Source of the DNA: Columba livia
Taxonomy: Eukaryota
Direction of reading: 5' to 3'
Length of the DNA stretch: 64,000 nt
Assembly: GCF_036013475.1 (NCBI RefSeq)
Contig: NC_088636.1
Location: 391,066-455,065 of the forward strand
The translations under genes were made by a program, and so were the position numbers. A model generated the notes under the pieces. The model was given only the letters and a program-made list of their open reading frames with translations, did no database searches and was not told the origin of the DNA. Positions 1 through 64,000 of this stretch are shown here, piece by piece (positions within the stretch are counted from its first letter, which is position 1; each line of letters begins with the position of its first letter).

Positions 1-1270
1 CAAATAACCCAATTTTGGGGTCAAATGTCCTGTATTTGGGGTCAAATAACCCATTTTTAGGGTCAAATAGCCCATTTTTAGGGTCACCGAGTCCATTTTT
101 GGGGTCAAATAACCCATTTTTGGGGGTCAAATAACCCATTTTTGGGGCCAAATAACCCATTTTTGGGGTCAAACAACCCAATTTTGGGGTCAAGCAAGCC
201 ATTTCTGGGGGTCAAACAAGCCATTTTTGGGGTCAAATAGCCCATTTTTGGGGTCAAACAGCCCATTTTTGGGGTCACCGAGTCCATTTTTGGGGCCAAA
301 TAACCCATTTTTAGGGTCAAATATCCCCTTTTTGGGGTCAAACAAGCCATTTTTGGGCTCAAATAGTCCATTTTTGGGGCTCAAATAGCCCATTTTTGGG
401 GTCAAATAACCCATTTTTGGGGTCAAACAAGCCATTTTTGGGGTGGCCGAGGCCGTTTCTGGGGTCACTGCGGCTGTTTTTGGGGTCAAATAACCCATTT
501 TTGGGGTTGAATAACCCATTTTTAGGGTCACTGAAGCCATTTTTGGGGTCAAACAACCCATTTTTGGGGTCAAAGAACCCATTTTTGGGGTCAAATAACC
601 CGTTTTTGGGGTCAAATAACCCGTTTTTGGGGTCAAACAAGCCGTTTTTGGGGTCAAATAACCCACTTTTAGGGCCAAATAACCCACTTTTAGGGGTCAA
701 ACAACCCATTTTGGGGTCAAATAACCCAGTTTTGGGGTGGCCGAGGCCGTTTTTGGGGTCAAACAAGCCATTTTTGGGGTCAAATAACGCATTTTTGGGG
801 GTCAAAGAATCCATTTTTGGGGCCAAATAACCCATTTTTGGGGTCAAATAACCCAATTTTGGGGTCAAACAAGCCGTTTTTGGGGGTCAAAGAATCCATT
901 TTTGGGGCCAAATAACCCATTTCTGGGGTCAAATGTCCTGTTTTTGGGGTCAAATGTCCTGTTTTTGGGGTCAAATAACCCGTTTTTGGGGTCGCCGAAG
1001 CAATTTTTGGGGTCAAATAACCACTTTTAGGGTCAAACAACCCAATTTTGGGGTCAAACAACCCAATTTTGGGGTCAAATAACCCAATTTTGGGGTCAAA
1101 CAAGCCATTTTTGGGGTTGAAAAAGCCATTTTGGCATCGAATAACCCATTTTTGGGGTCAAATAACCCATTTCTGGGGTCAAATAACCCATTTTTGGGGT
1201 CAAACAAGCCGTTTTTGGGGTCAAACAAGCCGTTTTTGGGGTCACCGGTGCCGTTTTTGGGGCGGAATAC
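1..1270. repeat. Tandem satellite, about 21-22-bp unit (GGGGTCAAATAACCCATTTTT and variants)
   Basis: Visible head-to-tail periodicity across the whole segment. The ORFs on both strands are repeat artefacts. Confidence 0.9.
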
Positions 1271-1280
1271 CCGTTTTTGG

Positions 1281-1417
1281 TCAGGTGGTGCGCGCGCGGG
1301 CGCCGGGCGGGAAGAGGTCGAGGCCGGTGCGCAGGATCTGCTGCTCCAGCGCCTGGTGCCGCTTCATGTCCCACAGCACCTTGTCCAGCGCCGCGCGCCG
1401 CGCCACGCGGCCGGCCC
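1281..1417 (-). CDS. PAGR1: PAGR1 terminal coding exon (stop at 1281-1283)
   Basis: The acceptor is tttcggcag at 1418-1419 on the minus strand. The translation is [45 protein letters not shown], compared with human [30 protein letters not shown]. Confidence 0.8.
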
Positions 1418-1426
1418 CTGCCGAAA

Positions 1427-2770
1427 CACCCCAAATCAGACCAAATCCACCCAAATCAGCCCAAATCTGCACCTTGTCCAGCGCCGCGCGCCGCGCCACG
1501 CGGCCGGCCCCTGCCGAAAACACACCAAATCAGACCAAATCCACCCAAATCCACCCAAATCTGCACCTTGTCCAGCGCCGCGCGCCGCGCCACGCGACCG
1601 GCCCCTGCCGAAAACACACCAAATCAGACCAAATCCACCCAAATCCACCCAAATCTGCACCTTGTCCAGCGCCGCGCGCCGCGCCACGCGGCCGGCCCCT
1701 GCCGAAACACCCCAAATCAGACCAAATCCACCCAAATCCACCCAAATCTGCACCTTGTCCAGCGCCGCGCGCCGCGCCACGCGACCGCCCCCTGCCCAAA
1801 TACCCCAAATCAGACCAAATCTGCCCATATCTGACCAAATCTGCCCAAATCCGCCCAAATCTGCACCTTGTCCAGCGCCGCGCGCCGCGCCACGCGACCG
1901 GCCCCTGCAAATACACCAAATCAGACCAAATCTGCCCAAATCAGCCCAAATCTGCACCTTGTCCAGCGCCGCGCGCCGCGCCACGCGACCGGCCCCTGCC
2001 GAAATACACCAAATCAGACCAAATCAGACCAAATCTGCACCGCGCCACGCGACCAACCCCTGCCGAAACACCCCAAATCAGCCCAAATCTGCCCAAATCT
2101 GCCCAAATCAGCCCAAATCAGCCCAAATCTGCCCAAATCTGCCCAAATCAGACCAAATCTGCCCAAATCTGCACCCTGTCCAGCGCCGCGCGCCGCGCCA
2201 CGCGACCGCCCCCTGCCCAAATACCCCAAATCAGACCAAATCTGACCAAATCAGCTCAAATCCGCCCAAATCAGCCCAAATCCGCCCCAAATCAGCCCAA
2301 ATCGGCCCAAATCAGCTCAAATCCGCCCCAAATCCGCCCCAAATCCACCCCGCGCCACGCGACCGCCCCCTGCAAATACACCAAATCAGACCAAGTCAGC
2401 CCAAATCTGCACCGCGCCACGCGACCGGCCCCTGCCGAAAACAGCACAAATCAGCCCAAATCTGCCCAAATCCACCCCAAATCCGCCCCAAATCCGCCCC
2501 GCGCCACGCGACCGCCCCCTGCCCAAAATACACCAAATCAGCCCAAATCAGCCCAAATCTGCACCGCGCCACGCGACCCGCCCCTGCCAAAAATACACCA
2601 AATCAGCCCAAATCTGCCCAAATCCACCCCAAATCCACAAAAATCAGCCCAAATCAGCCCAAATCCGCCCCAAATCCACCCAAAATCCGCCCCAAATCCG
2701 CCCCAAATCAGCCCAAATCTGCACCGCGCCACGCGCCCGCTCCCTGCCAAAAACAGCCCCTTTCAGCCCA
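1427..2770. repeat. Tandem array of about 120-bp units (plus truncated roughly 60-bp units) that copies the PAGR1 exon-3 acceptor and its first 45 nt
   Basis: Each unit contains caccttgtccagcgccgcgcgccgcgccacgcgRccgScccctgccgaaa, which is the reverse complement of the PAGR1 acceptor plus exon 3 start, followed by (accaaatcNNcccaaatc)n. Confidence 0.85.
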
Positions 2771-3010
2771 AATCTGCACCATGGGGGGGGTTGGGGGGGG
2801 GTTGGGGGGGTTTGGAGGGATTGAGGGGGGGTTGAGGGGGGGTTTGGGGGGGTTGGGGGGGGGTTGAGGGGGGGTTGGGGGGGATTGAGGGGGGTTGGGG
2901 GGGGTTTGAGGGGGGGTTTGGGGGGGGTTGGGGGGGTTTGGAGGGATTTAGGGGGGGTTTGGGGGGTTTGGGGGGGGTTTTTGGGGGGTTTTTTAGGGAG
3001 TTTTGGGGGG
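2771..3010. repeat. G-rich tract (G5-9 T/A)n
   Basis: Runs of gggggggg separated by tt or a. It has G-quadruplex potential on the plus strand. Confidence 0.8.
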
Positions 3011-3039
3011 AAAGGCGTTGGGGTCAATGGGTGATGTGT

Positions 3040-4262
3040 GGGGGGTAATTAAGGGGTTAACTAAGGGGTTAACTAAGGGACTAACGAGGGCAGTAGCGGT
3101 AATTAGGGGCTAACGAGGGCAGTGAAGCGGTAATTAGGGGCTAACGAGGGCAGTGAAGGGGTAATTAGGGGCTAACGAGGGCAGTGAAGCGGTAATTAGG
3201 GGCTAACGAGGGCAGTGAAGCGGTAATTAGGGGCTAACGAGGGCAGTGGAGCGGTAATTAGGAGCTAACGAGGGCAGTGAAGGGGTAATTAGGGGCTAAC
3301 GAGGGCAGTGGGGGTAATTAGGGGCTAACGAGGGCAGTGGGGTAATTAGGGGCTAACGAGGGCAGTAGCGGTAATTAGGGGCTAACGAGGGCAGTGGGGG
3401 TAATTAGGGGCTAACGAGGGCAGTAGCGGTAATTAGGGGCTAACGAGGGCAGTAGCGGTAATTAGGGGCTAACGAGGGCAGTGAAGGGGTAATTAGGGGC
3501 TAACGAGGGCAGTGAAGGGGTAATTAGGGGCTAACGAGGGCAGTGGGGGTAATTAGGGGCTAACGAGGGCAGTGGGGGTAATTAGGGGCTAACGAGGGCA
3601 GTGGGGGTAATTAGGGGCTAACGAGGGCAGTGGGGGTAATTAGGGGCTAACGAGGGCAGTGGGGGTAATTAGGGGCTAACGAGGGCAGTGGGGGTAATTA
3701 GGGGCTAACGAGGGCAGTGGGGGTAATTAGGGGCTAACGAGGGCAGTGGGGGTAATTAGGGGCTAACGAGGGCAGTGGAGCAGTAATTAGGGGCTAACGA
3801 GGGCAGTGAAGGGGTAATTAGGGGCTAACGAGGGCAGTGGAGCGGTAATTAGGGGCTAACGAGGGCAGTAGAGCGGTAATTAGGGGCTAACGAGGGCAGT
3901 GGAGCAGTAATTAGGGGCTAACGAGGGCAGTGAAGGGGTAATTAGGGGCTAACGAGGGCAGTGGAGTGGTAATTAGGGGCTAACGAGGGCAGTGAAGGGG
4001 TAATTAGGGGCTAACGAGGGCAGTGGAGCAGTAATTAGGGGCTAACGAGGGCAGTGAAGGGGTAATTAGGGGCTACCGAGGGCAGTAGAGCGGTAATTAG
4101 GGGCTAACGAGGGCAGTGGAGTGGTAATTAGGGGCTAACGAGGGCAGTGGAGTGGTAATTAGGGGCTAACGAGGGCAGTGAAGCGGTAATTAGGGGCTAA
4201 CGAGGGCAGTGGGGGTAATTAGGGGCTAACGAGGGCAGTGGAGTGGTAATTAGGGGCTAACG
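3040..4262. repeat. Tandem satellite, about 31-bp unit (GGTAATTAGGGGCTAACGAGGGCAGTGAAGC)
   Basis: About 38 near-identical copies, with variants containing gtagcg and gtggag. Confidence 0.9.
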
Positions 4263-4270
4263 AGGCTCAC

Positions 4271-4353
4271 CGTGTGCGCGGCGCCGGTCGATCAGCGGCC
4301 GCTGCGGCGCCACCGGCTCGTCCTCAAACTCGAACTGCGGCACCACCGGGGGC
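4271..4353 (-). CDS. PAGR1: PAGR1 coding exon 2
   Basis: The acceptor is cccgcag and the donor is GTGAGC on the minus strand. The translation is KPPVVPQFEFEDEPVAPQRPLIDRRRAH, compared with human [24 protein letters not shown]. Phases link exon 1 (2 nt) and exon 3 (1 nt over). Confidence 0.8.
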
Positions 4354-4374
4354 CTGCGGGACAACGGCCGCTCA

Positions 4375-5600
4375 CCGGGGGCGGGGCCTGGGGGGGGCGG
4401 GGCCAGGGGGGCGGGGTCCATGGGGGCACACGGTCCAATGGGGGGGCAGCGTCCAAGTTGGAGGGGGGCGGGGTCCAAGGTGGAGGGGGCAGGGTCCAAG
4501 GTGGAGGGGGTGGGGCCCATGGAGGGGGCGGGGCCCAAGGTGGAGGGGGGCGGGGTCCAAGGTAGATGGGGGCGGGGCCCAAGGTGGAGGGGGCGGGGTC
4601 CAAGGTAGAGGGGGGCGGGGCCATGGAGGGGGGCGGGGTCCAAGGTGGATGGGGCGGGGCCCATGGAGGGGGGCGGGGTCCAAAGTGGATGGGGCAGGGC
4701 CCATGGAGGGGGGCGGGGTCCAAAGTGGATGGGTCGGGGCCAATGGAGGGGGGCGGGGTCCAAGGTGGAGGGGGGGCGGGGTCCAAGTGGATGGGGCGGG
4801 GCCCATGGAGGGGGCGGGGCCTAAGGTGGAGGGGGCGGGGTCCAAAGTGGATGGGGCGGGGCCCATGGAGGGGGGCGGGGTCCAAGGTGGAGGGGGGGCG
4901 GGGTCCAAAGTGGATGGGGCGGGGCCCATGGAGGGGGGCGGGGTCCAAGGTGGCGGGGGGACGGGGTCCAAAGTGGATGGGGCGGGGCCCAAGGTGGAGG
5001 GGGGCGGGGCCCCAGGTGGAGGGGGCGGGGCACATGGAGGGGGGGCGGGGTCCAAGGTGGAGAGGGGCAGGGTCCAACGTAGAGGGGGCGGGGCCCATGG
5101 AGGGGGGGCAGGGTCCAATGTGGCGGGGGGCGGGGTCCAAGGTGGAGGGGGTGGGGCCCATGGAGGGGGCGGGGTCCAAGGTGGAGGGGCGGGGTCCAAA
5201 GTGGATGGGGCGGGGCCTATGGAGGGGGGCGGGGTCCAAGGTGGAGGGGGGGCGGGGTCCAAAGTGGATGGGGCGGGGCCTATGGAGGGGGGAGGGGTCC
5301 AAGGTGGAGGGGGGGCGGGGTCCAAGGTGGATGGGGCGGGGCCCATGGAGGGGGGAGGGGTCCAAGGTGGAGGGGGGGCGGGGTCCAAAGTGGATGGGGA
5401 TGGGCCCATGGAGGGGGGCAGGGTCCAAGGTGGAGGGGGGGCGGGGCCCCAGGTGGAGGGGGGCGGGGCCCATGGAGGGGGGCGGGGTCCAAAGTGGATG
5501 GGGGTGGGCCCATGGAGGGGGGCGGGGTCCAAGGTGGAGGGGGGGCGGGGTCCAAGGTGGATGGGGCGGGGCCCCAGGTGGAGGGGGGCGGGGCCCATGG
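4375..5600. repeat. Tandem satellite, about 39-bp unit (GGGGCGGGGTCCAAGGTGGAG + GGGGCGGGGCCCATGGAG)
   Basis: A regular alternation of TCCAAGGTGGA and CCCATGGAG sub-units sits within PAGR1 intron 1. The long ORFs here are artefacts. Confidence 0.9.
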
Positions 5601-5960
5601 AGGGGCCAGGAGTTCTGAGGGACCCAAATAGGGGACCCAGGAGTTCTGAGGGACCCAGGCGTCCGGGAGAGGGCCCAAATAGGGGACCCAGGAGTTCTGA
5701 GGGACCCAAGTAGGGGACCCAGGCGTTCGGGAGGGACCCAAGTAAGGGACCCAGGCATTCGCGAGGGACCCAAGTAGGTGACCCAGGCGTTCGGGAGGGA
5801 CCCAAATAGGGGACCCAGGCGTTCGGGAGGGACCCAAGTAAGGGACCCAGGCGTTCGGGAGGGACCCAAGTAGGGGACCCAGGCGTTCGGGAGGGACCCA
5901 AGTAGGGGACCCAGGCGCTCGGGAGGGACCCAAGTAGGGGACCCAGGCGCTCGGGAGGGA
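5600..5960. repeat. Tandem satellite, about 33-bp unit (GGGACCCAAGTAGGGGACCCAGGCGTTCGGGAG)
   Basis: About 10 copies. It belongs to the GGGACCCAGG family. Confidence 0.85.
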
Positions 5961-5977
5961 CCCAGCCCCGCCCTCAC

Positions 5978-6282
5978 TTGTCCGGCCTCTCCTGCGGCGG
6001 CTCCTCGCTGCTCTCGCAGGCGGGCGCCGCCTCCCGCAGGGGGGTGGGCGGTCTCCGCGGCCTGGCCGGCCGCCGCAGCTCCAGCGTGCCGCGCTGCGCG
6101 ATCAGCTCCAGCAGCCGCCGGATCTCGGGGGGCGCGGGCGCCCACCCCCCGCCTTCCTCCTCCTCCTCCTCCTCATCGCTGCGCGGCACGCACCAATCAG
6201 CGTCGTCCGTGGCCCAATTGGCGGCGGCGGCGGACCAATGGGCGTCCGAGGGGGCGGGGCCGGGGGCGGGGTCGGCGTCCAT
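5978..6282 (-). CDS. PAGR1: PAXIP1-associated glutamate-rich protein 1 (PA1), coding exon 1 including the start codon
   Basis: Minus-strand ATG at 6282-6280. The translation is [101 protein letters not shown]. It matches the conserved PA1 core DWCVPCSDEE...[20 protein letters not shown]...PRRPPTPE. The exon ends at a GTGAGG donor; the apparent TGA stop belongs to that donor. It is phase 2, which is consistent with exon 2. Confidence 0.8.
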
Positions 6283-6389
6283 CGTGGCGGGCGCGGGGGG
6301 GGGGCGGGGAATTGGCGGGAAGGGCGGGCTCGGCCGCCATGGCTGCGGAGCGGGAAACGGCCTGCGGAAACGGGGCTGAGTCAAAAAAT

Positions 6390-7250
6390 GGGGATTTATG
6401 TAAAAAATCGGGGGGTTGCCTCAAAAAATGGGGGGTTTACCTCAGTAAATGGGGGGTTTGCCTCAAAAAATGGGGGGTTTACGTCAAAAAATGGGGGATT
6501 TACCTCAATAAATGGGGGATCTACGTCAAAAAATGAGGGGTTTGCCTCAAAAAATGGTGATTTACCTCAAAAAATGAGGATTTACCTCAAAATATGGGGG
6601 GTTTGCCTCAAAAAATGGTGATTTACCTCAAAAAATGGGGATTTACCTCAATAAATGGGGATTTACCTCAATAAATGGGGATTTACGTCAAAAAATGGGG
6701 ATTTACCTCAATAAATGGGGGATTTACCTCAAAAAATGGTGATTTACCTCAAAAAATGAGGGATTTACCTCAATAAATGGGGATTTACCTGAAAAAATGA
6801 GGGATTTACCTCAAAAAATGAGGATTTACCTCAAAAAATGAGGGATTTACCTCAAAAAATGAGGATTTACCTCAAAAAATGAGGGATTTACCTCAAAAAA
6901 TGGGCATTTACCTCAAAAAATGGTGATTTACCTCAAAAAATTGGGATTTACCTCAATAAATGGGGATTTACCTCAAAAAATGGGGATTTACCTCAATAAA
7001 TGGGGGATTTACCTCAATAAATGGGGGATTTACCTCAAAAAATGAGGATTTACCTCAAAAAAATGAGGGATTTACCTCAAAAAAGGGATTTACCTCAAAA
7101 AATGGGGATTTATGGCAAAAAATGGAGATTTATGTTCAAAAAATGGGGGGTTTGCCTCAAAAACGGGGATATTTACCCCAAAAATGGGTCATTTACCTCA
7201 CAAATTCAATTATTTGCCTGAAAAATGGGTTATTTGCCCCAAAAAATCAA
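6390..7250. repeat. Tandem satellite, about 30-33-bp unit (TCAAAAAATGGGGATTTACCTCAATAAATGGGG)
   Basis: Regular periodicity. It is AT-richer than the surrounding sequence. Confidence 0.9.
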
Positions 7251-7279
7251 ACTGGTCTGTACTGGGGTCACTGGTCTAT

Positions 7280-7620
7280 ATTGGGAATGGGGGTCACTGG
7301 CTCCTACCGGCTCCGGCGTCTCCTCAATGGCGGCGGCGTCGGCGATGGGGGGGGCGCGTCCCCTCTCTCCCCGCCCACCCCTTCATCCGCCCAATCACCG
7401 CGCTCTCCCTTCCCCACATCGCCCTCTCATTGGCCGCCCCACTTTAACCCCGCCCCCTTCCTGGCACGCCCGCTTCCTTTCACTTCACCTCCCTCCCCGC
7501 GCATGCGCGCCCCGTCCTCCGGCGGGTTCCACTTCCGGTTGGCCGCCAGCGCCATCTTGGATCCGGGGCGGCGGGAAAAGCGGCGGCACCGGGGGGTCCC
7601 CCCCCCCCCCAGGGTGATTT
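7280..7620. promoter_or_regulatory. CpG-island promoter, probably bidirectional (PAGR1 on the minus strand, a TAOK2 5' non-coding exon on the plus strand)
   Basis: A unique GC-rich block lies between satellites. It contains a CCAAT box at 7391-7395 and an inverted one at 7428-7433, an NRF1 site GCGCATGCGC at 7499-7508, an ETS/GABP site CACTTCCGG at 7530-7538 and a YY1 core GCCATCTTGG at 7551-7560. Downstream on the plus strand are tandem GAGAACGGT repeats with GGTGAG donors (7757-7790) that could end a 5' UTR exon. Confidence 0.45.
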
Positions 7621-7779
7621 TGGGGTGAAATCGGCGCTTTTTGGGGCTCCCCGGAGCGGGGGGGGCGGCCGGACCCCCCCCCCGGAGCTGCAGCCGCCGG
7701 GGGGGGGAAACCTATGGGGCCGGGCGGGACCCACAAGCGGAGACAGCGGAGAGAACGGTGAGAACGGTGAGAACGGTGA

Positions 7780-8640
7780 GCGGCTGGGGGCGCTTGTGGG
7801 GCAGAACCGGGTCCTCTGGGCACTTGTGGGGCAGAACCGGGCACTTGTGGGGCAGAATGGGGTCACTGAGTCACTTATGGGGCGGAACCGGGCACTTATG
7901 GGGCAGAACCGGGCACTTGTGGGGCAGAACCGGGCACTTGTGGGGCAGAACTGGGCACTTGTGGGGCAGAACTGGGCACTTGTGGGGCAGAATGGGGTCA
8001 CTGAGTCACTTATGGGGCAGAACCGGGCACTTGTGGGGCAGAACCGGGCACTTGTGGGGCAGAACCGGGCACTTGTGGGGCAGAACCGGGCACTTGTGGG
8101 GCAGAACTGGGCACTTATGGGGCAGAATGGGGTCACTGATTCACTTGTGGGGCAGAACCGGCACTTGTGGGGCAGAATGGGGTCACTGAGTCACTTATGG
8201 GGCGGAACGGGCACTTATGGGGCAGAACTGGGCACTTATGGGGCAGAACTGGGCACTTATGGGGGCAGAATGGGGTCACTGAGTCACTTGTGGGGCAGAA
8301 CCGGGCACTTGTGGGGCAGAACCGGGCACTTGTGGGGCAGAATGGGGTCACTGATTCACTTGTGGGGCAGAACTGGGCACTTATGGGGCAGAATGGGGTC
8401 ACTGATTCACTTGTGGGGCAGAACTGGGCACTTGTGGGGCAGAATGGGGTCACTGAGTCACTTATGGGGCAGAAACTGGGCACTTATGGGGCAGAACTGG
8501 GCACTTATGGGGCAGAATGGGGTCACTGAGTCACTTGTGGGGCAGAACTGGGTGCTCTGGGCACTTATGGGGCAGAACTGGGCACTTGTGGGGCAGAGTT
8601 GGGTCCTCTGGGCACTTGTGGGGCAGAACCGGGCACTTGT
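7780..8640. repeat. Tandem satellite, 21-bp unit (CACTTGTGGGGCAGAACCGGG) with the variant GGGGTCACTGAGTCACTTATGG
   Basis: Head-to-tail copies within a TAOK2 5' intron. Confidence 0.9.
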
Positions 8641-9740
8641 GGGCAGAACCCCAGTCACTTATGGGTCAGGATTTGGCCCCCTGGGTCACTTATGGGTCAG
8701 GATTTGGCCCCCTGGGTCACTTATGGGTCAGGATTTGGACCCTGGGTCACTTATGGGGCAGAACCCCAGTCACTTATGGGTCAGGATTTGGCCCCCTGGG
8801 TCACTTATGGGTCAGGATTTGGTCCCCTGGGTCACTTATGGGTCAGGATTTGGCCCCCTGGGTCACTTATGGGGCAGGATTTGGACCCCTGGGTCACTTA
8901 TGGGTCAGGATTTGGCCCCCTGGGTCACTTATGGGTCAGGATTTGGTCCCCTGGGTCACTTATGGGTCAGGATTTGGCCCCCTGGGTCACTTATGGGTCA
9001 GGATTTGGCCCCCTGGGTCACTTATGGGGCAGGATTTGGCCCCCTGGGTCACTTATGGGGCAGGATTTGGCCCCCTGGGTCACTTATGGGTCAGGATTTG
9101 GCCCCCTGGGTCACTTATGGGTCAGGATTTGGCCACCTGGGTCACTTATGGGGCAGAACCCCAGTCACTTATGGGTCAGGATTTGGCCCCCTGGGTCACT
9201 TATGGGTCAGGATTTGGCCCCCTGGGTCACTTATGGGGCAGGATTTGGCCCCCTGGGTCACTTATGGGTCAGGATTTGGCCCCCTGGGTCACTTATGGGT
9301 CAGGATTTGGCCCCCTGGGTCACTTATGGGGCAGAACCCGAGTCACTTATGGGTCAGGATTTGGCCCCCTGGGTCACTTATGGGTCAGGATTTGGTCCCC
9401 TGGGTCACTTATGGGTCAGGATTTGCCCCCCTGGGTCACTTATGGGTCAGGATTTGCCCCCCTGGGTCACTTATGGGGCAGGATTTGGTCCCCTGGGTCA
9501 CTTATGGGGCAGGATTTGGCCCCCTGGGTCACTTATGGGGCAGAACCCGAGTCACTTATGGGGTCAGGATTTGGCCCCCTGGGTCACTTATGGGGCAGGA
9601 TTTGGCCCCCTGGGTCACTTATGGGTCAGGATTTGGCCCCCTGGGTCACTTATGGGTCAGGATTTGGACCCCTGGGTCACTTATGGGGCAGGATTTGGCC
9701 CCCTGGGTCACTTATGGGGCAGAACCGCAGTCACTTATGG
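8640..9740. repeat. Tandem satellite, about 31-bp unit (GGGTCACTTATGGGTCAGGATTTGGCCCCCT)
   Basis: About 35 copies. Confidence 0.9.
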
Positions 9741-9892
9741 GGCAGCACGTCTCTCCTCCTGCAGGCCGCCTCCCGCCCCGTCCCGTGGGGCGCAACGTGG
9801 ACCTCTGCTGAGCCGTGGGGCCGCCCCATAGATTCCGTGGGGCCGCCCCATAGATTCCGTGGGGCCGCCCCATAGATTCCGTGGGTCGCGCC

Positions 9893-10002
9893 ATGCCGTC
9901 GCTCAGCCCACGGATCCCGGGCTGTTCCGCCCCGAAGATCCCGAGAGCCTGTTTGGTGACCTGCGCGAGATCGGCCACGGCAGCTTCGGCGCCGTCTACT
10001 GC
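9893..10002 (+). CDS. TAOK2: TAO kinase 2, first coding exon (putative ATG at 9893; both boundaries uncertain)
   Basis: The kinase frame 9913-9999 encodes [29 protein letters not shown], matching the TAOK1/2 N-terminus and the start of the GxGxxG loop. ATG CCG TCG (MPS, as in TAOK1 MPS...) is 1 nt out of frame with it. The only GT donors (10003 and 10008) do not give the phase-1 junction that exon 2 requires. Confidence 0.6.
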
Positions 10003-10009
10003 GTTGAGT

Positions 10010-11170
10010 GCCGCCCCATAGCGCCCCATAGCGCCCCATAGCTGCCCCATAGCGCCCCACAGCGCCCCATAGCGCCCCATAGCGCCCCATAGCGCCCCAT
10101 AGCTGCCCCATAGCTGCCCCATAGCGCCCCATAGCTGCCCATAACTGCCCCATAGCGGCCCCATAGCGGCCCCATAGCGCCCCATAGCCGCCCCATAGCG
10201 CCCCATAGCCGCCCCATAGCGCCCCATAGCCGCCCCATAGCGCCCCATAGCCACCCCATAACTGCCCCATACGCCGCCCCATAACTGCCCCATAGCGGCC
10301 CCATAGCGGCCCCATAGCGCCCCATAGCTGCCCCATAGCCGCCCCATAGGCCGCCCCATAGCCACCCCATAGCCGCCCCACAGCGCCCCATAGCGCCCCA
10401 CAGCCGCCCCATAGCGCCCCATAGCCGCCCCATAGCTGCCCCATAGCGCCCCATAGCTGCCCCATAACTGCCCCATAGCGGCCCCATAGCGGCCCCATAG
10501 CGCCCCATAGCGCCCCATAGCGCCCCATAGCGCCCCATAGCTGCCCCATAGCGCCCCATAGCTGCCCCATAACTGCCCCATACGGCCCCATAGCGGCCCC
10601 ATAGCGGCCCCATAGCGCCCCATAGCGCCCCATAGCTGCCCCATAGCCGCCCCATAGCCACCCCCATAGCCGCCCCCACCAGCGCCCCATAGCGCCCCAC
10701 AGCCGCCCCATAGCGTCCCCATAGCTGCCCCATAGCTGCCCCATAGCTGCCCCATAGCGCCCCATAGCGCCCCATAGCCGCCCCATAGCGCCCCATAGCG
10801 CCCCATAGCTGCCCCATAGCGCCCCATAGCTGCCCCATAGCGGCCCCATAGCGCCCCATAGCGCCCCATAGCTGCCCCATAGCCCGCCCCATAGCCACCC
10901 CATAGCCGCCCCACAGCGCCCCATAGCGCCCCACAGCCGCCCCATAGCGTCCCCATAGCTGCCCCATAGCGCCCCATAGTGCTCCATAGCACCCCATAGC
11001 TGCCCCATAGTGGCCCCATAGCAGCCCCATAGCTGCCCCATATCACCCCATAGCTGCCCCATAGCCGCCCCATAGCGCCCCATATCGCCCCATAGCGCCC
11101 CATAGCCGCCCCATAGCGCCCCATAGCGCCCCATAGCGCCCCATAGCTGCCCCATAGCGCCCCATATTGC
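10010..11170. repeat. Tandem satellite, 10-11-bp unit (GCCCCATAGCG/GCCCCATAGCT)
   Basis: The array starts immediately after the TAOK2 exon 1 donor and ends at the exon 2 acceptor. Confidence 0.9.
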
Positions 11171-11187
11171 CCCACAACCGCCCCCAG

Positions 11188-11258
11188 GCCGGGACCTTCG
11201 CACCAACGAACTCGTCGCAATTAAGAAAATGTCGTATGGCGGGAAACGATCTGACGAG
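11188..11258 (+). CDS. TAOK2: TAOK2 coding exon 2
   Basis: The acceptor is cgcccccag and the donor is GTAACT. The translation is (x)RDLRTNELVAIKKMSYGGKRSDE, compared with human ARDVRNSEVVAIKKMSYSGKQSNE (the VAIK lysine). Confidence 0.85.
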
Positions 11259-11269
11259 GTAACTGAGAC

Positions 11270-12475
11270 CCACACGGGGACCCAGGCGTCCGGGGGACCC
11301 AGGAGTTCTGGGGGAGGGACCCAGGAGTTCTGGAGGAGGGACCCAGGAGTTCTGGGAGGGACCCAGGAGTTCTGGGAGGGACCCAGGAGTTCGGGAGGGA
11401 CCCAGGAGTTCTGGGAGGGACCCAGGAGTTCGGGGGGGACCCAGGAGTTCGGGAGGGACCCAGGAGTTCTGGGGGAGGGACCCAGGAGTTCTGGGAGGGA
11501 CCCAGGAGTTCTGGAGCAGGGACCCAGGAGTTCGGGATGGACCCAGGAGTTCTGGAGCAGGGACCCAGGAGTTCTGGGGGGACCCAGGAGTTCTGGAGGA
11601 GGGACCCAGGAGTTCTGGAGGAGGGACCCAGGAGTTCTGGGAGGGGACCCAGGAGTTCGGGAGGGACCCAGGAGTTCTGGGGGAGGGACCCAGGAGTTCT
11701 GGGGGAGGGACCCAGGAGTTCTGGGGGAGGGACCCAGGAGTTCTGGGGGAGGGACCCAGGAGTTCTGGGGGAGGGACCCAGGAGTTCTGGGGGAGGGACC
11801 CAGGAGTTCTGGGAGGGACCCAGGAGTTCTGGGGAGGGGGCCCGGGCGTTCGGGGGAGGACCCAGGAGTGCCCCAGGGACCCAGGCGTCCGGGAGGGACC
11901 CAGGAGTTCTGGAGGGACCCAGGAGTTCTGGGAGGGACCCAGGAGTTCTGGGGGAGGGACCCAGGCGTTCGGGGGAGGACCCAGGAGTGCCCCAGGGACC
12001 CAGGTGTTCAGGGAGGGACCCAGGAGTTCTGGGGAGGGACCCAGGAGTTCTGGGGAGGGACCCAGGCGTTCGGGGGAGGACCCAGGAGTGCCCCAGGGAC
12101 CCAGGTGTTCAGGGAGGGACCCAGGCGTCCGGGAGGGACCCAGGCGTCCGGGAGGGACCCAGGCGTTCTGGGGGACCCAGGAGTTTGGGGAGGGACCCAG
12201 GAGTTCGGGAGGGACCCAGGAGTTCTGGGGGAGGGACCCAGGCGTTCGGGGGAGGACCCAGGAGTGCCCCAGGGACCCAGGTGTTCAGGGAGGGACCCAG
12301 GCGTCCGGGAGGGACCCAGGCGTCCGGGAGGGACCCAGGCGTTCTGGGGGACCCAGGAGTTTGGGGAGGGACCCAGGAGTTCGGGAGGGACCCAGGCATC
12401 CGTGGGGGGACCCAGGCGTCCGGGAGGGACCCAGGCGTCCGGGAGGGACCCAGGCGTCCGGGCCCCCACGGCCCC
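11270..12475. repeat. Tandem satellite, about 21-bp unit (GGGACCCAGGAGTTCTGGGAG family)
   Basis: Regular copies with GCGTCC and GTGCCC variants. Confidence 0.9.
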
Positions 12476-12493
12476 GTGGGTCTGTGCCCACAG

Positions 12494-12596
12494 AAGTGGC
12501 GCGACATCGTGCGCGAGGTGTCGCTGCTGCAGCGGCTGCGCCACCCGAACACCGTGGGCTTCCGGGGCTGCTACCTGCGCGGGCACACGGGCCTGG
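12494..12596 (+). CDS. TAOK2: TAOK2 coding exon 3
   Basis: The acceptor is tctgtgcccacag. The translation is KWRDIVREVSLLQRLRHPNTVGFRGCYLRGHTGL, compared with [34 protein letters not shown]. The donor GTGAGC at 12597 leaves a phase mismatch of 1 nt with exon 4; a ctgGGTgag G-run is the suspected cause. Confidence 0.8.
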
Positions 12597-12599
12597 GTG

Positions 12600-15500
12600 A
12601 GCGACCCCCAAGTGTGGGGCGGACCCACAAGTGTGGGGCGGGACCCATAAGTGTGGGGCAGGACCCCCAAGTGTGGGGCGGGGGAGGGGGGGGGTTGAAA
12701 ATGGGGGTCTTAGGGGTTTTTTAGGCTCAGAAATGGGGTTTTGGGGGGTGGGTTTGGGACCCCCAAGTGTGGGGCTGGACCCACAAGTGTGGGGCGGGGG
12801 AGGGGCAGGTTGAAAATGGGGGTCTTCGGGTTTTTTTAGGCTCAGAAATGGGGTTTTGGGGGGGGGGTTGGGACCCATAAGTGTGGGGCAGGACCCATAA
12901 GTGTGGGGCGGGACCCACAAGTGTGGGGCGGGGGGTTTGGATGCTGGGAATGGGAGTTATTGGGTTGGATTTGGGCTCAGAAATCAGGGTTGGGGGGCAT
13001 TGGGACCCAAAAGTGTGGGGCTGGACCCATAAGTGTGGGGCTGGACCCACAAGTGTGGGGGCGGGACCCACAAGTGTGGGGCGGGACCCCCAAGTGTGGG
13101 GCGGGGGAGGGGCAGGTTGAAAATGGGGGTCTTAGGGGTTTTTTAGCTCAGAAATGGGGTTTTGGGGGTGGGTTTGGGACCCCCAAGTGTGGGGCGGGAC
13201 CCCCAAGTGTGGGGCGGGACCCACAAGTGTGGGGCTGGACCCCCAAGTGTGGGGCGGGGGAGGGGGGGGTTGAAAATGGGGGTCTTTGGGGTTTTTTAGG
13301 CTCAGAAATGGGGGTTTTGGGGGGGGGTTTGGGACCCCCAAGTGTGGGGCTGGACCCCCCAAGTGTGGGGCGGGGGAGGGGGGTGTTGAAAATGGGGGTC
13401 TTTGGGGTTTTTTTAGGCTCAGAAATGGGGTTTTGGGGGGGGGGTTGGGACCCATAAGTGTGGGGCAGGACCCATAAGTGTGGGGCGGGACCCACAAGTG
13501 TGGGGCGGGGGGTTTGGATGCTGGGAATGGGAGTTATAGGGTTGGATTTGGGCTCAGGAATCAGGGTTGGGGGGCATTGGGACCCACAAGTGTGGGGCGG
13601 ACCCCCAAGTGTGGGGCAGACCCACAAGTGTGGGGCAGGACCCATAAGTGTGGGGCGGGGGAGGGGGGGTTGAAAATGGGGGTCTTCGGGGTTTTTTAGG
13701 CTCAGAAATGGGGTTTTGGGGGTGGGTTTGGGACCCCCAAGTGTGGGGCTGGACCCATAAGTGTGGGGCTGGACCCATAAGTGTGGGGGCGGGGGAGGGG
13801 GGGGTTGAAAATGGGGGTCTTTGGGGTTTTTTAGGCTCAGAAATGGGGTTTCGGGGGTGGGTTTGGGACCCCCAAGTGTGGGGCAGGACCCCCAAGTGTG
13901 GGGCGGGACCCACAAGTGTGGGGCGGGACCCCCAAGTGTGGGGCGGGGGGTTTGGATGCTGGGAATGGGAGTTATAGGGTTGGATTTGGGCTCAGGAATC
14001 AGGGTTGGGGGATATTGGGACCCACAAGTGTGGGGCGGGACCCACAAGTGTGGGGCGGGGGGAGGGGGGTGTTGAAAATGGGGGTCTTCGGGGTTTTTTA
14101 GGCTCAGAAATGGGGTTTTGGGGGGGGGTTGGGACCCATAAGTGTGGGGCAGGACCCATAAGTGTGGGACAGGACCCATAAGTGTGGGGCGGGACCCACA
14201 AGGTGTGGGGCGGGGGGTTTGGGTGCTGGGAATGGGAGTTATTGGGTTGGATTTGGGCTCAGAAATCAGGGTTGGGGGGCATTGGACCCAAAAGTGTGGG
14301 GCTGGACCCATAAGTGTGGGGCTGGACCCACAAGTGTGGGGCGGGACCCACAAGTGTGGGGCGGGACCCCCAAGTGTGGGGCGGGGGAGGGGCAGGTTGA
14401 AAATGGGGGTCTTAGGGGTTTTTTAGGCTCAGAAATGGGGTTTTGGGGGTGGGTTTGGGACCCCCAAGTGTGGGGCTGGACCCATAAGTGTGGGGCGGGG
14501 GAGGGGGGGGTTGAAAATGGGGGTCTTTGGGGTTTTTTAGGCTCAGAAATGGGGTTTTGGGGGTGGGTTTGGGACCCCCAAGTGTGGGGCTGGACCCATA
14601 AGTGTGGGGCGGGGGAGGGGGGTGTTGAAAATGGGGGTCTTCGGGGTTTTTTAGGCTCAGAAATGGGGTTTTGGGGGGGGGTTGGGACCCATAAGTGTGG
14701 GGCAGGACCCATAAGTGTGGGACAGGACCCATAAGTGTGGGGCGGGGGGTTTGGGTGCTGGGAATGGGAGTTATTGGGTTGGATTTGGGCTCAGAAATCA
14801 GGGTTGGGGGGCATTGGGACCCACAAGTGTGGGGCTGGACCCACAAGTGTGGGGCTGGACCCACAAGTGTGGGGCGGGACCCACAAGTGTGGGGCGGGAC
14901 CCACAAGTGTGGGGCGGGACCCCAAGTGTGGGGCGGGGGAGGGTGGGGTTGAAAATGGGGGTCTTCGGGGTTTTTTAGGCTCAGAAATGGGGTTTTTGGG
15001 GGTGGGTTTGGGACCCATAAGTGTGGGGCGGGACCCATAAGTGTGGGGCGGGACCCACAAGTGTGGGGCGGGGGGTTTGGGTGCTGGGAATGGGTGTTAT
15101 TGGGTTGGATTTGGGCTCAGAAATCAGGGTTGGGGGGCATTGGGACCCCCAAGTGTGGGGCGGGACCCCCAAGTGTGGGGCGGACCCACAAGTGTGGGGC
15201 AGGACCCATAAAGTGTGGGGCGGGGGAGGGGGGGTTGAAAATGGGGGTCTTCGGGGTTTTTTAGGCTCAGAAATGGGGTTTTGGGGGTGGGTTTGGACCC
15301 CCAAGTGTGGGGCGGGACCCATAAGTGTGGGGCGGGGGTTTGGGTGCTGGGAATGGGAGTTATTGGGTTGGATTTGGGCTCAGAAATCAGGTTGGGGGGC
15401 ATTGGGACCCATAAGTGTGGGGCAGGACCCCCAAGTGTGGGGCAGGACCCCCAAGTGTGGGGCGGGACCCCCCAAGTGTGGGGCGGGGGGAGGGGGAGGT

Positions 15501-15900
15501 TGAAAATGGGTGTCTTTGGGGTTTTTTAGGCTCAGAAATGGGGTTTTGGGGGTGGGCTTGGGCCCCATAAGTGTGGGGCGGGACCCATAGATGTGGGGCA
15601 GGGGGTGTCAGGCCCCATAGGTGTGGGGCAGGACCCATAGATGTGGGGCTGGGGGAGGGTTTGGGGCCCAGAAATGGATTGCGGGGACATTGGGACCCAT
15701 AGATGTGGGGCAGGGGGTGTCTGGCCCCATAAGTGTGGGGCTGACCCATAAGTGTGGGGCAGGACCCATAAGTGTGGGGCAGGGGGTGTTGGGCCTCATA
15801 ATTGTTGGGGAAGGACTTGGGCCCCAGGAATGGGGGGTTGGGGACACTGGGACCCACAGATGTGGGGCAGGGGTTGTCCGGCCCCATAAGTGTGGGGCGG
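12600..15900. repeat. Composite satellite: a 20-bp unit (GGGACCCACAAGTGTGGGGC) with interspersed units of about 75 and about 80 bp, forming an irregular higher-order structure
   Basis: The marker blocks GTTGAAAATGGGGGTCTT...GGCTCAGAAATGGGG and GATGCTGGGAATGGGAGTTATTGGGTTGGATTTGGGCTCAG recur 14 and 7 times. Confidence 0.85.
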
Positions 15901-15947
15901 AGGGTCCGTCCGGCCCCACATCCATGGGGCAGGGCCGCTCTCCTCAG

Positions 15948-15993
15948 CTGGCCATGGAGCGCTGCCTGGGCTCGGCCGCCGACCTGCTGGAGG
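15948..15993 (+). CDS. TAOK2: TAOK2 coding exon 4
   Basis: The acceptor is ctctcctcag and the donor is GTGAGT. The translation is LAMERCLGSAADLLE, compared with LVMEYCLGSASDLLE. Confidence 0.85.
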
Positions 15994-16068
15994 GTGAGTG
16001 CTGTGGGGCGGCGCTATGGGGCAGCCCCATAGATCCCGGGGCTCACCCCCCAACCTCTGCCCCACAAG

Positions 16069-16166
16069 TGCACAAGAAGCCGCTGCGGGAGGCGGAGATC
16101 GCGGCCATCAGCCAGGGGGGCGCTGCGCGGGCTGGCCTACCTGCACCGCCTGGGGGTCATCCACAG
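16069..16166 (+). CDS. TAOK2: TAOK2 coding exon 5 (contains an apparent +1 G frameshift in the run at 16115-16120)
   Basis: The translation is VHKKPLREAEIAAISQG, then after a 1-nt shift ALRGLAYLHRLGVIHR, compared with [33 protein letters not shown]. The donor is GTCAGA at 16167. With one G removed, the phases fit exons 4 and 6 exactly. Confidence 0.8.
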
Positions 16167-16169
16167 GTC

Positions 16170-17980
16170 AGACCCATAGATTGACCCATAGATTGACCCA
16201 TAGATTGACCCATAGATTGACCCATAGGTCCTGACCCATAGCGCGACCATCGGCTTGCGTTGTGTTGGGCTTTCTGGTTCTTTTCTTGCTTGTGTTTGTG
16301 CTGCCCACAGATCCTGCCCCACAGATCCTGCCCCACAGATCCTGCCCCACAGATCCTGCCCCACAGATCCTGCCCCATAGATTTTGCCCCATAGATCTCC
16401 GCCATAGATCTGCCCTATAGATTGTGACCCATAGCGAGACCCATAGCAGGACCCACAGCCCCTGTTGTGGTGGTTTTTCTAGGTGTCCTCTTGCTTTTGT
16501 CCTGCCCCATAGATCCTGCCCCATAGATCCTGCCCTATAGATGTCCTGCCCCATAGATCCTGCCCCATAGATCCTGCCCTATAGATCCTGCCCCATAGTG
16601 AGACCCATAGATCCTGCTCTATAGATCCTGCCCCATAGCAGGACCCACAGCCCGTGTTGTGTTGGTTTCTCTGGGTCTTTTCTTGCTTGTGTTTATTGTT
16701 CCCGCCCCATAGATCCCGCCCCATAGATCCTGCCCCATAGCGGGACCCACAGATCCTGCCCCATAGATCCTGCCCCATATATCCTGGCCCTTAACCTGCC
16801 CTATAGATCCTGCCCCACAGATCCTGCCCATAGCAGGACCCACAGCCCCCGTTGTGGTGGTTTTTCTAGGTGTCCTCTTGCTTTTGTCCTGCCCCATAGA
16901 TCCTGCCCCATAGATCCTGCCCCATAGATCCTGACCCATAGATCCTGACCCATAGATCCTGACCCATAGCAGGACCCACAGCCCCCGTTGTGGTTGTTTC
17001 TCTGGGTCTTTTCTTGCTTGTGTTTATTGTTCCCACCCCATAGATCCTGCTCCATAGATCCTGCCCCATAGATCCTGCCCCATATATCCTGGCCCTTAAC
17101 CTGCCCTATAGATCCTGCCCCACAGATCCTGCCCCATAGCAGGACCCACAGCCCCCGTTGTGGTGGTTTTTCTAGGTGTCCTCTTGCTTTTGTCCTGCCC
17201 CATAGATCCTGCCCCATAGATCCTGCCCCATAGCGAGACCCGTAGATCCTGCCCCATAGATCCTGCCTCATAGCGAGACCCATAGATCATGCCCCATAGA
17301 TCCTGCCCCATAGCAGGACACACAGCCCCTGTTGTGTTGGTTTCTCTGGGTCTTTTCTTGCTTGTGTTTGTTGTTCCTGCCCCACAGATCCTGCCCCATA
17401 ACCTGCCCCATAGATCCTGCCCCATAGCGGGACCCATAGATGCTGCCCTATAGATGCTGCCGTATAGGTGCTGCCCCATAGCGGGACCCATAGATCCTGC
17501 CCCATAGATCCTGCCCCATAGATCCTGCCCCGTAGCAGGAGCCATAGATCCTGCCCCATAGATTCTGACCCATAGATCCTGCCCCATAGCAGGACCCACA
17601 GCCCATGTTGTGGCGGTTTTTCTGGGTCTTTTCTTGCTTGTGTTTGTTGTTCCTGCCCCACAGATCCTGCCCCATAACCTGCCCCATAGATCCTGCCCCA
17701 TAACCTGCCCCGTAGATCCTGCCCCATAGATTCCGCCCCATAGATCCTGCCCCATAGCGGGACCCACAGATCCTGCCCCACAGATCCTGCCCCATAGATC
17801 CTGTGCCATAGCGGGACCCATAGATCCTGCCCCACAGATCCTGACCCATAGATCCTGCCCCATAGCGGGACACACAGATCCTGCCCCATAGATCCTGCCC
17901 CACAGATCCTGAGCCATAGATCCTGCCCCATAGCAGGACCCATAGATCCTGCCCCACAGATCCTGACCCATAGATCCTGC
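16170..17980. repeat. Tandem satellite, about 15-bp unit (CATAGATCCTGCCCC) with a roughly 300-bp higher-order unit
   Basis: The block GCAGGACCCACAGCCCCCGTTGTGGTGGTTTTTCTAGGTGTCCTCTTGCTTTTGTCCTGCC recurs about every 300 bp. Confidence 0.85.
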
Positions 17981-18650
17981 CCTACGGCTCCAGCCCCACA
18001 GCTCCAGCCCCACTGATTCCGCCCCACTGATTCCGCCCCACTGATCCTGTCCCACTGCTCCCGCCCCACTGATCCCGCCCACTGATCCTGTCCCACTGAT
18101 CCGACCCCACTGCTCCCGCCCCACAGCTCCCGCCCCACTGATCCAGCCCCACTGATCCGGCCCCACTGCTCCCGCCCCACAGCTCCCGCCCCACTGATCC
18201 AGCCCCACAGCTCCCGCCCCACAGCTCCCGCCCCACAGCTCCCGCCCCACTGATCCAGCCCCACTGATCCGGCCCACTGATCCCGCCCCACTGATCCGAC
18301 CCCACTGCTCCCGCCCCACTGATCCGGCCCCACTGATCCGGCCCCACTGATCCTGCCCCACTGATCCGGCCCCACTGATCCAGCCCCACTGATCCGGCCC
18401 CACTGCTCCCGCCCCACTGATCCCGCCCCACTGATCCCGCCCCACTGACCCGGCCCCACTGATCCCGCCCCACGGCTCCTGCCCCACTGATCCAGCCCCA
18501 CTGACCCGGCCCCACTGATCCCGCCCCACTGATCCTGCCCCACTGACCCTGCCCCACTGACCCTGCCCCACTGACCCTGCCCCACTGACCCTGCCCCACT
18601 GATCCGGCCCCACTGATCCCGCCCCACTGACCCGGCCCCACGGCTCCCGC
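17980..18650. repeat. Tandem satellite, 15-bp unit (CACTGATCCGGCCCC/CACTGCTCCCGCCCC)
   Basis: Regular copies ending at the TAOK2 exon 6 acceptor. Confidence 0.9.
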
Positions 18651-18656
18651 CCGCAG

Positions 18657-18770
18657 GGACGTGAAGGCCGGGAACATCCTGCTGAGCGCCGTGGGGCAGG
18701 TCAAGTTGGGCGACTTCGGCTCCGCCGCCACGGCCGCCCCCAGCGGAGCCTTCGTGGGGACGCCCTACTG
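18657..18770 (+). CDS. TAOK2: TAOK2 coding exon 6 (catalytic loop and DFG)
   Basis: The acceptor is cccgcag and the donor is GTGAGC. The translation is (R)[38 protein letters not shown], compared with [39 protein letters not shown]. Confidence 0.9.
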
Positions 18771-18774
18771 GTGA

Positions 18775-19835
18775 GCGCCCCCCACGTGTGGGGCGGGACC
18801 CCCGGGTGTGGGGCTGGGACCCCCATGTGTGGGGCGGGACCCCCGAGTGTGGGGCTGGGACCCCCATGTGTGGGGCTGGGATTGGTGGTTGTGACCCCCG
18901 AGTGTGGGGCTGGACCCCCAAGTGTGGGGCTGGGATTGGTGGTTGTGACCCCCGAGTGTGGGGCTGGGACCCCCAAGTGTGGGGCTGGGACCCCCAAGTG
19001 TGGGGCTGGGATTGGTGGTTGTGACCCCCAAGTGTGGGGCTGGGACCCCCAAGTGTGGGGCTGGGACCCCCAAGTGTGGGGCTGGGATTGGTGGTTGTGA
19101 CCCCCAAGTGTGGGGCTGGGACCCCCACGTGTGGGGCAGGACCCCCAAGTGTGGGGCTGGGATTGGTGGTTGTGACCCCCAAGTGTGGGGCTGGGACCCC
19201 CACGTGTGGGGCAGGACCCCCAAGTGTGGGGCTGGGATTGGTGGTTGTGACCCCCAAGTGTGGGTCTGGGACCCCCAAGTGTGGGGCTGGGATTGGTGGC
19301 TGTGACCCCCAAGTGTGGGTCTGGGACCCCCAAGTGTGGGGCTGGGACCCATAGCGGGGCTGGGATTGGTGGTTGTGACCCCCAAGTGTGGGTCTGGGAC
19401 CCCCAAGTGTGGGGCTGGGATTGGTGGCTGTGACCCCCAAGTGTGGGTCTGGGACCCCCAAGTGTGGGGCTGGGACCCCCGAGTGTGGGGCTGGGATTGG
19501 TGGCTGTGACCCCCAAGTGTGGGGTGGGACCCCCGAGTGTGGGGCTGGACCCCCAAGTGTGGGGCTGGGACCCACAGCGGGGCTGGGATTGGTGGCTGGG
19601 ACCCCCAAGTGTGGGGCTGGGATTGGTGGTTGTGATCCCCGAGTGTGGGTCTGGGACCCCCAAGTGTGGGTCTGGGACCCCCAAGTGTGGGGCTGGGATT
19701 GGTGGTTGTGATCCCCGAGTGTGGGTCTGGGACCCCCAAGTGTGGGGCTGGGATTGGTGGTTGTGACCCCCAAGTGTGGGGCTGGACCCCCAAGTGTGGG
19801 GCTGGGATTGGTGGCTGTGACCCCCAAGTGTGGGC
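18775..19835. repeat. Tandem satellite, about 21-bp (GGGACCCCCAAGTGTGGGGCT) and about 33-bp (GGGATTGGTGGTTGTGACCCCCAAGTGTGGGGCT) units
   Basis: Alternating sub-units related to the 12600-15900 family. Confidence 0.85.
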
Positions 19836-19859
19836 TGAGTTCAGAGAGGGGGGACCCGG

Positions 19860-22650
19860 GAGTTTGGTCCTAATGCTCCCGCCCCACACATCCCGCCCCA
19901 CACATCCCGCCCCACACATCCTGCCCCACATCTGCCCCACACCCCCGCCCCATGTCTGCCCCACACACTGCCCCTCACCCGCCCCACACCCCCCCACACA
20001 TCCTGCCCCACACCTGTGCTGCACACCCTGCCCCACATCTGCCCCACATCTGCCCCACATCTGCCCCACATCCGCCCCACTCCTGACCTCCACCTCTTGC
20101 CCCACCCCACATCCCACCCCACACATCCGCGCCCCACACATCCGCGCCCCACACGTCTGTGCCCCACACATCCCACCGCACACATCTGTGCCCCACACAT
20201 CGCGCCCCACACATCCCACCCCACACCTCCTGCCCCACACATCCCTCCCCACCTCTGCCCCTCATCCACCCCACACCCCCCCACACCTCTGCCCCCCACA
20301 TCCTGCCCCACATCCTGCCCCACACCCCCGCCCCACACGCTGCCCCCCACATCCTGCCCCCCACATCCTGCCCCCCACATCCTGCCCCCCACCTCCCGCC
20401 CCCCACCTCCCGCCCCACACCTCCCGCCCCACACCTCCCGCCCCACACCTCCCGCCCCACACCTCCTGCCCCACACCTCCCGCCCCACACCTCCCGCCCC
20501 ACACATCCCGCCCCACACCTCCCGCCCCACACATCCCGCCCCACACCCGCCCCACACCCGCCCCACATGTGCCCCCAGGATGGCCCCCGAGGTGATCGTG
20601 GCCGTGGACGAGGGGCCGTACGACGGCCGAGCCGACGTCTGGTCCTTGGGCATCACCTGCATCGAGCTGGGTGAGCGCGGGGGCTGCCCCACATCGCCCC
20701 ACATCACCCCACATCTGCCCCATATCTGCCCCACATCTGCCCCACATCTGCCCCACATCTGCCCACATCCCCGCCCCACATCTGCCCCACATCTGCCCCA
20801 CATCTGCCCACATCCCGCCCCACATCCCGCCCCACATCCTGCCCCACATCCCGCCCCACATCTGCCCCACATCTGCCCCACATCCCGCCCCAAATCCCGC
20901 CCCACATCCCGCCCCACATCCCGCCCCACATCCGCCCCACATCCGCCCCACATCCCGCCCCACATCCCGCCCCACATCCCGCCCACATCCTGATCCACAT
21001 CCTGCCCCACATCCCGCCCCACATCTGCCCCACATCCTGCCCCACATCCTGCCCCACATCTGCCCCACGTCCTGCCCCACGTCCTGCCCCACATCCCGCC
21101 CCACATCCCGCCCCATATCTGACCCACATCCCGCCCCACATCCTGCCCCACATCCTGCCCCACATCCTGCCCCACATCTGCCCCACATCCTGCCCCACAT
21201 CTGCCCCACGTCCTGCCCCACATCCTGCCCCACATCTGCCCCACATCCCGCCCCACATCCCGCCCCACGTCCCGCCCACGTCCCGCCCCACGTCCTGCCC
21301 CACATCTGCCCCACATCTGCCCCACATCTGCCCCACATCCCGCCCCATATCTGCCCCACATTGCCCCACATCCCGCCCCACATCCCGCCCCACATCCCGC
21401 CTCACATCCCGCCCCACGTCTGCCCCACATCGCCCCACATCCCGCCCCATATCTGCCCCACATCCCGCCCCACATCCCGCCCCACATCTGCCCCACATCT
21501 GCCCCACATCGCCCCACATCCCGCCCCATATCTGCCCCACATCTCCCCACATCTGCCCCACATCCCGCCCCACATCCCGCCCCACATCCCGCCCCACATC
21601 CCGCCCCACATCCCGCCCCACATCTGCCCCCACATCTGCCCCCACATCCCGCCCCACATCCCGCCCCACATCCCGCCCCACATCCCGCCCCACATCCCGC
21701 CCCACATCCTGCCCCACATCTGCCCCACATCCCGCCCCACATCCCGCCCCACATCTGCCCCACATCCTGCCCCACATCCTGCCCCACATCTGCCCCACGT
21801 CCTGCCCCACGTCCTGCCCACGTCCTGCCCCACGTCCTGCCCCACATCCTGCCCCACATCCCTGCCCCACATCCCTGCCCCACATCCCGCCCCACATCCC
21901 CCCCACGTCCCGCCCCACGTCCCGCCCCACGTCCCGCCCCACGTCCTGCCCCACATCTGCCCCACATCTGCCCCACATCTGCCCCACATCCCGCCCCATA
22001 TCTGCCCCACATTGCCCCACATCTGCCCCATGTCCTGCCCCACGTCCTGCCCCACATCCTGCCCCACATCTGCCCCACATCTGCCCCACATCCCGCCCCA
22101 TATCTGCCCCACATTGCCCCACATTGCCCCACATCTGCCCCACATCCTGCCCCACATCTGCCCCACATCTGCCCCACATCTGCCCCACATCCCGCCCCAT
22201 ATCTGCCCCACATTGCCCCACATCCTGCCCCACATCCTGCCCCACATCCTGCCCCACATCTGCCCCACATCCCGCCCCACATCGCCCCACATCCCGCCCC
22301 ACATCCCGCCCCACATCCCGCCCCACATCCCGCCCCACGTCTGCCCCACATCGCCCCACATCCCGCCCCACATCTGCCCCACATCTGCCCCACATCGCCC
22401 CACATCCCGCCCCATATCTGCCCCACATCTCCCCACATCTGCCCCACATCCTGCCCCACATCCTGCCCCACATCCCGCCCCACATCCCGCCCCACATCTG
22501 CCCCACATCTGCCCCCACATCCCGCCCCACATCCCGCCCCACATCCTGCCCCACATCCCGCCCCACGTCTGCCCCACATCGCCCCACATCTGCCCCACAT
22601 CTCCCCACATCCTGCCCCACATCCCCTCATCTCTGCCCCCCATCTCCCCC
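19860..22650. repeat. C-rich tandem satellite, about 13-14-bp unit (CCCCACATCCCGCC/CCCCACATCTGCC), interrupted only by TAOK2 exon 7 (20579-20670)
   Basis: The same unit is present on both sides of exon 7, with no stop codons in several frames. The ORFs of 300-740 aa are artefacts. Confidence 0.9.
20579..20670 (+). CDS. TAOK2: TAOK2 coding exon 7 (APE motif)
   Basis: The acceptor is gcccccag and the donor is GTGAGC. The translation is (W)[30 protein letters not shown], compared with [30 protein letters not shown]. The exon sits as an island inside a continuous (CCCCACATCCCG)n array. Confidence 0.9.
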
Positions 22651-22679
22651 CATCTCCCCCCATGTCCCCGTGTCCCCAG

Positions 22680-22773
22680 CGGAGCGGAAGCCGCCGCTGT
22701 TCCACCTGAACGCCATGAGCGCGCTGTTCCACATCGCCCAGAGCGACCCCCCCCGCCTGCCCCCCGCCCCGTG
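22680..22773 (+). CDS. TAOK2: TAOK2 coding exon 8
   Basis: The acceptor is tgtccccag and the donor is GTGAGC. The translation is [31 protein letters not shown](W), compared with [32 protein letters not shown]. Confidence 0.9.
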
Positions 22774-22789
22774 GTGAGCCGCACGCCTG

Positions 22790-23285
22790 GGTCCCCCCCG
22801 GACGCCTGGGTCCCTCAGAACACCTGGGTCCCCTCCCGAACTCCTGGGTCCCTCCTGCACTCCTGGGTCCCCCCGAACGCCTGGGTCCCTCCCTGAACAC
22901 CTGGGTCCCTGGGGCACTCCTGGGTCTCCCCCCGGACGCCTGGGTCCCCCAAAACGCCTGGGTCCCCTCCCGGACGCCTGGGTCCCTCCCCAACCTCCTG
23001 GGTCCTCTCCCTAAACTCCTGGGTCCCTCAGAACTCCTGGGTCCCTCTCTGACCTCCTGGGTCCCCCCCGGACGCCTGGGTCCCCCTTCCGAACTCCTGG
23101 GTCCCCCCCCCCCGGACGCCTGGGTCCCTCCCCGGACGCCTGGGTCCCTCAGAACTCCTGGGTCCCTCCCCCCCGAACGCCTGGGTCCCTCCCCCCCAAA
23201 CGCCTGGGTCCCTCCCCGGACGCCTGGGTCCCTCAGAACTCCTGGGTCCCCCCCGGACGCCTGGGTCCCCCGGACGCCGGGGTCC
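22790..23285. repeat. Tandem satellite, about 20-bp unit (GACGCCTGGGTCCCTCCCCG), the reverse orientation of the GGGACCCAGG family
   Basis: It starts directly after the exon 8 donor and ends at the exon 9 acceptor. Confidence 0.9.
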
Positions 23286-23299
23286 CTGTCGGGTCGCAG

Positions 23300-23381
23300 G
23301 TCGCCGTGTTTCCGGGGGTTCGTGGGTTCGTGTCTCCAGAAGCAGCCGCAGGATCGACCCACGGCCGACGAGCTGCTGCAG
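23300..23381 (+). CDS. TAOK2: TAOK2 coding exon 9
   Basis: The acceptor is gggtcgcag and the donor is GTTAAT. The translation is (W)SPCFRGFVGSCLQKQPQDRPTADELLQ, compared with [27 protein letters not shown]. Confidence 0.85.
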
Positions 23382-23394
23382 GTTAATTACCGCT

Positions 23395-24200
23395 CATTAC
23401 CGCTAATTACCCCCTAATTACCCCTTAGTTACCCCCCATGACCTCAATGACCCCTCAATGACCCCTTAATGACCCCTAATGACCCCTTAATTACCCCCAT
23501 GACCCCTTAATGACCCCTTAATGACCCCCCATGACCCCTCGATACCTCTCATTACCTCTCATTACCCCTTAATTACCCCCTAATTACCCCCCATGACCCC
23601 TCATTACCCCTAATTACTCCTTAATTACCCCTTAATTATGCTTTAATTACCCGGTCGTTACCCCTTAATCACCCCCATTGCCTCCTTAATGACCCCATTG
23701 ACCCCTTACCCCATTAATTACCCCCTTACCCCATTAATTATCCCTTTACCCCATTAATTATCCCTTTACCCCATTAATTACCCCCTTATCCCATTAATTA
23801 CCCCATTATCCCATTAATTACCCCCTTACCCCATTAATTACCCCCTTACCCCATTAATTATCCCTTTACCCCATTAATTACCCCCTTATCCCATTAATTA
23901 CTCCCTTACCCCATTAATTATCTCCTTATCCCATTAATTACCCCCTTATCCCATTGTCCCATTAATGATCTCATTATCCTATTAATTATCCCATTGCTCT
24001 ATTATCCTTATTATCCCATTAACTATCCCATTAATTACCCCCGTTGATCCCATTATCTCCTTAATTACTCCCATTAATTATCCCCATTATCCCATTAATT
24101 ATCTCTGTTATCGCATTAATTATCCCACTCATTACCCAATTACCTCATTGATCCCATTATCCATTAATTACCCCCATTATCCATTAATTACCCCCGTTAT
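23395..24200. repeat. Tandem satellite, about 25-bp unit (CCATTAATTACCCCCTTACC and variants)
   Basis: Degenerate head-to-tail copies. Confidence 0.8.
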
Positions 24201-24335
24201 CCATTGATTCCCCCATTGATCCCATTCATTCATTCATTCATTCATTCATTCATTCATCCATGTGTCCCCCATTCATCCCCTCGTCCCCTCACCCCATTGG
24301 CTCATTCTCCCCTTTGGCCCCGCCCCTTTCTCCAG

Positions 24336-24497
24336 CACCACTTCCTGCAGAGGCCCCGCCCCCCGCGCGTGCTCCTCGCTCTGATTGGCCGAGCCCAGGC
24401 GGCCGCCCGGGCCCTGGACCAGCTGCACCTGCGGCCAATCAGGAAGCTGCTGCTCCCGGATGGCCCCGCCCCCGGCCCCGCCCACCGGGACCCCCAG
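24336..24497 (+). CDS. TAOK2: TAOK2 coding exon 10 (end of kinase domain)
   Basis: The acceptor is cctttctccag and the donor is GTTTGG. The translation is HHFLQRPRPPRVLLALIGRAQAAARALDQLHLRPIRKLLLPDGPAPGPAHRDPQ, compared with [51 protein letters not shown]. Confidence 0.85.
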
Positions 24498-24539
24498 GTT
24501 TGGGGGGGGGGGGGAGGGAATTGGGGACATTTTGGTCAC

Positions 24540-25865
24540 TTTTTCGGACCCATTGTCCCCCATTGTCCCCCCATTGTCCCCCATTGACCCCCATTGACCC
24601 CCATTGTCCCCCATTGACCCCCATTGACCCCCATTGTCCCCCATTGTCCCCCATTGACCCCCCATGGTCCCCATTGACCTCAAGGTCCCATTGGGGTCCC
24701 CATTGTCCCCTTGGTCCCCATTGACCCCCCAGGTGTCCCCATTGTCCCCACAAGGTCCCATTGACCCCCACGTCCCCATTGTCACCTCCTGAGCTCCCAT
24801 TGGCCCCATGGGACATCACCATTGACCCCCATGTCCCCATTGACCCCACTGGGGTCCCCATTGTCCCCTTGGGCTCCATTGACCCCATGGGACGTCCCAT
24901 TGTCCCCCATTGTCCCCCATTGTCCCCCATGTCCCCATTGACCCCATTGGGGTCCCCATTGACCCCCATGTCCCCCATTGTCCCCATTGACCCCATTGGG
25001 GTTCCCATTGTCCCCTTGGGCTCCATTGACTCCATGGGACGTCCCATTGTCCCCCATTGTCCCCCATTGTCCCCCATTGTCCCCCATTGTCCCCATTGTC
25101 CCCATTGTCCCCATTGACCCCCATATGTCTCCGTGGTCCCAATGGGGTCCCCATTGTCCCCTTGGGCTCCATTGACCCCATGGAATGTCCCCAAGATCCC
25201 ATTGTCCCCATTGACCCCATTGGGGTCCCCATTGTCTCCTTGGGCTCCATTGACCCCATGGGACATCCCATTGTCCCCCATTGTCCCCATTGACCCCATT
25301 GACCCCATTGGGGTCCCCATTGTCCCCCATTGACCCCATTGTCCCCCTTGTCCCCCATTGTCCCCATTGTCCCCATTGACCCCATTGGGGTCCCCATTGT
25401 CCCCCATTGTCCCCCATTGACCCCTTTGGGGTCCCCATTGACCCCATGGGACATCCCATTGTCCCCCATTGACCCCATTGTCGCCATTGTCCCCATTGAC
25501 CCCCATTGTCCCCATTGACCCCCATGTCCCCATTGTCCCCATTGTCCCATTGTCCCCATTGTCCCATTGTCCCCCATTGTCCCCATTGACCCCCATTGTC
25601 CCCATTGACCCCCATGTCCCCATTGACCCCCATGTCCCCATTGTCCCCATTGTCCCATTGATCCCCATTGTCCCCATTGACCCCCATTGACCCCCATTGT
25701 CCCCATTGACCCCCATGTCCCCATTGACCCCCATTGTCCCCATTGTCCCCATTGACCCCCATGTCCCCATTGACCCCCATTGTCCCCATTGTCCCCATTG
25801 TCCCCATTGTCCCCATTGACCCCCATTGACCCCCATTGTCCCCATTGTCCCCAATGTCCCCATTG
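24540..25865. repeat. Tandem satellite, 9-10-bp unit (CCCCATTGTC/CCCCATTGAC) with GGGGTCCCCATTGTCCCCTTGGGCTCCATTGAC higher-order markers
   Basis: Part of the CCCATTGNCC family. Confidence 0.9.
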
Positions 25866-25881
25866 TCCCCATCACCCCCAG

Positions 25882-26097
25882 GGGGCGGAGCCCGCCTGCA
25901 GCCCCGAGCGCAGCCATTGGCCGCCCAGCGCGTCCGTCAGCGAATCCAGCGGCAGCAGCGGCGCCAGCGCGGCCAATGACGACGACGATGACGACGGTGA
26001 CGGTGACGACGGTGACGACGGTGACGGTGACGACGGTGACGGTGACGACGAGGACGAGGACGAGGAAGGTCCCCCATTGGCCGCCCAACACCCGCCC
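25882..26097 (+). CDS. TAOK2: TAOK2 coding exon 11 (Ser-rich and acidic linker)
   Basis: The acceptor is atcacccccag and the donor is GTGAGT. The translation is GAEPACSPERSHWPPSASVSESSGSSGASAANDDDDDDGDGDDGDDGDGDDGDGDDEDEDEEGPPLAAQHPP, compared with GAEAPEEE...[30 protein letters not shown]...EGPE. Confidence 0.8.
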
Positions 26098-26199
26098 GTG
26101 AGTCCGCGAGGGTCCCGAACCCCCAAAAACGCCCTAAAATGGGTTAAACGCCCCAAAATGCGGTTGAGACCCCAAAGAACCGTCAGGGCGACGATTAAA

Positions 26200-26790
26200 G
26201 GGTCAGGGGCTCTTTAAGAAACAAGTGGGCGGGGCTTGGGGGGGTGGAGTTCGGGCTTGCAGCCAATCAGCTGCTGAGGAGGCCTTGGGGGCTCTTTAAG
26301 AAACAGGTGGGCGGGGCTTAGGGAGTGGAGTTTTGCTTGCGGCCAATCAGCTGCTGAGGAGGCCTTGGGGGCTCTTTTAGGACAAGGGGGCGGGGCTGAG
26401 GGGGGTGGAGTTCGGGCTTGCGGCCAATCAGCTGCTGAGAAGGCCTTGGGGGCTCTTTAAGTAACAGGTGGGCGGGGCTTAGGGGGTGGAGTTTGGGCTT
26501 GCGGCCAATCAGCCGCTGAGGAGGCCTTGGGGGCTCTTTAAGGAGAAGGGGGCGGGGCTTAGGGGGTGGAGTTTGGGCATGTGGCCAATCAGATGCTTAG
26601 GAGGCCCTGGGGGGCTCTTTAAGGACAAGTGGGTGGGGCTTGAGGGATGGGTTGGGCCTTAGGGGGCGGAGTTTGGGCTTGTGGCCAATCAGCTGCTGAG
26701 GAGGCCCTGGGGGCTCATTAAGGACAAGGGGGTGGGGATTGAGGTGGTGGGCGGGGCCTGAGGGGGCGGAGTTTGGGGGCTCGGGGTGTC
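26200..26790. repeat. Tandem satellite, about 87-bp unit (GGGCTCTTTAAGAAACAAGTGGGCGGGGCTT...GCCAATCAGCTGCTGAGGAGGCCTTGG)
   Basis: About 7 copies, each with a CCAAT-containing GCCAATCAG motif. Confidence 0.85.
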
Positions 26791-27499
26791 TCATTGGTTG
26801 GGAGGGTTTGGGGAAGCTGATGGGGGGGGGGGTCTGGGCATCTCATTGGTCAGGAGGCCCCGTGGGCTCCTTATAAGGGGGTGGGCGGGGCCTGGGAGGG
26901 GATTGGACGAGACAAACGGGGCGGAGTTTAAAGGGGGCGGAGCTAAAGAGGTTGTAGTGTTACCCTATGGGGGGGGGGGGGGGAGCATTTGGCGCCCCCA
27001 AATACCCCCCAAATGACCCCAAATTTGACCCCAAAACCCACGGGGGGGGTTGGAAACAGCCCAAAATACCCAAAAAGCGCTAAAAACGTGTCGTTATTTG
27101 TGCATTTTGGGGTGTCGGAGCCCCAAAACCGTGCGGTTTGACCCCGATTTCAGGCTGAGGATGAGGACGAGGTTCCTGGCGGCGCTAACGAGGCGGCGCA
27201 GCAATTAGAGACTGGGTTAACGAACCAGCGCCGCCAGTTCGGCCCCGGAGGTGACGCGGGGACACGGGGACCCCGAGACCCAAATTCCCGCCGGTTGGCC
27301 CCAAATTCCCCCCTTTCCCGCCCCAATTCCCTCGGGTTTCACCCCAATTTCTGCCCCACTTCCCCCCCCATTGATCGCCCCATTGATCCCCCCAGTTCCC
27401 CCATGAACCCCCCCAGTTTGACCCCCAGTTTCCCCCCCAATTCCCCCATTAATCCCCCCCATTTGACCCCCAGTTCCCCCATTGATCCCCCCAATTGCA

Positions 27500-27930
27500 C
27501 CCCCACTTTCTCCCCTATTGATCCCATTGGTCCCATTGGCCCCATTGACCCCATTCATCCCATTGGCTCCATTGATGCCATTGACCCCATTGATCCCATT
27601 GGCCCCATTGATCCCATTCATCCCATTGGCCCCATTGATCCCATTCATCCCATTGGCTCCATTCATCCTGTTGACCCCATTGATCCCATTGGCCCCATTG
27701 ACCCCATTCATCCCATTGGCTCCATTCATCACACTGATCCCATTGATCACATTGGCCCCATTGACCCCATTGATCCCATTGGTTCCATTCATCCCATTGA
27801 TCCCATTGGCTCCATTGACCCCATTCACCCCATTGATCCCATTGGCCCCACAGACCCCATTCACCCCACTGACCCCGTTCACCCCATTGACCCCATTGGC
27901 CCCATTGACCCCATTGCCCCCATTGCCCCC
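27500..27930. repeat. 9-bp tandem repeat (CCCATTGAT/CCCATTGGC), frame-preserving and possibly partly coding within the TAOK2 terminal exon
   Basis: The strict 9/18-bp period is open in all three plus frames. Frame 2 gives ([11 protein letters not shown])n, continuous with the TAOK2 TM-tail ORF. Confidence 0.85.
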
Positions 27931-28738
27931 ATCCACCCCCCCCCTTTCCCCCCCCTCCCCCCCTCCCCGCCCCGCCTCCCTCCCCCCCGCCCTCCCATTG
28001 GCCGCCGCCCTCCTGGCCGCCCTTTACCTCCGCCCCTCCCTCCCCCTCCTCCTCCTCCTCCTCCTCCTCTGGCTCCTCCCCCGCGCAGGGCGTGGCCACG
28101 CAGGGGGCGGGGCCGTGGGCGTGGCTTTAGCCCTGACCCTCCCAGACCCCTATTGGCGCTTTGGCCTCTTGACCTTGACCCTGACGGCGGGAATTTGGCC
28201 GTTTTTGGGTTTTTCCCCCAAAAACTACCGGGCGTACGCCCCCGTTTGCCTCCTGGCCGCCCAGTTCCTGCTGTTCCCGTGGCTCTTCCTGGCCTGTTAC
28301 CTGCTGGGCGTGGGGGGGCGGGGCTTCCTGGGGGGGCGGGGCTTTGGGGGGGTGCAGCGCTGGCTGTTCCGGGGGGTGCTGCGCTTGCCCCCCCCCGTTT
28401 TCCGCCTCCTTTCCCGTTTGGGTTTCGTATCCGAGCGCCGACTTTACCAATTTTACCCCAAAACGAGACCCGCCTGGCACTTCCGCTCCCGCCTGCCCAT
28501 CCCCCGGCGCGGCCCCGCCCCGCCCCCCCCGCCCCTCCCCCAGCGCCTCTGGCTCCGCCTCCGCCGCGCCTGCCGCAACGGGTGGGGGAGGGGGAGGGGG
28601 GCGGAGCCTCCGAGCCGCATCCCCCGCCCCTCCCCCCGCCCGCCCAAAGCGCCCCAAGGGCACGGGGGAGGGGCTAAAGCGGCGGGGGGGGCGGGGCGGG
28701 GAGCGGTGGCCCCGCCCCCGAGGAGACCGTGGAGGTGA
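27854..28738 (+). CDS. TAOK2: TAOK2 long-isoform terminal exon: Pro-rich and poly-Leu transmembrane tail (5' boundary tentative; stop at 28736-28738)
   Basis: In frame 2 the translation reads ...[13 protein letters not shown]...[20 protein letters not shown]...[19 protein letters not shown]...[27 protein letters not shown]...APPPRRPWR*. This matches the TM tail specific to human TAOK2 isoform 1: ...[13 protein letters not shown]...LWLRVLLRLSPMAF...LYPKTNKDGFRSRLPVPGPRRRNP...ALPPWR*. A candidate acceptor ccccacag at 27852-27853 lies in frame 2. Confidence 0.75.
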
Positions 28739-28829
28739 TGGCGGAGCCAATGGGGGGAGGGGGGGAGGGGCGGTTTGGGGCCAAAAGGGGAAGAAACGGT
28801 TCAAAGTTGGGGAACTTTAAAGAAAAAAC

Positions 28830-29900
28830 GGGAAATTTGGACATTTTCAAAGTTTCGAACGTTTGAAAGTCGAAATTTTTCAAATTCTCCAACTTTTCGA
28901 AATTTTCAAATCCCAATTTTCAAATTTCCAAAGTTTCCAACATTTTAAAATTCTGATTTTTCAGGTTTGAAAATTAAAAAATGGGGATTTAAAACTTGAA
29001 AAGTTTGAAAATTTAAGAATTGGGATTGGAAAATTTTGAAAAGTTTGGAAATTTGAAAATTGGAATTTAAAAATTTTGAAAATTTTTTAGAGTTTGAAAA
29101 TTGAAAAATTGGGATTTGGAAATTTTGAGACGTTTGAAAATTTAAAAATTGGGATTTAAAAATCTTGAAAGTTTAAAAATTTATAGCTTAGAATTTTAAA
29201 AAGTTTGGAATTTTAAGAATTAGGATTTGAAAATTTGGAAAAGTTTGAAAATTTAAAAGTTGGGGTTTAATAATTTTGAAAAGTTTGGAAATTTGAAAAT
29301 TACAATTTTAAAATTTTGAAAAGTTTGAAAATTTAGAAGTTGGGATTTAAAAATTTTGAAAAGTCGGAATTTAAAAAATGAAAAGTTTGGAAATTTAAGA
29401 AGGAATTTTAAATTTTTGAGAAGTTTGGGAATTTGAGAATTGGAATTTAAAATTTTGGAAAAGTTTGAACATTTCAAAATTGGGATTTGAAAATTTAGTA
29501 AATTTGGAAAGTTTGGAAATTTGGAAATTTAAAAATTTTGGAAAGTTTGGGAATTTGAAAATTGGAATTTTGAAAAAATAAGAAGTTTGGAAAGTTTGAC
29601 AATTGAAAAGTTTAGAAATTTAAAAATAGGGATTTAAAAATTTGGAAAAGTTGGAGAATTTTAAAATTGGGATTTTAGGATTTTGAGAAGTTTGAAAATT
29701 TCAAGTTTGGGCTTGAAAAATTTGGAAAAGTTTGAAAACTGGAAATTTAAAAATGAAAAAGACAATTTGGTGGTTTTAAAACTTAAAAAATGTGGAAAAT
29801 TAAGAATTTCAGTGAAAATTTGAAACGTTTTGGAAATTTGGAAAATGCCCAAATTTAAATGTGAAAATTTTCAAAGTTTTGAAAACGTTGGGAGTTTGAA
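28830..29900. repeat. AT-rich tandem satellite, about 30-40-bp unit (TTGAAAATTTAAAAATTGGGATTTGAAAATTT)
   Basis: An abrupt drop in GC content directly 3' of TAOK2. Confidence 0.85.
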
Positions 29901-30640
29901 ATTTGAAGATTTTGGGAAAAGTTTCAAATTTACAAATTTTTGAATTTTGAACCGTTTTTCAAATTCAAAAATTTTCAAAAAGTTGAAAAATTTGAGATTT
30001 TTTCCAAAAACGCAGAAATGGGAACAAGAATTTGGGGCAAAAACGGGCGATTTGGGCGTTAAAACAATTGGAGGCGAAAGGGGGAATTTTGGGGATAAAA
30101 GGTCGAATTTTGGGGCCCCAAAATCCACAATTTGGGGCAAAATCCCCAATTTTGGGGCAAAAGGAAAGAATTGGGCCTTGAAAACTCACATTTTGGGGCT
30201 AAAAACTCTAATTTTGGGGGCAAAAAGGCTGAATTTGGGGACTTGAACCCCCCGAATTTTGGGGCGGGAAACCCCCGATTATTTTGGGGCCAAAAATCCC
30301 TGATTTGGGGGCGAAAAAAAAACCCCAAATTTGGGGCCCAAAATCCCGAAATTTTGGGGCAGAAAACTCTAATTTTGGGACCTGAAAACTCCCAATTTTG
30401 GGGCCGGAAAGCCCAATTTTGGGGGCACAAAACTCTAATTTTAGGGGCGAAACGCCCCAAATTTTGGGGCAGAAACGCTCGATTTTGGGGCAGAAATGGG
30501 TCATTTTGGGGCCGGAAATCGACGCATTTGGGACCCAAAACCCCCCAATTTGGGGCCAAAAACCCCAAATTTGGGGTCAGGGACCCCTCCCCCCCCAAAA
30601 AATTTGGGGCAGTTTCTCCCTTTTCCATCATTTTGTGTCA
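29900..30640. repeat. Tandem satellite, about 20-bp unit (CAAAATTTTGGGGCAGAAAAC family)
   Basis: Regular copies. Confidence 0.8.
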
Positions 30641-30779
30641 TTTTTTTTGTTCATTTTCCCCGATTTATTTTATTTTCTTTTGTGTTCAATAGAATTATTT
30701 AAACTTCCCCAAATTCATCATTTTTAGTTGTTTTTTGGGGGGAGGGGCACCCGGGGGGGGGGAGGGGCGGGGGCATAGT

Positions 30780-32820
30780 GATGTCATCAATGGGGGCAGC
30801 CAATGGGGACCCAACGATCGCCCAACAGGGAGCCAGCGATGACCAACAGCCAATGGGGAGCGAGGAGTGGGTGAGGGAGCCACCGATCAGCCAATGGGGA
30901 GCAAGAGGTGGGTGAAGGAGCCAATGGGGAGCCAGCGATGAGCCAACGGCCAATGGGGACCCAGCGGGGTCTTGGTGGGGACACGGGGAACCAATGGGGA
31001 CCCAGCGATGACCCAATGGGGATGAAATGGCCAATGGGGAGCAAGAGGTGGGTGAGAGAACCAATGGGGACCCAGCGATGACCCAACGGCCAATGGGGAG
31101 CAAGAGGTGGGTGAAGGAGCCAATGGGGACCCACCGATGACCCAATGGGGATGAAATGGCCAATGGGGAGCCAGCGATGAGCCAACGGCCAATGGGGACC
31201 CGACGGGGTCTTGGTGGGGACACGGGGAACCAATGGGGAGCAAGAGGTGGGTGAGGGAGCCAATGGGGAGCCAGCAATGACCCAACGGCCAATGGGGACC
31301 CAGTGGGGACCCAACAGCCAATGGGGACCCAACGATGACCCCAATGGGGTCTTGGGAACCAATGAGGACCCAAAGTTGACCCAATGAGGTCTTGAGAACC
31401 CATTGATGACCAACATTGAGCCAATGAGGACCCAACAATGACCCAATGGGGTCTTGGGGACCCAACGATGACCCCAATGGGGTCTTGGGGACCAATGAGG
31501 ACCCAACATTGACCCAACGGGACCCAATGGCCAATGGGGACCCAACGATGATCCAATGGGACCCAATGGGGACCCAATAATGACCCCAATGGGGTCTTGG
31601 GAACCAATGAGGACCCAACGATGACCCAATGGGGTCTTGGGAACCAATGAGGACCCAAAGTTGACCCAATGGGGTCTTGGGGACCCATTGATGACCAACA
31701 TTGAGCCAATGAGGAACCAACAATGACCCAATGGGGTCTTGGGGACCCAACGATGACCCCAATGGGGTCTTGGGGACCAATGAGGATCCAACATTGACCC
31801 AACGGGACCCAACGGCCAATGGGGACCCAACAATGATCCAATGGGACCCAATGGGGACCCAACGATGACTCAATGGGACCCAATGGGGACCCAATGATGA
31901 CCCCAATGGGGTCTTGGGAACCAATGAGGACCCAAAGTTGACCCAATGGGGTCTTGGGGACCCATTGATGACCAACATTGAGCCAATGAGGACCCAAAGT
32001 TGACCCAATGGGGTCTTGGGGACCCATTGATGACCAACATTGAGCCAATGAGGAACCAATGATGACCCAATGGGGTCTTGGGGACCCAACGATGACCCCA
32101 ATGGGGTCTTGGGGACCAATGAGGACCCAACATTGACCCCATGGGACCCAATGGGGACCCGATGGGGTCTTGGGGACCCATTGATGACCCAGCATTGACC
32201 CCAATGGCGTCTCGGGGACCCATTGATGACCCCGTGATGACCCAATGGGACCCAATGGGAACCCAACATTGACCCAACGGCCAATGGGGACCCAACGATG
32301 ACCCAACATTGACCCAATGGGACCCAATGGGGTCTTGACAAGGTCTTGGGGACCAATGGGACCCAGTGATGACCCAACGATGACCCCAATGACCCCATCG
32401 ATGACCCAACATTGACCCCAAAGGGACCCATGGGCACCCATTGATGACCCAATGGGGTCTTGGGGACCCATTGATGACCCCAATGACCCCATCGATGACC
32501 CCACATTGACCCCAATGGCCCATTGATGACCCAACAATGACCTCAATGACCCATTGATGACCCCACATTGACCCCAATGACCCCATTGATGACCCCACAT
32601 TGACCCCAATGACCCCATTGATGACCCCACATTGACCCCACATTGACCCCACTGATGACCCAACAATGACCCCGTTGATGACCCCACATTGACCCCAATG
32701 ACCCCACACTGACCCCAATGGCCCCACATTGACCCCAATGGCCCATTGATGACCCCACATTGACCCCAATGATGACCCAGAAATGACCCCATTGCTGACC
32801 CCACATTGACCCCAATGTGT
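30780..32820. repeat. Tandem satellite, about 20-40-bp units (CCAATGGGGACCCAACGATGAC / CCAATGGGGTCTTGGGGA)
   Basis: About 2 kb of regular copies. The minus-strand ORFs of 330-715 aa are artefacts. Confidence 0.9.
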
Positions 32821-32879
32821 GGGGCGGGGGGTCCCCCACCCCCCATTTGTCCTCAGGGCCCCTCCCCCCACCCCCCCAG

Positions 32880-33354
32880 CGCATTTTTAACCAATTTAAT
32901 TAAAACCTTAATTAAAAAACCGACCATTTTTGAAGCCACGCCCACTTCATGACGCGCCCGAACGCCTGGGTCCACCCGGAAGTGTGTGTGGGGGGGTAAT
33001 TAAGGGTCTAATTAACGACCTGGGCGGGTGGGGGGGCGCGGGGGGGTTGGGGAGGCTGGGGGGAGGGGTTAATTAGGCGATTCATTAATTACTCACGCGT
33101 TAATTAGCGCTTTTTCGCCGCGTCGCCATGGAAACGGCGGGCGGACCGGAAGAGGCCGCGGCGCCGCGCGCGGGGGATGCCGGGAGGTACCGCCCCTAAG
33201 CGGAGGGGGGGAGCCGGGGGGGGGTGAGCGCGGCGCTGATTGGTCGCGGTGAGGGGGGAGCGAGGCGCCGGTTGGCTGTGCGGCGGGGAGGGCGTGGCGT
33301 GGCGCGGTCACGTGGGGAAGCCGGCGTTAAAGGGGCCGCGGGGGAGCCGGGGCG
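32880..33354 (+). promoter_or_regulatory. CDIPT: CDIPT promoter / 5' UTR
   Basis: A unique segment lies immediately upstream of the CDIPT ATG. It contains CCAAT at about 32890, an ETS site CCCGGAAGTG at about 32976-32985, an inverted CCAAT (gctgattgg) at about 33236 and an E-box GTCACGTGG at 33308-33316. A 23-codon upstream ORF starts at the ATG at 33127. Confidence 0.5.
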
Positions 33355-33400
33355 ATGGGCGGCGGGGAGAACGTGCTGCTCTTCCTGCCCAACGTCATCG
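33355..33400 (+). CDS. CDIPT: CDP-diacylglycerol--inositol 3-phosphatidyltransferase (PI synthase), exon 1 including the ATG
   Basis: ATG at 33355. The translation is MGGGENVLLFLPNVIG, compared with human MPDENIFLFVPNLIG. The donor is GTACGG. Confidence 0.9.
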
Positions 33401-35360
33401 GTACGGGAGCTGGGTGTACTGGTTATACTGGGTATACTGGGATATACTGGGGTGTACTGGGGTGTACTGGGATATACTGGGTCATACTGGGGTGTACTGG
33501 GATGTACTGGGGTGTACTGGGATATACTGGGAGTACTGGGGTGTACTGGGGTGTACTGGGGTGTACTGGGGTGTACTGGGATATACTGGGAGTACTGGGG
33601 TGTACTGGGGTGTACTGGGGTGTACTGGGAGTACTGGGTGTACTGGGGTGTACTGGGATATACTGGGATATACTGGGGTGTACTGGGTGTACTGGGGTGT
33701 ACTGGGATATACTGGGTTATACTGGGTCATACTGGGGTGTACTGGGGTGTACTGGGGTGTACTGGGGTGTACTGGGTTATACTGGGATGTACTGGGTTAT
33801 ACTGGGTTATACTGGGTTATACTGGGGTGTACTGGGGTGTACTGGGGTGTACTGGGTTATACTGGGATATACTGGGATATACTGGGATGTACTGGGTTAT
33901 ACTGGGATATACTGGGTTATACTGGGTTATACTGGGGTGTACTGGGGTGTACTGGGTTATACTGGGATATACTGGGTTATACTGGGATATACTGGGGTGT
34001 ACTGGGATATACTGGGATATACTGGGTATACTGGGTTATACTGGGATATACTGGGATATACTGGGATACACTGGGTTATACTGGGTCATACTGGGATATA
34101 CTGGGGTGTACTGGGGTGTACTGGGGTGTACTGGGTCATACTGGGATGTACTGGGATGTACTGGGGTGTACTGGGGTGTACTGGGTCATACTGGGATGTA
34201 CTGGGATGTACTGGGGTGTACTGGGGTGTACTGGGATATACTGGGATATACTGGGGTGTACTGGGATATACTGGGTCATACTGGGGTGTACTGGGATATA
34301 CTGGGATATACTGAGATATACTGGGATGTACTGGGATATACTGGGATATACTGGGGTGTACTGGGATATACTGGGTCATACTGGGGTGTACTGGGATATA
34401 CTGGGATATACTGAGATATACTGGGATGTACTGGGATATACTGGGGTGTACTGGGTGATACTGGGGACACTGGGATATATTGGGAGGCACTGGGAAGGGA
34501 TTTGGGGTGACTGGGAGGGACTGAGAAGGGGCTGGGGGTGACTGGGTCGTACTGGGTTGTACTGGGTTGTACTGGGTTATACTGGGTTGTACTGGGGATA
34601 CTGGGGGGGCTGGGGGGACTGGGATATATTGGGAGGGACTGGGAGGGACTGAGAAGGGACTGGGGGGAACTGGGGTGGATTGGGGGTGACTGGGTTGTAC
34701 TGGGTTGTACTGGGATGTACTGGGTTGTACTGGGTTGTACTGGGTTGTACTGGGTTGTACTGGGTTATACTGGGTTATACTGGGGAGAATGTGCTGCTGT
34801 TCCTGCCCAACGTCATCAGTATGTGGGGGTACTGGGGATACTGGGATATACTGGGACGGACTGGGGGGGCACTGGGGTATATTGGGATGGACTGGGGGGG
34901 CACTGGGATGGACTGGGGGGGCACTGGGGTATATTGGGATGGACTGGGGGGCACTGGGATGGACTGGGGGGGCACTTGGGTATATTGGGATGGACTGGGG
35001 GGGCACTGGGGTATATTGGGATGGACTGGGGGGGCACTGGGGTATATTGGGATGGACTGGGGGGGCACTGGGATATACTGGGATGAACTGGGGGGGCACT
35101 GGGGTATATTGGGATGGACTGGGGGGGCACTGGGGTATATTGGGATGAACTGGGGGGGCACTGGGGTATACTGGGATGAACTGGGGGGGCACTGGGGTAT
35201 ATTAGGATGGACTGGGGGGGCACTGGGGTATATTGGGATGGACTGGGGGGCACTGGGGTATATTGGGATGGACTGGGGGGCACTGGGATGGACTGGGGGG
35301 CACTGGGGTATATTGGGATGGACTGGGGGGCACTGGGGTGTATTGGGATGGACTGGGGGG
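33400..35360. repeat. Tandem satellite, 10-bp unit (GGGGTGTACT/GGGATATACT), switching to about 32-bp units (GGACTGGGGGGGCACTGGGGTATATTGGGATG); it contains a degenerate copy of CDIPT exon 1 at 34783-34825
   Basis: The array fills CDIPT intron 1. Confidence 0.9.
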
Positions 35361-35387
35361 GCACTGGGGTCTGACCCCCCCCCCCAG

Positions 35388-35522
35388 GCTACGCCCGCCT
35401 GGCGCTGGCGGCCGCCGCCGTCTGGCTGATGCCCACGCGCCCGGCTCCCGCGGCCGCGCTCTACGGGGCCAGCGCCGCCCTGGACGCCCTGGACGGCGCC
35501 GTGGCCCGCAGGCTCAACCAGG
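35388..35522 (+). CDS. CDIPT: CDIPT exon 2
   Basis: The acceptor is ccccccccag. The translation is (G)YARLALAAAAVWLMPTRPAPAAALYGASAALDALDGAVARRLNQ, compared with YARIVFAIISFYFMPCCPLTASSFYLLSGLLDAFDGHAARALNQ. The donor is GTGGGC. Confidence 0.9.
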
Positions 35523-36790
35523 GTGGGCGGGGCTAAGGGGGGCGGGGCTGAGGGGGGCGGGGCTGAGGGGGGCGGGGCTGAGGGGGGCGGGGCCTCGGGG
35601 GGCGGGGCTGAGGGGGTGGGGGAGTGGTAGCTGCGATGTATGGGGCGGGAAGGGGCCGTAGGGAGGTGGGAGGGGGGCGTGGTTTGGGGGAGGGGTGTGG
35701 TTTGGGGTGGGCCGTGGTTTGGGGGAGGGGCCGTGGTTTGGGGGAGGGGCCGTGGTTTTGGGGGGCATGGTTTGGGGATGGGGCGTGGTTTGGGGGAGGG
35801 GGTGTGGTTTGGGGTGGGGTGTGGTTTGGGGAGGGGCCTGGTTGGGGTGGGGCGTGGTTTTGGGGAGGGGCGTGGTTTGGGGAGGGGGCGTGTTTTGGGG
35901 GAGGGGGCGTGGCTTGGGGAGGGGGCGTGGTTTGGGGAGGGGGCGTGGTTTGGGGAGGGGGCGTGGTTTGGGGAGGGGGTGTGGTTTGGGGAGGGGTCGT
36001 GGTTTGGGGAGGGGCCTGGTTGGGGTGGGGCGTGGTTTTGGGGAGGGGCGTGTTTTGGGGGAGGGGGCGTGTTTTGGGGGAGGGGGCGTGGCTTGGGGAG
36101 GGGGGCGTGGTTTGGGGAGGGGGCGTGTTTTGGGGAGGGTGCATGGTTTAGGGCAGGGGGCGTGGTTTGTGGGAGGTGGGTGTATAGGTGGGTGTATAGG
36201 GATGAGAATGGCCATAGGGAGGTGGGAGGGGGCGTGGTTTAGGTGGGAAGAGGCGTGGCTTGGAGTGGGAGTGGCCTGAGGGGGGCGTGGCCCTGAGGGG
36301 GTGGAGCATGGAGGGGTAACTGAGACATATAGGGGTGGGAATGGGCCATAGGGAGGTGGGAGGGGGCGTGGTTTAGGTGGGAGGAGGCGTGGTTTAGGTG
36401 GGAGGGGTGTGGTCTGAGTGGGTGGGGCCTCGAGGGGGCGGAGCTTAGGGGTGTGGGAGGGGGAAGTTGGGTGTATAGGGGTGGGAATGGGCCGTAGGGA
36501 GGTGGATAGGGGGGCGTGGTTAAGGTGGGAGGAGGCGTGGCTTATATGGGGCGTGGCTTGGAGTGGGAGTGGCCTTAGGGGGCGTGTCCCAGAGGGGGTG
36601 GAGCTTGGAGGGGTAACTGAGATGTATAGGGGTGGGAAGGGATGTAGGGAGGTGGGTGGGGGCGTGGTTTAGGTGGAGGAGGTGTGGCTTATATGGGGGC
36701 GTGGCTTGGAGTGGGCGTGGCCTGAGGGGGCGGGGACTCATGGGGGCGGAGCCTGGAGGGGTAACTGGGGTGAATGGGGTGGGAAACAAT
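35520..36790. repeat. Tandem satellite, about 18-bp unit (GGGCGTGGTTTGGGGAGG) with longer composite units
   Basis: It fills CDIPT intron 2. Confidence 0.85.
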
Positions 36791-37058
36791 CCCTATGGGT
36801 CCATACTGGTTTGTACTGGTTTATACTGGAAAAGGCATTATGGGGGTTATTTTGGGCAGGGGGGGTCAGGGGGTCCCCCAGGACCCTTGGGGAGGTGAGA
36901 TGACCCATACTGGTCTGTACTGGTCTGTACTGGTCTGTACTGGTCTATACTGGTCTGTACTGGTTTATACCGGTTTAAAGGCCCTTAGGGGGTGTATCTC
37001 GGGGGGGCGGTTCCGGGGGTCACCCGGGGGTCCCCCCGCTGTCCCCCCCCCCCCCCAG

Positions 37059-37212
37059 GGACCCGTTTTGGCGCCATGTTGGACATGCTGACGGACCGGC
37101 TCAGCTCCATGTGCCTATTGGTCAACCTGGCGCTGCTCTACCCGGCAACCGCCGCCCTGTTCCAGCTCAGCATGGCGCTGGACGTGGCCAGCCATTGGCT
37201 GCACATGCACTG
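37059..37212 (+). CDS. CDIPT: CDIPT exon 3 (CDP-alcohol phosphotransferase motif)
   Basis: The acceptor is ccccccag. The translation is GTRFGAMLDMLTDRLSSMCLLVNLALLYPATAALFQLSMALDVASHWLHMH, compared with GTRFGAMLDMLTDRCSTMCLLVNLALLYPGATLFFQISMSLDVASHWLHLH. The donor is GT at 37213. Confidence 0.9.
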
Positions 37213-37219
37213 GTGGGCG

Positions 37220-37860
37220 GGGCTAAGGGGGGCGGGGCCTGCGAGAGGGGTGGGGCTAGAGGGGGTGGGAATAAAGGGGGTGGGAATAAAGGGGGTGGAG
37301 CTAAAGAGGTGGGAATAATAGAGGGTGGAGTGAAAAGGGGGCGGACTGAAAAGGGGGCGGAGCTAAAGGGGGTGGGGGTAAAGGGGGAGGAGCTAAAGGG
37401 GGCAGGGATTGAAGTGGTGGGGTTAAAGGGGGCGGGGCTAAAGAAGTGGGGATAAGCGGAGCTAAAGGGGGTGGGGAGAAAGGAGGCGGAGCTAAAGGGG
37501 GTGAGGAGAGAGGGGTGGAGCTAAAGGGGTGGGAATAAAAGGGGTGGAGCTAAAGGGGTGGGGATTAGAGGGGCGGAGCTAAAGGGGGTGAGGAGAGAGG
37601 GGGCGGAGCTTCAGGGGTGGAGAGAGGGGGCGGAGCTAAAGGGGTGGGAATAAAAGGCGTGGAGGTAAAGGGGGTGGGGATGAAGGGGATGGAGCTAGGG
37701 GTAAAGGGGGCGGGGCTAAAGGGGCAGTGCTAAAGAGGGTGGGGATAAAGGGGTGGAGCTAAAGGGGATGGGTTAAAGGGGGTGGAGCTAAAGGGGGTGG
37801 GGATGAAGGGAATGGGGATAAATGGGGCGGAGCTAAGGGGGCGGGAAAAAGGGGGTGTGG
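37220..37860. repeat. Tandem satellite, about 22-bp unit (AAAGGGGGTGGAGCTAAAGGGG)
   Basis: It fills CDIPT intron 3. Confidence 0.85.
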
Positions 37861-37929
37861 TTGGGTTGGGTGAAGAGGTGTGGCTGGTGGGCGTGTCCCC
37901 CCGACCCTGCCCCCTTTCCCCTCCCCCAG

Positions 37930-38011
37930 CACCACCCTGGAGGGCGGAGCCTCCCACAAGGACGTGGGGGGGGAGGGGCACCCGCTGCTGCGCCTCTACT
38001 ACACAAACAAG
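37930..38011 (+). CDS. CDIPT: CDIPT exon 4
   Basis: The acceptor is ctcccccag. The translation is (C)TTLEGGASHKDVGGEGHPLLRLYYTNK, compared with SSVVRGSESHKMIDLSGNPVLRIYYTSR. The donor is GTAAGG. Confidence 0.85.
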
Positions 38012-38019
38012 GTAAGGGG

Positions 38020-38700
38020 GCGGGGCCAAGGGGGAGGGGCCAATGGGGCTGGAGGAGGGACCAGGAGTGGGGGAGGGGTGAGAGGGAGGGGGAGGGGTCA
38101 TGGGGCTGGAGAGGGGGAGGGGCCTTAGGGTGGGGGAGGGAGTCAGAGGGGGAGGGGCCAGGGGTTGGGGGGTGTGGTCAGTGGGGTGGGGGAGGGACAA
38201 AGGGGGGGATCAGGGAGTGGGGGAGGAGCTGGGGGGATGTGCTCTGGGGGTTGGGGTGGGGTAAGAGGGCGGGGCTATGGGGTTGGGGGTGGGGCCATGG
38301 GGTTGGGGGCAGGGTCAGTGATTTGGGGGTGGGGTCAGTGATTTGGGGGTGGGGTCAGTGATTTGGGGGCGGGGTCAGGGCGTTGGGGTGGGTTGGGGGT
38401 GTGGCCATGGGGTTGGGGGTGTGGCCATGGGGTTGGGGGTGTGGCCATGGGGTTGGGGGTGTGGCCATGGGGTTGGGGGCGGGGTCATGGTTTTGGGGGC
38501 GGGGTCATGGTGTTGGGGTGGGTTGGGGGCCGGGCCATGGGGTTGGGGGCGGAGTCGGTGGGCGTGGCCATGTGCTTGGGGGCGGCATCATGGGGTTGGG
38601 GTGAGGTCAGGGGCCGTGGTCACGAGTTGGGGGCGGGGTCTGCGGTTTGGGGGCGGGGTCAGGGCTGGCTGGGGGCGGGGTCGGCGGAGGGGGCGTGTCC
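38020..38700. repeat. Tandem satellite, about 20-bp unit (GGGTTGGGGGTGTGGCCATGG)
   Basis: It fills CDIPT intron 4. Confidence 0.85.
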
Positions 38701-38719
38701 ATGTTGGCCCCGCCCCCAG

Positions 38720-38801
38720 CCGCTGCTGTTCGCGCTTTGCGCCGGGAACGAAGCGTTTTACTGCGGCCTCTACCTGGTGAAGTTCAGCGACGGGCCCCGC
38801 G
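38720..38801 (+). CDS. CDIPT: CDIPT exon 5
   Basis: The acceptor is cgcccccag. The translation is PLLFALCAGNEAFYCGLYLVKFSDGPR, compared with PALFTLCAGNELFYCLLYLFHFSEGPL. The donor is GTCAGT. Confidence 0.85.
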
Positions 38802-38809
38802 GTCAGTGG

Positions 38810-40570
38810 GACGCGCTGGGTGAACTGGGCAGACTGGGCAGACTGGGGGGAGACTGGGGAGAGACTGGTCAGACTGGTTATACTGGTCACAGACTGGGGA
38901 GAGGCTGGTTATACTGGTTATACTGGGGGGAGACTGGGGAGAGACTGGTTATACTGGTTATACTGGGGGGAGACTGGTTATACTGGTCAGACTGGTCACA
39001 CTGGGGAGAGACTGGTTAGACTGGTTAGACTGGTCACAGACTGGGGAGAGACTGGTTATACTGGTCACACTGGTCAGACTGGGGGGAGACTGGGGAGAGG
39101 CTGGTTAGACTGGTCACAGACTGGTTATACTGGGGAGAGACTGGTTATACTGGTCAGACTGGTCAGACTGGGGAGAGGCTGGTTAGACTGGTTAGACTGG
39201 TCAGACTGGTCAGACTGGGGAGAGACTGGTCAGACTGGTCAGACTGGTCAGACTGGTCACAGACTGGTTATACTGGTCAGACTGGTCACACTGGGGGGAG
39301 ACTGGGGAGAGACTGGTTATACTGGTCAGACTGGGGGGAGACTGGTTAGACTGGTCAGACTGGTCACAGACTGGTTATACTGGGGAGAGACTGGTCAGAC
39401 TGGTTATACTGGGGGGAGACTAGGGAGAGGCTGGTCAGACTGGTTATACTGGTCACAGACTGGTTATACTGGGGAGAGACTGGTTATACTGGTCAGACTG
39501 GTCAGACTGAGGGGAGACTGGGGAGAGGCTGGTTAGACTGGTTATACTGGTCACAGACTGGGGAGAGGCTGGTTATACTGGTTATACTGGTCACAGACTG
39601 GTTATACTGGTCAGACTGGTCAGACTGGGGAGAGACTGGTCAGACTGGTCAGACTGGGGGGAGACTGGGGAGAGGCTGGTTATACTGGTCAGGCTGGGGA
39701 CAGACTGGGGGGAGACTGGTTATACTGGTTATACTGGTCAGAGACTGGTTATACTGGGGGGAGACTGGTTATACTGGTTATACTGGTCACAGACTGGGGA
39801 GAGGCTGGTTAGACTGGTTAGACTGGGGGGAGATTGGTTATACCGGTTATACTGGTCACAGACTGGGGAGAGACTGGTTAGACTGGTCAGACTGGGGAGA
39901 GACTGGTTATACTGGTTATACTGGTTATGAGACTGGGGAGAAACTGGTTAGAGAGACTAGGGAGACTGGTTATACTGGTTGACTGGGGGGAACTGGTTTA
40001 TACTGGAGGGACTGGGAGGGAACTGGGATGGACTGGTTTGGACTGGGATGAACTGGGATGCACTGGAATGAACTGGGAGGGACTGGGAGGGACTGGGAGG
40101 GACTGGGATGGGACTGGGAGGGACTGGGATGGACTGGGATGAACTGGGATGAACTGGGATGGACTGGGGGTTCACTGGGATGGACTGGTCCATACTGGTC
40201 CATACTGGTCTGAACTGGGATGGACTGGGGAGGTCACTGGGATGGACTGGGATGGACTGGGGGGTTCACTGGGATGAACTGGGGGTTTCACTGGTCCGTA
40301 CTGGTCCGTACTGGTCCATACTGGTCTGAACCGGTCTGTACTGGTCTGAACCAGTCCATACTGGTCCATACTGGTCTGAACTGGTCCATACTGGTCCATA
40401 CTGGTCCATACTGGTCCGTACTGGTCTGAACTGGTCCGTACTGGTCCATACTGGTCTGAACTGGTCCGTACTGGTCTGAACTGGTCCGTACTGGTCCGTA
40501 CTGGTCCATACTGGTCTGAACTGGTCCGTACTGGTCCGTACTGGTCCGTACTGGTCTGAACTGGTCCGTA
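38810..40570. repeat. Tandem satellite, 9-10-bp unit (CTGGTCAGA/CTGGTTATA, then CTGGTCCGTA/CTGGTCTGAA)
   Basis: It fills CDIPT intron 5. The same ACTGGT family occurs at 33400-34500 and 51990-52320. Confidence 0.9.
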
Positions 40571-40581
40571 CTGGTGCCCAG

Positions 40582-40754
40582 TGCTCCCGGGGGCCCCCGG
40601 GCTGTTCCGGCTCCTCCTCTGGGTCGCGACCCCCATGGCCGCCCTCAAGTTCCTGCTGAACCTGCTGCAGCTGGGCGGAGCCGCCGCGCGATTGGCCGCC
40701 CTGGACGCCGCCGCCAGGCGATTGGACGAGGCGCCCAGACCCAAAACCCAGTGA
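40582..40754 (+). CDS. CDIPT: CDIPT terminal exon (stop at 40752-40754)
   Basis: The acceptor is ctggtgcccag. The translation is (V)LPGAPGLFRLLLWVATPMAALKFLLNLLQLGGAAARLAALDAAARRLDEAPRPKTQ*, compared with VGSVGLFRMGLWVTAPIALLKSLISVIHLITAARNMAALDAADRAKKK*. Confidence 0.85.
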
Positions 40755-40859
40755 ATCCGCCCCAAAACCAACCCGGGACCCCCGCAAAGTGTCCCCAAAA
40801 TACCCCCATAAATGGAGCAACCGCCGACCATGGAGGTGTTTCCTCTCCATTGACTCGTT

Positions 40860-43800
40860 AACACCTTGGCCAATCAACGGGGGGTTAATTAGGGGTTAAT
40901 TAAGAGTGGGGAGGGGTCACATGACCTTCTAGACCCCATAACTACCAACCCCAACCCATAAAGACTCAATGACCATCAACCCTATGGAGGTGTTTCCTCA
41001 CCATTGACTCATTAAGCCCTTGGCCAATCAAAAGGTTAATTAGTTATGGACTAATTAAGAGTGGGGAGGGGTCACCTGACCTTCTAGACCCCATAACCAC
41101 CAACCCCAACCCATAAAGACCCAATGACCACCAACCCTATGGAGGTGTTTCCTCACCATTGACTCATTAAGCCCTTGGCCAATCAATGGGAGGTTAATTA
41201 GGGCTTAATTAAGAGTGGGGGAGGAGTCACCTGACCTTCTAGACCCCATAACCACCAATCCCAACCCATAAAGACTCAATGACCATCAACCCTATGGAGA
41301 TGCAACCACCAACCCCTTGAGATGTTTCTCCACCATCGACTCATTAAGCCCTTGGCCAATCAAAAGGTCAATTAATAAGGGGTTAATTAAGAGTGGGGAG
41401 GGGTCACCTGACCTTCTAGACCCCATAACCACCAACCCCATGTAGACACCATGACCATGGACCCATTGAGACCCAAGAACCGTCAAGCCCATGGAGATGT
41501 TTCTCCACCATCGACTCATTAAGCCCTTGGCCAATCAAAAGGTTAATTAGTTATGGACTAATTAAGAGTGGGGAGGGGTCAGCTGACCTTCTAGACCCCA
41601 TAACCACCAACCCCAACCCATAAAGACCCAATGACCACCAACCCCATGGAGATGCAACCACCAACCCCTTGAGATGTTTCTCCACCATCGACTCATTAAG
41701 CCCTTGGCCAATCAAAATATTAATTAATAAGGGGTTAATTAAGAGTGGGGAGGGCTCAGCTGACCTTCTAGACCCCATAACCACCAACCCCATGTAGACA
41801 CCATGACCATGGACCCATTGAGACCCAAGAGCCACCAACCCCATGGAGATGTTTCTCCATCATTGACTCATTAAACCCTTGGCCAATCAACGGGGGGTTA
41901 ATTAGGGCTTAATTAAGAGTGGGGGAGGAGCCACCTGACCTTCTAGACCCCATAACCACCAACCCCATTGAGATACAATGAATGACCTTGAACCCCATGG
42001 AGATGCAACCACCAACCCCTTGAGATGTTTCTCCACCATCGACTCATTAAGCCTTTGGCCAATCAAAAGGTTAATTAGTTATGGACTAATTAAGAGTGGG
42101 GAGGGGTCAGCTGACCTTCTAGACCCCATAACCACCAACCCCATGTGGATACAATGACCATGGACCCATTGAGACCCAATGACCATCAACCCCATTGAGA
42201 TGTTTCTCCACCATTGACTCATTAAGCCCTTGGCCAATCAACGGGGGGTTAATTAGGGCTTAATTAAGAGTGGGGGAGGAGCCACCTGACCTTCTAGACC
42301 CCATAACCACCAACCCCATTGAGATACAATGAATGACCTTGAACCCCATGGAGATGCAACCACCAACCCCTTGAGATGTTTCTCCACCATTGACTCATTA
42401 AGCCCTTGGCCAATCAAAATGTTAATTAGTTATGGACTAATTAAGAGTGGGGAGGGGTCAGCTGACCTTCTAGACCCCATAACCACCAACCCCATGTAGA
42501 CACCATGACCATGGACCCATTGAGACCCAAGAACCATCAACCCCATGGAGATGTTTCTCCACCATTGACTCATTAAGCCCTTGGCCAATCAAAATGTTAA
42601 TTAATAAGGGGTTAATTAAGAGTGGGGAGGGGTCAGCTGACCTTCTAGACCCCATAACCACCAACCCCAACCCATAAAGACCCAATGACCACCAACCCCA
42701 TGGAGATGCAACCACCAACCCCTTGAGATGTTTCTCCACCATCGACTCATTAAGCCCTTGGCCAATCAAAATATTAATTAATAAGGGGTTAATTAAGAGT
42801 GGGGAGGGGTCAGCTGACCTTCTAGACCCCATAACCACCAACCCCATGTGGATACAATGACCATGGACCCATTGAGACCCAAGAACCGTCAACCCCATGG
42901 AGATGTTTCTCCACCATTGACTCATTAAACCCTTGGCCAATCAACGGGGGGTTAATTAGGGCTTAATTAAGAGTGGGGGAGGAGCCACCTGACCTTCTAG
43001 ACCCCATAACCACCAACCCCATTGAGATACAATGAATGACCTTGAACCCCATGGAGATGCAACCACCAACCCCTTGAGATGTTTCTCCACCATCGACTCA
43101 TTAAGCCCTTGGCCAATCAAAAGGTTAATTAGTTATGGACTAATTAAGAGTGGGGAGGGGTCACATGACCTTCTAGACCCCATAACCACCAACCCCATGT
43201 AGACACCATGACCATGGACCCATTGAGACCCAAGAACCACCAACCCCATGGAGATGTTTCCTCACCATTGACTCATTAAGCCCTTGGCCAATCAATGGGA
43301 GGTTAATTAGGGCTTAATTAAGAGTGGGGGAGGAGTCACCTGACCTTCTAGACCCCATAACCACCAATCCCAACCCATAAAGACTCAATGACCATCAACC
43401 CCATGGAGATGTTTCTCCACCATCGACTCATTAAGCCCTTGGCCAATCAAAATATTAATTAATAAGGGGTTAATTAAGAGTGGGGAGGGGTCAGCTGACC
43501 TTCTAGACCCCATAACCACCAACCCCATGTGGATACAATGACCATGGACCCATTGAGACCCAATGACCATCAACCCCATTGAGATGTTTCTCCACCATTG
43601 ACTCATTAAGCCCTTGGCCAATCAATGGGAGGTTAATTAGGGCTTAATTAAGACTGGGGGAGGAGTCACCTGACCTTCTAGACCCCATAACTACCAACCC
43701 CAACCCATAAAGACTCAATGACCATCAACCCCATGGAGATGCAACCACCAACCCCTTGAGATGTTTCTCCACCATCGACTCATTAAGCCCTTGGCCAATC

Positions 43801-45200
43801 AAAATGTTAATTAATAAGGGGTTAATTAAGAGTGGGGAGGGGTCAGCTGACCTTCTAGACCCCATAACCACCAACCCCATGTGGATACAATGACCATGGA
43901 CCCATTGAGACCCAAGAACCGTCAAGCCCATGGAGATGTTTCTCCACCATCGACTCATTAAGCCCTTGGCCAATCAAAAGGTTAATTAGTTATGGACTAA
44001 TTAAGAGTGGGGAGGGGTCAGCTGACCTTCTAGACCCCATAACCACCAACCCCATGTGGATACAATGACCATGGACCCATTGAGACCCAAGAACCATCAA
44101 CCCCATGGAGATGTTTCTCCACCATTGACTCATTAAGCCCTTGGCCAATCAAAATGTTAATTAATAAGGGGTTAATTAAGAGTGGGGAGGGGTCACCTGA
44201 CCTTCTAGACCCCATAACCACCAACCCCATGTAGACACCATGACCATGGACCCATTGAGACCCAATGACCATCAACCTCATGGAGATGTTTCCTCACCAT
44301 TGACTCATTAAGCCCTTGGCCAATCAAAAGGTTAATTAGTTATGGACTAATTAAGAGTGGGGAGGGGTCAGCTGACCTTCTAGACCCCATAACCACCAAC
44401 CCCAACCCATTGAGACCCAATGACCACCAACCCCATGGAGATGCAACCACCAACCCCTTGAGATGTTTCTCCACCACTGACTCATTAAGCCCTTGGCCAA
44501 TCAAAAGGTTAATTAGTTATGGACTAATTAAGAGTGGGGAGGGGTCAGCTGACCTTCTAGACCCCATAACCACCAACCCCATGTAGACACCATGACCATG
44601 GACCCATTGAGACCCAAGAACCGTCAACCCCATGGAGATGTTTCCTCACCATTGACTCATTAAACCCTTGGCCAATCAACGGGGGGTTAATTAGGGCTTA
44701 ATTAAGAGTGGGGGAGGAGCCACCTGACCTTCTAGACCCCATAACCACCAACCCCATTGAGATACAATGAATGACCTTGAACCCCATGGAGATGCAACCA
44801 CCAACCCCTTGAGATGTTTCTCCACCATCGACTCATTAAGCCCTTGGCCAATCAAAAGGTTAATTAGTTATGGACTAATTAAGAGTGGGGAGGGCTCAGC
44901 TGACCTTCTAGACCCCATAACCACCAACCCCATGTGGATACAATGACCATGGACCCATTGAGACCCAAGAACCATCAACCCCATGGAGATGTTTCTCCAC
45001 CATTGACTCCTTAAGCCCTTGGCCAATCAACGGGGGGTTAATTAGGGCTTAATTAGGACTGGGTGAGGAGCCACCTGACCTTCTAGACCCCATAACCACC
45101 AACCCCATTGAGATACAATGAATGACCTTGAACCCCATGGAGATGCAACCACCAACCCCATGGAGATGTTTCTCCACCATCGACTCATTAGCCCTTGGCC
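40860..45200. repeat. Satellite with about 175-bp monomers (about 25 copies, at least 3 alternating subtypes), each containing GGCCAATCA and TTAATTAAGAGTGGGG motifs
   Basis: The anchor CCTTGGCCAATCA recurs at 40863, 41018, 41175, 41349, 41524, 41701, 41876, 42053, 42226, 42403, 42577, 42755, 42931 and onward, with spacing of about 155-178 bp. Confidence 0.9.
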
Positions 45201-45266
45201 AATCAACGAAGGGGTTTAATTGCAGCCATGGGGAGGGCGGGGGCGGGGCGGGGAGGGGGCGGGGCC

Positions 45267-45514
45267 TCAGAGGCGCCGGATCTTCATCTCGCTCTTGCGC
45301 AGCGAGTAGTAGAAGCCCTTCCACTGGGCCCAGTTGATGCCGTTGGCGTAGGAGAGGTGGGCGCCCCCCAGGTAGAAGCCGTTGAGGTTGGAGAAGTGGC
45401 AGCTGCGGAACCACCAGGCGCCCGAGGAGAGCGCGGCGCAGTTCTGCACGTACAGGTCCTGGTCGCGGTCGAACGTCGAGAACTTCTGCCCGTTGTGGTA
45501 GCTCAGCGAGTCGC
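45267..45514 (-). CDS. MFAP4: MFAP4 terminal exon (stop at 45267-45269)
   Basis: The acceptor is (c)n-ag at 45516-45515. The translation is (G)[81 protein letters not shown], compared with MFAP4 [81 protein letters not shown]. Confidence 0.9.
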
Positions 45515-45589
45515 CTGGGGGGGGGGGGAGGGGAGGGGGGGAGGGGGGGGGAGGGGGCGTCATGGGGTGGCGGCGTTGGTCTGGGGACC

Positions 45590-48500
45590 CCACCCCATGA
45601 TCTCCCTCCCATTGACCCGCATTGATCCCCATTGACCCCCATTGACTCCCATTGACCCCCATTGACTCCCATTGACTCCCATTGACCCCCATTGACCCCC
45701 ATTGACTCCCATTGACCCCATTGACTCCCATTGACTCCCATTGACTCCCATTGACCCCCATTGACTCCCATTGATCCCCATTCACCCCCATTGACCCCCA
45801 ATGACTCCTGTTGACCCCCATTGACTCCCATTGATCCCATTGATCCCATTGACCCCCATTGACCCCCATTGACCAACGTTGACTTGATGTCCCTCCCATT
45901 GACCCCCATTGACCCCCACTGACTCCCATTGACCCCCACTGACTCCCATTGACCCCCATTGCCCCCCATTGCCCCCCATTGACCCCCATTGACCCCCATT
46001 GACTCCCATTGACTCCCATTGACTCCCATTGATCCCCATTGACCCCCATTGCCCCCCATTGACCCCCATTGACCCCCATTGCCCCCCATTGCCCCCCATT
46101 GCCCCCCATTGACCCCCATTGACTCCCATTGACTCCCATTGACTCCCATTGATCCCCATTGACTCCCATTGACCCCCATTGCCCCCCATTGCCCCCCATT
46201 GACCCCCATTGACCCCCACTGACTCCCATTGAACCCCATTGAACCCCATTGACCCCCATTGACTCCCATTGACTCCCATTGACTCCCATTGACCCCCATT
46301 GACCTCCATTGACCCCCATTGACCCCCATTGACCCCCATTGACTCCCATTGACTCCCATTGACCCCCATTGACTCCCATTGACTCCCATTGACCCCCATT
46401 GACCCCCATTGACTCCCATTGACCCCCATTGACTCCCATTGACTCCTGTTGACCCCCATTGACCCCCATTGATCCCCATTGATCCCCATTGACCCCCATT
46501 GACCCCCATTGACCCCCATTGACTCCCATTGATCCCCATTCACCCCCATTGACCCCCATTGACTCCTGTTGACCCCCATTGACTCCCATTGATCCCATTG
46601 ATCCCATTGACCCCCATTGACCCCCATTGACCCCCATTGACCCCCATTGACCAATGTTGACTTGATGTCCCTCCCATTGACCCCCATTGACCCCCATTGA
46701 CCCCCATTGACTCCCATTGACTCCCATTGACTCCCATTGATCCACATTGCCCCCCATTGCCCCCCATTGACCCCCATTGACCCCCATTGACCCCCATTGA
46801 CTCCCATTGACCCCCACTGACTCCCATTGACTCCCATTGACCCCCATTGACCCCCATTGCCCTCCATTGACCCCCATTGACCCCCATTGACTCCCATTGA
46901 CTCCCATTGATCCCCATTGCCCCCCATTGACTCCCATTGCCCCCCATTGACTCCCATTGACCCCCATTGACCCCCATTGACTCCCATTGACCCCCATTGA
47001 TCCCCATTGACTCCCATTGACTCCCATTGACTCCCATTGACCACCATTGACTCCCATTGACTCCCATTGACCCCCATTGACCCCCATTGACCCCCATTGA
47101 TCCCCATTGACTCCCATTGACCCCCATTGACTCCCATTGACCACCATTGACTCCCATTGACTCCCATTGACCCCCATTGACCCCCATTGACTCCCATTGA
47201 CCCCCATTGACTCCCATTGACTCCTGTTGACCCCCATTGACCCCCATTGATCCCCATTGACCCCCATTGACCCCCATTGACCCCCATTGACCCCCATTGA
47301 CTCCCATTGATCCCCATTCACCCCCATTGACCCCCAATGACTCCTGTTGACCCCCATTGACTCCCATTGATCCCATTGACCCCCATTGACCCCCTTTGAC
47401 CCCCATTGACTCCCATTGACCCCCATTGACCCCCATTGACCAACGTTGACTTGATGTCCCTCCCATTGACCCCCATTGACTCCCATTGACTCCCATTGAC
47501 TCCCATTGATCCCCATTGACTCCCATTGCCCCCCATTGACCCCCATTGACCCCCATTGACCCCCATTGACTCCCATTGACTCCCATTGACCCCCACTGAC
47601 TCCCATTGACCCCCATTGACCCCCATTGCCCCCCATTGACCCCCATTGACTCCCATTGACTCCCATTGACTCCCATTGACCCCCATTGACCCCCATTGAC
47701 CTCCATTGACCCCCATTGACTCCCATTGACTCCCATTGACTCCCATTGACCCCCATTGACCCCCATTGATCCCCATTGACTCCCATTGACCTCCATTGAC
47801 TCCCATTGACCAACGTTGACTTGATCTCCCTCCCATTGACCCCCATTGACCCCCATTGACCCCGATTGACCCCCATTGACTCCCATTGTTTCTCATTGAC
47901 CCCCATTGATCAACGCTGACTCCCGTTGACCCCCGTTGACCCCCATTGACCCCCATTGACTCCCATTGACCCCCCATGGCCAACGTTGACTTGATCTCCC
48001 TCCCATTGACCCCCGTTGACCCCCATTGACCCCCATTGACTCCCATTGCCCCCCATTGACTCTCATTGACCCCCATTGCACCCCATTGCCCCCCATTGCC
48101 CCCCATTGACCCCCATTGACCCCCATTGACCCCCATTGACCCCCATTGACTCCCATTGACCCCCACTGACTCCCATTGACCCCCATTGCCCCCCATTGCC
48201 CCCCATTGACCCCCATTGACTCCCATTGACTCCCATTGACTCCCATTGACTCCCATTGACTCCCATTGACCCCCATTGACCTCCATTGACCCCCACTGAC
48301 CCCCACTGACTCCCATTGACTCCCATTGACCTCCATTGACCCCCATTGACCCCCATTGACCCCCATTGACTCCCATTGACTCCCATTGACTCCCATTGAC
48401 CCCCATTGACCCCCATTGATCCCCATTGACTCCCATTGACCTCCATTGACTCCCATTGACCCCCATTGACCAACGTTGACTTGATCTCCCTCCCATTGAC

Positions 48501-50260
48501 CCCCATTGACCCCCATTGACCCCGATTGACCCCCATTGACTCCCATTGTTTCTCATTGACCCCCATTGACCAACGCTGACCCCCGTTGACCCCCGTTGAC
48601 CCCCATTGACCCCCATTGACTCCCATTGACCCCCCATGGCCAACGTTGACTTGATCTCCCTCCCATTGACCCCCGTTGACCCCCATTGACCCCCATTGAC
48701 TCCCATTGACTCCCATTGACCTCCCATGGCCAACGTTGACTTGATCTCCCTCCCATTGACCCCCGTTGACCCCCATTGACCCCCATTGACCCCCATTGAC
48801 TCCCATTGACCTCCCATGGCCAACGTTGACTTGATCTCCCTCCCACTGACCCCCGTTGACCCCCATTGACTCCCATTGACCCCCATTGACCCCCATTGCC
48901 CCCCATTGACTCCCATTGACCTCCATTGACCCCCATTGCCCCCCATTGACTCCCATTGCCCCCCATTGACTCCCATTGACCCCCACTGACTCCCATTGCC
49001 CCCCATTGCCCCCCATTGCCCCACTGCCCCCCCGTGGGGTCCCTCACCGGCGCCGCCGTCCACGAAGCCGCCCACGTGCAGGGTGTAGCCGTCCTCCTCC
49101 CCATGGCCCCATTGACCCATTGACCCCCATTGACCCCCATTGACCCCCATTGACCCCCATTGACTCCCATTGACTCCCATTGACCCCCATTGACTCCCAT
49201 TGACCCCCACTGACTCCCATTGCCCCCCATTGCCCCCCATTGCCCCACTGCCCACCCGTGGGGTCCCTCACCGGCGCCGCCGTCCACGAAGCCGCCCACG
49301 TGCAGGGTGTAGCCGTCCTCCTCCCCATGGCCCCATTGACCCACTGACCCCCACTGACCCCCATTGACCCCCATTGACCCCCATTGACCCCCATTGACTC
49401 TCATTGACTCCCATTGACCCCCATTGACCCCCATTGACTCCCATTGATCCCCATTGACCCCCATTGACTCCCATTGACCCCCATTTACCCCCATTGACTC
49501 CCATTGATCCCCATTGACTCCCATTGACCTCCATTGACTCCCATTGACCTCCATTGATTCCCATTGACCCCCATTGACTCCCATTGATCCCCATTGACTC
49601 CCATTGACCCCCATTGACCCCCATTGACCCCCATTGACTCCCATTGACCAATGCTGACTCCCGTTGACCCCCATTGACTCCCATTGACCCCCCATGGCCA
49701 ACGTTGACTTGATCTCCCTCCCATTGACCCCCATTGACCCCCATTGACCCCCATTGACTCCCATTGACTCCCATTGACTCTCATTGACTCTCATTGAGCC
49801 CCATTGACCCCCATTGACCCCCATTGACCCCCATTGACTCCCATTGACCCCCATTGACCCCGATTGACCCCCGTTGACTCCCATTGATGCCCATTGGCCC
49901 CCATTGGCCCTCATTGACCCCCATTGAACCCCCATTGACCCCCGTTGGCCCCCATTGACCAACGTTGACTTGATATCCCTCCCATTGATCCCCATTGACT
50001 CTCATTGACTCCCATTGCCCCCCATTGCCCCCCATTGACTCCCATTGCCCCCCATTGCCCCCCATTGCCCCCCATTGACTCCCATTGCCCCCCATTGACT
50101 CCCATTGCCCCCCATTGACTCCCATTGACTCCTATTGACCAACGTTGACTTGATGTCCCTCCCACTGACTCCCATTGCCCCCCATTGCCCCCCATTGCCC
50201 CCCATTGATCCCCATTGACCCCCACTGACTCCCATTGCCCCCCATTGCCCCACTGCCCCC
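45590..50260. repeat. Tandem satellite, 10-bp unit (CCCATTGACC/CCCATTGACT/CCCATTGCCC) with the recurring marker CCAACGTTGACTTGATGTCCCTCCCATTGAC; it embeds two partial copies of the MFAP4 exon-4 3' end and donor (49040-49100, 49260-49330)
   Basis: It fills MFAP4 intron 4. The minus-strand ORFs of 450-880 aa ([10 protein letters not shown]...) are artefacts. Confidence 0.9.
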
Positions 50261-50276
50261 CCGTGGGGTCCCTCAC

Positions 50277-50459
50277 CGGCGCCGCCGTCCACGAAGCCGC
50301 CCACGTGCAGGGTGTAGCCGTCCTCCTCGGCGCTCACGGCGTGGGGCGACAGCGCGAAGCTGCCGTAGGTGGCGGCCGCCGTGTTGTTCTCGAAGTCCTC
50401 GAGCTCCACGCGCAGCTCGTAGCGGCCCTGCAGCGTCAGCAGGTGCAGCGCCTGCAGCC
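50277..50459 (-). CDS. MFAP4: MFAP4 exon 4
   Basis: The acceptor is cccacacgcag and the donor is GTGAGG. The translation is (G)LQALHLLTLQGRYELRVELEDFENNTAAATYGSFALSPHAVSAEEDGYTLHVGGFVDGGA(G), compared with LQNMHLLTLKQKYELRVDLEDFENNTAYAKYADFSISPNAVSAEEDGYTLFVAGFEDGGAG. Confidence 0.9.
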
Positions 50460-50464
50460 CTGCG

Positions 50465-51990
50465 TGTGGGGCACATGTGGGGTGAGATTGGGGGTACAAA
50501 TGGGGCACAGTGGGGCGGGATATTGGGCAGGATCTGGGCAGGATGTGGGGTGGATGTGGGGCAGAAGATGGGGCACAGTGGGGTGGGATGTGGGCAGGAT
50601 GTGGGGTGGATGTGGGGCAGGATGTGGGGCAGCTCGTAGCGGCCCTGCAGCGTCAGCAGGTGCAGCGCCTGCAGCCCTGCGTGTGGGGCAGATGTGGGGT
50701 GAGATTTGGGGTACAAATGGGGCACAGTGGGGCGGGATATGGGGCAGGATCTGGGCAGGATGTGGGTGGGATATTGGGCAGGACATGGGTGGGATGTGGG
50801 GCCGATGTGGGGCAGAAGATGGGGCACAGTGGGGCGGGATATTGAGCAGGATCTGGGCAGGATGTGGGGTGGATGTGGGGCAGGATGTGGGTGGGATGTG
50901 GGGCAGAAGATGGGGCACAGTGGGGCGGGATATTGGGCAGGATGTGGGGTGGATGTGGGGCAGGATGTGGGGCAGGATGTGGGTGGGATGTGGGGCAGAA
51001 GATGGGGCACAGTGGGGCGGGATATTGAGCAGGATCTGGGGCAGGATGTGGGGCAGGATGTGGGGCGGGATGTGGGGCCGATGTGGGGCAGAAGATGGGG
51101 CACAGTGGGGCGGGATATTGGGCAGGATGTGGGGTGGATGTGGGGCAGGATGTGGGGCAGGATGTGGGTGGGATGTGGGGCAGAAGATGGGGCACAGTGG
51201 GGCGGGATATTGAGCAGGATGTGGGGTGGATGTGGGGCAGGATGTGGGGCAGCTCGTAGCGGCCCTGCAGCGTCAGCAGGTGCAGCGCCTGCAGCCCTGC
51301 GTGTGGGGCACATGTGGGGTGAGATTGGGGGTACAAATGGGGCACAGTGGGGCGGGATATTGGGCAGGATCTGGGCAGGATGTGGGGTGGATGTGGGGCG
51401 GGATGTGGGTGGGATGTGGGGCAGAAGATGGGGCACAGTGGGGCGGGATATTGGGCAGGATGTGGGGTGGATGTGGGGCAGGATGTGGGGCAGCTCGTAG
51501 CGGCCCTGCAGCGTCAGCAGGTGCAGCACCTGCAGCCCTGCGTGTGGGGCACATGTGGGGTGAGATTTGGGGTACAAATGGGGCACAGTGGGGCGGGATA
51601 TGGGGCAGGATCTGGGCAGGATGTGGGTGGGATGTGGGGTGGATGTGGGGCAGAAGATGGGGCGGGATGTGAGGTACAAATGGGGCATAGGGGGGTGGGA
51701 TATGGGGCAGGATGTGGGTGGGATGTGGGGCACAACATGGGCGGGATGTGGGGCAGAACATGGGGCGGGATGTGGGGCAGGATATGGGCAGGATGTGGGT
51801 GGGATGTGGGGCAGATGTGGGGCAGGATATAGGGCAGGATGTGGGGCAGGAGTGGGGCAGATGTGGGGCAGATGTGGGGCAGGAGTGGGGCAGATGTGGG
51901 GCAGGATGTGGGGCAGGATGTGGGGCAGAAGATGGGGCGGGATGTGGGACAGATATGGGGTGGGATGTGGGGCAGGATGTGGGGTATACT
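50465..51990. repeat. Tandem satellite, about 13-16-bp unit (GGATGTGGGGCAG and variants), with 3 embedded copies of the MFAP4 exon-4 5' end and acceptor (50628-50750, 51250-51360, 51488-51600)
   Basis: It fills MFAP4 intron 3. Confidence 0.85.
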
Positions 51991-52320
51991 GGTTTATACT
52001 GGTCTATACTGGTTCATACTGCTCTATACTGGTCTATACTGGTTTACACTGGTCCATACTGGTCCATACTGGTCTATACTGGTCCATACTGGTTTACACT
52101 GGTCCATACTGGTCTATACTGGTCTACACTGGTCTATACTGGTCCATACTGGTCTATACTGGTTTACACTGGTCTATACTGGTCTATACTGGTCCATACT
52201 GGTTTACACTGGTCCATACTGGTCTATACTGCTCTATACTGGTCCATACTGGTTTACACTGGTCCATACTGGTCCATACTGGTCTATACTGGTTCACACT
52301 GGTCCATACTGGTCCAAACT
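51990..52320. repeat. Tandem satellite, 10-bp unit (CTGGTCCATA/CTGGTCTATA)
   Basis: It abuts the MFAP4 exon 3 donor. Confidence 0.9.
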
Positions 52321-52328
52321 GGACTCAC

Positions 52329-52425
52329 CCAGCCAGTACTCGCCGTCGGCGCGTCCAAACCCCTGCTTGTAGTCGTTCCAGCCCCGGAAAAAACTGACGG
52401 ATCCGTTAAATCGCTTCTGAAAAAC
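52329..52425 (-). CDS. MFAP4: MFAP4 exon 3
   Basis: The acceptor is cgtaattcag and the donor is GTGAGT. The translation is [32 protein letters not shown](G), compared with MFAP4 [33 protein letters not shown]. Confidence 0.9.
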
Positions 52426-52429
52426 CTGA

Positions 52430-53500
52430 ATTACGGGAGGGGGTTGGGGGGCCACCCGGACGCCTGGGTCCCTCCCCGAACGCCTGGGTCCCTCTCGGAC
52501 GCCTGGGTCCCCTCCCTCACTCCTGGGTCCCCCCCGCACTCCTGGGTCCCTCCCGAACACCTGCATCTCCCCTATATGAGATGGGTCCCTTAGGGAGACC
52601 AGATCTACCGATCTGGTGCTCAGGAGCACCAGGTCTACCACAATTCGGTCTCCCCACCCGGCACTCCTGGGTCCCCTCCCGAACTCCTGGGTCCCTCCCG
52701 AACTCCTGGGTCCCCCTGTACTCCTGGGTCCCTCCCGCGCTCCTGGGTCCCCTCTTAGACTTCTGGGTCGTCCCCCCCGCACTCCTGGGTCCCCTCCCAA
52801 ACTCCTGGCTATCTCCCGCACTCCTGGGTTCCCCCCGTACTCCTGGGTTCCCCCCCGCACTCCTGGGTCCCTCCTGCACTCCTGGGTCCCCCCCGCCCTC
52901 CTGGTTCGCCCCCCACACGCCTGTATCCCACATTAATTACATGGGTCACTCAGGGAGACCAGGTCTATCCAGGACCCACCCAGGGCCATCAGGTCTACCC
53001 CGAACATGATCCCTCGGAACTCCTGGGTTCCCTCCCGCATTCCTGGGTCCCTCCCGCACTCCTGGGTCCCTCCCGCACTCCTGGGTCCTCCGCGCCCTCC
53101 TGGTTCCCCCCCCAATGCCTGTATTCCGCATTAATTATATGGGTCACTCAAGGAGACCAGGTCTACCCAGGACCCACCCGGGGCCATCAGGTCTACCCTG
53201 AACATGATCCCTGGGTTCCCTCCCGAACTCCTGGGTTCCCTCCCGAACTCCTGGGTTGCCCCCCGCACTCCTGGGTCCCCTTGCACTCCTGGGTCCCTCC
53301 TGCACTCCTGGCCCCCCCCCCCCCACGCCTGCATCCCACATTATTTGGGTCACTCAGGGAGACCAGGTCTACCCAGGACCCACCCGGGGCCACCAGGTCT
53401 ACCCCAAAGTTGTTCCCTGGGAACTCCTGGGTTCCCTCCTGAACTCCTGGGTTCCCCCCCGAACTCCTGGGTCCCCCCGCACTCCCGGGTCCCCCCCGCA
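52430..53500. repeat. Tandem satellite, about 20-bp unit (CGCACTCCTGGGTCCCTCCC) with a roughly 190-210-bp higher-order marker (CATTAATTACATGGGTCACTCAGGGAGACCAGGTCTACCCAGGACCCACCC)
   Basis: The marker recurs at about 52920, 53110 and 53330. This is the reverse orientation of the GGGACCCAGG family. It fills MFAP4 intron 2. Confidence 0.85.
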
Positions 53501-53518
53501 CTCCTGGGTCCCCGGTAC

Positions 53519-53679
53519 CGTCCAGACGTGTCCCTGGGTGCTCATGTCGCAGAAGACGGGCAGGGGGGGCGCCCCGCTGCCCCCCGGGTACACCAGGTAG
53601 ACGCCGTCGTCGCGTTCCCCCCCCGCGTGGATGTCGTGACAGTCGCGGGGGGGCGGGGGCACCTCGCAGGGGGGAGGGG
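53519..53679 (-). CDS. MFAP4: MFAP4 exon 2 (start of the fibrinogen-related domain)
   Basis: The acceptor is tgtcgctgtcgcag and the donor is GTACCG on the minus strand. The translation is (A)PPPCEVPPPPRDCHDIHAGGERDDGVYLVYPGGSGAPPLPVFCDMSTQGHVWT, compared with MFAP4 LDCDDIYAQGYQSDGVYLIYPSGPSVPVPVFCDMTTEGGKWT. Confidence 0.85.
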
Positions 53680-53699
53680 CTGCGACAGCGACACGGGGG

Positions 53700-56600
53700 G
53701 GAGGGGCGGTTGGGGGGGTGGTCCCATCGCCCCCATTGTCCCCATTGTCCCATTGTCCCCATTGTCCCATTGTCCCCATTGTCCCATTGTCCCATTGTCC
53801 CCATTGTCCCCATTGTCCCCATTGTCCCATTGTCCCATTGTCCCCATTGTCCCATTGTCCCCATTGTCCCCATTGTCCCCAATGTCCCCATTGTCCCATT
53901 GTCCCATTGTCCCATTGTCCCCATTGTCCCATTGTCCCCATTGTCCCCATTGTCCCCATTGTCCCCATTGTCCCCATTGTCCCATTGTCCCCATTGTCCC
54001 CATTGTCCCATTGTCCCATTGTCCCATTGTCCCCATTGTCCCATTGTCCCCATTGTCCCCATTGTCCCCAATGTCCCCATTGTCCCATTGTCCCCATTGT
54101 CCCCATTGTCCCATTGTCCCCATTGTCCCCATTGTCCCCATTGTCCCATTGTCCCCATTGTCCCATTGTCCCCATTGTCCCCATTGTCCCCATTGTCCCC
54201 ATTGTCCCATTGTCCCCATTGTCCCATTGTCCCCAATGTCCCATTGTCCCATTGTCCCATTGTCCCATTGTCCCATTGTCCCCATTGTCCCATTGTCCCA
54301 TTGTCCCCATTGTCCCATTGTCCCCATTGTCCCATTGTCCCATTGTCCCCTTGTCCCCTTGTCCCATTGTCCCATTGTCCCATTGTCCCCATTGTCCCAT
54401 TGTCCCCTTGTCCCATTGTCCCATTGTCCCCTTGTCCCATTGTCCCATTGTCCCCATTGTCCCATTGTCCCATTGTCCCATTGTCCCCATTGTCCCATTG
54501 TCCCCATTGTCCCCATTGTCCCCAATGTCCCCATTGTCCCCATTGTCCCATTGTCCCCATTGTCCCATTGTCCCCATTGTCCCCATTGTCCCATTGTCCC
54601 ATTGTCCCATTGTCCCCATTGTCCCATTGTCCCCAATGTCCCATTGTCCCATTGTCCCATTGTCCCCATTGTCCCATTGTCCCCATTGTCCCCTTGTCCC
54701 CACTGTCCCCATTGTCCCCAATGTCCCATTGTCCCATTGTCCCCATTGTCCCCATTGTCCCATTGTCCCCATTGTCCCCATTGTCCCATTGTCCCCATTG
54801 TCCCCACTGTCCCATTGTCCCATTGTCCCATTGTCTGTCCCATTGTCCCCATTGTCCCATTGTCCCATTGTCCCCATTGTCCCATTGTCCCATTGTCCCA
54901 TTGTCCCCATTGTCCCCATTGTCCCCATTGTCCCCTTGTCCCCATTGTCCCATTGTCCCCATTGTCCCATTGTCCCCATTGTCCCCATTGTCCCCATTGT
55001 CCCCATTGTCCCATTGTCCCATTGTCCCCATTGTCCCATTGTCCCCATTGTCCCCATTGTCCCCAATGTCCCCATTGTCCCCATTGTCCCATTGTCCCCA
55101 TTGTCCCATTGTCCCCATTGTCCCCATTGTCCCATTGTCCCATTGTCCCATTGTCCCCATTGTCCCATTGTCCCATTGTCTGTCCCATTGTCCCCATTGT
55201 CCCATTGTCCCATTGTCCCATTGTCCCATTGTCCCATTGTCTGTCCCATTGTCCCCATTGTCCCCTTGTCCCCACTGTCCCCATTGTCCCCAATGTCCCA
55301 TTGTCCCATTGTCCCATTGTCCCCATTGTCCCCATTGTCCCATTGTCCCATTGTCCCCATTGTCCCCACTGTCCCATTGTCCCCATTGTCCCATTGTCCC
55401 ATTGTCCCATTGTCTGTCCCATTGTCCCCATTGTCCCATTGTCCCATTGTCCCCATTGTCCCATTGTCCCCATTGTCCCATTGTCCCCATTGTCCCATTG
55501 TCCCATTGTCCCCATTGTCCCATTGTCCCCATTGTCCCCTTGTCCCATTGTCCCATTGTCCCCATTGTCCCATTGTCCCATTGTCCCATTGTCCCATTGT
55601 CCCCATTGTCCCCTTGTCCCCATTGTCCCATTGTCCCCATTGTCCCATTGTCCCCATTGTCCCCATTGTCCCCATTGTCCCCATTGTCCCATTGTCCCAT
55701 TGTCCCCATTGTCCCATTGTCCCCATTGTCCCCTTGTCCCATTGTCCCATTGTCCCCATTGTCCCCATTGTCCCATTGTCCCCATTGTCCCCATTGTCCC
55801 CATTGTCCCATTGTCCCCATTGTCCCCATTGTCCCCATTGTCCCCATTGTCCCCATTGTCCCCATTGTCCCATTGTCCCCATTGTCCCATTGTCTGTCCC
55901 ATTGTCCCATTGTCCCCATTGTCCCATTGTCCCATTGTCCCCATTGTCCCCATTGTCCCCAATGTCCCCATTGTCCCATTGTCCCATTGTCCCATTGTCC
56001 CCATTGTCCCATTGTCCCCATTGTCCCATTGTCCCATTGTCCCCATTGTCCCCATTGTCCCCATTGTCCCATTGTCCCCATTGTCCCCATTGTCCCATTG
56101 TCCCATTGTCCCATTGTCCCCATTGTCCCCATTGTCCCCATTGTCCCCTTGTCCCCATTGTCCCATTGTCCCCATTGTCCCATTGTCCCCATTGTCCCCA
56201 TTGTCCCATTGTCCCCATTGTCCCCATTGTCCCATTGTCCCCATTGTCCCATTGTCCCATTGTCCCCATTGTCCCATTGTCCCCATTGTCCCCTTGTCCC
56301 ATTGTCCCATTGTCCCCATTGTCCCCATTGTCCCATTGTCCCCATTGTCCCCATTGTCCCATTGTCCCATTGTCTGTCCCATTGTCCCATTGTCCCCATT
56401 GTCCCATTGTCCCATTGTCCCCATTGTCCCATTGTCCCATTGTCCCATTGTCCCCATTGTCCCATTGTCCCATTGTCCCATTGTCCCCATTGTCCCATTG
56501 TCCCATTGTCCCCATTGTCCCCATTGTCCCCATTGTCCCCATTGTCCCATTGTCCCCATTGTCCCATTGTCCCCATTGTCCCATTGTCCCCAATGTCCCC

Positions 56601-58190
56601 ATTGTCCCCATTGTCCCATTGTCCCCATTGTCCCATTGTCCCCATTGTCCCACTGTCCCCATTGTCCCATTGTCCCATTGTCCCATTGTCCCCACTGTCC
56701 CCATTGTCCCATTGTCCCATTGTCCCCATTGTCCCATTGTCCCCATTGTCCCACTGTCCCCATTGTCCCATTGTCCCCATTGTCCCCATTGTCCCCTTGT
56801 CCCATTGTCCCATTGTCCCATTGTCCCCATTGTCCCCATTGTCCCATTGTCCCATTGTCCCATTGTCCCATTGTCCCCATTGTCCCATTGTTCCATTGTC
56901 CCCATTGTCCCATTGTTCCATTGTCCCCATTGTCCCATTGTCCCATTGTCCCATTGTCCCATTGTCCCATTGTCCCCATGTCCCCATGTCCCCATTGTCC
57001 CATTGTCCCATTGTCCCCATTGTCCCCATTGTCCCATTGTCCCCATTGTCCCATTGTCCCCATTGTCCCCATTGTCCCATTGTCCCCATTGTCCCCTTGT
57101 CCCCATTGTCCCATTGTCCCCATTGTCCCCATTGTCCCCATTGTCCCCATTGTCCCATTGTCCCCATTGTCCCATTGTCCCATTGTCCCATTGTCCCCAT
57201 TGTCCCATTGTCCCATTGTCCCAATGTCCCCATTGTCCCCATTGTCCCATTGTCCCCATTGTCCCATTGTCCCCATTGTCCCACTGTCCCCATTGTCCCA
57301 TTGTCCCATTGTCCCATTGTCCCCATTGTCCCCATTGTCCCATTGTCCCCATTGTCCCCTTGTCCCCATTGTCCCATTGTCCCCATTGTCCCCATTGTCC
57401 CCATTGTCCCCATTGTCCCATTGTCCCCATTGTCCCATTGTCCCATTGTCCCATTGTCCCATTGTCCCATTGTCCCCATTGTCCCATTGTCCCCAATGTC
57501 CCCATTGTCCCATTGTCCCCATTGTCCCATTGTCCCATTGTCCCCAATGTCCCATTGTCCCATTGTCCCATTGTCCCATTGTCCCCATTGTCCCCATTGT
57601 CCCATTGTCCCCATTGTCCCCATTGTCCCATTGTCCCCATTGTCCCCATTGTCCCATTGTCCCATTGTCCCATTGTCCCATTGTCCCCATTGTCCCATTG
57701 TCCCATTGTCCCATTGTCCCCATTGTCCCATTGTCCCATTGTCCCATTGTCCCCATTGTCCCCATTGTCCCATTGTCCCCATTGTCCCATTGTCCCATTG
57801 TCCCATTGTCCCCATTGTCCCATTGTCCCCAATGTCCCCATTGTCCCATTGTCCCATTGTCCCATTGTCCCATTGTCCCCATTGTCCCATTGTCCCCATT
57901 GTCCCCATTGTCCCATTGTCCCCAATGTCCCCATTGTCCCATTGTCCCATTGTCCCATTGTCCCATTGTCCCCATTGTCCCATTGTCCCCATTGTCCCCA
58001 TTGTCCCATTGTCCCCAATGTCCCCATTGTCCCATTGTCCCCATTGTCCCCATTGTCCCATTGTCCCCATTGTCCCCATTGTCCCATTGTCCCATTGTCC
58101 CATTGTCCCATTGTCCCATTGTCCCATTGTCCCCATTGTCCCATTGTCCCATTGTCCCATTGTCCCCCTGTCCGTCCCGTGTCCGTCCGT
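53700..58190. repeat. Tandem satellite, 8/9-bp unit (CCCATTGT/CCCCATTGT), 4.5 kb, stop-free in all six frames
   Basis: It fills MFAP4 intron 1. It produces six ORFs of 1500-1700 aa (GQWDNGTMG... and PIVPLSHCP...) that are artefacts. Confidence 0.9.
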
Positions 58191-58195
58191 CTCAC

Positions 58196-58295
58196 CCCGG
58201 GGGCTGATGGGTTGTCCCCCTCCCAGCGCCACCAGTGTCACCAGTGCCAGCAGCAGCACCTGCAGTGGGGACGTATGGGGACCTATAGGATCCAT
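58196..58295 (-). CDS. MFAP4: Microfibril-associated glycoprotein 4, exon 1 (start codon and signal peptide)
   Basis: Minus-strand ATG at 58295-58293. The translation is MDPIGPHTSPLQVLLLALVTLVALGGGQPISPR, which has an n-region, a hydrophobic core and a GGG cleavage region. The exon ends at a GTGAGA donor in phase 1, matching the 2-nt start of the next exon. Confidence 0.65.
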
Positions 58296-60060
58296 GGGGG
58301 GGTCGGGGGGTCCCTATAGGATCCATAGGGGTGTCTGGGGGTTCCTATAGGATCCATGGGGGGGTCGGGGGGTCCCTATAGGATCCATAAGGGGTCCATA
58401 TAAGATCCATAGGGGGATCTGGGGGTTCCTATAGGATCCATAGGGGGGTCGGGGGGTCCCTATAGGATCCATGGGGGGGTCTGGGGGTCCCAATAGGATC
58501 TACAGGAGGTCCCTATAGGATCCATAGGGGGTCAGTTTGATCACTATAGGATCCATAGAGGGTCCCTATAGGATCCATAGGGGGTCCCTATAGGATTCAT
58601 AGGGACGTCTGCGGGTCCCCATGGGATCCATAGGGGGATCCCTATAGGATCTATGGGGGACAGGATTTTGATCCTTATAGGACCCATAGGGGGCTCTGGG
58701 GCTCCCTGTAAGATCCGTAGTGGGGGGGGTTGATCCCTATAGGATCCATAGGGGGATCTGGTGGTCCCTATAGTATCTATAGGGGGGTCTGGGGGTCCCT
58801 ATAGGATCCATACGGGGGTCAGGGGGTCCCTATAGAATCCATAAGGGGGTCTGGGGGTCCCTATAGGATCCATAGGGGGGTCTGGGGTCCCTATAGGATC
58901 CATAGGAGGTCCCTATAGGATCCATAGGGGGTCCATATAAGATCCATGGGGGTGTCTGGGGGTCCCTATAGAATTCATAGGGGGTCCACATAGGATCCAT
59001 GGGGGGGTCTGCGGGTCCCTATAGAATCCATAGAGGGGTCTGGGGTCCCTAGAGGATCCATAGGGGGTCAGGGGGTCCCTATAGGATCCATAGGGGGGTC
59101 AGGGGGTCCCTATAGAATCCATAGGGGGTCCATATAAGATCCATAGGGCGTTGGGGGGTCCCTATAGAATCCATAGGGGGGTTTGGGGGTCCCTATAGGA
59201 TCCATAGGGGGTCCCTATAAGATCCATAGGGGGTTGGGGGTCCCTATAGAATCCATAGGGGGGTCTGGGGGTCCCTATAGAATCCATAAGGGGGTCTGGG
59301 GGTCCCTATAGGATCCATAGGGGGTCCCTATAAGATCCATAGGGGGTTGGGGGTCCCTATAGGATCCGTAAGGGGGTCTGGGGGTCCCTATAGGATGCAT
59401 AGGGGGGTCTGGGGGTCCCTATAGGATGCATAGGGGGTCCCTATAGGATCCATGGGGGGTCCATATAAGATCCATAGGGAGGTCTGGGGTCCCTATAGGA
59501 TCCATAGGGGGGTCGGGGGGTCCCTATAGAATCCATACAGGGGTCTGGGGTCCCTATAAGATCCATAGGGGGTCCTTATAATATCCATAGGGGGGTCGGG
59601 AGGTCCCTATAGAATCCATACGGGGGTCTGGGGGTCCCTATAGGATCCATGGGGGGCCATATAAGATCCATGGGGGGGTCAGGGGGTCCCTATAGAATCC
59701 ATAGGGGGGTTTGGGGATCCCTATACGATCCATAGGGAGTCTGGGGTCCGTATAGGATCCATAGGGGGTCCCTATAAGATCCATAGGGGGTTGGGGGTCC
59801 CTATAGAATCCATAAGGGGGTCTGGGGGTCCCTATAGGATGCATAGGGGGTTCCTATAAGATCCATAGGGGGTCGGGGGTTCCCTATAGGATGCATAGGG
59901 GGGTTTGGGGGTCCCTATAGGATCCATGGGGGGTCCATATAAGATCCATGGGGGGGTCTGGGGGTCCCTATAGGATCCGTAAGGGGGGTCTGGGGTCCCT
60001 ATAGGATGCATAGGGGGGTCTGGGGGTCCCTATAGGATGCGTAGGGTCCCCATAGGATCC
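58270..60060. repeat. Tandem satellite, about 30-bp unit (CCCTATAGGATCCATAGGGGGGTCTGGGGGT)
   Basis: About 60 copies, immediately upstream of the MFAP4 ATG, followed by a degenerate tail at 60300-60880. Confidence 0.9.
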
Positions 60061-60889
60061 CGGGTGTCCGTCCGTCCCGCCCGTACCTCCGTCCGTCCGT
60101 CCATGGCGCCGCAGCCGCTTCCCCCCCCGCCCCCATCGGGGCCCCTCCCCGGACGCCTGGGTCCCCTCCCGGACGCCTGGGTCCATTCCCGGACGCCTGG
60201 GTCCCTTCCCGGACGCCTGGGTCCCCCCAGCCCAGGGAGGCCCCGATGGGGGAAACGGCCCCAAACGGGCCATTTTGAGGCGGATTTGATGGTTTGAGAG
60301 GGGAAAAAAAGCCACTTTACAGCCACTTTTCTATAGGGGAAACGCCCACATTACACATTCTATACATTCTATACATTTTGCAGGGAAAACCTCCCTAAAA
60401 TCGCCATTTTTATAGGCAAACCCCCCCAATCGTGCCACTCTATAACAAATACACCTTTAAATCCGCTTAATCTATAGGTGACGCGCCCTTAAACGCGTTT
60501 ACATTCAGCCTATATACATTAAACTTTAAGTGCCGTTGCTCTATAGGGGAAACCCCCTAAATCTGCCCCAAAATGCGAAATACGCCTTAAATCCCGCCCT
60601 ATTTACACAACGTATGCATTAATTGTGTTTTCTGCGCGCGATACGCCCCTAATTCCCCTTTTCTATACGTTATATACCCCATAACTTATCTTTCTATAGG
60701 GGAAACGCCCTTAGGTTGGTCCCTGAAGGGGCCGTGGGCAAAACTTGGCTCCCTATAGCAAATATACCTTTAAATTTGCCCGGCTATAGGTCCAGGGCTT
60801 AGCTCCGCCCCCTATATATGTATTTCTATACGTACATAGTTTAATACTTACGTAATGTTTTATATATATATAAAAGTTTTGCCCCCCCC

Positions 60890-61150
60890 CCCCGGCCTCC
60901 TCACAAGATGGCGGCGCCGCGCGGGGCACGCTGGGAGTTGTAGTCCCGCCCCCTCGCCCCTCAGTGTTCCTCAAGCCTGGGCGGACTACAACTCCCAGCG
61001 TGCACCGCGCCGGGCAGCCGCGGCGGCCGCCACAAGATGGCGGGCGGCGCGCGGTGCACGCTGGGAGTTGTAGTCCGCCTAGCCGTTAAGACTATAGGGT
61101 GGGCGGGGCTTGAGGACTACATTTCCCGGCGTGCCCCGCGCTTCCGCGCT
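60890..61150 (+). promoter_or_regulatory. CpG-island promoter with a duplicated YY1 + ZNF143(SBS) module
   Basis: A YY1 core CACAAGATGGCGG occurs at 60903-60915 and 61031-61043. ZNF143/Staf-type motifs ACTACAACTCCCAGCGTGC occur at 60926-60946 (reverse), 60983-61005 (forward), 61054-61076 (reverse) and 61115-61136 (forward, ACTACATTTCCCGGCGTGC). The region is GC- and CpG-rich. Confidence 0.55.
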
Positions 61151-61321
61151 GACTTCCGGCGCTCGGCCTGGACCGGAAGAGAAGGCGGGGGCGCGCGCGT
61201 GGCGTCGCCTCTTCGCGTCTCCTCGGGTTTATTTTGGTTTTAATTCGTTTTTTGGCTTCGAAAGCACAAAAAAGGACCAAAAAAAGGGTGAAAAACCCTC
61301 AAATCGGCGGCAGCGGAGCCG
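61150..61321 (+). other. Putative non-coding first exon of an unidentified plus-strand gene, with a GTGAGG donor at 61322
   Basis: A unique, ATG-free segment follows the promoter and ends in ...GGCGGCAGCGGAGCCG|GTGAGG. The rest of the window downstream is satellite. Confidence 0.35.
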
Positions 61322-61329
61322 GTGAGGAC

Positions 61330-64000
61330 CCGGGGGGGGGTTTTTGGGGGGTTTTGGGGCCGTTGGCGGCGGTTGGTTGGGGGGGGAAAATGGCGGTTTG
61401 AGGGGAAAAAGGGTTAAAAAAGGGGGTTTTGTGAGGAAAAATGGCGATTTTGAGGGAAAAATGGGCGTTTTGTGAGGAAAAATGGGGGTTTATGAGGAAA
61501 AGTGGGGGGTTTTGGGGGGAAAAATGGGGTTTTAGGGGGAAAAATGGGGGGTGGGGGGGGCGGGGAAATGGCGCGCGGAAAAGGGGCTTTTTTGGGGGGA
61601 AAAAACGGGGTTTTTGGGGCTTTGTGAGGGGGAAAGGGGGGGACGGGGGATTTGGGGTGAAAAAGGGTGATTTTGGGGGCGATTTGAGGTGAAAAAGGGG
61701 CATTTTGAGGTGAAAAAGGGGCATTTTGAGGGGGGAAAGGGGCATTTTTTGGGGGGGAAATGGCGGTTTGGGGGGAGATTTGAGGAGAAAATTGGGGTTT
61801 TTGAGGGAAAAAGTGGAATTTTTGGAGGGGAAAAGTGGGAAGTTTGGCGGGAAAAGGGGATTTTGAGGGGAAAAAGGGAGTTTTGGGGTTTATGGGGGAA
61901 AACGTGAGGAGAAAAGGGGATTTTGGGGGGGAAAAGGGCGATTTTGGGGGCGGGTTTGAGGCGGGAAAATGAGGGAAAATTGGAGGGTTTTAGGCCAAAA
62001 AAAAATGAGGTTTTTAGGTAAAAAAATGAGGGTTTTGGGCAAAAAGATCTTTGGGGCAAAAAAAGGGAGTTTGGGGACAAAAATTTGAGATTTGGGGGTA
62101 AAAAAAGTGAGAGTTTTAGGCAAAAATTGGAGATTTGGGGGCGAAAAATGCGAATTTGGGGCAAAAAAATTGAGGTTTTGAGGCGAAAAAATTCGAGGTT
62201 TTGGGTCAAAAGGAATTTGAGGTTTTTGGGCCAAAAAAAGGAGGTTTTGGGGTGCAAAAAATTGAGTTTTTTTGGGGGAAAAAGTGAGATTTTTAGGTAA
62301 AAAATAAGAGATTTTTAGGCAAAAAAGTTTGAGGTTTTTAGGCAAAAAAACTTGAGATTTTTAAGGCAAAGAAGTTGAGATTTTGGGGCAAAAAAGAGAG
62401 ATTTGGGGGCAACGAAAAAAGGGATTTTTGGCAATAAAAAAGTGAGATTTTTGAGTGAAAAAATTGAGATTTTTAGGCAAAAGAAATCGAGATTTTTGGG
62501 GAAAAAATTGATTTTTTGAGGCAAAAGAAAATCGAGATTTTGGGGCAAAAAAGTTGAGATTTGGGGGTAAAAAAATAAGGTTTTTGGGCAAAAAAAACCA
62601 GTTTTAGGTGAAAAAAATTTGGGGTTTTGAGCAAAAAAAAAAAAAAAGGAGATTTTGGGTGAAAAAATTGAAGTTTTTAGGCAAAGTAAATGGAGATTTT
62701 TGGGCAAAAATGATATTTTTAAGGCATAAAAGTGGGGTTTTTAGGGGAAAAATGGGAGGTTTTTGGCCAAAAAAAAGAGGTTTTTGGGACAAAAAAAGTG
62801 AGGTTTTTAGGTGAAAAAAATGAGGTTTTTAGGGCAAAAAATTGAGGGTTTTGGGTTAAAAATTGAGGTTTTTGGGTGAAAAAATTGAGGTTTTTAGGTT
62901 AAAAAATTGATGTTTTTAGATTAAAAATTGAGGTTTTTGGGGCAAAAAATTGAGGTTTTTGGGGCAAAAAAGTGAGATTTTTAGGTTAAAATTGAGGCTT
63001 TTAGGTGAAAAATTGAGGTTTTTAGGTTAAAAATTGAGTTTTTTGGGGCAAAAAAGTGAGATTTTTAGGTTAAAAAATTGAGGTTTTTAGGGCAAAAAAT
63101 TGAGATTTTTGGGTTAAAAAATTGAGGTTTTTGGGTTAAAAAATTGAGGTTTTTAGGTTAAAAATTGAGGTTTTTAGGTTAAAAAATTGAGGTTTTTAGG
63201 TTAAAAATTGAGGTTTTTAGGTTAAAAATTGAGGTTTTTAGGTTAAAAATTGAGGTTTTTAGGTTAAAAAATTGAGGTTTTTGGGGCAAAAAATTGAGAT
63301 TTTTGGGTTAAAAAATTGAGGTTTTTAGGTTAAAAAAATGAGGTTTTTGGGGCAAAAAATTGAGATTTTTGGGGCAAACAAGTGAGGTTTTTAGGCCAAA
63401 AAATGAGATTTTGGGGGGCAAAAAATGTTGAGATTTTGGGGTTAAAAAATGGAGATTTTTAGGTAAAAATAATTGAGGGTTTTGGGCCAAAAAAATGAGG
63501 TTTTTTGGGCAAAAAAGTGGGATTTTGGGGCCAAAAAAAGTAGGATTTTTTGGGTGAAAAAATAGTGGGATTTTTGGGGGCAAAAAAGTGAGATTTTGGG
63601 GCCAAAACGTGGGGTTTTTAGTTCAAAAAGAGAGACTTTTTGGGTCAAAAAAGTGAGGTTTTGGGGCTGAAAATGTGAGGGTTTTGGGCCAAAGAATTGG
63701 GGTACGGGGGGGAATGGGGAGAAATGGGGGGGGGAATTGGGGGTGCAGGGAGGAACCACGGGGTGAAATGGGGGGGGAATTGGGGTGCAGGGAGGAACCA
63801 TGGGGTGAAATGGGGGGGGAATTGGGGTGCAGGGAGGAACCACGGGGTGAAATGGGGGGGGAATTGGGGGTGCAGGGAGGAACCATGGGGTGAAATGGGG
63901 GGGGAATTGGGGGTGCAGGGAGGAACCATGGGGTGAAATGGGGGGGGAATTGGGGGTGCAGGAGGAACCATGGGGTGAAATGGGGGGGGAATTGGGGGTG
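61330..64000. repeat. A/G-rich tandem satellite, about 20-bp units (GAAAAATGGGGGTTTTGAGG / AAAAATTGAGGTTTTTAGGTT)
   Basis: It starts directly after the putative exon-1 donor at 61322 and continues to the end of the window. Confidence 0.85.

Follow-up and report, generated by a model that had tools for sequence, protein, structure and literature searches.

The window examined here, a 64,000-nucleotide stretch of Columba livia DNA, is very probably euchromatin of a pigeon dot microchromosome in which the genes are functional and the introns and spacers have been filled by "sequence stuttering", an architecture already published for the dot chromosomes of chicken (Hron et al. 2026; PMC12954441). 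All three features that define stuttering in chicken were found in the window: introns filled with repeats (94.7% of all intron bases), array lengths that differ between two pigeon assemblies, and fragments of exon borders that bear splice sites and have been copied into the adjacent introns, as seen for PAGR1 exon 3, CDIPT exon 1 and MFAP4 exon 4.

Repeat content of the window

Tandem arrays make up 84.6% of the window at a TRF score of at least 50 (79% at a score of at least 200) and 0.05% of a shuffled control, in agreement with a sequence-only reading that had put satellite coverage at about 85% and had proposed checks of repeat fraction and k-mer periodicity; the window shows a periodicity of ~10 bp. 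The arrays form 81 non-overlapping segments sorted into 36 k-mer families, which bears out the earlier count of at least 35 satellites; that these are all distinct did not hold, as two superfamilies totaling 22.4 kb recur in different introns and genes. Short units of 8–42 bp are often organized into higher-order units of 50–330 bp. The introns had been described as filled by arrays and indeed are, with an array share of 62–99% in 19 of the 20 measured. The unique flank of a splice site is short (median 12.5 bp, range 0–164), as had been proposed, but unique sequence is not limited to exons, flanks and promoters: CDS accounts for 38% of the 9,825 non-repeat bases and CpG islands for 17%, with 44% found elsewhere (UTRs, intergenic islands and splice flanks). 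TRF calls also cover 991 of the 4,759 CDS nucleotides, the 9-bp array of TAOK2 exon 12 included. Three CpG islands without repeats were found, as predicted, at 5.85–7.9, 32.85–33.5 and 60.85–61.4 kb.

Gene models and their arrays

Exon models for the four genes were based on homology, and the identities given to them from sequence (PAGR1, TAOK2, CDIPT and MFAP4) are upheld by concordant matches to Pfam, solved structures and bird proteins. Their exons had been described as intact, consistent in phase and 46–305 nt long. This is true of PAGR1, CDIPT and MFAP4, whose exons include the two extremes of that range, whereas TAOK2 as assembled is broken in frame and its last exon is far longer.

PAGR1 (1281–6282, reverse strand) has three coding exons (5978–6282, 305 nt; 4271–4353, 83 nt; 1281–1417, 137 nt) that encode 174 residues with a match to Pfam PAXIP1_C (1.4e-15), in a clean ORF with GT-AG sites and consistent phases, and a PAXIP1_C gene is also annotated at this position on a collinear C. 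livia contig. Downstream of the gene lies a 21-bp array (CAAATAACCCATATTTGGGGT x59, 1–1244). Intron 2 (1418–4270, 99% array) holds a 93–94-bp unit derived from exon 3 (1376–2025, and in decaying form as far as about 2777), a G-rich 10-bp array (2782–3010) and 39 copies of the 31-bp AGGGGCTAACGAGGGCAGTGAGGGGTAATT (3076–4265). The opening 42 nt of exon 3 recur seven times on the reverse strand between 1469 and 2212 (BLASTn, 63–77 bits), and every copy carries its acceptor (TTTCGGCAG/GGGCC), a sequence configuration that makes them putative decoy acceptors. Intron 1 (4354–5977, 95% array) consists of 40/63-bp GGTCCAAGTGGGGGGGCGGGG units (4432–5597) and a 32-bp GGGACCCAGGCGTTCGGGAGGGACCCAAGTAG array (5650–5964). 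Between PAGR1 and TAOK2, which are divergent, lies a CpG island (5851–7900) that is split by an 824-bp array of the 20-bp TCAAAAAATGGGGATTTACC (x40, 6381–7204) into halves with CpG o/e of 0.88 and 0.73.

TAOK2 (9893–28738, forward strand, stop codon at 28736–28738) was mapped by tblastn with bird and fish TAO kinases to 12 coding exons (9893–10002, 11188–11258, 12494–12596, 15948–15993, 16069–16166, 18657–18770, 20579–20670, 22680–22773, 23300–23381, 24336–24497, 25882–26097 and 27154–28738), with GT-AG at every junction. Its product has a Pkinase domain (Pfam); the best match among solved structures is TAO2 (231 bits vs. 209 for TAO3) and the best protein relative is from C. livia. The C-terminal domain matches the full-length TAO kinases P0210 and P0211. 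For the Ser-rich and coiled-coil middle that other TAO kinases have, no counterpart was detectable.

Five single-base homopolymer indels break the TAOK2 frame. Relative to a second pigeon assembly, the C-runs in exon 1 (9907–9910) and at the start of exon 2 (11188–11192) are each one base shorter, the former shifting the ATG out of the reading frame of the kinase domain, and the G-run at the end of exon 3 (12587–12591) is one base longer. The G-run in exon 5 (16114–16120) has six bases rather than five, with the correct frame resuming past it, and the C-run in exon 12 (27957–27963) has seven rather than six; removal of one C there produces a single ORF of 527 codons ending in PWR and the stop. 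Wherever the exons of the two pigeon assemblies differ, the change is in the length of a C- or G-run, at sites that differ per assembly. Judged by this sequence pattern, the breaks most likely arose as consensus errors at homopolymers during long-read assembly and are not biology.

Repeats also enter the coding sequence of TAOK2, in which respect the window differs from the published chicken stuttering. The 1,585-nt terminal exon 12 contains TRF repeats at 27363–27996, comprising 45-bp units (27363–27505), the 9-bp array CCCCATTGA x47 (27513–27932) and C-rich units of 9–17 bp, which read in frame as a P/S-rich stretch followed by (P-I-D/G/H)n. An unbroken exon 12 ORF is present in Patagioenas (602 codons) as well as in the second pigeon assembly, from which the window differs in repeat length by 153 bp (17 x 9). 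Exon 11 carries an in-frame (GACGACGGT)n tract (25981–26041) encoding an acidic Asp/Gly run, and the interval measures 86 bp in the window, 71 bp in the second assembly and 59 bp in Patagioenas, all differences being multiples of three.

The arrays 5' of the TAOK2 start codon (7816–9722, forward strand) comprise the 21-bp CACTTGTGGGGCAGAACCGGG in 51–135-bp higher-order units and the 31-bp GTCACTTATGGGTCAGGATTTGGCCCCCTGG x35, and these units recur in the second pigeon assembly at near-equal length (1976 vs. 1948 bp). Intron 1 (10003–11187) is 98% array, with about 110 copies of CGCCCCATAG, and intron 2 (11259–12493) is 94% array, with GGGACCCAGGAGTTCTGGGA x57, a family common to TAOK2 introns 2 and 8, PAGR1 intron 1, MFAP4 intron 2 and positions 60138–60226. 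Intron 3 (12597–15947, 95%) contains the 20-bp GGGACCCACAAGTGTGGGGC in 113–326-bp higher-order units, and its array interval is 3,181 bp in the window vs. 1,680 bp in the second assembly. For intron 5 (16167–18656, 94%; 12–14-bp TCCTGCCCCATAGA / TCCTGCCCCACTGA with a 276-bp higher-order unit) the corresponding values are 2,153 vs. 1,351 bp. Intron 6 (18771–20578, 97%) consists of the 21-bp GACCCCCAAGTGTGGGGCTGG (55/75-bp higher order) and the 14-bp TCCCGCCCCACACA. The intervals of intron 7 (20671–22679, 97%; CTGCCCCACATC x169) are 1,935 vs. 939 bp, the difference of 996 bp equaling 83 x 12, and those of intron 8 (22774–23299, 97%; CCGAACGCCTGGGTCCCCTC x25) are 509 vs. 1,337 bp. Intron 9 (23382–24335, 92%) has 20–42-bp units of the CCCCTTACCCCATTAATTAC type, and intron 10 (24498–25881) has 138 copies of the 9-bp CCCATTGTC. 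The spacer between TAOK2 and CDIPT is 73% array (28965–32772), with AT-rich 40/83-bp units (28965–29621), the 22-bp AATTTTGGGGCC (30085–30587) and 29–285-bp CCAATGGGGACCC units (30890–32772).

CDIPT (33355–40754, forward strand) starts within a CpG island (32851–33500, same strand, CpG o/e 1.00) and has six coding exons (33355–33400, 46 nt; 35388–35522; 37059–37212; 37930–38011; 38720–38801; 40582–40754) encoding 223 residues. The 672-nt CDS is in phase with GT-AG junctions, the start of exon 5 having been placed by hand. The product has a CDP-OH_P_transf domain (Pfam), its best matches are named bird CDIPT proteins, and exons 1 and 3–6 are 100% identical to C. livia CDIPT isoform X2 (RefSeq). 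Intron 1 (33401–35387, 99% array, CTGGGATGTACTGGGGTGTA x97) repeats the last 36 nt of exon 1 once, at 34782–34817. Introns 2–5 (35523–40581, 80–98% array) are composed of G-rich 15–18-bp units (GGGAGGGGGCGTGGTTTG, GGGTGGGGCTAAAGG), 130/148-bp units and 9–10-bp units (AGACTGGTT / GGATGGACTG / ACTGGTCCGT), related to those in the orthologous introns of C. guinea and Patagioenas. The 4.1-kb CDIPT-MFAP4 spacer array (41109–45206) is a 175-bp unit x23; C. guinea and Patagioenas keep the 175/176-bp unit in an interval of 1.6–1.7 kb.

MFAP4 (45267–58295, reverse strand) has five coding exons (58196–58295, 53519–53679, 52329–52425, 50277–50459 and 45267–45514) encoding 262 residues in a clean ORF with GT-AG sites and consistent phases. 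Its product matches Fibrinogen_C (Pfam, 9e-64) and, among solved structures, MFAP4 itself (387 bits vs. 247 for FIBCD1), and a dN/dS of 0–0.12 relative to C. guinea and Patagioenas shows that the gene is under purifying selection. Intron 4 (45515–50276) is 98% array, with 4.6 kb of CCCATTGACC x466, and includes two copies of the last 52 nt of exon 4 (49048–49099 and 49272–49323) together with the GT donor and an intron flank of 30 nt or more. Intron 3 (50460–52328, 97%) comprises the GGGCAGGATGTGGGG family (172–241-bp higher-order units) and TATACTGGTC, and contains the initial 48 nt of exon 4, acceptor included, in three copies (50629–50676, 51249–51296 and 51490–51537); C. guinea has one extra copy of this exon start and Patagioenas 18. 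In intron 2 (52426–53518, 62%) blocks of the 19–20-bp CCCGAACGCCTGGGTCCCT alternate with ~95-bp units in a ~200-bp higher-order repeat. Intron 1 (53680–58195, 98%) holds 4.4 kb, about 520 copies, of CCCATTGTC, and its interval in C. guinea is 1.0 kb. Directly upstream is a 31-bp array, CCTATAGGATCCATAGGGGGGTCTGGGGGTC x63 (58282–60046), whose last unit supplies the MFAP4 ATG. The third CpG island (60851–61400, forward strand, o/e 1.08, free of tandem repeats) has four alternating GGACTACAACTCCCAGCGTGC motifs, a pair of CAAGATGGCGGCG motifs and, near 61322, a GT donor; from these motifs we take it that a fifth gene probably has its promoter and first exon here. AT-rich 20–22-bp arrays (AAAATTGAGGTTTTTGGGCAAA x78) and a 42-bp array (61416–64000) reach the end of the window.

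Comparison across assemblies and species

Four assemblies from three species were compared: the window, the second C. livia assembly, C. guinea and Patagioenas fasciata. The second C. livia contig, the source of the best TAOK2 relative, is collinear with the window from position 1 to about 33.4 kb, with 94–100% (mostly 98–100%) identity in the unique islands and the same repeat family at all 24 intervals. Nine intervals differ by about 150–1,500 bp, in either direction and in some cases by exact multiples of the unit, although part of these differences could be collapse or expansion during assembly rather than alleles. Orthologous intervals in C. guinea and Patagioenas have mostly the same or related units with length changes of up to four-fold. 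The exon-border copies, which occur in three genes and always in the adjacent intron (57–95 bits vs. a shuffled maximum of 34.6), were found again in other assemblies. The adjacency of CDIPT and MFAP4 is also kept in C. guinea and in Patagioenas, in which the block is on a 2.1-Mb chromosome-level record.

Alternative explanations

Dot chromosomes are hard to sequence (bioRxiv 10.1101/2025.10.17.683159), and one might suspect read stacking or misjoined low-complexity long reads over introns that are in truth short. The frame breaks in TAOK2 reveal clear problems of consensus quality, and the unequal array lengths in the two pigeon assemblies would fit such an artefact. However, across four independent assemblies most orthologous intervals share a unit or have related ones, which answers the concern about read stacking voiced in the sequence-only reading; at 13 of the 24 intervals the two pigeon assemblies differ by no more than 35 bp, each of the seven PAGR1 exon-3 copies has its match in the second assembly, and the chicken architecture was confirmed with raw nanopore reads (PMC12954441). 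An artefact is by now largely refuted and we consider it extremely unlikely. It is also very unlikely that the locus is decaying, with pseudogenes or relics in satellite heterochromatin and real TAOK2 frameshifts. Such decay could explain the broken frame of TAOK2, its undetected middle region and a CDIPT dN/dS of about 0.55, a value derived from few substitutions. Yet each TAOK2 break is a homopolymer change absent from the other pigeon assembly, which has its own breaks elsewhere; the other three genes are intact with canonical splice sites, MFAP4 has a dN/dS of 0–0.12, and non-repeat CpG islands mark the gene starts. In addition, CDIPT is annotated by NCBI in several pigeon species, the Patagioenas gene upstream of CDIPT has a 966-aa product, and the arrays (0.1–4.6 kb, diverse) are unlike centromeric satellite blocks.

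A further possibility, compatible with stuttering as the generating process, is that selection keeps the arrays and that they are not just a neutral outcome of instability; elements phased at ~10 bp and able to form G4s or hairpins could, for instance, organize recombination, nucleosomes, the speed of transcription or splicing on dot chromosomes. Orthologous positions retain their unit across species (dS about 0.1) while copy number turns over, unit lengths near multiples of ~10.4 bp account for 60% of array bases vs. 35% expected, as in the finch, several units are palindromic (e.g., CCCACAAGTGTGGG), and splice donor and acceptor cores are scarce within arrays. Against this, neutral concerted evolution of an existing array also predicts persistence over such a dS, splice motifs are scarce on either strand, as low complexity entails, the sense strand of TAOK2 is G-rich in some arrays and C-rich in others, so that orientation relative to transcription is inconsistent, and length variation of up to four-fold leaves no constraint visible. 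We regard selection for the arrays as unlikely.

Sequence stuttering in pigeon

Location on a dot microchromosome, as the sequence-only reading had proposed, is supported indirectly, by orthology and by the size of the Patagioenas chromosome: the window would be orthologous to the part of chicken chromosome 38 with MFAP4 and human 16p11.2-type genes. Chicken MFAP4 is on dot chromosome 38, adjoining PPP4C, ALDOA and KAT8, and is among the listed exon-stuttering genes (PMC12954441, supplement). In zebra finch, dot-chromosome introns are >70% tandem repeats with units in multiples of 10–11 bp (bioRxiv 10.1101/2025.10.17.683159), a periodicity which the window shares. Unlike in chicken, where each family is confined to one intron, families in the window recur across introns and genes.

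We suggest that in a very GC-rich, high-recombination, transposon-poor compartment short units would have expanded locally until they filled the introns and spacers of four functional housekeeping and matrix genes. Judged from anatomy, the most likely mechanism combines replication slippage or template switching with gene conversion and with recombination that is unequal or out of register; in this way units would be duplicated and deleted again and again. Expansions that disrupt most coding exons and the immediate splice signals would be stopped by purifying selection, and each array would consequently be bounded by exons; where a duplicated segment overlapped an exon border, a fragment of exon plus splice site would be copied into the intron. 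Fast changes in copy number would set individuals or assemblies apart, while each position keeps its unit from one species to the next. The window is a new instance, in pigeon, of a known and real phenomenon, in which splicing presumably relies on the short unique flanks and on exon definition.

Gene Content and Chromosomal Setting

About 50 non-repeat islands with exon-like translations lie in the window, along with four Pfam domains, Pkinase, CDP-OH_P_transf, Fibrinogen_C (9e-64), and PAXIP1_C. The solved structure nearest to the kinase is TAO2 (231 bits, vs. 209 for TAO3), that nearest to the fibrinogen C domain is MFAP4 (387 bits, vs. 247 for FIBCD1), and the top database relatives of the transferase are named bird CDIPT proteins. 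Domain, structure, and database matches thus agree with the identities that had been read from the sequence alone, PAGR1, TAOK2, CDIPT, and MFAP4. Two of the genes are encoded on the minus strand, PAGR1 (exons at 5978-6282, 4271-4353, and 1281-1417; 174 aa) and MFAP4 (58196-58295, 53519-53679, 52329-52425, 50277-50459, and 45267-45514; 262 aa), and two on the plus strand, CDIPT (33355-33400, 35388-35522, 37059-37212, 37930-38011, 38720-38801, and 40582-40754; 223 aa) and TAOK2, whose 12 exons run from 9893 to a stop codon at 28736-28738 and encode about 923 aa once corrected. Every junction in the four models is GT-AG. The extremes of the exon size range proposed earlier, 46-305 nt, are exact for CDIPT exon 1 (46 nt) and PAGR1 exon 1 (305 nt), but the range leaves out TAOK2 exon 12 (27154-28738, plus strand), which is 1,585 nt long. 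For the two genes covered by the dN/dS analysis, the ratio is 0-0.12 in MFAP4, which is under strong purifying selection, and ~0.55 in CDIPT, where there are few substitutions.

A 31-bp satellite upstream of MFAP4 (58282-60046) includes the start codon of the gene (ATGGATCCTATAGG..., 58282-58295) in its final unit. Either coding begins directly at the array, or the gene has its true start and promoter elsewhere, e.g., in an untranslated first exon. The window also holds three CpG islands that are devoid of repeats. The third of these (60851-61400) carries four alternating GGACTACAACTCCCAGCGTGC motifs and two CAAGATGGCGGCG motifs, which resemble ZNF143 and YY1 sites, and near 61322 a GT donor follows. 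By its appearance a bidirectional housekeeping promoter, this island probably supplies the promoter and first exon to a fifth gene that exits the window, giving a density of four genes and a fifth promoter per 64 kb.

PAGR1, TAOK2, and CDIPT are immediate neighbors in the pigeon and are followed by MFAP4 (1281-58295). In human, PAGR1, TAOK2, CDIPT, PPP4C, and ALDOA are neighbors at 16p11.2, where MVP, SEZ6L2, ASPHD1, KCTD13, and TMEM219 are interspersed with PAGR1, TAOK2, and CDIPT; human MFAP4 is on 17p. The pigeon order would be in keeping with the gene losses and rearrangements described on dot chromosomes.

The best relative of the window's TAOK2 is a Columba livia protein (P0001; Q9966_016763, "hypothetical protein"), and out-of-frame peptides of the window are also present in it. 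A 34-kb contig of a second C. livia assembly (L001; GCA_032206205.1) is collinear with the window from position 1 to ~33.4 kb, its unique islands being 94-100% (mostly 98-100%) identical. CDIPT also lies next to MFAP4 in Columba guinea (L002) and Patagioenas fasciata (L003), so that this synteny is conserved in three pigeon species. At the Patagioenas locus (L003 1-27658, minus strand) an annotated 168-aa EF-hand model spans TAOK2, CDIPT, and MFAP4, which probably reflects either an error of annotation or a gene whose exons lie very far apart. The Patagioenas locus is on a chromosome-level record of 2.11 Mb, and chicken MFAP4 is at chr38:1.46 Mb, beside SLC5A2, KAT8, PPP4C, and ALDOA, and is one of 115 genes listed with exon stuttering (PMC12954441 supplement). 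A dot-chromosome location for the window is therefore probable, though on indirect evidence, and with introns that are almost wholly array this supports the suggestion of an avian dot chromosome or microchromosome with satellite-expanded introns.

Anatomy of the Tandem Arrays

Tandem arrays account for 54,175 of the 64,000 bases of the window (84.6%) at a TRF score of at least 50, and for 79% at a score of at least 200, as opposed to 0.05% of a shuffled window. The estimate of about 85% satellite cover made from the sequence alone was accurate. A non-overlapping tiling produced 81 array segments, which fall into 36 families when segments are linked by common recurrent 10-mers. This is close to the count of at least 35 satellites proposed earlier, but the satellites are not all distinct, as families recur in several introns and genes. 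For instance, CCCATTGNC arrays, 10.8 kb in total, occupy parts of TAOK2 intron 10, TAOK2 exon 12, and MFAP4 introns 1 and 4; GGGACCCAGGCGTTC arrays are found on both strands in PAGR1, two TAOK2 introns, MFAP4, and 5' of MFAP4; and a linked superfamily (CCCCA[C/T]A...CTGCC and CACAAGTGTGGGG types) extends over 11.6 kb across TAOK2 and MFAP4. Units derived from exons are clearly of local origin.

Arrays make up 94.7% of intron bases, and 62-99% of the sequence in 19 of the 20 introns measured. The blocks are imperfect, locally expanded, and bounded by exons, with unit matches of 64-96% and higher-order structure, and palindromic units are common (e.g., CCCACAAGTGTGGG). Base autocorrelation over the whole window has a strong ~10-bp periodicity (peaks at lags 10, 20, 30, 40 ... 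120), and 60% of the bases in short-unit arrays belong to arrays whose period is close to a multiple of 10.4 bp, vs. 35% expected. The remaining 9,825 non-repeat bases are less tightly confined to exons, splice flanks, and CpG-island promoters than had been supposed: 38% are coding and 17% in CpG islands, and the other 44% comprises UTRs, intergenic islands, and splice flanks. Conversely, 991 of the 4,759 coding nucleotides are inside TRF calls.

The GC content of the window is 58% and its CpG observed/expected ratio 0.34. Scans of the whole window for Rfam families (at gathering thresholds) and for tRNAs found neither. A satellite block of centromeric or heterochromatic type was considered and rejected, since the arrays are short and varied and alternate with CpG islands and conserved exons. 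A constant G-rich orientation of the arrays relative to transcription was likewise rejected, the sense strand of TAOK2 being G-rich at 12-16 kb and C-rich at 20-26 kb.

Array Identity and Array Length across Assemblies

Arrays of this kind might be produced by the stacking of reads during assembly, a possibility raised at the outset. To compare assemblies, 34 intervals between conserved anchors were used, of which the second pigeon assembly shares 24. All 24 carry the same repeat family in both assemblies, and in C. guinea (dS ~0.02-0.03) and Patagioenas (dS ~0.08-0.10) the orthologous interval mostly has the same or a related unit, although lengths are up to four-fold apart. Units retained in these species, in the same or a related form, include CCCATTGACC (MFAP4 intron 4), CCCCATTGA (TAOK2 exon 12), and the 175-bp unit of the spacer that separates CDIPT from MFAP4. 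The arrays are not an assembly artefact. Their lengths are another matter: 13 of the 24 intervals agree within 35 bp between the two C. livia assemblies, and nine differ by ~150-1,500 bp in both directions, through allelic variation or assembly error (e.g., 3,181 vs. 1,680, 683 vs. 1,354, and 1,935 vs. 939 bp, the last a difference of exactly 83 twelve-mers). With the same or related units at orthologous intervals and shifting lengths, we conclude that array identity appears to be old and copy number labile.

Exon-Border Copies and Splice Signals

Following Hron et al., we screened exons against the exon-masked window by BLASTn at their threshold of 42.1 bits (the shuffled maximum was 34.6 bits). 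Three exons had copies: PAGR1 exon 3, with seven copies of its first 42 nt at 1469-2212, each including the acceptor; CDIPT exon 1, with one copy of the exon end in which the base before the GT is changed; and MFAP4 exon 4, with two donor-end copies at 49048-49323 and three acceptor-end copies at 50629-51537. All matches exceed the threshold. Each is in the intron next to its exon, begins at the border of that exon, is 93-100% identical, and keeps its splice signal. The PAGR1 exon 3 copies are found one-for-one in the second pigeon assembly. The acceptor-end copies of MFAP4 exon 4 (its first 48 nt) number, besides the exon itself, three in C. livia, one in C. guinea, and 18 in Patagioenas, and those of C. 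guinea and Patagioenas are still 98-100% identical to the exon. In the acceptor-end copies the exon fragment meets the satellite at a common CTGC. The Patagioenas copies are spaced ~90-250 bp apart in MFAP4 intron 3 (L003 22424-25008), and their high identity suggests ongoing homogenization with the real exon.

The unique flanks that separate splice sites from arrays have a median length of 12.5 bp. Splice-like cores within arrays are few on either strand (sense vs. antisense: NGGTRAG 8 vs. 10, GTRAGT 0 vs. 0, Y8NYAG 2 vs. 19), probably as a side effect of low complexity. The scarcity of sense cores is not interpretable as avoidance through selection, because repeat units are not independent observations; indeed, 14 of the 19 antisense Y8NYAG cores come from one array. 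As judged from sequence, the main cryptic splice sites would be the exon-derived decoys.

Frame Breaks in TAOK2

The TAOK2 exons had been described as intact, which proved not to be so. Spliced as assembled, the gene comes into its correct frame only midway through exon 5, and exon 12 falls into two frames. When the exons were compared with those of the second C. livia assembly, all differences were changes in the length of C- or G-runs, with single-base frame errors in exons 1, 2, 3, 5, and 12 of the window (homopolymer sites at 9907, 11189, 12588, 16115, and 27957) and in exons 6 and 8 of the second assembly (L001 ~16477 and ~19318). Deletion of one C at 27957 yields a clean terminal exon of 527 codons that ends in PWR*. 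We interpret the frame breaks as consensus errors in DNA that is hard to sequence. Past residue ~170, P0001 contains out-of-frame read-through peptide because of such homopolymer length errors in TAOK2 exons. Long-read assemblies of regions of this type, then, carry frame-breaking homopolymer errors that mislead gene prediction.

Candidate Coding Repeats and the Middle of TAOK2

The terminal exon ORF of TAOK2 contains a 9-bp array of 47 CCCCATTGA units (27513-27932) and adjacent repeats (27363-27996). The array reads as (P-I-D/G/H)n; as the repetition of CCCCATTGA necessarily leaves two of its three frames open, this coding reading is a prediction from the ORF. In the chromosome-level Patagioenas sequence, exon 12 is a single 602-codon frame from the conserved acceptor TTTCAG|GCGGAGGAC that comprises, in order, a P/S-rich sequence, the 9-bp array as (P-I-D/G)n, and a hydrophobic C-terminal domain, and in the second pigeon assembly the ORF is likewise unbroken and has the array in frame with this domain. 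A length difference of 51 codons (153 bp) separates the arrays of the two C. livia assemblies. In exon 11, a (GACGACGGT)n tract at 25981-26041 (plus strand) is in frame and would encode an acidic Asp/Gly run; the interval that holds it is 86 bp in the window, 71 bp in the second assembly, and 59 bp in Patagioenas, differences that are multiples of three.

Features of the long alpha-type TAOK2 are present, namely the STE20-type N-terminal kinase nearest to TAO2 and the hydrophobic C-terminal domain ending in PWR. A word-indexed homolog search with the C-terminal 252 aa had no match, and an exhaustive HMMER search with the same residues identified five relatives. The C-terminus matches two full-length TAO kinases that have the Pkinase domain, P0210 (2e-8) and P0211 (2e-4). 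In a tblastn search of the window and Patagioenas with P0210, only residues 9-328 and 917-1027 were matched, so that the Ser-rich and coiled-coil middle of other vertebrate TAO kinases (P0210 ~330-915, ~590 residues) is without a detectable counterpart in pigeon TAOK2. Its place is taken by the repeat-bearing ORF, the pigeon layout being kinase domain and linker, acidic exon, and repeat-bearing exon (window 24498-28738; L003 1-7000). A further relative, P0208, has the same layout.

Relation to Known Systems

Sequence stuttering, as named for genes of the chicken dot chromosomes, comprises repetitive introns, intraspecific length variation, and the copying of exon edges and splice sites into the neighboring intron, with repeats of strictly local origin that do not cross into exons and with repeat clusters that differ between closely related species (Hron et al., 2026, PMC12954441). 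The pigeon genes resemble those of chicken in having exon-bounded, imperfect tandem introns, affected spacers, a GC-rich and gene-dense setting, and exon-border fragments with splice sites in the adjacent intron. Because repetitive introns and exon-border copies occur here as published for chicken, the window is a new instance of an already known phenomenon. The intron length variation within chicken has a possible parallel in the nine of 24 intervals that differ between the C. livia assemblies, whether allelic or by assembly error. In three respects the pigeon departs from that description: repeats are predicted to lie inside coding sequence (the 9-bp array of TAOK2 exon 12 and the exon 11 tract, on the evidence of the ORF); unit families recur over introns and genes, CCCATTGNC and GGGACCCAGGCGTTC being shared, rather than each intron having its own motif; and related pigeons mostly have the same unit, or one akin to it, in an orthologous intron.

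Dot-chromosome introns of the zebra finch are more than 70% tandem repeat, with units in multiples of 10-11 bp, in a survey that includes the band-tailed pigeon (bioRxiv 10.1101/2025.10.17.683159), and the same spacing occurs in the window. High GC, tandem-repeat introns, and difficult sequencing are likewise common to the window and the euchromatin of avian dot chromosomes (Huang et al., 2023, PNAS, PMC9974502; bioRxiv 10.1101/2025.10.17.683159). Unlike those genome-wide summaries, we describe the anatomy gene by gene, with splice decoys and a comparison across assemblies. Our literature searches for these genes together with chicken microchromosomes, and for Columba livia together with dot chromosomes, produced nothing and no pigeon-specific description, respectively.

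The introns of Drosophila Y-linked fertility genes are megabase-sized, heterochromatic, and testis-specific, with one or a few satellites each. These giant satellite-filled introns are reportedly the subject of a 2022 review by Fingerhut and Yamashita, which PMC12954441 cites. In both cases conserved exons are split by simple-satellite introns that need to be transcribed and spliced, but the pigeon introns are small (0.5-4.8 kb), euchromatic, composed of many units, and in broadly expressed types of gene.

Mechanism and Implications

What can be seen directly are exon-bounded arrays, higher-order units, length changes that may be of whole units, and duplications across exon borders. These probably arise through slippage or template switching combined with out-of-register recombination and gene conversion, in a GC-rich compartment of high recombination, while events that damage splice signals or the majority of exons would be removed by selection.

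Such an architecture is genuine and out of the ordinary: introns of conserved genes are ~95% minisatellite, only about a dozen unique bases separate splice signals from an array, and additional copies of true splice sites lie close by. Since descriptions from chicken (2023, 2026) and a survey of birds (2025-26) precede it, the pigeon case extends known biology and does not break new ground. What it adds is the possible coding array in TAOK2 and the persistence of arrays across pigeon species. Being compact and available in several assemblies, the locus is suited to tests of splicing against decoy acceptors, of which there are up to 18 perfect examples (MFAP4 exon 4, Patagioenas), and it would also permit array turnover to be measured against unit persistence and could show whether the central part of a conserved kinase was rewritten through the expansion of repeats. 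We give a little under even credence to the overall proposal that the intron-filling CCCATTGNC family has expanded within the coding terminal exon of TAOK2 and is translated as (Pro-Ile-Asp/Gly)n, and that the arrays are broadly long-lived and position-specific, in families common to genes and persisting across pigeon genera, as opposed to recent, strictly local accidents. If this is true, stuttering would remodel proteins as well as introns.

Follow-up and report, generated by a model that had tools for sequence, protein, structure and literature searches.

An intron that repeats the splice acceptor at its own end raises two questions: how such an arrangement arose, and by what means the spliceosome might tell the authentic site from the copies that precede it. 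In the window analyzed here, a stretch of 64,000 nucleotides of Columba livia DNA, 13 extra copies of the exon-3 acceptor of PAGR1 precede the authentic acceptor in transcription order, all on the gene strand. The sequence-only reading that drew attention to the locus had named the gene and had placed the authentic acceptor at 1419-1418, with the array 5′ of it in transcription order on the minus strand, and all of this is borne out: the top protein matches are to Columba livia PAGR1, and exons 1, 2, and 3, located by tblastn with an approximate human PAGR1 query, translate into a canonical protein of 174 aa in which the Pfam domain PAXIP1_C spans aa 29-157 (Table 1).

The locus is saturated with repeats. 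Tandem repeats detected by TRF cover 98.6% of intron 2, 94.8% of intron 1, and 84.6% of the window, and a related ctcgttagcccct array lies in Patagioenas at the place matching the 31-nt satellite of pigeon intron 2. The record that carries the RefSeq protein XP_064900382.1 is 489,914 bp long, and the orthologues are carried by chromosome-level records, 0.77 Mb in Caloenas and 2.1 Mb in Patagioenas; the pigeon PAGR1 locus is probably on a dot microchromosome. Neither AATAAA nor ATTAAA occurs in the 21-nt satellite downstream of the PAGR1 stop codon (1..1244), and an Rfam scan of the whole window returned no known RNA. Plus-strand ORFs of 578-595 aa that run across the array were rejected as stop-free read-through of low-complexity repeats.

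Table 1. PAGR1 and associated features in the window. Slashes mark junctions; the higher coordinate of each copy is its exon-equivalent start, by which copies are named in the text.
Feature	Position	Strand	Details
PAGR1 coding exon 1	5978..6282	(-)	ATG at 6282; donor GACAA/gtgagg; tblastn and sequence reading
PAGR1 exon 2	4271..4353	(-)	83 nt; acceptor cccgcag/G; donor CACACG/gtgagc; followed by phase-1 intron
31-nt satellite, 5′ part of intron 2	3041..4265	(-)	begins 6 nt past exon-2 donor
C-rich (sense strand) 10-11-nt array, intron 2	2782..3010	(-)	tandem-repeat scan
Exon-stuttering array	1376..2777	(-)	higher-order minisatellite: NNGATTTGGG 10-mers, acceptor, exon 3 start
Short copy	2724..2743	(-)	farthest from real exon, most diverged
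Short copy	2564..2583	(-)	acceptor copy search, sequence comparison
Short copy	2499..2518	(-)	type ...GCGCGG/GGCGGATTTGGGG; junction like Patagioenas unit junction GGGCGG/TTTGGG
Short copy	2412..2431	(-)	type ...GCGCGG/TGCAGATTTGGG
Short copy	2350..2369	(-)	type ...GCGCGG/GGTGGATTTGGGG
Long copy 7	2172..2212	(-)	3 mismatches
Short copy	2040..2059	(-)	20 nt of exon; acceptor 23-mer (-20..+3) equals real one
Long copy 6	1955..1995	(-)	acceptor copy search, sequence comparison
Long copy 5	1864..1904	(-)	acceptor copy search, sequence comparison
Long copy 4	1751..1791	(-)	2 mismatches; would encode GGGRV vs GAGRV
Long copy 3	1658..1698	(-)	same as real site over -40 to +42
Long copy 2	1564..1604	(-)	1 mismatch: synonymous C>T, exon base 8
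Long copy 1	1470..1510	(-)	41 nt equal to real exon; 93 nt upstream of real acceptor; 83.8 bits
Extra-exon site A	1836..1904	(-)	long copy 5; donor TTTG/gtcaga
Extra-exon site B	1927..1995	(-)	long copy 6; donor TTTG/gtctga
Authentic exon-3 acceptor AG	1418..1419	(-)	exon begins at 1417
PAGR1 exon 3 coding part	1281..1417	(-)	ends ARARTT; stop TGA 1283-1281
21-nt satellite	1..1244	(-)	begins ~35 nt past PAGR1 stop codon

Read on the minus strand between 1418 and 2777, each unit of the tandem array presents a CAG acceptor that leads into the opening bases of PAGR1 exon 3, and the 12-mer CGCGTGGCGCGG occurs 14 times on that strand and not once on the plus strand. Seven long copies hold about 41 nt of the exon and six short ones only 20 nt. 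The earlier description of the array needs revision in its particulars. It had counted about 15 acceptor copies in units of roughly 120 bp; there are 13 extra copies and no such unit, with successive acceptors spaced by 93, 94, 94, 93, 113, 91, 64, 153, 157, 62, 87, 65, and 160 nt (that is, 62-160 nt). An exon copy had been assigned to every unit, and the acceptor with the exon start does recur in all 13, but a long copy in only seven, and the shared coding part amounts to 14 residues instead of the 15 codons claimed. The T/C pattern proposed for the copies fits five of the seven long ones, the other two having two to three mismatches, and the acceptor string tgtttcggcag, thought to be identical throughout, is found in copies 1698 and 2059 and exactly in no other. 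The five proximal units repeat with a period of 93-94 nt and 95% identity; TRF reports repeats at 1376-1844 (period 94, 95% matches), 1376-2025, and 2297-2777, and the repeat-family reference copy from the repeat search, 1376-1460, spans the real exon start. The last array unit covers the first 42 nt of real exon 3. Past base 42 the real exon continues into CTGTGGGACATG and the copies into CAGATTTGGG, so that read-through of a copy crosses the junction ...GACAAGGTG/CAGATTTGGG, and within the shared part exon bases 4-8 vary among copies as GGGCCGGC, GGGCCGGT, or GGGGCGGT.

Arrays of this kind are known from chicken dot chromosomes as exon stuttering, an example being intron 18 of PHF8 (Hron et al., Genome Biol Evol 2026, PMC12954441). 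That study covers chicken only and states that the phenomenon is unreported elsewhere; PAGR1 is unmentioned in its text and two supplements. Its screen compared exons with proximal introns by blastn-short and kept matches of at least 20 nt and at least 42.1 bits that lay above a shuffled-intron control. Of the resulting stuttering introns, 190 of 236 are on dot microchromosomes (a strong but not absolute preference); such arrays occur at a few percent of dot-chromosome introns and have no known function. The authors add that copies of this sort could give rise to alternatively spliced transcripts. Chicken individuals are highly polymorphic in intron length, a property of the phenomenon and not a screening criterion. 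When pigeon exon 3 was compared with its intron in this way, blastn-short gave seven hits of 34-42 nt and 60.0-83.8 bits, against a best score of 32.2 bits over 20 shuffles of the intron; the six 20-nt copies score at most 32.2 bits, below the 42.1-bit threshold. Five of the seven hits begin at exon base 1, and gcag precedes 13 of 13 copies. The pigeon array thus shows direct exon copies, qualifying blastn-short scores, a source at the exon border that includes the splice site, and a repeat-rich intron, and on these published criteria it belongs to exon stuttering, although the property of intron-length polymorphism is not seen between two pigeon assemblies, which have equal copy number. What had been presented as a singular oddity is instead an instance of a described genome-wide phenomenon.

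The likeness extends to dimensions. In both birds, tandem imperfect copies of an exon edge with its splice site stretch across the adjoining intron from a source at the exon border, and the intron is nearly all tandem repeat while the exon itself is intact. The exon part measures 20-41 nt in pigeon (published range 20-187 nt, median 36), the copies number 13 (published 1-44), and the span is ~1.35 kb (published 112-23,555 bp). Eleven coding blocks of TAOK2 in the window, mapped with an approximate human query and screened against 4 kb on each side, yielded no exon copies (0 of 11), in keeping with the published frequency of a few percent among dot-chromosome introns. Earlier work on exon stuttering concerns chicken only and includes no splicing data, and the pigeon locus shows it in another bird order. 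It differs from the published cases in that the array can be traced over two genera and an array-free outgroup, in that the copies of pigeon and Patagioenas follow each species' own exon variant, and in that two pigeon assemblies show no length difference whereas chickens are strongly polymorphic.

The comparison among birds suggests a course of events. Caloenas nicobarica has a single acceptor and no array, and its 1.2-kb, AT-rich intron ends in sequence homologous to an array unit. In Patagioenas fasciata a related array repeats in units of 60-62 nt, with a 122-nt higher-order period and 97% identity, and supplies six extra acceptors, each copy carrying 27 nt of Patagioenas's own version of the exon. 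The array is thereby traceable in evolution: absent in Caloenas, short-unit in Patagioenas, and in Columba made up of short units alongside newer long ones. We infer a common ancestry of the Columba and Patagioenas arrays from their similar unit length, their position, and a single junction motif. A tandem-repeat expansion at the 3′ end of intron 2 would have captured the intron/exon-3 junction into a repeat unit. Initially, a unique ancestral segment, taking in the last ~35-40 nt of the intron with its branch point, weak pyrimidine tract, and CAG, together with the first 20-27 nt of exon 3, was presumably duplicated in the common ancestor of the two genera. A later round in Columba would then have built the proximal 93-94-nt units with 41 nt of exon, its junction falling at a point of likeness between the exon (GGTGCTGTGGG) and the intronic 10-mer (GGTCTGATTTGGG). 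Finally, unequal exchange or gene conversion would maintain, in each species, the likeness between the copies and the opening 41 nt of the real exon. Within each species the exon variant in the copies matches the host's own, and the array appears to homogenize the start of a coding exon (41 nt) with intronic copies, which may help explain the fast evolution of this stretch of PA1 in pigeons. We propose that the gene survives changes in copy number because the last unit always remains joined to the remainder of exon 3, which is unique.

We consider it probable that the array is a by-product of mutation, an exon-stuttering product, and that selection of the real acceptor depends on the exon sequence downstream of it. 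On this proposal the copies would not be maintained as splice sites and functional mRNA would take the last acceptor. Its own sequence does not set the real acceptor apart from the copies; that acceptor alone has the real exon downstream, with purine-rich, enhancer-like motifs that probably lead to its selection, whereas the copies lead into (GAUUUGGG)n, which is U/G-rich and has intron-typical G-triplets. Specifically, the 90 nt past the shared part contain one G-tract and four GAAG/GGAG/AGCAG motifs in the real exon, and three to eight G-tracts and none of these motifs in the copies. Auxiliary exonic sequences are described as separating authentic from aberrant splice sites in PMC2095810, and G-runs bound by hnRNP H are silencers in an exon context (PMC1079783). 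G-quadruplexes were rejected as the reason for silent proximal copies, since sense-strand motifs with loops of at most 7 nt are too few, only five in the array and all in its distal half. The silence of the copies is assumed, and low-level use, above all of the nearest in-frame copy, is likely. Against the by-product proposal, two copies equal the real site over -20..+3, the pyrimidine fraction is 0.59-0.65 in several copies but 0.47 at the real site, and co-transcriptional, first-come splicing would favor the copies. The locus, where up to 13 copies lie upstream and two of these equal the real site across the scored stretch, offers a clean natural test of 3′ splice site choice.

The main alternative takes the copies to be functional decoys or alternative acceptors, which the spliceosome would bind and use to an appreciable extent. 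Their use could yield isoforms with alternative C-termini, proteins with a 23- or 31-aa insertion, or a splicing trap that slows or lowers the removal of intron 2; in the trap version the array would adjust PAGR1 output, and selection would keep it. We judge this unlikely. It draws on the acceptors themselves, which were compared by 23-nt MaxEnt input strings, pyrimidine fraction, and yUnAy positions. CAG/GG is kept in 13 of 13 copies, and copies 1698 and 2059 equal the real site across the 23-nt MaxEnt window (-20..+3). A check on branch points, suggested with the original reading, found a yUnAy match 17-20 nt upstream (-17 to -20) in 12 of 13 copies but none within 60 nt of copy 2743. In addition, gcag/GG and the 12-nt core, including four CpGs, are invariant in 14 of 14 copies, which could reflect constraint and not only recent homogenization, and arrays occur in two genera.

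The reading frame bears on the same alternative. Exon 2 ends CACG/gt at a phase-1 intron, and any copy used as acceptor joins in the same phase, giving a product that includes ...(A/V)DLG...; the in-frame fusion foreseen by the sequence-only reading is therefore right at the junction, but only copy 1510, exactly 93 nt from the real acceptor, stays in frame to the real C-terminus, with a 31-aa insertion. The frame-preserving spacing of that copy supports use of the copies, but it is 94 nt in the second pigeon assembly, GCA_032206205.1. With the other 12 of 13 copies the frame is lost and a stop falls inside the array. For a representative of these, copy 1698, the PAXIP1_C match is cut at profile position 118 of 132; use of frame-losing copies would remove the end of the conserved PTIP-binding domain, which argues against functional decoys. 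Exon 3 is the last exon, and frameshifted products would escape NMD, a point in favor of the decoy alternative. The differences between Columba and Patagioenas in copy number, unit length, and junctions would be unexpected for a conserved device, and like arrays are found at a few percent of chicken dot-chromosome introns without known function (PMC12954441).

Annotation supplies the remaining evidence on use of the copies. The canonical exons plus one extra exon of 69 nt, rebuilt from the window, reproduce RefSeq XP_064900382.1 exactly. This extra exon is copy-derived, starts at a copy, is in frame, and inserts 23 aa into the PTIP-binding domain; the protein is compatible with either copy 1995 or copy 1904 as its host. 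The model supports the decoy alternative and, in holding 28 nt (CAGATTTGGG...TTTG) that cannot be derived from the canonical mRNA, speaks against the by-product proposal. The GenBank models KAK2510975-7 also set junctions on copies, their three gene ranges being bounded exactly by copy acceptors and by the AAG/gtgcag ends of 38-nt pieces. However, the copy junctions in RefSeq and GenBank may be artefacts, because canonical mRNA aligns equally to any long copy: ambiguous alignment can account for annotation on copies, the 38-nt pieces being flanked by GT...AG and giving the same protein. The 23-aa insertion of the RefSeq pigeon PAGR1 protein may not be real. A collection of 5.8 billion proteins, queried with the canonical protein, yielded no transcript-derived pigeon PAGR1, its pigeon matches being the two genome annotations only, and a query of exon 2 plus read-through found no transcript-derived protein with copy read-through; functional decoys accordingly gain no transcript-derived protein in support from it. 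A practical consequence is that both public pigeon annotations set junctions on copies.

A stronger form of splicing function can be imagined, in which spliceosome-engaged copies would make up a copy-number-dependent brake or an isoform switch on PAGR1, kept since the split of Columba and Patagioenas. Intron-2 retention, a C-terminally altered PA1 that escapes NMD, or in-frame forms with the 23- or 31-aa insertion could be its routes. We think such a device quite improbable; if it were true, it would give the first evidence of a splicing phenotype for avian dot-chromosome exon stuttering and a natural 14-site system of cis competition.

That the array or its copy number is a mis-assembly of GC-rich repeats is very doubtful. 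Sequencing and assembly of dot chromosomes are difficult (PMC12954441; bioRxiv 10.1101/2025.10.17.683159), and the second assembly differs mostly by indels of one to two bases that resemble read errors. However, this separately deposited pigeon assembly agrees copy for copy, with the same 14 copies in the same order. Over 2800-1250 the two assemblies show zero substitutions and five one-base indels, and over 9 kb they show 1-2-base indels and one 28-bp indel, the independence of their reads being uncertain. There is no copy-number difference between them (n = 2, independence uncertain). A related array is present in the chromosome-level assembly of Patagioenas fasciata, and the units bear ordered, distinct variants instead of a collapsed consensus. 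The reverse direction, in which the start of exon 3 is a recently exonized satellite and the copies are the source, is very improbable as well: conservation is poor over the opening 10-12 residues of exon 3 among birds, most of those outside Columba having TPGPPSRGQKREAR, but LDKV and the glycine codon split by the phase-1 intron are retained as far out as human, ostrich, and kiwi, and in the array-free Caloenas both the exon start (GCCCCTCCGGGCGCG...GGGCGGCGCTGGACAAGGTG) and the intron end are homologous, which upholds the original view that copying ran from exon to array.

Other systems resemble the pigeon array in part. Decoy exons, or splicing decoys, reportedly cause intron retention (Parra and colleagues, RNA, 2018). 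The pigeon copies have complete splice-site signals and, like such decoys, could engage U2AF/U2 from within an intron without productive mRNA. In the known cases there is one conserved cryptic exon with a splice site at each end, and retention of the host intron has been demonstrated, whereas the pigeon array consists of 13 tandem copies of one acceptor with no matched strong donor. Duplicated 3′ splice sites are said to have been placed in cis competition in the constructs of Reed and Maniatis (Cell, 1986). There, as proposed here for the by-product reading, identical acceptors compete in cis and adjoining exon sequence and proximity decide. Auxiliary sequences likewise control cryptic sites, according to Kralovicova and Vorechovsky (2007, PMC2095810). 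These are engineered or mutation-induced two-site cases, in contrast to the natural 14-site array of pigeon. NAGNAG and other short-distance tandem acceptors, reportedly described by Hiller and colleagues in 2004, are alike in that repeated acceptor AGs compete for one donor. Their AGs lie 3-12 nt apart and share a common branch point and pyrimidine tract, whereas in pigeon the units follow one another at 62-160 nt, and 12 of 13 copies each come with their own branch-point match. Stuttering also touches this gene at another exon border, as PAGR1 of Motacilla alba has donor-side stuttering of exon 1.

PAGR1 (PA1, the PAXIP1/PTIP-associated protein) is coded by the minus strand of window positions 1–6300, where human PAGR1 as a tblastn query matches three blocks (6207–5980, 4337–4278, and 1400–1311) and junction reading after tblastn set the exon limits listed in the table. 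Residues 29–157 of the 174-aa product match Pfam PAXIP1_C, and its top database matches are Columba livia PAGR1 (XP_064900382.1, KAK2510975-7), followed by Patagioenas fasciata and Caloenas nicobarica. The sequence-only reading had proposed about 15 copies of the exon-3 acceptor and exon start in units of about 120 bp. The tandem array is real: on the minus strand the 12-mer CGCGTGGCGCGG is present in the real exon and in 13 copies, 14 places in all, each with gcag directly before the junction, the plus strand lacks it, and exon-versus-intron blastn-short scores of 60–83.8 bits, against at most 32.2 bits for shuffled introns, exclude chance likeness. Its dimensions differ from those proposed, with 13 copies at uneven spacings (93, 94, 94, 93, 113, 91, 64, 153, 157, 62, 87, 65, and 160 nt), of which the five proximal units form an array of 94-nt period and 95% identity (TRF). 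Likewise, the exon pattern GGGCCGG(T/C) fits five of the seven long copies, the other two having 2–3 mismatches and the six short copies holding 20 nt only.

Coordinates of PAGR1 features, exon copies, and related segments (slashes mark junctions; copies are named by the start of their exon equivalent)
Feature	Record	Position	Strand	Remarks
PAGR1 exon 1	window	6282-5978	-	donor GACAA/gtgagg
PAGR1 exon 2	window	4353-4271	-	acceptor cccgcag/G; donor CACACG/gtgagc; phase 1
PAGR1 exon 3	window	1417-1281	-	acceptor gtgtttcggcag/GGGCCGG; stop TGA 1283-1281
Long copies (7)	window	starts 1510, 1604, 1698, 1791, 1904, 1995, 2212	-	exon part ~41 nt, to GACAAGGTG
Short copies (6)	window	starts 2059, 2369, 2431, 2518, 2583, 2743	-	exon bases 1-20 only, then directly 10-mer repeat
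TAOK2 coding blocks	window	~9.9-28.5 kb (9922-28495)	+	mapped with the human sequence
KAK2510975-7 gene-range segments	GCA_032206205.1 (L001)	11479-11516, 11570-11607, 11870-12257
Exon-1 repeats	Motacilla alba (L006)	4041-4170, 4914-5042, 5907-6036		97.7-100% identity, ~870-990 nt apart

Copy 1698 shows no difference from the real site between −40 and +42, nor does copy 2059 between −22 and +3, so any score computed on −20 to +3 must be equal. A yUnAy match (ctgAt) lies at −17 to −20 in 12 of the 13 copies, and the pyrimidine fraction at −20 to −4, 0.47 at the real site, is 0.41–0.65 in the copies, some of which thus look better than the real site. The gcag/GG junction and the 12-nt core, which contains four CpGs, are invariant in 14 of 14 copies (1398–2747, minus strand), while exon bases 3–8 differ among copies, as does the pyrimidine tract; this pattern would fit recent homogenisation, lack of methylation, and constraint alike. 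The core forms a GC hairpin at the exon-3 start (GCCGCG-TGG-CGCGGC, −10 to −13 kcal/mol as RNA), with an equivalent at the Patagioenas exon-3 start. Five sense-strand G-quadruplex motifs (runs of at least three G, loops of at most 7 nt) fall within the array's distal half (2071–2681, minus strand), and none of the same definition in exon 3 or its 3′ flank down to position 1000. Antisense ORFs of 595 and 578 aa, stop-free across the whole array (1048–2867, plus strand), were judged repeat read-through rather than genes.

Hron et al. (Genome Biol Evol 2026, PMC12954441; bioRxiv 2025) described “sequence stuttering” on chicken dot chromosomes and, in a subset of introns, “exon stuttering”; their study covers chicken only, contains no splicing data, and does not mention PAGR1 in the text and supplements examined. 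When their screen, a blastn-short comparison of exon with proximal intron that retains matches of at least 20 nt and 42.1 bits, is run on the pigeon array, seven matches pass. In chicken, the source lies at most one base from the exon border in over 90% of cases, the exon part is 20–187 nt (median 36), copies number 1–44 (median 4), and arrays span 112–23,555 bp (PMC12954441); in pigeon, five of seven matches begin at exon base 1, the exon part is 20 or ~41 nt, there are 13 copies (7 under the Hron threshold), and the span is ~1.35 kb. The array therefore belongs to this recently described class, of which it is a well-formed example. Dot chromosomes carry 190 of the 236 chicken introns with exon stuttering (PMC12954441), and the pigeon array probably lies on one. 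The record with the RefSeq PAGR1 protein measures 489,914 bp, and the chromosome-level records with orthologues 0.77 Mb (Caloenas) and 2.1 Mb (Patagioenas). The surroundings look as avian dot chromosomes have been described: TRF repeats, in dozens of unrelated arrays (periods 8–308 nt; window 1–64000), cover 84.6% of the window, with values of 98.6% for intron 2 and 94.8% for intron 1, and there are only five repeat-free stretches of at least 400 nt (5965–6380, 7205–7746, 26778–27362, 28542–28964, and 60227–61415). The short exons of TAOK2, divergent from PAGR1, sit between satellites, and none of its 11 coding blocks has an exon copy of at least 42.1 bits within 4 kb. A later preprint (bioRxiv 10.1101/2025.10.17.683159) notes that dot-chromosome introns are rich in minisatellites in further birds, the band-tailed pigeon among them; our literature search found no other papers on “sequence stuttering” or “exon stuttering.”

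A 21-nt satellite starts ~35 nt past the PAGR1 stop codon (window 1–1280, minus strand; 12258–13910 in L001, the locus in the second pigeon assembly). Neither AATAAA nor ATTAAA occurs past the stop over 1.28 kb of the window, 1.65 kb of L001, or 3 kb in Patagioenas, and the 3′ UTR therefore probably traverses this satellite.

Intron 2 of Patagioenas fasciata (L004) is laid out as in Columba, with a ctcgttagcccct satellite after the exon-2 donor, a C-rich array, and then an array of 60–62-nt units (122-nt higher-order period, 97% identity) that carry ttgcag and, past the junction, 27 nt of exon 3 in the Patagioenas version; five tandem copies and one isolated copy precede the real acceptor. The exon-start version in the copies is species-specific (Columba GGGCCGGYCGCGTGGCGCGG, Patagioenas GCCCGGGCCGCGTGTSGCGG), and independent origins of the two arrays are possible; a GGGCGG/(A)TTTGGG junction is common to two Columba short copies and the Patagioenas units. 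We favor an order of events in which a short-unit array, ancestral to both genera, would have been homogenised within each lineage along with the real exon start, and long units would stem from a later, Columba-specific round; their junction is located at a point of likeness between the exon (GGTGCTGTGGG) and the intronic 10-mer (GGTCTGATTTGGG). The most likely origin is a local tandem expansion, driven by unequal exchange, replication-associated slippage, or gene conversion where the sequence is rich in GC, prone to structure, and saturated with repeats, in line with the proposal made for chicken. Whatever the exchange register, the last unit would stay fused to the unique rest of exon 3, so that copy number could drift with the gene intact, and variants may pass from the copies to the first 41 bases of the exon-3 coding part and back. 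At the other end of intron 2, a satellite begins 6 nt past the exon-2 donor (window 3041–4265; unit containing ctcgttagcccctaattacc) and has a Patagioenas counterpart of 11-nt period (ctcgttagcccct or cattaac) at the same position (L004 13153–13331); intron-only stuttering at that border is therefore also shared.

Weak pyrimidine tracts rely on exonic enhancers. Since the real site is not distinguishable by its own sequence, its selection would have to depend on context: past the shared part, 90 nt hold one G-tract and four GAAG, GGAG, or AGCAG motifs in the real exon, and 3–8 G-tracts and none of these motifs in the copies. Authentic and aberrant splice sites are told apart by auxiliary exonic sequences (PMC2095810), and hnRNP H-bound G-runs silence splicing in exon context (PMC1079783). 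The authentic acceptor (1419–1418) would therefore be expected to predominate, and the copies close to it, 1510 in particular, to be used at a minor level. The claim that decoys join exon 2 in frame holds at the junction, because exon 2 ends on base 1 of a split glycine codon and every copy joins in phase, but only copy 1510, the only one 93 nt from the real site, reads through to the true C-terminus, with a gain of 31 residues. Each of the remaining 12 shifts the frame and meets a stop within the array after 17–186 residues; with read-through from copy 1698, a representative case, the PAXIP1_C match extends only to position 118 of the 132 in the profile, and 18 residues are removed. That the array is a set of functional decoy acceptors is a putative and rather unlikely reading, and the earlier interpretation is partly supported. 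What the pigeon array contributes to this class is a history across two genera, copies and an exon that seem to have evolved together, and an impact on public gene models.

The RefSeq protein XP_064900382.1 is rebuilt exactly from the window once a 69-nt exon is added, which starts at copy 1995 or 1904, ends at TTTG/gtctga or TTTG/gtcaga, and puts 23 residues inside the PAXIP1_C domain. Holding 28 nt not in the canonical mRNA, this exon may go back to genuine RNA evidence, or it may be an ab initio bridge from a misplaced junction to the true last exon. The GenBank models KAK2510975-7 are three identical products whose range limits fall exactly on copy acceptors and on AAG/gtgcag ends of 38-nt exon pieces. 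Any such piece in place of the real exon start yields the same C-terminal sequence, and the canonical mRNA aligns to a copy with a formally perfect GT...AG “intron” (gtgcag...gacaag/GTGCTG); because it fits the copies equally, these junctions are likely alignment ambiguity.

The opposite direction of copying, from array to exon, is very improbable, as the 1.2-kb, AT-rich intron 2 of Caloenas nicobarica (L005) has a single acceptor and no array, yet its end (gcggttttgggtgaaaaggtgtgttttttgcgattccag), like the start of the exon, has its homologue in the repeat unit. The sequence comparison argues that exon 3 is the source of the intronic copies and that the first duplication postdates the Caloenas split.

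An assembly artefact is scarcely credible, since the second assembly, GCA_032206205.1, is collinear with the window over 9 kb and holds the same 14 cores with the same order and variants. The 9-kb comparison shows 15 substitutions and 71 indels (57 of 1 bp), and the interval 2800–1250 five one-base insertions and no substitutions, the independence of the two data sets being uncertain. One inserted base brings the spacing of copy 1 to 94 rather than 93 nt, which makes its in-frame status a matter of polymorphism or of a read error. Extra bases in GCA_032206205.1 also alter the PAGR1 C-terminus, where a different sequence of at least 12 residues replaces ARARTT and the stop.

PAGR1 also shows exon stuttering on the donor side in a passerine, Motacilla alba, where at least the terminal 129 nt of PAGR1 exon 1 and the donor AA/gtgaat occur three more times in intron 1; a partial exon-3 copy, 78% identical, lies downstream (L006 9273–9422).

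Follow-up and report, generated by a model that had tools for sequence, protein, structure and literature searches.

Do the broken reading frames of a conserved kinase gene record its decay in the domestic pigeon, or do they belong to the genome assembly? The question is raised by TAOK2 in a 64,000-nucleotide stretch of Columba livia DNA (GCF_036013475.1 NC_088636.1:391066-455065; the whole stretch is termed the window, and positions count from its first letter). The gene is flanked upstream by PAGR1 (minus strand) and downstream by CDIPT (plus strand), both in the window and at the loci of a second pigeon assembly (GCA_032206205.1) and of the Nicobar pigeon, Caloenas nicobarica; in human, these two genes likewise lie with TAOK2 in the 16p11.2 block. 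An initial annotation had left two possibilities standing, namely homopolymer indels of the assembly concentrated in this gene or decay of TAOK2. Human TAOK2, TAOK1, CDIPT, PAGR1, and MFAP4 sequences served for exon location only, and conclusions are drawn from database proteins, genomic loci, and PDB alignments.

Frame breaks in exons 1 to 5

Three-frame reading and exon stitching confirmed that the frame inconsistencies are present in the assembled bases. A one-base error shifts the frame in each of exons 1, 2, 3, and 5, and a further surplus base sits in the first intron donor. The TAOK2 features, in window coordinates, are as follows.

9893..10002, plus strand: exon 1 (MPSLS...GAVYC); one C missing from the run at 9907-9909, so that the ATG at 9893 is out of the kinase frame
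10003..10008, plus strand: intron 1 donor; GTTGAG as assembled, the extra T at 10004/10005 breaking canonical GTGAGT
10012..11174, plus strand: intron 1 tandem array; about 110 copies of CGCCCCATAG, with canonical units interrupted by at least 8 single-base indels private to the window
11188..11258, plus strand: exon 2 (ARDLRTNELVAIKKMSYGGKRSDE); C missing at 11189-11190, GCCGGG for GCCCGGG (GCC CGG = A R)
12494..12596, plus strand: exon 3 (KWRDIV...GHTAW); surplus G in GGG 12589-12591, ACGGGCC for ACGGCC
15948..15993, plus strand: exon 4 (LAMERCLGSAADLLE); error-free and identical to GCA_032206205.1
16069..16166, plus strand: exon 5 (VHKKPL...GVIHR), with the HRD motif; surplus G in the 6-G run 16115-16120
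18657..18770, plus strand: exon 6 (DVKAGN...DFG...GTPYW); in frame in the window
20579..20670, plus strand: exon 7 (MAPEV...); in frame
22680..22773, plus strand: exon 8, with C8 and C6 runs; in frame in the window
23300..23381, plus strand: exon 9; in frame
24336..24497, plus strand: exon 10; in frame
25882..26097, plus strand: exon 11, a Ser-rich and acidic D/G-repeat region; in frame
27899..28738, plus strand: last exon, a hydrophobic C-terminal tail typical of TAOK2-alpha that ends in RRPWR and a stop; single open frame, 5' limit provisional

The exons form islands of 46-216 bp among kilobase-scale tandem arrays. Translated as it stands from the ATG at 9893, the gene reaches a stop after 48 codons, in exon 2 and ahead of frame recovery. 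Because two -1 and two +1 errors cancel, the raw lengths of exons 1-10 nonetheless sum to 972 nt, a multiple of three, and a check of length divisibility alone would overlook the errors. From exon 6 through exon 11, and again in the last exon, the window shows no internal inconsistency of frame.

The initial annotation had placed every break at G or GC runs, and the four exonic sites are indeed all G or C runs of 2-6 bases. Its reading of exon 5 was exact: at the 6-G run, the reading passes from frame 3 (VHKKPLREAEIAAISQ) to frame 1 (GALRGLAYLHRLGVIHR). At the exon 3/4 junction, the one-base phase mismatch stood but its location did not. The surplus base lies in GGG 12589-12591 rather than in the donor GGG 12596-12598, and its removal yields CAC ACG GCC TGG followed by GTGAGC, that is, the HTAW of mammalian TAO kinases instead of the HTGL produced by the donor correction first suggested. 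The exon 1/2 break was likewise upheld, but a single error does not account for it: two Cs are missing (9907-9909 and 11189-11190), in addition to the surplus T in the donor, and the second C, whose loss puts the junction off by one, falls outside the positions that had been proposed for checking. GC-AG splicing and alternative donors or acceptors at the 1/2 and 3/4 junctions were ruled out, since the one-base length differences found in the other pigeon assembly and in Caloenas restore canonical, in-phase GT-AG introns. Nor are the breaks a product of chance: once the four corrections are made, 305 residues of the protein can be aligned to rat TAO2 without a gap.

The neighboring genes served as controls. 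In CDIPT, five exon junctions were located, and each of them is in phase, as previously described. PAGR1 is partly usable in this role: its exon 1 differs from GCA_032206205.1 at two C runs, within an unconserved N-terminal stretch that cannot be aligned to Caloenas.

Comparison with a second pigeon assembly and Caloenas

When the window is set against the homologous locus of GCA_032206205.1, exons 1-5 show no substitutions, and the only differences are the four one-base indels that restore frame: C4 rather than C3 at 9907-9909, GCCCGG rather than GCCGG at 11189-11190, ACGGCC rather than ACGGGCC at 12589-12591, and G5 rather than G6 at 16115-16120. None of the exonic errors, nor the donor T, occurs in that assembly, in which the corrected exons (exon 1 included) are exact substrings. 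Its annotated protein P0075 equals the frame-corrected window translation over approximately the first 170 residues. Caloenas agrees at each point. Both loci have CCCC at the exon 1 site, a GTGAGT donor, and lengths of 72, 102, and 97 nt for exons 2, 3, and 5, compared to 71, 103, and 98 nt in the raw window. The Caloenas ortholog (protein P0001) has the in-frame length at every error site, exons 2-9 match the corrected pigeon lengths, and its ORF is intact straight from genomic DNA.

GCA_032206205.1 is not free of such errors; it carries frameshifts of its own in exon 6, in exon 8, and at four places in the last exon. The window is in frame there and agrees with Caloenas or human. In exon 6, a C6 run in GCA_032206205.1 stands against C5 in the window, and the extra C frameshifts the annotated protein Q9966_016763; in exon 8, it has C9 where the window and Caloenas have C8.

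Across about 11 kb (window 1-8000 and 9001-12000), the two pigeon assemblies differ by 84 single-base indels and no substitutions, a ratio that real polymorphism would not produce. Over the first 12 kb their haplotypes are the same, and the independence of their read sets is assumed. Further 3', they differ by genuine-looking variants, namely, in exon 11, a repeat whose length differs by 15 nt without loss of frame and, in the last exon, isolated substitutions.

Which assembly is at fault can be read from the tandem arrays. At 8-12 kb, the window holds the unique, unit-breaking variant in 14 cases and GCA_032206205.1 in none; at 0-8 kb, it is mostly GCA_032206205.1 that deviates (window 3, GCA_032206205.1 16). 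The 14:0 polarization demonstrates that the same type of error extends to non-coding sequence, independently of coding content or selection. This reading of repeat units, together with reading frame, replaced an attempt to polarize all 316 one-base indels between the two assemblies by exact Caloenas k-mers, which left 10 informative cases, split 5:5 and mostly inside repeats.

Errors are not particular to the gene, contrary to the earlier suggestion that they are concentrated in it. Exons 1-5 with short flanks hold 5 indels in 575 nt, a density in line with that of the non-coding sequence around them (about 0.8 per 100 bp), and introns 1 and 2 are littered likewise. Together the indels occupy some 8 kb of poor-quality sequence. 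A simple dependence on homopolymer length is also insufficient as a cause: the window has the right length for the longest TAOK2 runs (C8, C9, and G8, in exon 8 and the last exon), and the errors in exons 1-5 sit at runs of 2-6 bases, three of the four in runs of merely 2-4. Errors in such short runs are unusual for plain homopolymer miscalling and require a locally poor consensus patch.

Identity of and constraint on the corrected kinase

TAOK2 (TAO2) is a MAP3K of the STE20 family. The corrected protein has a kinase domain of STE20 type, matches the Pfam Pkinase domain (E 1.8e-60), and retains the glycine loop GHGSFG, VAIK, HRDVKAGN, DFG, and APE. Its gap-free, 305-residue alignment to the rat TAO2 kinase structure has an E value of 8e-144, and the likeness to the TAO2 structures 1U5Q, 1U5R, and 2GCD extends to all catalytic motifs. 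TAO2 structures score 482 bits and TAO3 456, a small margin, with no TAO1 structure among the hits; the nearest database proteins carry TAO2 names. The pigeon domain differs from mammalian TAO2 in being merely about 68% identical, with a GC3 of 0.92.

The last exon would also belong to TAOK2, through a putative splice to the kinase exons. Its tail matches the human sequence (tblastn E 5e-22), and its HMMER matches fall on the tails of P0123 and P0124, full-length TAO-kinase proteins with kinase domain, coiled coil, and tail, with which it has in common a hydrophobic tail ending in PWR. Human TAOK2 has such a tail as well. The exhaustive HMMER search was used here after a word-indexed protein search with the tail returned nothing, its candidates being saturated by low-complexity sequence.

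As a separate observation, searches at very permissive thresholds with human TAOK2 and TAOK1, lizard, and Calidris queries gave no credible match to the central coiled-coil region (~300 residues; about 450-745 in human) in the window or in the GCA_032206205.1 and Caloenas loci. Columbid, and perhaps also passerine, TAOK2 appears to be without this region, which may be a genuine feature distinct from the frame breaks. Bird TAOK2 models in the protein search span 298-476 aa; the same search returned no pigeon TAOK2 transcript sequence.

Relative to Caloenas, dN/dS in the corrected frame is 0.069 in exons 1-5, 0.15 over the kinase domain (a calculation that the initial annotation had suggested), and 0.17 over exons 1-10. 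The affected exons are under purifying selection. Decay, the second of the two original possibilities, is contradicted by these values. A unitary pseudogene would likewise present multiple frame disruptions and a premature stop, but its dN/dS would approach 1 and essential residues would be lost. Here omega is low and the motifs are intact; there is no non-synonymous excess, and no substitution separates the exons from the in-frame allele. The disabling lesions are found in neither the conspecific assembly nor the sister genus.

Origin of the frame breaks

We propose, with a probability of roughly 93% as judged from assembled sequences, that the frame breaks in exons 1-5 stem from single-base errors of the consensus, in a repeat-dense patch that was poorly polished. 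The assembly branch of the original alternative is favored by the second same-species assembly, the outgroup, the ratio of indels to substitutions, repeat polarization, and dN/dS alike. The window would represent a long-read C. livia assembly of a GC-rich region typical of bird microchromosomes, in which an intact kinase gene under selection is laid out as short exons between tandem arrays. Some 8 kb (about 8-16 kb of the window, including exons 1-5) would have kept uncorrected single-base errors, probably where reads could not be placed or were too poor for polishing. Four errors within coding exons and a fifth at a splice donor would then appear as frameshifts, artifacts rather than mutations of the bird. 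The finding is an ordinary one, and TAOK2 is not decaying.

There are precedents. Consensus indels from continuous long reads (CLR), or unpolished loci, generate false frameshifts (PMC8081667), and false indels are enriched in the GC-rich 5' exons of bird genes (PMC9516821). Examples include TLK1 in the primary assembly of Anna's hummingbird (Rhie et al. 2021, PMC8081667) and PCDH17 in an older zebra finch assembly (Kim et al. 2022, PMC9516821). As in TAOK2, one-base indels disrupt an otherwise conserved ORF in GC-rich exons toward the 5' end of the gene, are absent from a better or independent assembly, and occur at loci unreached by polishing reads. Unlike those cases, both pigeon assemblies carry errors, in different and complementary patches of the gene, and the window errs at runs of 2-6 bases while longer runs are correct. 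TAOK2 also resembles the "hidden" or "missing" avian genes (PMC5470226, PMC6321700, PMC8449477) in its extreme GC content, its setting among repeats, the difficulty of sequencing it, its rapid evolution, and an annotation that is poor or incomplete across most bird genomes. It differs from the missing genes in that it is present and contiguous in the pigeon; the problem is base-level accuracy rather than absence.

It is very improbable that the frameshifts are germline mutations that make TAOK2 a recent pseudogene, or a null allele of the pigeon sequenced. The assembly does contain these bases, real indels also favor mononucleotide runs, and relaxed constraint is conceivable for a bird gene that evolves fast and has seemingly lost a domain. 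Such an origin would nevertheless require four independent frameshifts and a donor lesion without any substitution relative to a same-species, in-frame allele, in exons with an omega of 0.07 and intact catalytic motifs. Private one-base indels fill the adjacent introns as well (14:0 against the repeat consensus), and the different frameshifts of the other assembly would demand a second, independent "pseudogenization." Should the assembled bases be true for this bird, for which we see very little chance, the allele with four frameshifts and a weakened donor would be a natural knockout of a 16p11.2-block kinase in a living domestic pigeon, and the near-identical non-coding indels nearby would reflect a local, indel-specific mutational process instead of sequencing error.

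Equally doubtful is a mixture, in which most differences are errors but this haplotype assembly has caught a real variant, heterozygous or haplotype-specific, at one or more of the four exonic sites. The last-exon substitutions and the exon 11 length difference do attest real variation at the locus, but further 3'; substitutions are zero within 9-12 kb, each exonic indel lies within the patch in which it is always the window that deviates, and a frameshift ahead of the catalytic core would create a null allele in a region under strong constraint. Restoration of frame by programmed ribosomal frameshifting, transcriptional slippage, or RNA editing is extremely improbable, for although mononucleotide runs are slippage substrates, four events of both signs (-1, -1, +1, +1) would be needed in one mRNA, with a stop in exon 2 before recovery, and genomic DNA of the second pigeon and of Caloenas already encodes the in-frame sequence.

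If consensus error is the source, annotators or gene-loss studies that use the window assembly would wrongly call TAOK2 a pseudogene or model false micro-introns. Each public pigeon sequence is wrong in different parts of the gene, and the true coding sequence can be obtained only from both combined and checked against Caloenas. So corrected, the gene shows that columbids keep a constrained TAOK2 that is predicted to be catalytically competent.

Exon layout and tandem arrays of TAOK2

The window is very GC-rich. A gene for a TAO-family kinase runs along its plus strand, with exons that form small islands amid kilobase-long tandem arrays. A human TAOK2 sequence served as locator only, and exons were then defined by three-frame reading and splice sites.

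TAOK2 features in the window
9893-10002, plus strand, exon 1
10012-11174, intron 1 array, about 110 copies of CGCCCCATAG
11188-11258, plus strand, exon 2
11294-12454, intron 2 array, 19-20-bp unit repeated about 57 times
12494-12596, plus strand, exon 3
Intron 3, complex array of about 3 kb
15948-15993, plus strand, exon 4
16069-16166, plus strand, exon 5
18657-18770, plus strand, exon 6
20579-20670, plus strand, exon 7
22680-22773, plus strand, exon 8
23300-23381, plus strand, exon 9
24336-24497, plus strand, exon 10
25882-26097, plus strand, exon 11
26098-27898, interval from exon 11 to the tail exon with no detectable coiled coil (a region of about 300 residues)
End at 28738, plus strand, last exon, long hydrophobic tail closing on RRPWR and the stop

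Comparable arrays follow in the introns after intron 3; across 10012-25872 nearly every intron is occupied by its own array. The units are either short and related (CGCCCCATAG, TCCTGCCCCATAGA, CTGCCCCACATC, CCCATTGTC) or G-rich and about 20 bp long, and the G-rich strand changes from intron to intron. Elsewhere in the window, an MFAP4-like gene lies on the minus strand (45273-53644); its last exon has 90% identity to human MFAP4. Additional partial copies of one of its internal exons (GEEDGYTLHVGGFVDGGAGE at 49058-49102 and 49267-49326; GLQALHLLTLQGRYEL at 50594-50677) could reflect tandem duplication at this locus or duplication introduced by the assembly.

Frame breaks and their counterparts in other pigeon sequences

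As assembled, translation from the ATG at 9893 reaches a stop after 48 codons. Exons 1-10 nevertheless sum to 972 nt (9893-24497), divisible by three, because two errors of minus one base and two of plus one cancel; a quality check based on length only would therefore miss TAOK2. Phases are consistent and the frame is open in exons 6-11 and the last exon.

The three breaks described in the initial annotation are real, although one lies elsewhere than proposed and another is two separate breaks. The exon 5 break is as reported: frame 3 (VHKKPLREAEIAAISQ) gives way to frame 1 (GALRGLAYLHRLGVIHR) at the run of six G in 16115-16120. Between exons 3 and 4 the one-base phase mismatch is real, but the repair proposed at the donor is not the best one; the best site lies seven bases 5', in ACGGGCC (12589-12591), where removal of one G yields HTAW, a motif invariant in TAO kinases, directly followed by GTGAGC. 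The ATG at 9893 is indeed out of frame, but the single break described for exon 1 comprises two separate problems: exon 1 is one base short near 9907-9909, and the exon 1/2 junction is off since exon 2 begins GC CGG where GCC CGG is expected. CDIPT, described as free of frame problems, is in phase at all five of the exon junctions found downstream.

Queried with the frame-corrected conceptual TAOK2 protein, the protein database returned as its best two matches P0001, the TAO2 of Caloenas nicobarica (89% identity, full length), and P0075, a Columba livia hypothetical protein that equals the corrected translation exactly from residue 1 to about 170 and is out of frame beyond. The corresponding loci are L001, on a 34-kb contig of a second C. 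livia assembly (GCA_032206205.1), and L002, on a 775-kb Caloenas chromosome (GCA_036013445.1). PAGR1 lies upstream in both and CDIPT downstream in L002, the same arrangement as in the window. In an exon-wise comparison, one-base indels are the sole differences between the window and L001 in exons 1-6 and 8-10, with no substitutions, and those at exons 1-5 are precisely what is needed to bring the frame back.

Differences between L001 and the window at exons 1-5
9907-9909, exon 1, L001 CCCC, window CCC
10003-10008, intron 1 donor, L001 GTGAGT, window GTTGAG
11189-11190, exon 2, L001 GCCCGGG, window GCCGGG
12589-12591, exon 3, L001 ACGGCC, window ACGGGCC
16115-16120, exon 5, L001 five G, window six G

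Once corrected, exons 1-5 each occur letter for letter in L001, and Caloenas has the in-frame length at all of these sites. Its exons 2-9 have the same lengths as those of the corrected pigeon gene (72, 102, 46, 97, 114, 92, 94, and 82 nt; raw window exons 2-5, 71, 103, 46, and 98), and reconstruction of its coding sequence from the genome yields an uninterrupted open reading frame identical to P0001. L001 has one-base insertions of its own: an extra C in exon 6 (six versus five; L001 16427-16578), an extra C in exon 8 (nine versus eight; 19293-19419), and four surplus bases within the last exon (24977-25887). At these sites the window is in frame and matches Caloenas or human; the insertions put the annotated protein Q9966_016763 out of frame at residues ~171-286. 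Both pigeon assemblies break TAOK2, at different sites; combined, they yield a reading frame that is open throughout. In the Caloenas tail exon, one frame change occurs at a poly-proline C-run (L002 ~22990-23010) before PPLPQRLW...PRKPWR, which may be genuine or a homopolymer error of the Caloenas assembly.

Consensus error versus genuine mutation

Each TAOK2 frame break is a one-base difference seen in the window assembly alone. Between the window and L001, 84 single-base indels separate positions 1-8000 and 9001-12000, without a single substitution; genuine haplotype differences are mostly substitutions. The comparison is able to detect real haplotype differences, as further 3' the exon-flanked alignment contains three isolated substitutions, of which two fall in the coding tail, and exon 11 (26008-26022) shows a 15-nt in-frame difference in a GAC/GGT (Asp/Gly) repeat that looks like a genuine microsatellite-type polymorphism rather than error. 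Contrary to the suggestion that indels are concentrated in this gene, aligned blocks of exons 1-5 with short flanks contain 5 in 575 nt versus about 0.8 per 100 bp of non-coding sequence, equal to background and without enrichment.

One-base indels in the tandem arrays were polarised independently of coding potential by comparing the common repeat unit with a version occurring only once. The odd version belongs to the window in 14 cases and to L001 in none at 8-12 kb, and to the window in 3 and L001 in 16 at 0-8 kb; in one example, the window reads ATACGCCGCCCC against ATAGCGCCCC in 69-77 other copies. Positions 1-8000 account for 70 single-base indels, again with no substitution; L001 carries an additional G at 52 of these sites, and the 16:3 polarisation puts most of the blame there on L001. 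Error-dense patches therefore alternate between the assemblies along the locus. Two C-run length differences from L001 also fall in PAGR1 exon 1 (minus strand; 6255-6262 and 6283-6342), in the unconserved N-terminal part, where they switch the opening ATG (6340 or ~6283); the two assemblies agree throughout the conserved core of that exon.

The comparison covered 1,938 coding nt, to which exons 1-5, once corrected, contribute 428; every one of the four coding errors on the window side falls in that portion (chance of such clustering if errors were evenly spread, ~0.002). Long runs are scarce in these exons, and runs of up to 9 bases in exon 8 and the last exon are correct. The breaks mark a limited patch, at roughly 8-16 kb, where the consensus is poor, rather than a general homopolymer problem or selection-blind gene decay. 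A real null allele of TAOK2 is very improbable: it needs five lesions without any accompanying substitution, the neighbouring introns are full of the same lesion type, and the other assembly needs a second independent set. Errors mixed with one genuine heterozygous indel are just as improbable. Recoding that restores the frame is effectively excluded: in another pigeon and in Caloenas the in-frame sequence is already present in the genomic DNA, and the uncorrected mRNA has a stop in exon 2.

Within the patch, the window misspells non-coding repeats as well. It may have been assembled from noisy long reads or at low coverage and left unpolished, probably because accurate reads cannot cover or uniquely map short exons amid GC-rich, G-run-rich arrays. 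The proposed mechanism matches published cases. Rhie et al. found short consensus indels causing frameshifts to be the commonest errors in continuous long-read (CLR) assemblies, with TLK1 frameshifted by an unpolished locus (PMC8081667), and Kim et al. found false indels of bird genes concentrated in GC-rich 5'-proximal exons, with false micro-introns of PCDH17 among such cases (PMC9516821). The TAOK2 breaks almost certainly belong to a class already known, the standard false frameshift of avian genes that are hard to sequence.

Identity and constraint of the kinase

Pfam Pkinase is recognised in the corrected protein (E 1.8e-60), and residues 7-311 of that protein align gap-free to rat TAO2 (1U5Q) residues 42-346 (E 8e-144), with TAO3 scoring slightly lower in the structure alignment. 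The glycine loop, VAIK lysine, HRD, DFG, and APE are all present. No counterpart of the central coiled coil of TAO kinases (human residues ~450-745) is detectable in the interval that separates exon 11 from the tail exon, whether in the window, L001, or Caloenas. In an exhaustive HMMER search with the tail as query, a passerine-like model (P0121) passes from the kinase C-lobe through low-complexity sequence directly to the tail, and the coiled coil is present, together with kinase and tail, in two longer models (P0123 and P0124). A Calidris fragment (P0102) has the start of the coiled coil. Genomic absence and gene predictions hint at a lineage-specific domain loss in bird TAOK2. By nearest named relatives, tail, synteny, and a TAO2-like kinase domain, the gene is best called a putative TAOK2 ortholog, with a small margin over TAO3 and one defining region missing.

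Nei-Gojobori dN/dS between corrected pigeon and Caloenas is 0.17 across exons 1-10, 0.15 in the kinase domain, and 0.069 in exons 1-5 (dS 0.35). These values argue against the decay once offered as an alternative: the apparently broken exons are the most constrained.

Follow-up and report, generated by a model that had tools for sequence, protein, structure and literature searches.

A neoavian TAOK2 gene that appears to have lost its coiled coil while retaining its kinase domain and membrane tail

Introduction

The locus described here raises the question of whether a TAOK2 gene can dispense with the coiled coil that lies between its acidic linker and its membrane tail. TAOK2 is a gene of the 16p11.2 autism region, and the relation of its coiled coil to the tail that tethers the endoplasmic reticulum (ER) to microtubules is still under study. 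In human TAOK2-alpha the tail has six transmembrane helices, at residues 941-1066. The soluble TAO kinases, TAOK2 beta, TAOK1 and TAOK3, belong to the same kinase family as the gene analyzed here; they possess a coiled coil and no membrane tail, whereas this gene shows the reverse arrangement. Isoform alpha of TAOK2 (PSK1-alpha) is an ER-microtubule tethering kinase, and the function of its human tail, including an SxIP (EB1-binding) motif, has been described (Nourbakhsh et al. 2021, PMC8699727).

The sequence under study, which we call the window, is a stretch of 64,000 nucleotides without any N. A preliminary description had reported that no coiled-coil exons stand between the acidic linker exon and the tail exon of its TAOK2 gene. 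Our literature search on bird TAOK2 found no relevant report. Here we ask what was lost, whether other birds share the loss and what the remaining gene encodes. We are confident, if short of certain, that the TAOK2 gene of the window is the positional orthologue, from a neoavian bird, of canonical TAOK2, in a derived form without the coiled coil.

Results

The N-terminal part of the window gene (Table 1) resembles that of human and other tetrapod TAOK2-alpha proteins in consisting of a STE20/TAO kinase domain, in which all of the catalytic motifs are present, followed by an acidic/Ser-rich linker. A corrected window model of 849 aa matches the Pfam Pkinase profile with 201 bits over profile positions 4-263 of 263. 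The best database matches of the protein are all TAO2 or TAO2-like, with Caloenas at 84%; the Nicobar pigeon (Caloenas) is the closest relative at hand. Its kinase domain is 92% identical to that of the window. The window kinase is approximately 70% identical to canonical TAOK2, unlike the kinases of canonical TAOK2 itself, which are 92-96% identical across vertebrates.

Table 1. Coordinates of the TAOK2 gene and of associated repeats in the window (a slash marks an exon boundary)
Feature	Position	Strand	Remarks
TAOK2 kinase exons	9893 to 24497	+	
Coding exon 1 (ATG, Gly-rich loop GHGSFGAVY)	9893..10003	+	ATG in frame 2, conserved part in frame 1
Kinase exon 2 (VAIKKMSYGGK)	11188..11258	+	
Kinase exon 3	12494..12596	+	~12590: one surplus G disrupts ..HTAW/gtgagc
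Kinase exon 4 (LAMERCLGSAADLLE)	15948..15993	+	
Kinase exon 5	16069..16166	+	G6 run at ~16115, G5 expected by frame; frame shifted
Kinase exon 6	18657..18770	+	
Kinase exon 7	20579..20670	+	
Kinase exon 8	22680..22773	+	
Kinase exon 9	23300..23381	+	
Exon 10, post-kinase helix	24336..24497	+	Ends in phase 0
Acidic/Ser-rich linker exon (exon 11)	25882..26097	+	Phase 0 at both ends; donor GTGAGT at 26098
Intron after acidic exon	26098..27153	+	1,056 bp, satellite-filled; last 69 bp 82.6% identical to Caloenas
Satellite	26206-26646		81-bp period, 5.4 copies; 100-bp variant on to 26777
Start of terminal coding block (mini exon)	27154..27250	+	Frame 1; acceptor tttcag/GCT, donor GGAG/gtgacg
Intron or coding	27251..27473	+	223-bp intron (gtgacg...cccccag; frame 1 to 2) or read-through coding as in Caloenas
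9-bp repeat array	27513..27939	+	~47 copies, 0% indels; probably coding, Pro-rich linker
Earlier candidate acceptor AG	27852..27853	+	Joins 26097 in frame; without orthologue support
C-run tract (C9, C8, C7, C7)	27936..27990	+	Window net +1 relative to continuous Caloenas frame
Alpha-type tail	27959..28738	+	Frame 2; several hydrophobic segments; C-terminal ..PPPRRPWR; stop 28736-28738

The C-terminal part is also of the TAOK2-alpha type. A terminal exon encodes a putative multi-pass hydrophobic region with the FYPKT..FRSRLP sequence, an SxIP motif and a final ..PWR, and this tail is homologous to those of human, kiwi and turtle TAOK2; tblastn against human residues 909-1235 gave an E value of 5.5e-22. 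The tail contains four or more hydrophobic segments; in a Kyte-Doolittle scan four peaks rose above 1.4, two of them overlapping. The SxIP motif of the window is SRIP (28613-28624), followed by a Pro/Arg-rich sequence up to PWR, and that of the human protein is TRIP. PSRIP occurs in 15 of the 17 tail-bearing proteins retrieved, the other two having only '..IPRL' within the printed C-terminal window. By homology to the human isoform, we infer that the window protein would be an ER-membrane-anchored kinase whose tail binds microtubules and EB1.

Where the window gene departs from TAOK2-alpha is between the linker and the tail. We searched every six-frame ORF of at least 12 aa with an HMM built from 23 vertebrate TAOK2 proteins (--max, E<=10). 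There was no coiled-coil match in either strand of the 64-kb window, the alpha-type membrane tail being the only match from the coiled-coil/C-terminal region, and tblastn of the 64 kb with human, kiwi and ostrich protein queries did not find a coiled coil either. With the same HMM, all four coiled-coil exons were found in the kiwi, ostrich and emu positive controls, at E values of 1e-21 to 1e-83. The C-terminal exons of the beta isoform had no match in the window, and the stretch from the stop codon at 28738 to the downstream gene CDIPT is free of beta-type exons; the ostrich and emu controls gave E values of 1e-5 to 1e-13. The reported lack of a coiled coil between the acidic exon and the tail is thus borne out over the full 64 kb, and the suggestion that the exons are there but too diverged to recognize is rejected by a profile search that stayed empty at E<=10. 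The absence of the coiled-coil region (~320 residues, four exons) and of the beta exons has the appearance of a natural deletion of domains and not of a fault in the assembly. A protein-database query with the Larus coiled coil returned only unnamed fragments.

The same architecture is encoded at the same locus in other birds, represented by unpublished automatic NCBI Gnomon predictions. Proteins annotated as TAO2-like in the saltmarsh sparrow Ammospiza caudacuta (XP_058679052.1, 893 aa), the dipper Cinclus cinclus (XP_062370170.1, 699 aa) and the cormorant Phalacrocorax carbo (XP_064331503.1, 789 aa) lack the coiled coil and conserve the tail; the TAO2 prediction of Caloenas nicobarica (XP_065511397.1) also lacks the coiled coil, and its model leaves out the tail. 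The Caloenas, Ammospiza and Cinclus loci are gap-free, share the gene form of the window and contain no coiled-coil or beta exons detectable by profile or tblastn searches. The cormorant provides weak evidence because its model bridges a 200-N assembly gap, at ~697.8 kb of OY997631.1, that exactly separates the post-acidic exon from the tail. In a spliced songbird Logan contig (SRR21676486_74279), which aligns to the Cinclus genome in eight blocks, the acidic exon is followed immediately by one terminal exon of ~1.6 kb, with a junction reading ..EAPPQ/DD... The bird models and this contig agree with the protein that had been predicted for the window, composed of kinase, acidic, Pro-rich and transmembrane-tail parts without a coiled coil. 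Coiled-coil motifs were present in all of the 11 non-neoavian proteins (amphibian, turtle, marsupial, bat and kiwi) among the 17 FRSRLP-tail proteins retrieved, and were absent only from the six neoavian short forms.

In songbirds the one terminal exon has 541-547 codons and encodes ~300 residues of Pro/Ser repeats before the tail, and in Caloenas a single open frame (21060-23237) spans the mini-exon segment, the repeats and the tail. The repeat linkers are entirely different from order to order, and the pre-membrane linker of the window, unlike that of TAOK2-alpha, is a lineage-specific tandem-repeat tract. In the Caloenas Gnomon model, the mini-exon donor skips the tail and joins a 17-codon exon within a satellite. 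We regard this last exon (PDAEPRAMSQWGARNG) as unreliable; its weak match in the window (E 0.065) falls inside a GCCAATGGGGAGCAAG satellite at ~30.8 kb.

It is unlikely, although there are features that favor it, that the window copy is a recently decayed pseudogene in which loss of the coiled coil was part of the decay. A net -1 shift separates the Gly-rich loop from the ATG at 9893, the exon-1 donor contains an extra T (G/TTGAGT, compared with G/GTGAGT in Caloenas), exons 3 and 5 each contain an extra G, and decay would also accommodate the low identity of the kinase to canonical TAOK2. However, the constraint on the gene is frame-specific. Between window and pigeon, the kinase has a dN/dS ratio of 0.30 and the alignable core of the tail one of 0.26, the tail estimate being restricted to this core because repeat mis-pairing had contaminated the whole-tail value, whereas out-of-frame controls on the tail DNA gave 0.83 and 2.0; the two in-frame values indicate purifying selection. 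The catalytic motifs are complete, and no break interrupts exons 6-11 or the 420-codon frame of the tail. Loss of the coiled coil is common to species with intact models, for example Ammospiza X1, and is therefore older than any decay. All three of the coding disruptions are within short C or G runs, the fourth disruption being the doubled T of the exon-1 donor, and the Caloenas assembly has a frameshift of its own in the tail, which together suggest sequence error. The single-base disruptions in exons 1, 3 and 5 may be assembly errors or recent decay, and the window copy may correspondingly be error-prone in sequence or non-functional.

How the acidic exon is connected to the tail had been described differently. 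The phase 0 end of exon 11 at 26097 and its GTGAGT donor are as reported, but the following 1.75 kb, previously considered a non-coding interval made up of an 87-bp satellite, unique GC-rich sequence and a 9-bp repeat, now has another composition. The satellite period, when measured, is 81 bp. The "unique" sequence, of which ~27087-27250 is collinear with Caloenas, holds an overlooked conserved coding segment, the mini exon, which is in frame with exon 11; its homologue comes immediately after the acidic exon in the Caloenas and cormorant models. Exon 11 is therefore followed by 1,056 bp of non-coding spacing. The 9-bp repeat array has no indels, in contrast to 11% indels in a related intronic 9-bp array at 24549-25872, and for this reason it is probably coding rather than part of a non-coding interval. 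Judged from the sequence, the conserved acceptor at 27153/27154 probably starts a terminal coding block that includes the 9-bp repeat and extends into the tail. The mini exon ends in phase 1, which is compatible with an acceptor at 27472-73, or with read-through in which the C runs at 27936-27990 shift the frame by 1 nt, and the exon use between 27154 and 27960 is predicted from sequence. In the present assembly the mini exon is read in frame 1 and the tail in frame 2, so that joining them requires either the 223-bp intron or a 1-nt correction.

The earlier proposal, that exon 11 is spliced straight to the ccccacag acceptor at 27852-27853 and that the whole interval is intronic, is improbable. 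The AG does open frame-2 codons, as had been stated, the join of 26097 to 27854 would be phase 0 on both sides, in frame and stop-free up to the tail, and the songbird acidic exon is indeed spliced directly to a tail-bearing exon. However, the AG is inside the 9-bp array and has no equivalent in other species, while the conserved acceptor and coding segment at 27154 are used by the Caloenas and cormorant models. The lack of indels in the array is what would be expected of coding DNA, and the songbird terminal exon carries its Pro/Ser repeats ahead of the tail. Homology sets the next acceptor after exon 11 at 27153/27154, and the phase 1 end of the mini exon does not fit 27854, so the 26097 to 27854 junction is probably wrong, although it could be used in a minor isoform. 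With 26097 joined to another downstream exon, that junction falls and the absence of the coiled coil stands.

Discussion

The position of the window gene links it to canonical TAOK2. CDIPT exons are found 3' of it at 35423-40640 on the plus strand, and the same-strand adjacency of TAOK2 to CDIPT is found with the short gene in the window, Caloenas, cormorant and Ammospiza and with the canonical gene in ostrich and emu. The short and canonical genes, both directly upstream of CDIPT, are therefore positional orthologues. This speaks against the short gene being a paralogue, with a canonical coiled-coil TAOK2 elsewhere in the genome, for which we see little likelihood. Several of the short forms are named TAO2-like by NCBI, and in a neighbor-joining tree of the kinase the short forms cluster with 100% bootstrap, with the canonical cuckoo and gull sequences outside. 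The short form is found in songbirds, pigeons and a cormorant and the canonical form in a cuckoo and a gull, a taxonomic pattern that is presumably incompatible with a single loss on the published neoavian trees, and which would also favor a paralogue. However, no species among the retrieved matches has both forms, the tree groups the cuckoo not with the gull but with the short forms (100%), contrary to the expectation for a simple duplication, and the short-form clade could be explained by long-branch attraction. An assembly artefact, in which real coiled-coil exons were dropped by collapse or by a false join between similar satellites, is very improbable: introns with related 9-bp satellites (24549-25872; 27513-27939), the several single-base frame problems of the window and the cormorant gap at the equivalent position would favor it, but the same structure, without the exons, is found in the independent gap-free Caloenas, Cinclus and Ammospiza assemblies, the exons are also missing from the spliced songbird transcript, and the unique sequence before and within the mini exon is collinear with Caloenas.

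For the positional orthologue without the coiled coil, we present a hypothetical origin. The first coiled-coil exon would have kept only its 5' end, which an in-frame genomic deletion would have brought together with the alpha read-through extension of the last coiled-coil exon, and the fusion product would be a single large terminal exon. In the window, the acidic exon ending at 26097 would be followed by the 1,056-bp intron, coding sequence from 27154, the Pro-rich 9-bp-repeat linker and the alpha-type tail. The resulting kinase would have no coiled-coil bundle, and the soluble beta isoform could no longer be made. The mini exon is probably what remains of the 5' part of the first coiled-coil exon. 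The post-acidic exon of the cormorant starts with PPDGLGAPP.., similar to PPDGLYAPP.. of canonical Larus and Cuculus (shuffle p<0.01); Smith-Waterman comparison of the mini exon with the canonical coiled-coil exons gave, relative to shuffles, p values of 0.05-0.36 for the window and 0.4-0.9 for Caloenas, both short of significance. An alternative source for the mini exon, the 3' end of the final coiled-coil exon (TELGNQ..), was abandoned as unsupported.

More tentatively, and with somewhat less than even confidence, we propose that one deletion, present in several neoavian orders, gave rise to an obligate membrane-anchored kinase without a beta isoform, that the kinase afterwards diverged by ~30% under purifying selection, and that the distribution of the two forms would be due to repeated loss, ancient incomplete lineage sorting or hidden paralogy.

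The window gene is a clear case of domain loss accompanied by a strong acceleration of the evolutionary rate, in a bird microchromosome gene that is GC-rich and loaded with satellites. It is also a warning that gene models are inconsistent in such regions, as with the tail omitted in Caloenas and the gap crossed in the cormorant. A bird lineage with a selected kinase and tail, minus the coiled coil and the beta isoform, represents a natural domain-deletion construct, and suggests that the alpha-type membrane function is able to stand alone. The short bird proteins provide testable material for the role of the coiled coil in autoinhibition, dimerization and membrane binding.

Results

The window is GC-rich vertebrate DNA loaded with satellites, and the TAOK2 exons were placed in it by tblastn with a human TAOK2 query sequence. 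Internal splice sites of the gene are AG/GT throughout, the sole exception being the exon-1 donor. The acidic exon (exon 11) has a phase-0 end at 26097, as stated in the preliminary description, and its donor reads GTGAGT. Intron 10 and most of the other TAOK2 introns consist almost wholly of tandem satellites, and related families recur in the introns of the Nicobar pigeon Caloenas nicobarica. The upstream neighbor of TAOK2 varies by species: emu has TMEM219 in this position, the saltmarsh sparrow ARMC5.

Features of the TAOK2 region (window positions; L001 is the Caloenas locus, CM069743.1)
Feature	Position	Strand	Remarks
PAGR1-like segment	1193-1414		upstream of TAOK2; 79% identity to the region of the PAGR1 (PAXIP1_C) gene in Caloenas
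Ten kinase and post-kinase exons	9893-24497	+	tblastn, human TAOK2; encoded kinase ~70% identical to canonical TAOK2
Frame disruption	~9906-9909		net -1 between ATG and Gly-rich loop, vs Caloenas ORF
Splice disruption	10003-10005		extra T (doubled T) destroys exon-1 GT donor, vs Caloenas ORF
Frame disruption	~12590		extra G in exon 3 G run, vs Caloenas ORF
Frame disruption	~16115		extra G in exon 5 G run, vs Caloenas ORF
Intron 10 array	24549-25872		9-bp CCCATTGTC, ~137 copies
Acidic/Ser-rich exon	25882-26097	+	tblastn, human TAOK2
Satellite	26206-26646		period 81 bp (TRF)
Post-acidic segment	27154-27250		acceptor tttcag/GCT; donor GGAG/gtgacg
9-bp array	27513-27939		TRF
Alpha-isoform tail	frame 2, stop 28736-28738	+	matches human 909-1235, E 5.5e-22
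SRIP motif	28613-28624		
AT-rich satellite	28965-29738		GTTTGAAAATTTAAAAATTGGGATTT..., period ~40 bp, starts ~230 bp past TAOK2 stop; GC falls to 0.43 (rest of window 55-70%)
CDIPT exons	35423-40640	+	3' of TAOK2
Tandem array	53193-58350		~5 kb; each strand has open ORFs of >1,500 codons, indicating a long tandem array; ~75% identical to satellite in Caloenas TAOK2 intron (L001 16103-17549)

The absence of the TAOK2 coiled coil, proposed from the sequence alone, is upheld by profile searches. An HMM was built from all sequence after the acidic region of 23 vertebrate TAOK2 proteins and searched (--max, E<=10) against all six-frame ORFs of at least 12 aa. In the kiwi, ostrich, and emu control loci, 4/4 coiled-coil exons were matched with E values of 1e-21 to 1e-83, and the beta exons were matched in ostrich and emu. 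The same search found no coiled-coil exons in the window, which has zero N, and its single match fell in the portion of the profile that covers the alpha tail; nor did tblastn of the window with kiwi and ostrich TAOK2 proteins find a coiled coil.

The top database match to the draft window protein was Nicobar pigeon TAO2 (84% overall, 92% in the kinase), followed by a great cormorant (Phalacrocorax carbo) "TAO2-like" protein of 789 aa with exactly the architecture first proposed. The cormorant evidence is weaker than it first appeared, because a 200-N gap (19721-19920 of the locus in OY997631.1) lies precisely within the interval that the NCBI model treats as an intron from the post-acidic exon to the tail exon, so that this model bridges unknown sequence. 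Searching with the C-terminal half added "TAO2-like" proteins of the saltmarsh sparrow Ammospiza caudacuta (X1, 893 aa) and the dipper Cinclus cinclus (699 aa), and the songbird Logan contig SRR21676486_74279 (2,569 nt, one 691-codon ORF). In each of them the kinase is followed by an acidic stretch, Pro/Ser repeats spanning ~300 residues, a hydrophobic tail, PSRIP, and finally PPPRRPWR. Coiled-coil motifs were found in none of the three; they are present in all retrieved non-neoavian tail-bearing TAOK2 proteins (amphibians, turtles, marsupial, bat, and kiwi). Aligned with the dipper genome, the Logan contig breaks into eight blocks and is therefore spliced, joining the acidic exon to a single terminal exon of ~1.6 kb (..CCGCAG/GACGAC..). 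In the gap-free Nicobar pigeon, dipper, and sparrow loci the profile matched the tail only, with no coiled-coil exons, and together with the spliced transcript this rules out both alternatives raised earlier, a collapse of this one assembly and coiled-coil exons merely too diverged to be recognized.

The Caloenas tail shifts frame at ~22900 (L001), leaving the conserved C-terminus in another frame, and its NCBI model omits the tail and ends in a 17-codon exon inside a satellite (L001 25038-25088). The Logan contig lacks 17 nt (at ~420-445) coding the activation-segment FVGTPY, which shifts the frame, and Ammospiza isoform X3 lacks the entire exon for the catalytic loop and DFG; kinase-dead isoforms and artefacts of assembly are both possible explanations.

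Coding after exon 11 probably resumes at another site than was first proposed. The AG at 27852-27853 does open codons in frame with exon 11, and the 9-bp repeat noted there is present; for the other satellite the period is 81 bp, not the 87 bp first given. What was overlooked is the segment 27154-27250, which continues exon 11 in phase 0 and ends in phase 1, incompatible with an acceptor at 27854. Its homologue is an exon in the Caloenas and cormorant models, with an identical donor in the former, and the 69 bp preceding its acceptor are 82.6% identical to Caloenas, unusually high for these introns. Phase 1 is compatible with the AG at 27472-27473 (ccccatttgacccccag/TT), after which frame 2 is open to the stop; with this 223-bp intron and three upstream single-base corrections, the model encodes 849 aa and matches Pkinase full-length. 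Alternatively, the segment, repeats, and tail would be read through as one terminal exon. In Caloenas the three lie in one uninterrupted frame (21060-23237), relative to which the window is net +1 inside the C9/C8/C7 runs at 27936-27990; a one-base correction there would yield a single exon of ~527 codons (541-547 in songbirds). Under the intron and the read-through alternative alike the 9-bp array is probably coding, because it shows 0% indels vs 11% in the related array of intron 10.

Discussion

The short genes of the window, Nicobar pigeon, cormorant, and sparrow, and likewise the ostrich and emu genes, which are canonical and encode a coiled coil, all lie directly 5' of CDIPT on the same strand, which supports their positional orthology. 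In a neighbor-joining tree of kinase domains the short forms make up one long-branched clade (100%), after which cuckoo (100%), gull (95%), and then the paleognaths branch. Identity among canonical TAOK2 kinases is 92-96% over the range from fish to mammals; the short forms have kinases ~70% identical to everything and ~70-73% to each other across bird orders. Short forms occur in songbirds, pigeons, and the cormorant and canonical forms in cuckoo and gull, which, on published neoavian trees, does not fit a single loss. Candidate causes are losses on more than one occasion, lineage sorting, and a second copy that is hidden.

The short-form kinase has undergone a strong rate acceleration, yet dN/dS between window and Caloenas is 0.30 (290 codons, dS 0.39). 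It is 0.26 in the tail core (170 codons; 0.83 and 2.0 in controls reading this DNA out of frame) and 0.68 in the segment from 27154 (44 codons). Purifying selection has thus acted on the coiled-coil-less form. Against the intact Caloenas ORF the window has four single-base differences that disrupt frame or splicing, in exons 1, 3, and 5, and ATG 9893 as assembled does not share a frame with the Gly-rich loop, as would be seen had this copy recently decayed. However, three of the four lie within short runs of C or G, no disruption affects exons 6-11 or the tail, and the Caloenas assembly has a frameshift of its own, in the tail; sequence error in such runs is probably the likelier cause, and recent decay of this copy a less likely one.

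The cormorant post-acidic exon starts PPDGLGAPP..PPPP like the canonical first coiled-coil exon of gull and cuckoo (shuffle p<0.01) and continues LEEGLRAELA where the canonical exon has LENRLRAELA, but QLETGLTNQ of the window aligns weakly with that exon (p 0.05-0.36). We infer that the fused terminal exon would have arisen by a deletion with one breakpoint within the first coiled-coil exon and the other within the alpha read-through extension.

Searching the literature in full text turned up no article about TAOK2 in birds, and the coiled-coil-less architecture is known only as automatic, mutually inconsistent NCBI models. In human TAOK2-alpha an amphipathic helix restricts the protein to subdomains of the ER, the C-terminal tail (1187-1235) attaches to microtubules and, by its SxIP motif, to EB1, and tethering is under negative control of kinase activity (PMC8699727). 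The window tail has kept several hydrophobic segments, a 13-residue block, SRIP, and the ..PWR end. With these features retained, the product is most likely an ER-anchored kinase that would bind microtubules and EB1 and would have neither the coiled-coil bundle nor a soluble beta form.

What the first reader, a model, noticed from the sequence alone, without database searches (positions are those of the whole stretch)
49040..51600. Both boundaries of MFAP4 exon 4 are duplicated inside the flanking satellites
The 3' 55 nt of exon 4 plus its GTGAGG donor and about 25 nt of intron (gtggggtccctcaccggcgccgccgtccacgaagccgcccacgtgcagggtgtagccgtcctcctc) recur at 49040-49100 and 49260-49330 inside the CCCATTGACC array. 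The 5' 50 nt plus acceptor and about 60 nt of upstream intron (cagctcgtagcggccctgcagcgtcagcaggtgcagcgcctgcagccctgcgtgtggggca...ggggtacaaatggggcacagtggggcgggatat) recur at 50628-50750, 51250-51360 and 51488-51600 inside the GGATGTGGGGCAG array. Together with the PAGR1 case and a degenerate CDIPT exon-1 copy (34783-34825, GENVLLFLPNVISMWG with the GT retained), this suggests satellite arrays in this region are seeded from, or repeatedly capture, exon-edge sequence. That would point to unequal exchange or replication slippage nucleated at exon boundaries.
Basis: seen in the sequence. Interest (0 to 1): 0.75.

Follow-up and report, generated by a model that had tools for sequence, protein, structure and literature searches.

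The report
Pigeon MFAP4 exon-edge copies ("exon stuttering")
Short pieces of both ends of one pigeon MFAP4 exon, each with its splice site, really are repeated inside the neighbouring repeat-filled introns, but this is a fresh example of the recently published "exon stuttering" of bird dot chromosomes, not a new phenomenon.

Summary
The window is Columba livia; MFAP4 lies on the minus strand and the target exon is 50277-50459 (coding exon 5 of 6). Its last 52 nt plus donor recur at 49011-49099 and 49235-49323. Its first 48 nt plus acceptor recur at 50629-50757, 51249-51377 and 51490-51618, all at 98-100% identity. It is not an assembly artefact. A second C. livia assembly has all five copies at the same spacing. 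Patagioenas fasciata has 18 acceptor-side copies with the same junction. Caloenas and Cuculus have none. The flanking satellites predate the copies and recur elsewhere in the window, so the arrays captured the exon edges and were not seeded by them. The breakpoints lie 48-52 nt inside the exon, not at its boundary. PAGR1 and CDIPT show the same thing. The phenomenon is already published as "sequence/exon stuttering" on avian dot chromosomes (Hron et al., Genome Biol Evol 2026, PMC12954441), and chicken MFAP4 is on their list. Most likely mechanism: a rare tandem duplication across the exon-intron border, then amplification by unequal exchange within G4-rich arrays. It is tolerated because the intact exon survives and the decoys lack partner splice sites. 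Interest is low to moderate.

The parts
50277..50459 (-). Authentic MFAP4 exon (183 nt, phase 1-1, coding exon 5 of 6). Acceptor AG at 50461-50460 and donor GT at 50276-50275. Encodes (G)LQALHLLTLQGRYELRVELEDFENNTAAATYGSFALSPHAVSAEEDGYTLHVGGFVDGGA(G).
50629..50757 (-). Acceptor-side decoy R1: first 48 nt of the exon (50629-50676), the acceptor, and about 80 nt of upstream intron. Junction in sense orientation is ...CTACGAGCTGC|CCCACATCC.
51249..51377 (-). Acceptor-side decoy R2 (129/129 identical to 50412-50540). Shares its intron variants with the true copy.
51490..51618 (-). Acceptor-side decoy R3 (126/129). Shares its intron variants with R1, giving a B-A-B-A pattern. Carries a CpG>TpG change in the exon part.
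49235..49323 (-). Donor-side decoy L2: last 52 nt of the exon (49272-49323), the GTGAGG donor, 15 nt of unique intron, and satellite. Junction in sense orientation is ...GGCCATGGG|GAGGAGGAC.
49011..49099 (-). Donor-side decoy L1 (89/89 identical to 50240-50328), 224 nt beyond L2.
45608..50251 (-). Intron array of the 10-mer GGTCAATGGG (sense strand), about 466 units. It starts 25 nt after the donor, hosts L1 and L2, and has 88 canonical G4 motifs on the sense strand.
50462..51984 (-). Intron array of the 12-mer ATCCTGCCCCAC (sense strand). It abuts the acceptor and supplies the polypyrimidine tract, hosts R1-R3 within higher-order units of 217-241 nt, and has 15-32 G4 motifs on the antisense (+) strand.
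52328..52430 (-). Preceding MFAP4 exon ([33 protein letters not shown]). No copies found.
45270..45515 (-). Last MFAP4 coding exon. No copies in Columba; three acceptor-side copies in Patagioenas.
1376..2255 (-). Same phenomenon in PAGR1: the acceptor plus the first 43 nt of the last exon (true copy 1376-1418), repeated 7 times in a 93-nt higher-order unit. Junction is GGACAAGGTGC|AGATTTGGG.
34782..34821 (+). Same phenomenon in CDIPT: one degenerate copy of the 3' end of exon 1 plus the donor (source 33364-33403).

Best explanation
These are 'exon-stuttering' copies. They are DNA-level partial duplications that span an exon-intron border in a gene whose introns consist almost entirely of minisatellite. 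Inferred step 1: a rare head-to-tail duplication has one breakpoint inside the exon and the other inside the adjacent array. This leaves the intact exon in place and deposits a truncated exon edge, with its splice site, in the intron. Step 2, shown by the copy patterns: the new composite unit (exon fragment plus some monomers) behaves as a higher-order repeat and is amplified or contracted by unequal exchange or slippage. Copy number therefore differs between lineages, 3 in Columba and 18 in Patagioenas. The two sides of the exon come from separate events of different age. The acceptor-side event predates the Columba-Patagioenas split. The donor-side event is Columba-specific, or was lost in Patagioenas. 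Inferred: the copies are tolerated by-products. Only duplications that span a border are both visible and harmless, because those within the array look like ordinary satellite and those within the exon would break the protein. The decoys also lack partner splice sites. The trigger may be fork stalling or repair in the G4-rich arrays, with microhomology-guided rejoining, but that remains conjecture.
For: The copies include intron sequence and splice sites and lie head-to-tail in the adjacent introns. One junction...GAGCTGC|CCCACATCC, is shared by all 3 Columba and all 18 Patagioenas copies. There are no copies in Caloenas or Cuculus. Exon identity to Columba is 98.4%, 96.2% and 92.3% for Patagioenas, Caloenas and Cuculus, which gives the branching order. 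Donor-side copies occur only in Columba. A second C. livia assembly has all five copies at identical spacing, although it differs from the window by 113 gap openings over 11.8 kb and by 83 nt in length of the intron between the target exon and the last exon. Higher-order structure is seen as TRF periods of 241 nt (95% matches) and 92/185 nt, as B-A-B-A variant sharing, and as a 753-nt six-copy super-unit duplicated in Patagioenas. The arrays are older than the copies and are not private to this locus. The coding exon is intact, and two independent gene models both skip the decoys. The only donor-like site downstream of the decoy acceptors scores 4.2 against 9.2 for the true donor. No pyrimidine-rich acceptor precedes the decoy donors. 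Using a decoy acceptor would add 217, 837 or 1078 nt and cause a frameshift or a stop. G4 motifs: 88 on the sense strand of the 10-mer array, 15-32 on the antisense strand of the 12-mer array, and none in the exon. All measured properties fall within the published ranges for exon stuttering, and chicken MFAP4 is a listed case (PMC12954441).
Against: The founding mechanism is not demonstrated. Junction microhomology is convincing only for the finch event (8 nt, null P about 0.0015). For the pigeon acceptor junction it is 4 nt only if the parent monomer was the CCTGC variant (6 of 22 present-day contexts, P about 0.02). For the other junctions it is 0-3 nt or undeterminable. A single origin of the shared junction is the parsimonious reading but not proven, because CTGC occurs five times in the first 48 nt of the exon and recurrence at the same site is possible. 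Neutrality of the decoys is inferred from sequence only. No pigeon transcript data were reachable, and the search for a read-through product was a weak negative. I could not verify whether the two C. livia assemblies come from different birds or different read sets.
Confidence: 0.85

Rival explanations
1. Assembly artefact: the copies are mis-joined or collapsed reads of the single authentic exon within hard-to-assemble satellite.
For: The region is 72% short-period tandem repeat and G4-rich, which is the kind of sequence that assemblers and polymerases handle badly. The copies are nearly identical to the exon.
Against: A separately deposited C. livia assembly (GCA_032206205.1) has the same five copies at the same spacing while differing elsewhere by many indels. 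Patagioenas fasciata carries the same junction 18 times. The copies carry private and shared variants that form a consistent pattern.
Confidence: 0.03
2. Seeding: the flanking satellite arrays originated from exon-edge sequence, so the exon is the source of the repeat cluster. phrase some of their cases.
For: The exon fragments are now integral parts of the repeating higher-order units. [quoted passage not shown]
Against: The 12-mer and 10-mer monomers bear no resemblance to the exon. The orthologous arrays exist in Caloenas (about 41 units abutting the exon) and as short arrays in Cuculus, both without any exon copy. The same monomer families form other arrays in the window, for example 19877-22625, 24549-25872, 27513-27939 and 53723-58167. 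Exon-bearing units are a minority of each array.
Confidence: 0.05
3. Functional decoys: the duplicated splice sites are selected elements that modulate MFAP4 splicing, for example as splice-site sinks, kinetic delays or NMD-coupled regulation.
For: Each copy keeps an intact AG or GT with the native flanks. All 18 Patagioenas copies retain the AG. The acceptor-side copies have persisted since before the Columba-Patagioenas split. PMC12954441 notes that such copies create potential alternatively spliced transcripts.
Against: The copies are too young (98-100% identity) for retention of AG or GT to indicate selection. Copy number is wildly different between sister genera, and the copies are absent in Caloenas and Cuculus, where the same exon is spliced normally. 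There are no partner splice sites, and every read-through product is out of frame or terminated. Gene models skip the decoys, and no read-through product is on record (weak).
Confidence: 0.05
4. Recurrent independent insertions at a hotspot: the same junction arose separately in Columba and Patagioenas because the CTGC microhomology channels breakpoints to one site.
For: Exon-edge capture clearly recurs: different breakpoints are seen in finch, in the Patagioenas last exon, in PAGR1 and in CDIPT. The junction sits in a possible 4-nt microhomology.
Against: CTGC occurs five times in the first 48 nt, yet both genera use the same one. The satellite side of the junction is also the same (CCCACATCC[T/C]GCCCCACATC). 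The independent events found elsewhere all have different breakpoints.
Confidence: 0.07

Closest known systems
Sequence stuttering / exon stuttering of avian dot-chromosome genes (Hron et al., Genome Biol Evol 2026;18(3):evag038, PMC12954441; preprint 10.1101/2025.09.16.676548)
   Same: Partial copies of a lateral part of a coding exon, including its splice site and adjoining intron, are scattered in tandem clusters through the adjacent repeat-filled intron while the exon itself stays intact. The published ranges are an exon part of 20-187 bp (median 36), 1-44 copies (median 4) and a span of 112-23,555 bp, and they cover this case (48 and 52 nt; 3 and 2 copies; about 1.2 kb each). Chicken MFAP4 on chr38 is one of their 115 genes.
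   Different: The published screen covers chicken only. This is pigeon, with events that cannot be the chicken ones, because Caloenas and Cuculus lack them. The paper gives no junction or breakpoint analysis and says orthologous introns expanded independently in each species. Here one founding junction is shared by two genera, and the arrays demonstrably predate the captured exon fragment.
Higher-order repeat formation in satellite and minisatellite arrays by unequal crossing-over (the classical Smith model; alpha-satellite HORs)
   Same: A composite unit of several monomers plus a foreign insert is repeated with higher identity between units than between monomers. Copy number changes rapidly between lineages, and multi-unit blocks are duplicated (753 nt in Patagioenas).
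   Different: The arrays here are euchromatic and intronic, only 1.5-4.6 kb long, and the marker sequence that defines the higher-order unit is a piece of a functional exon.
Microhomology-mediated tandem duplication and G4-associated polymerase-theta end joining (cited by Hron et al.: Kruisselbrink 2008, Lemmens 2015, Kamp 2021)
   Same: Head-to-tail duplications lie next to dense G4 motifs, and short microhomology is possible at the junctions (8 nt in finch, up to 4 nt in pigeon).
   Different: Microhomology is not consistently above chance. No templated insertions were seen. No genetic or replication-direction evidence is available.
Intronic pseudo-exons and decoy splice sites in vertebrate genes
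   Same: Intronic sequences with perfectly good 3' or 5' splice-site motifs are normally ignored because they lack a properly spaced partner site.
   Different: Here the decoys are exact recent copies of the real sites with their exonic flanks, present in arrays of up to 18, rather than chance matches.

Membership tests
Exon stuttering (Hron et al. 2026) | Partial copies of a coding exon in the proximal (adjacent) intron, above the BLASTn bit-score threshold of 42.1 | tested here: met
   Five copies with bit scores of 83-95 for the exon part alone, all in the two adjacent introns.
Exon stuttering (Hron et al. 2026) | Source segment starts within about 1 nt of the exon border, so the copy spans the border and carries the splice site and intron sequence | tested here: met
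   The source segments are 50277-50328 and 50412-50459, exactly the exon ends. The copies continue through GTGAGG or the AG into the intron.
Exon stuttering (Hron et al. 2026) | Copies lie in tandem clusters within introns heavily covered by simple or tandem repeats | tested here: met
   TRF arrays at 45608-50251 and 50510-51984, with higher-order periods of 217-241 nt. 72% of the window is short-period repeat.
Exon stuttering (Hron et al. 2026) | The coding exon itself remains intact | tested here: met
   The assembled protein is 100% identical to the RefSeq MFAP4-like protein, and a second gene model agrees.
Exon stuttering (Hron et al. 2026) | Location on a dot (smallest, GC-rich) microchromosome | tested here: inconclusive
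   The pigeon contig is 490 kb. The orthologues lie on chromosome-level records of 0.77-2.1 Mb in Caloenas, Cuculus and Patagioenas, and on chicken chr38. The pigeon chromosome assignment itself was not available.
Exon stuttering (Hron et al. 2026) | Intraspecific intron-length polymorphism | tested here: inconclusive
   Two C. livia assemblies differ by 83 nt in the intron downstream of the target exon and by many satellite indels, but they have the same number of exon copies. Only two assemblies were compared, and their independence was not verified.
Higher-order repeat generated by unequal exchange | Multi-monomer units more similar to each other than the constituent monomers are, with block duplications | tested here: met
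   The 241-nt period shows 95% matches, against 65-67% for the 12- and 23-nt periods of the same array. The variant pattern is B-A-B-A, and a six-copy 753-nt block is duplicated in Patagioenas.
Microhomology-mediated tandem duplication (TMEJ / MMBIR type) | Junction microhomology above random expectation | tested here: inconclusive
   Finch: 8 nt (P about 0.0015). Pigeon acceptor: 4 nt with 6 of 22 satellite contexts (P about 0.02), otherwise 0-1 nt. Other junctions: 0-3 nt or undeterminable.
Microhomology-mediated tandem duplication (TMEJ / MMBIR type) | Dependence on polymerase theta, or on fork stalling at G4 structures | not testable with these tools
   Only the density of G4 motifs could be shown.
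Assembly artefact | Absent from independent assemblies and from related species | tested here: not met
   Present in GCA_032206205.1 and, on the acceptor side, in Patagioenas.
Retroposed (RNA-mediated) exon fragment | The copy lacks intron sequence or carries spliced exon-exon junctions | tested here: not met
   All copies include the unspliced intron flank and the splice site.
Recursive splice site / functional decoy exon | A 3' splice site immediately followed by a regenerated 5' splice site, or a paired donor within exon-definition distance | tested here: not met
   The sequence after the AG is GGCTGC, with no GT. The only donor-like site nearby scores 4.2 against 9.2 for the true donor. 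Actual usage is not testable here.

The most novel reading that the evidence does not exclude
Exon-edge capture is not harmless debris. Founding events would be rare, microhomology-guided template switches at G4-stalled forks. The resulting arrays of exact splice-site decoys (up to 18 upstream acceptors in Patagioenas) would progressively divert splicing into frameshifted, NMD-targeted products. This would supply the missing mechanistic link between sequence stuttering and the heavy gene loss on avian dot chromosomes. The shared Columba/Patagioenas junction would then give a dated, traceable system in which to measure that process.
Probability: 0.12. Interest if true: 0.6.

Novelty: new member of a known kind. 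Interest (0 to 1): 0.3.

Why it matters
The phenomenon was first described in 2025-2026, in chicken only, and its mechanism is openly unknown. This pigeon locus shows that it occurs in Columbiformes and again, independently, at the same exon in a passerine. It also shows that a single founding junction can persist across genera while copy number runs from 3 to 18. The arrays are older than the captured exon pieces, so this is capture rather than seeding. These points narrow the mechanism to a rare border-spanning duplication followed by frequent unequal exchange. They also give a concrete locus where splice-decoy effects and junction formation can be tested. For annotation, such decoys are a practical hazard, because exon-like hits with valid splice sites lie inside introns.

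Tried and rejected
(1) Exact look-up of the pigeon RefSeq protein P0001 in the contig index found nothing. I reached the pigeon relatives through its 90% cluster instead. (2) The Lagopus protein look-up failed, so no galliform locus was examined. The chicken case rests on the paper's supplement only. (3) The automatic exon picker in the cross-species screen was fooled in the two C. livia loci by a 27%-identity HSP through translated satellite. I redid those with explicit exon coordinates. (4) CDIPT exon 1 is not covered by any comparison locus, so that copy could not be dated. PAGR1 relatives were not fetched. (5) The objective microhomology test failed for two junctions because no matching satellite context was found. 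It was mis-specified for CDIPT. It was also contaminated for PAGR1 by degenerate exon-derived contexts. I therefore do not claim microhomology as established. (6) The search for a product joining the upstream exon to a decoy read-through found none, but canonical pigeon transcript fragments are also missing from that collection, so it is only a weak negative. (7) The 54-nt insert repeated at 16330-17800 was considered as a further exon-edge case. It does not look coding and no source exon was found, so it is left open. (8) Human MFAP4, CDIPT and PAGR1 sequences written from memory were used only as tblastn probes to locate exons. No conclusion rests on their accuracy. (9) The prokaryote, phage and RNA-family tools were judged irrelevant to a bird nuclear locus and were not used.
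Full report
**What is there**

The window is bird DNA. A protein assembled from four minus-strand exons is 100% identical to the MFAP4-like protein XP_064900379.1 of Columba livia, which sits on a 490-kb contig. MFAP4 runs on the minus strand:
- ATG at 60104
- exons ending or lying at about 60087, 58262-58200, 53680-53518, 52430-52328, 50459-50277 and 45515-45270.

The exon in the finding is 50277-50459. It is 183 nt, phase 1-1, with an AG acceptor and a GTGAGG donor. By this model it is coding exon 5 of 6, so "exon 4" is only a numbering difference. CDIPT lies on the plus strand at 33.3-40.7 kb and PAGR1 on the minus strand at 1.3-6.2 kb. About 72% of the window is short-period tandem repeat, and the exons are small islands between arrays.

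**Check of the observation**

- Donor side: 49011-49099 (89/89 identical) and 49235-49323 (88/89). Each holds the last 52 nt of the exon, the donor, 15 nt of unique intron and the start of the 10-mer array. In gene orientation the copy is joined on its upstream side to satellite at ...GGCCATGGG|GAGGAGGAC.
- Acceptor side: 50629-50757, 51249-51377 (129/129) and 51490-51618. Each holds the first 48 nt of the exon, the acceptor and about 80 nt of upstream intron. Each is joined on its downstream side to satellite at ...CTACGAGCTGC|CCCACATCC.
- E-values of 1e-40 to 1e-64 exclude chance.

The PAGR1 and CDIPT cases are also real. The PAGR1 acceptor plus the first 43 nt of its last exon occurs seven more times in a 93-nt higher-order unit at 1469-2213. 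One degenerate copy of the CDIPT exon-1 3' end plus donor lies at 34782-34821. Among the 14 exons I could place in the three genes, four edges carry proximal copies, and every copy starts exactly at the exon border.

**Not an artefact, and datable**

I fetched orthologous loci through the protein's cluster.
- A second C. livia assembly (GCA_032206205.1, a 37-kb contig) has all five copies at identical spacings: 241/620/217 nt on the acceptor side and 1005/224 nt on the donor side. It nevertheless differs from the window by 113 gap openings over 11.8 kb, by one 10-nt unit right beside a copy, and by 83 nt in the length of the downstream intron.
- Patagioenas fasciata has 18 acceptor-side copies, all with the same 48-nt breakpoint and the same satellite sequence after it. 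They include a six-copy, 753-nt block that is itself duplicated. It has no donor-side copy.
- Caloenas nicobarica and Cuculus canorus have only the authentic exon.
- Exon identity to Columba is 98.4% (Patagioenas), 96.2% (Caloenas) and 92.3% (Cuculus), which gives the branching order.

The simplest reading is this. One acceptor-side founding event occurred before the Columba-Patagioenas split and after the split from Caloenas, and was then amplified to different extents. A later, separate donor-side event occurred in the Columba lineage.

**Capture, not seeding, and not nucleated at the boundary**

The 12-mer CTGCCCCACATC array already abuts this exon in Caloenas (about 41 units) and is present as a short array in Cuculus. 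GGTCAAYGG-type repeats lie downstream of the exon in both species. Neither species has an exon copy. The same monomer families form other arrays in the window, for example 19877-22625 in the opposite orientation. The monomers are unrelated to the exon sequence.

So pre-existing arrays captured the exon edges, and the exon did not seed them. The breakpoints lie 48 and 52 nt inside the exon and within the satellite, so the exon-intron boundary is spanned rather than targeted. Exon edges are probably what we see because of geometry and survivorship (inference). A duplication of about 100-250 nt that lies wholly within an array is indistinguishable from satellite. One wholly within an exon would damage the protein. 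One that spans a border leaves an intact exon plus a visible fragment.

**Recurrence**

Other independent events with other breakpoints exist.
- Patagioenas has three copies of the first 59 nt of the last MFAP4 exon.
- The Darwin's finch Camarhynchus parvulus has four copies of the first 30 nt of the orthologous exon, plus one donor-side copy of the preceding exon.

**Mechanistic clues**

The copies are head-to-tail and contain unspliced intron, so they arose at the DNA level. Higher-order structure is clear:
- a 241-nt period at 95% matches, against 65-67% for the 12- and 23-nt periods of the same array
- intron variants shared in a B-A-B-A pattern among the three decoys and the true copy
- the block duplication in Patagioenas.

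This fits amplification by unequal exchange, including exchange between a decoy and the true exon edge.

For the founding step I compared junction microhomology with a null of random exon-by-array breakpoints.
- The finch junction lies in 8 nt shared by the exon and the modal monomer (TGACCCTG, P about 0.0015).
- The pigeon acceptor junction has 4 nt (CTGC) only for 6 of 22 present-day monomer contexts (P about 0.02).
- The other junctions give 0-3 nt or could not be evaluated.

Microhomology-guided joining is therefore compatible with the data but not established. The arrays are dense in G-quadruplex motifs on opposite strands: 88 on the sense strand in the 10-mer array and 15-32 on the antisense strand in the 12-mer array. 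The exon has none. This is consistent with, but does not prove, replication-stress models.

**Consequences for splicing (inferred from sequence)**

The decoy sites are identical to the real ones but have no partners. Downstream of the decoy acceptors the only donor-like site scores 4.2 on a simple weight matrix, against 9.2 for the true donor. That site is created by a CpG>TpG change inside one decoy. No pyrimidine-rich AG precedes the decoy donors. Using a decoy acceptor with the true donor would add 217, 837 or 1078 nt, giving a frameshift or a stop.

Two independent gene models skip the decoys. A search of the protein collection for a product joining the upstream exon to a decoy read-through found none. 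This is a weak negative, because canonical pigeon transcript fragments are also absent there.

**Comparison with what is known**

The phenomenon is published. Hron et al. (Genome Biol Evol 2026, PMC12954441; preprint September 2025) describe "sequence stuttering" and "exon stuttering" on chicken dot chromosomes.
- 115 genes, 1,345 partial exon copies and 236 introns, 190 of them on dot chromosomes.
- More than 90% of sources lie within 1 nt of the exon border and include the splice site.
- The exon part is 20-187 bp (median 36), with 1-44 copies (median 4).
- Chicken MFAP4 (chr38) is one of their listed genes.

The pigeon case meets every sequence-level criterion. Dot-chromosome location and intraspecific polymorphism are supported only indirectly. 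A second paper reports that tandem repeats make up more than 70% of dot-chromosome introns in zebra finch, with units mostly in multiples of 10-11 bp and enriched for G4 motifs. That matches this window.

Hron et al. offer only speculation on mechanism. They do not analyse junctions, since "microhomology" and "breakpoint" do not occur in the text. They state that orthologous introns expanded independently in different species.

The increments here are:
- a founding junction shared by two genera
- evidence that the arrays predate the captured exon pieces
- independent recurrence at the same exon in a passerine
- a first, inconclusive, junction test.

**Verdict**

This is a new instance of a recently described kind and is probably a tolerated by-product of array instability. 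Interest is low to moderate.

Noticed in passing
window 1376-2800 (minus strand): The PAGR1 last-exon acceptor plus its first 43 nt is repeated 7 times in a 93-nt higher-order unit (1469-2213). Further upstream, to about 2780, older copies carry an internal deletion between GCGCGG direct repeats (GTGGCGCGG|TGCAG), showing decay of captured fragments.
   Followed up: partly
window 34782-34821 vs 33364-33403 (plus strand): A single degenerate (92.5%) copy of the CDIPT exon-1 3' end plus donor lies 1.4 kb into intron 1, inside the TACTGGG array. The exon-final G is changed to A but the GT is retained. It could not be dated because no comparison locus covers it.
   Followed up: partly
window 16330-17800: A 54-nt complex insert (CAGGACCCACAGCCCCYGTTGTGGTGGTTTTTCTAGGTGTCCTCTTGCTTTTGT) is repeated five times within the CCTGCCCCATAGAT array. 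It does not look coding and its source is unknown. It may be a captured non-exonic fragment.
   Followed up: partly
window 19877-22625; 24549-25872; 27513-27939; 53723-58167: The monomer families that flank the MFAP4 exon (CTGCCCCACATC and CCCATTGAC/CCCATTGTC) also form separate arrays in other parts of the window, one of them in the opposite orientation. The minisatellite families are therefore shared between introns and not strictly local in origin.
   Followed up: partly
window 40830-45206: A 175/351-bp satellite (about 23 units, 78-89% matches) fills the whole gap between the convergent 3' ends of CDIPT and MFAP4.
   Followed up: no
L003 (Patagioenas fasciata) 14749, 15588, 16219 vs 16762: There are three exact copies of the acceptor plus the first 59 nt of the last MFAP4 exon, each joined to GTCAATGGGG satellite. 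This event is absent from Columba.
   Followed up: partly
L006 (Camarhynchus parvulus) 8448, 8846, 9065, 9184 vs 9282; 8226-8286 vs 7956-8014: Stuttering arose independently at the same exon in a passerine. Four copies of its first 30 nt have a junction inside an 8-nt exon/satellite microhomology (TGACCCTG). There is also one donor-side copy of the preceding exon.
   Followed up: partly
window 51490-51537; L003 12299 and 13154: One Columba decoy and two Patagioenas decoys share a CpG>TpG change (GGCTGCAGGTGCTG) that creates a weak CAG|GTGCTG donor-like site 8 nt after the decoy acceptor. It could be inherited from the common ancestor or be recurrent CpG decay.
   Followed up: no
window 45516-50276 vs L002 13271-18114: The intron between the target exon and the last exon differs by 83 nt between the two C. 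livia assemblies, and other satellite indels are scattered through the gene. This is consistent with the intron-length polymorphism reported for chicken.
   Followed up: partly
window 45608-50251 and 50462-51984: The two arrays flanking the exon carry their G-runs on opposite strands. Downstream of the donor the array is G-rich on the sense strand. Upstream of the acceptor it is C-rich on the sense strand, so the satellite itself supplies the polypyrimidine tract of the acceptor.
   Followed up: partly
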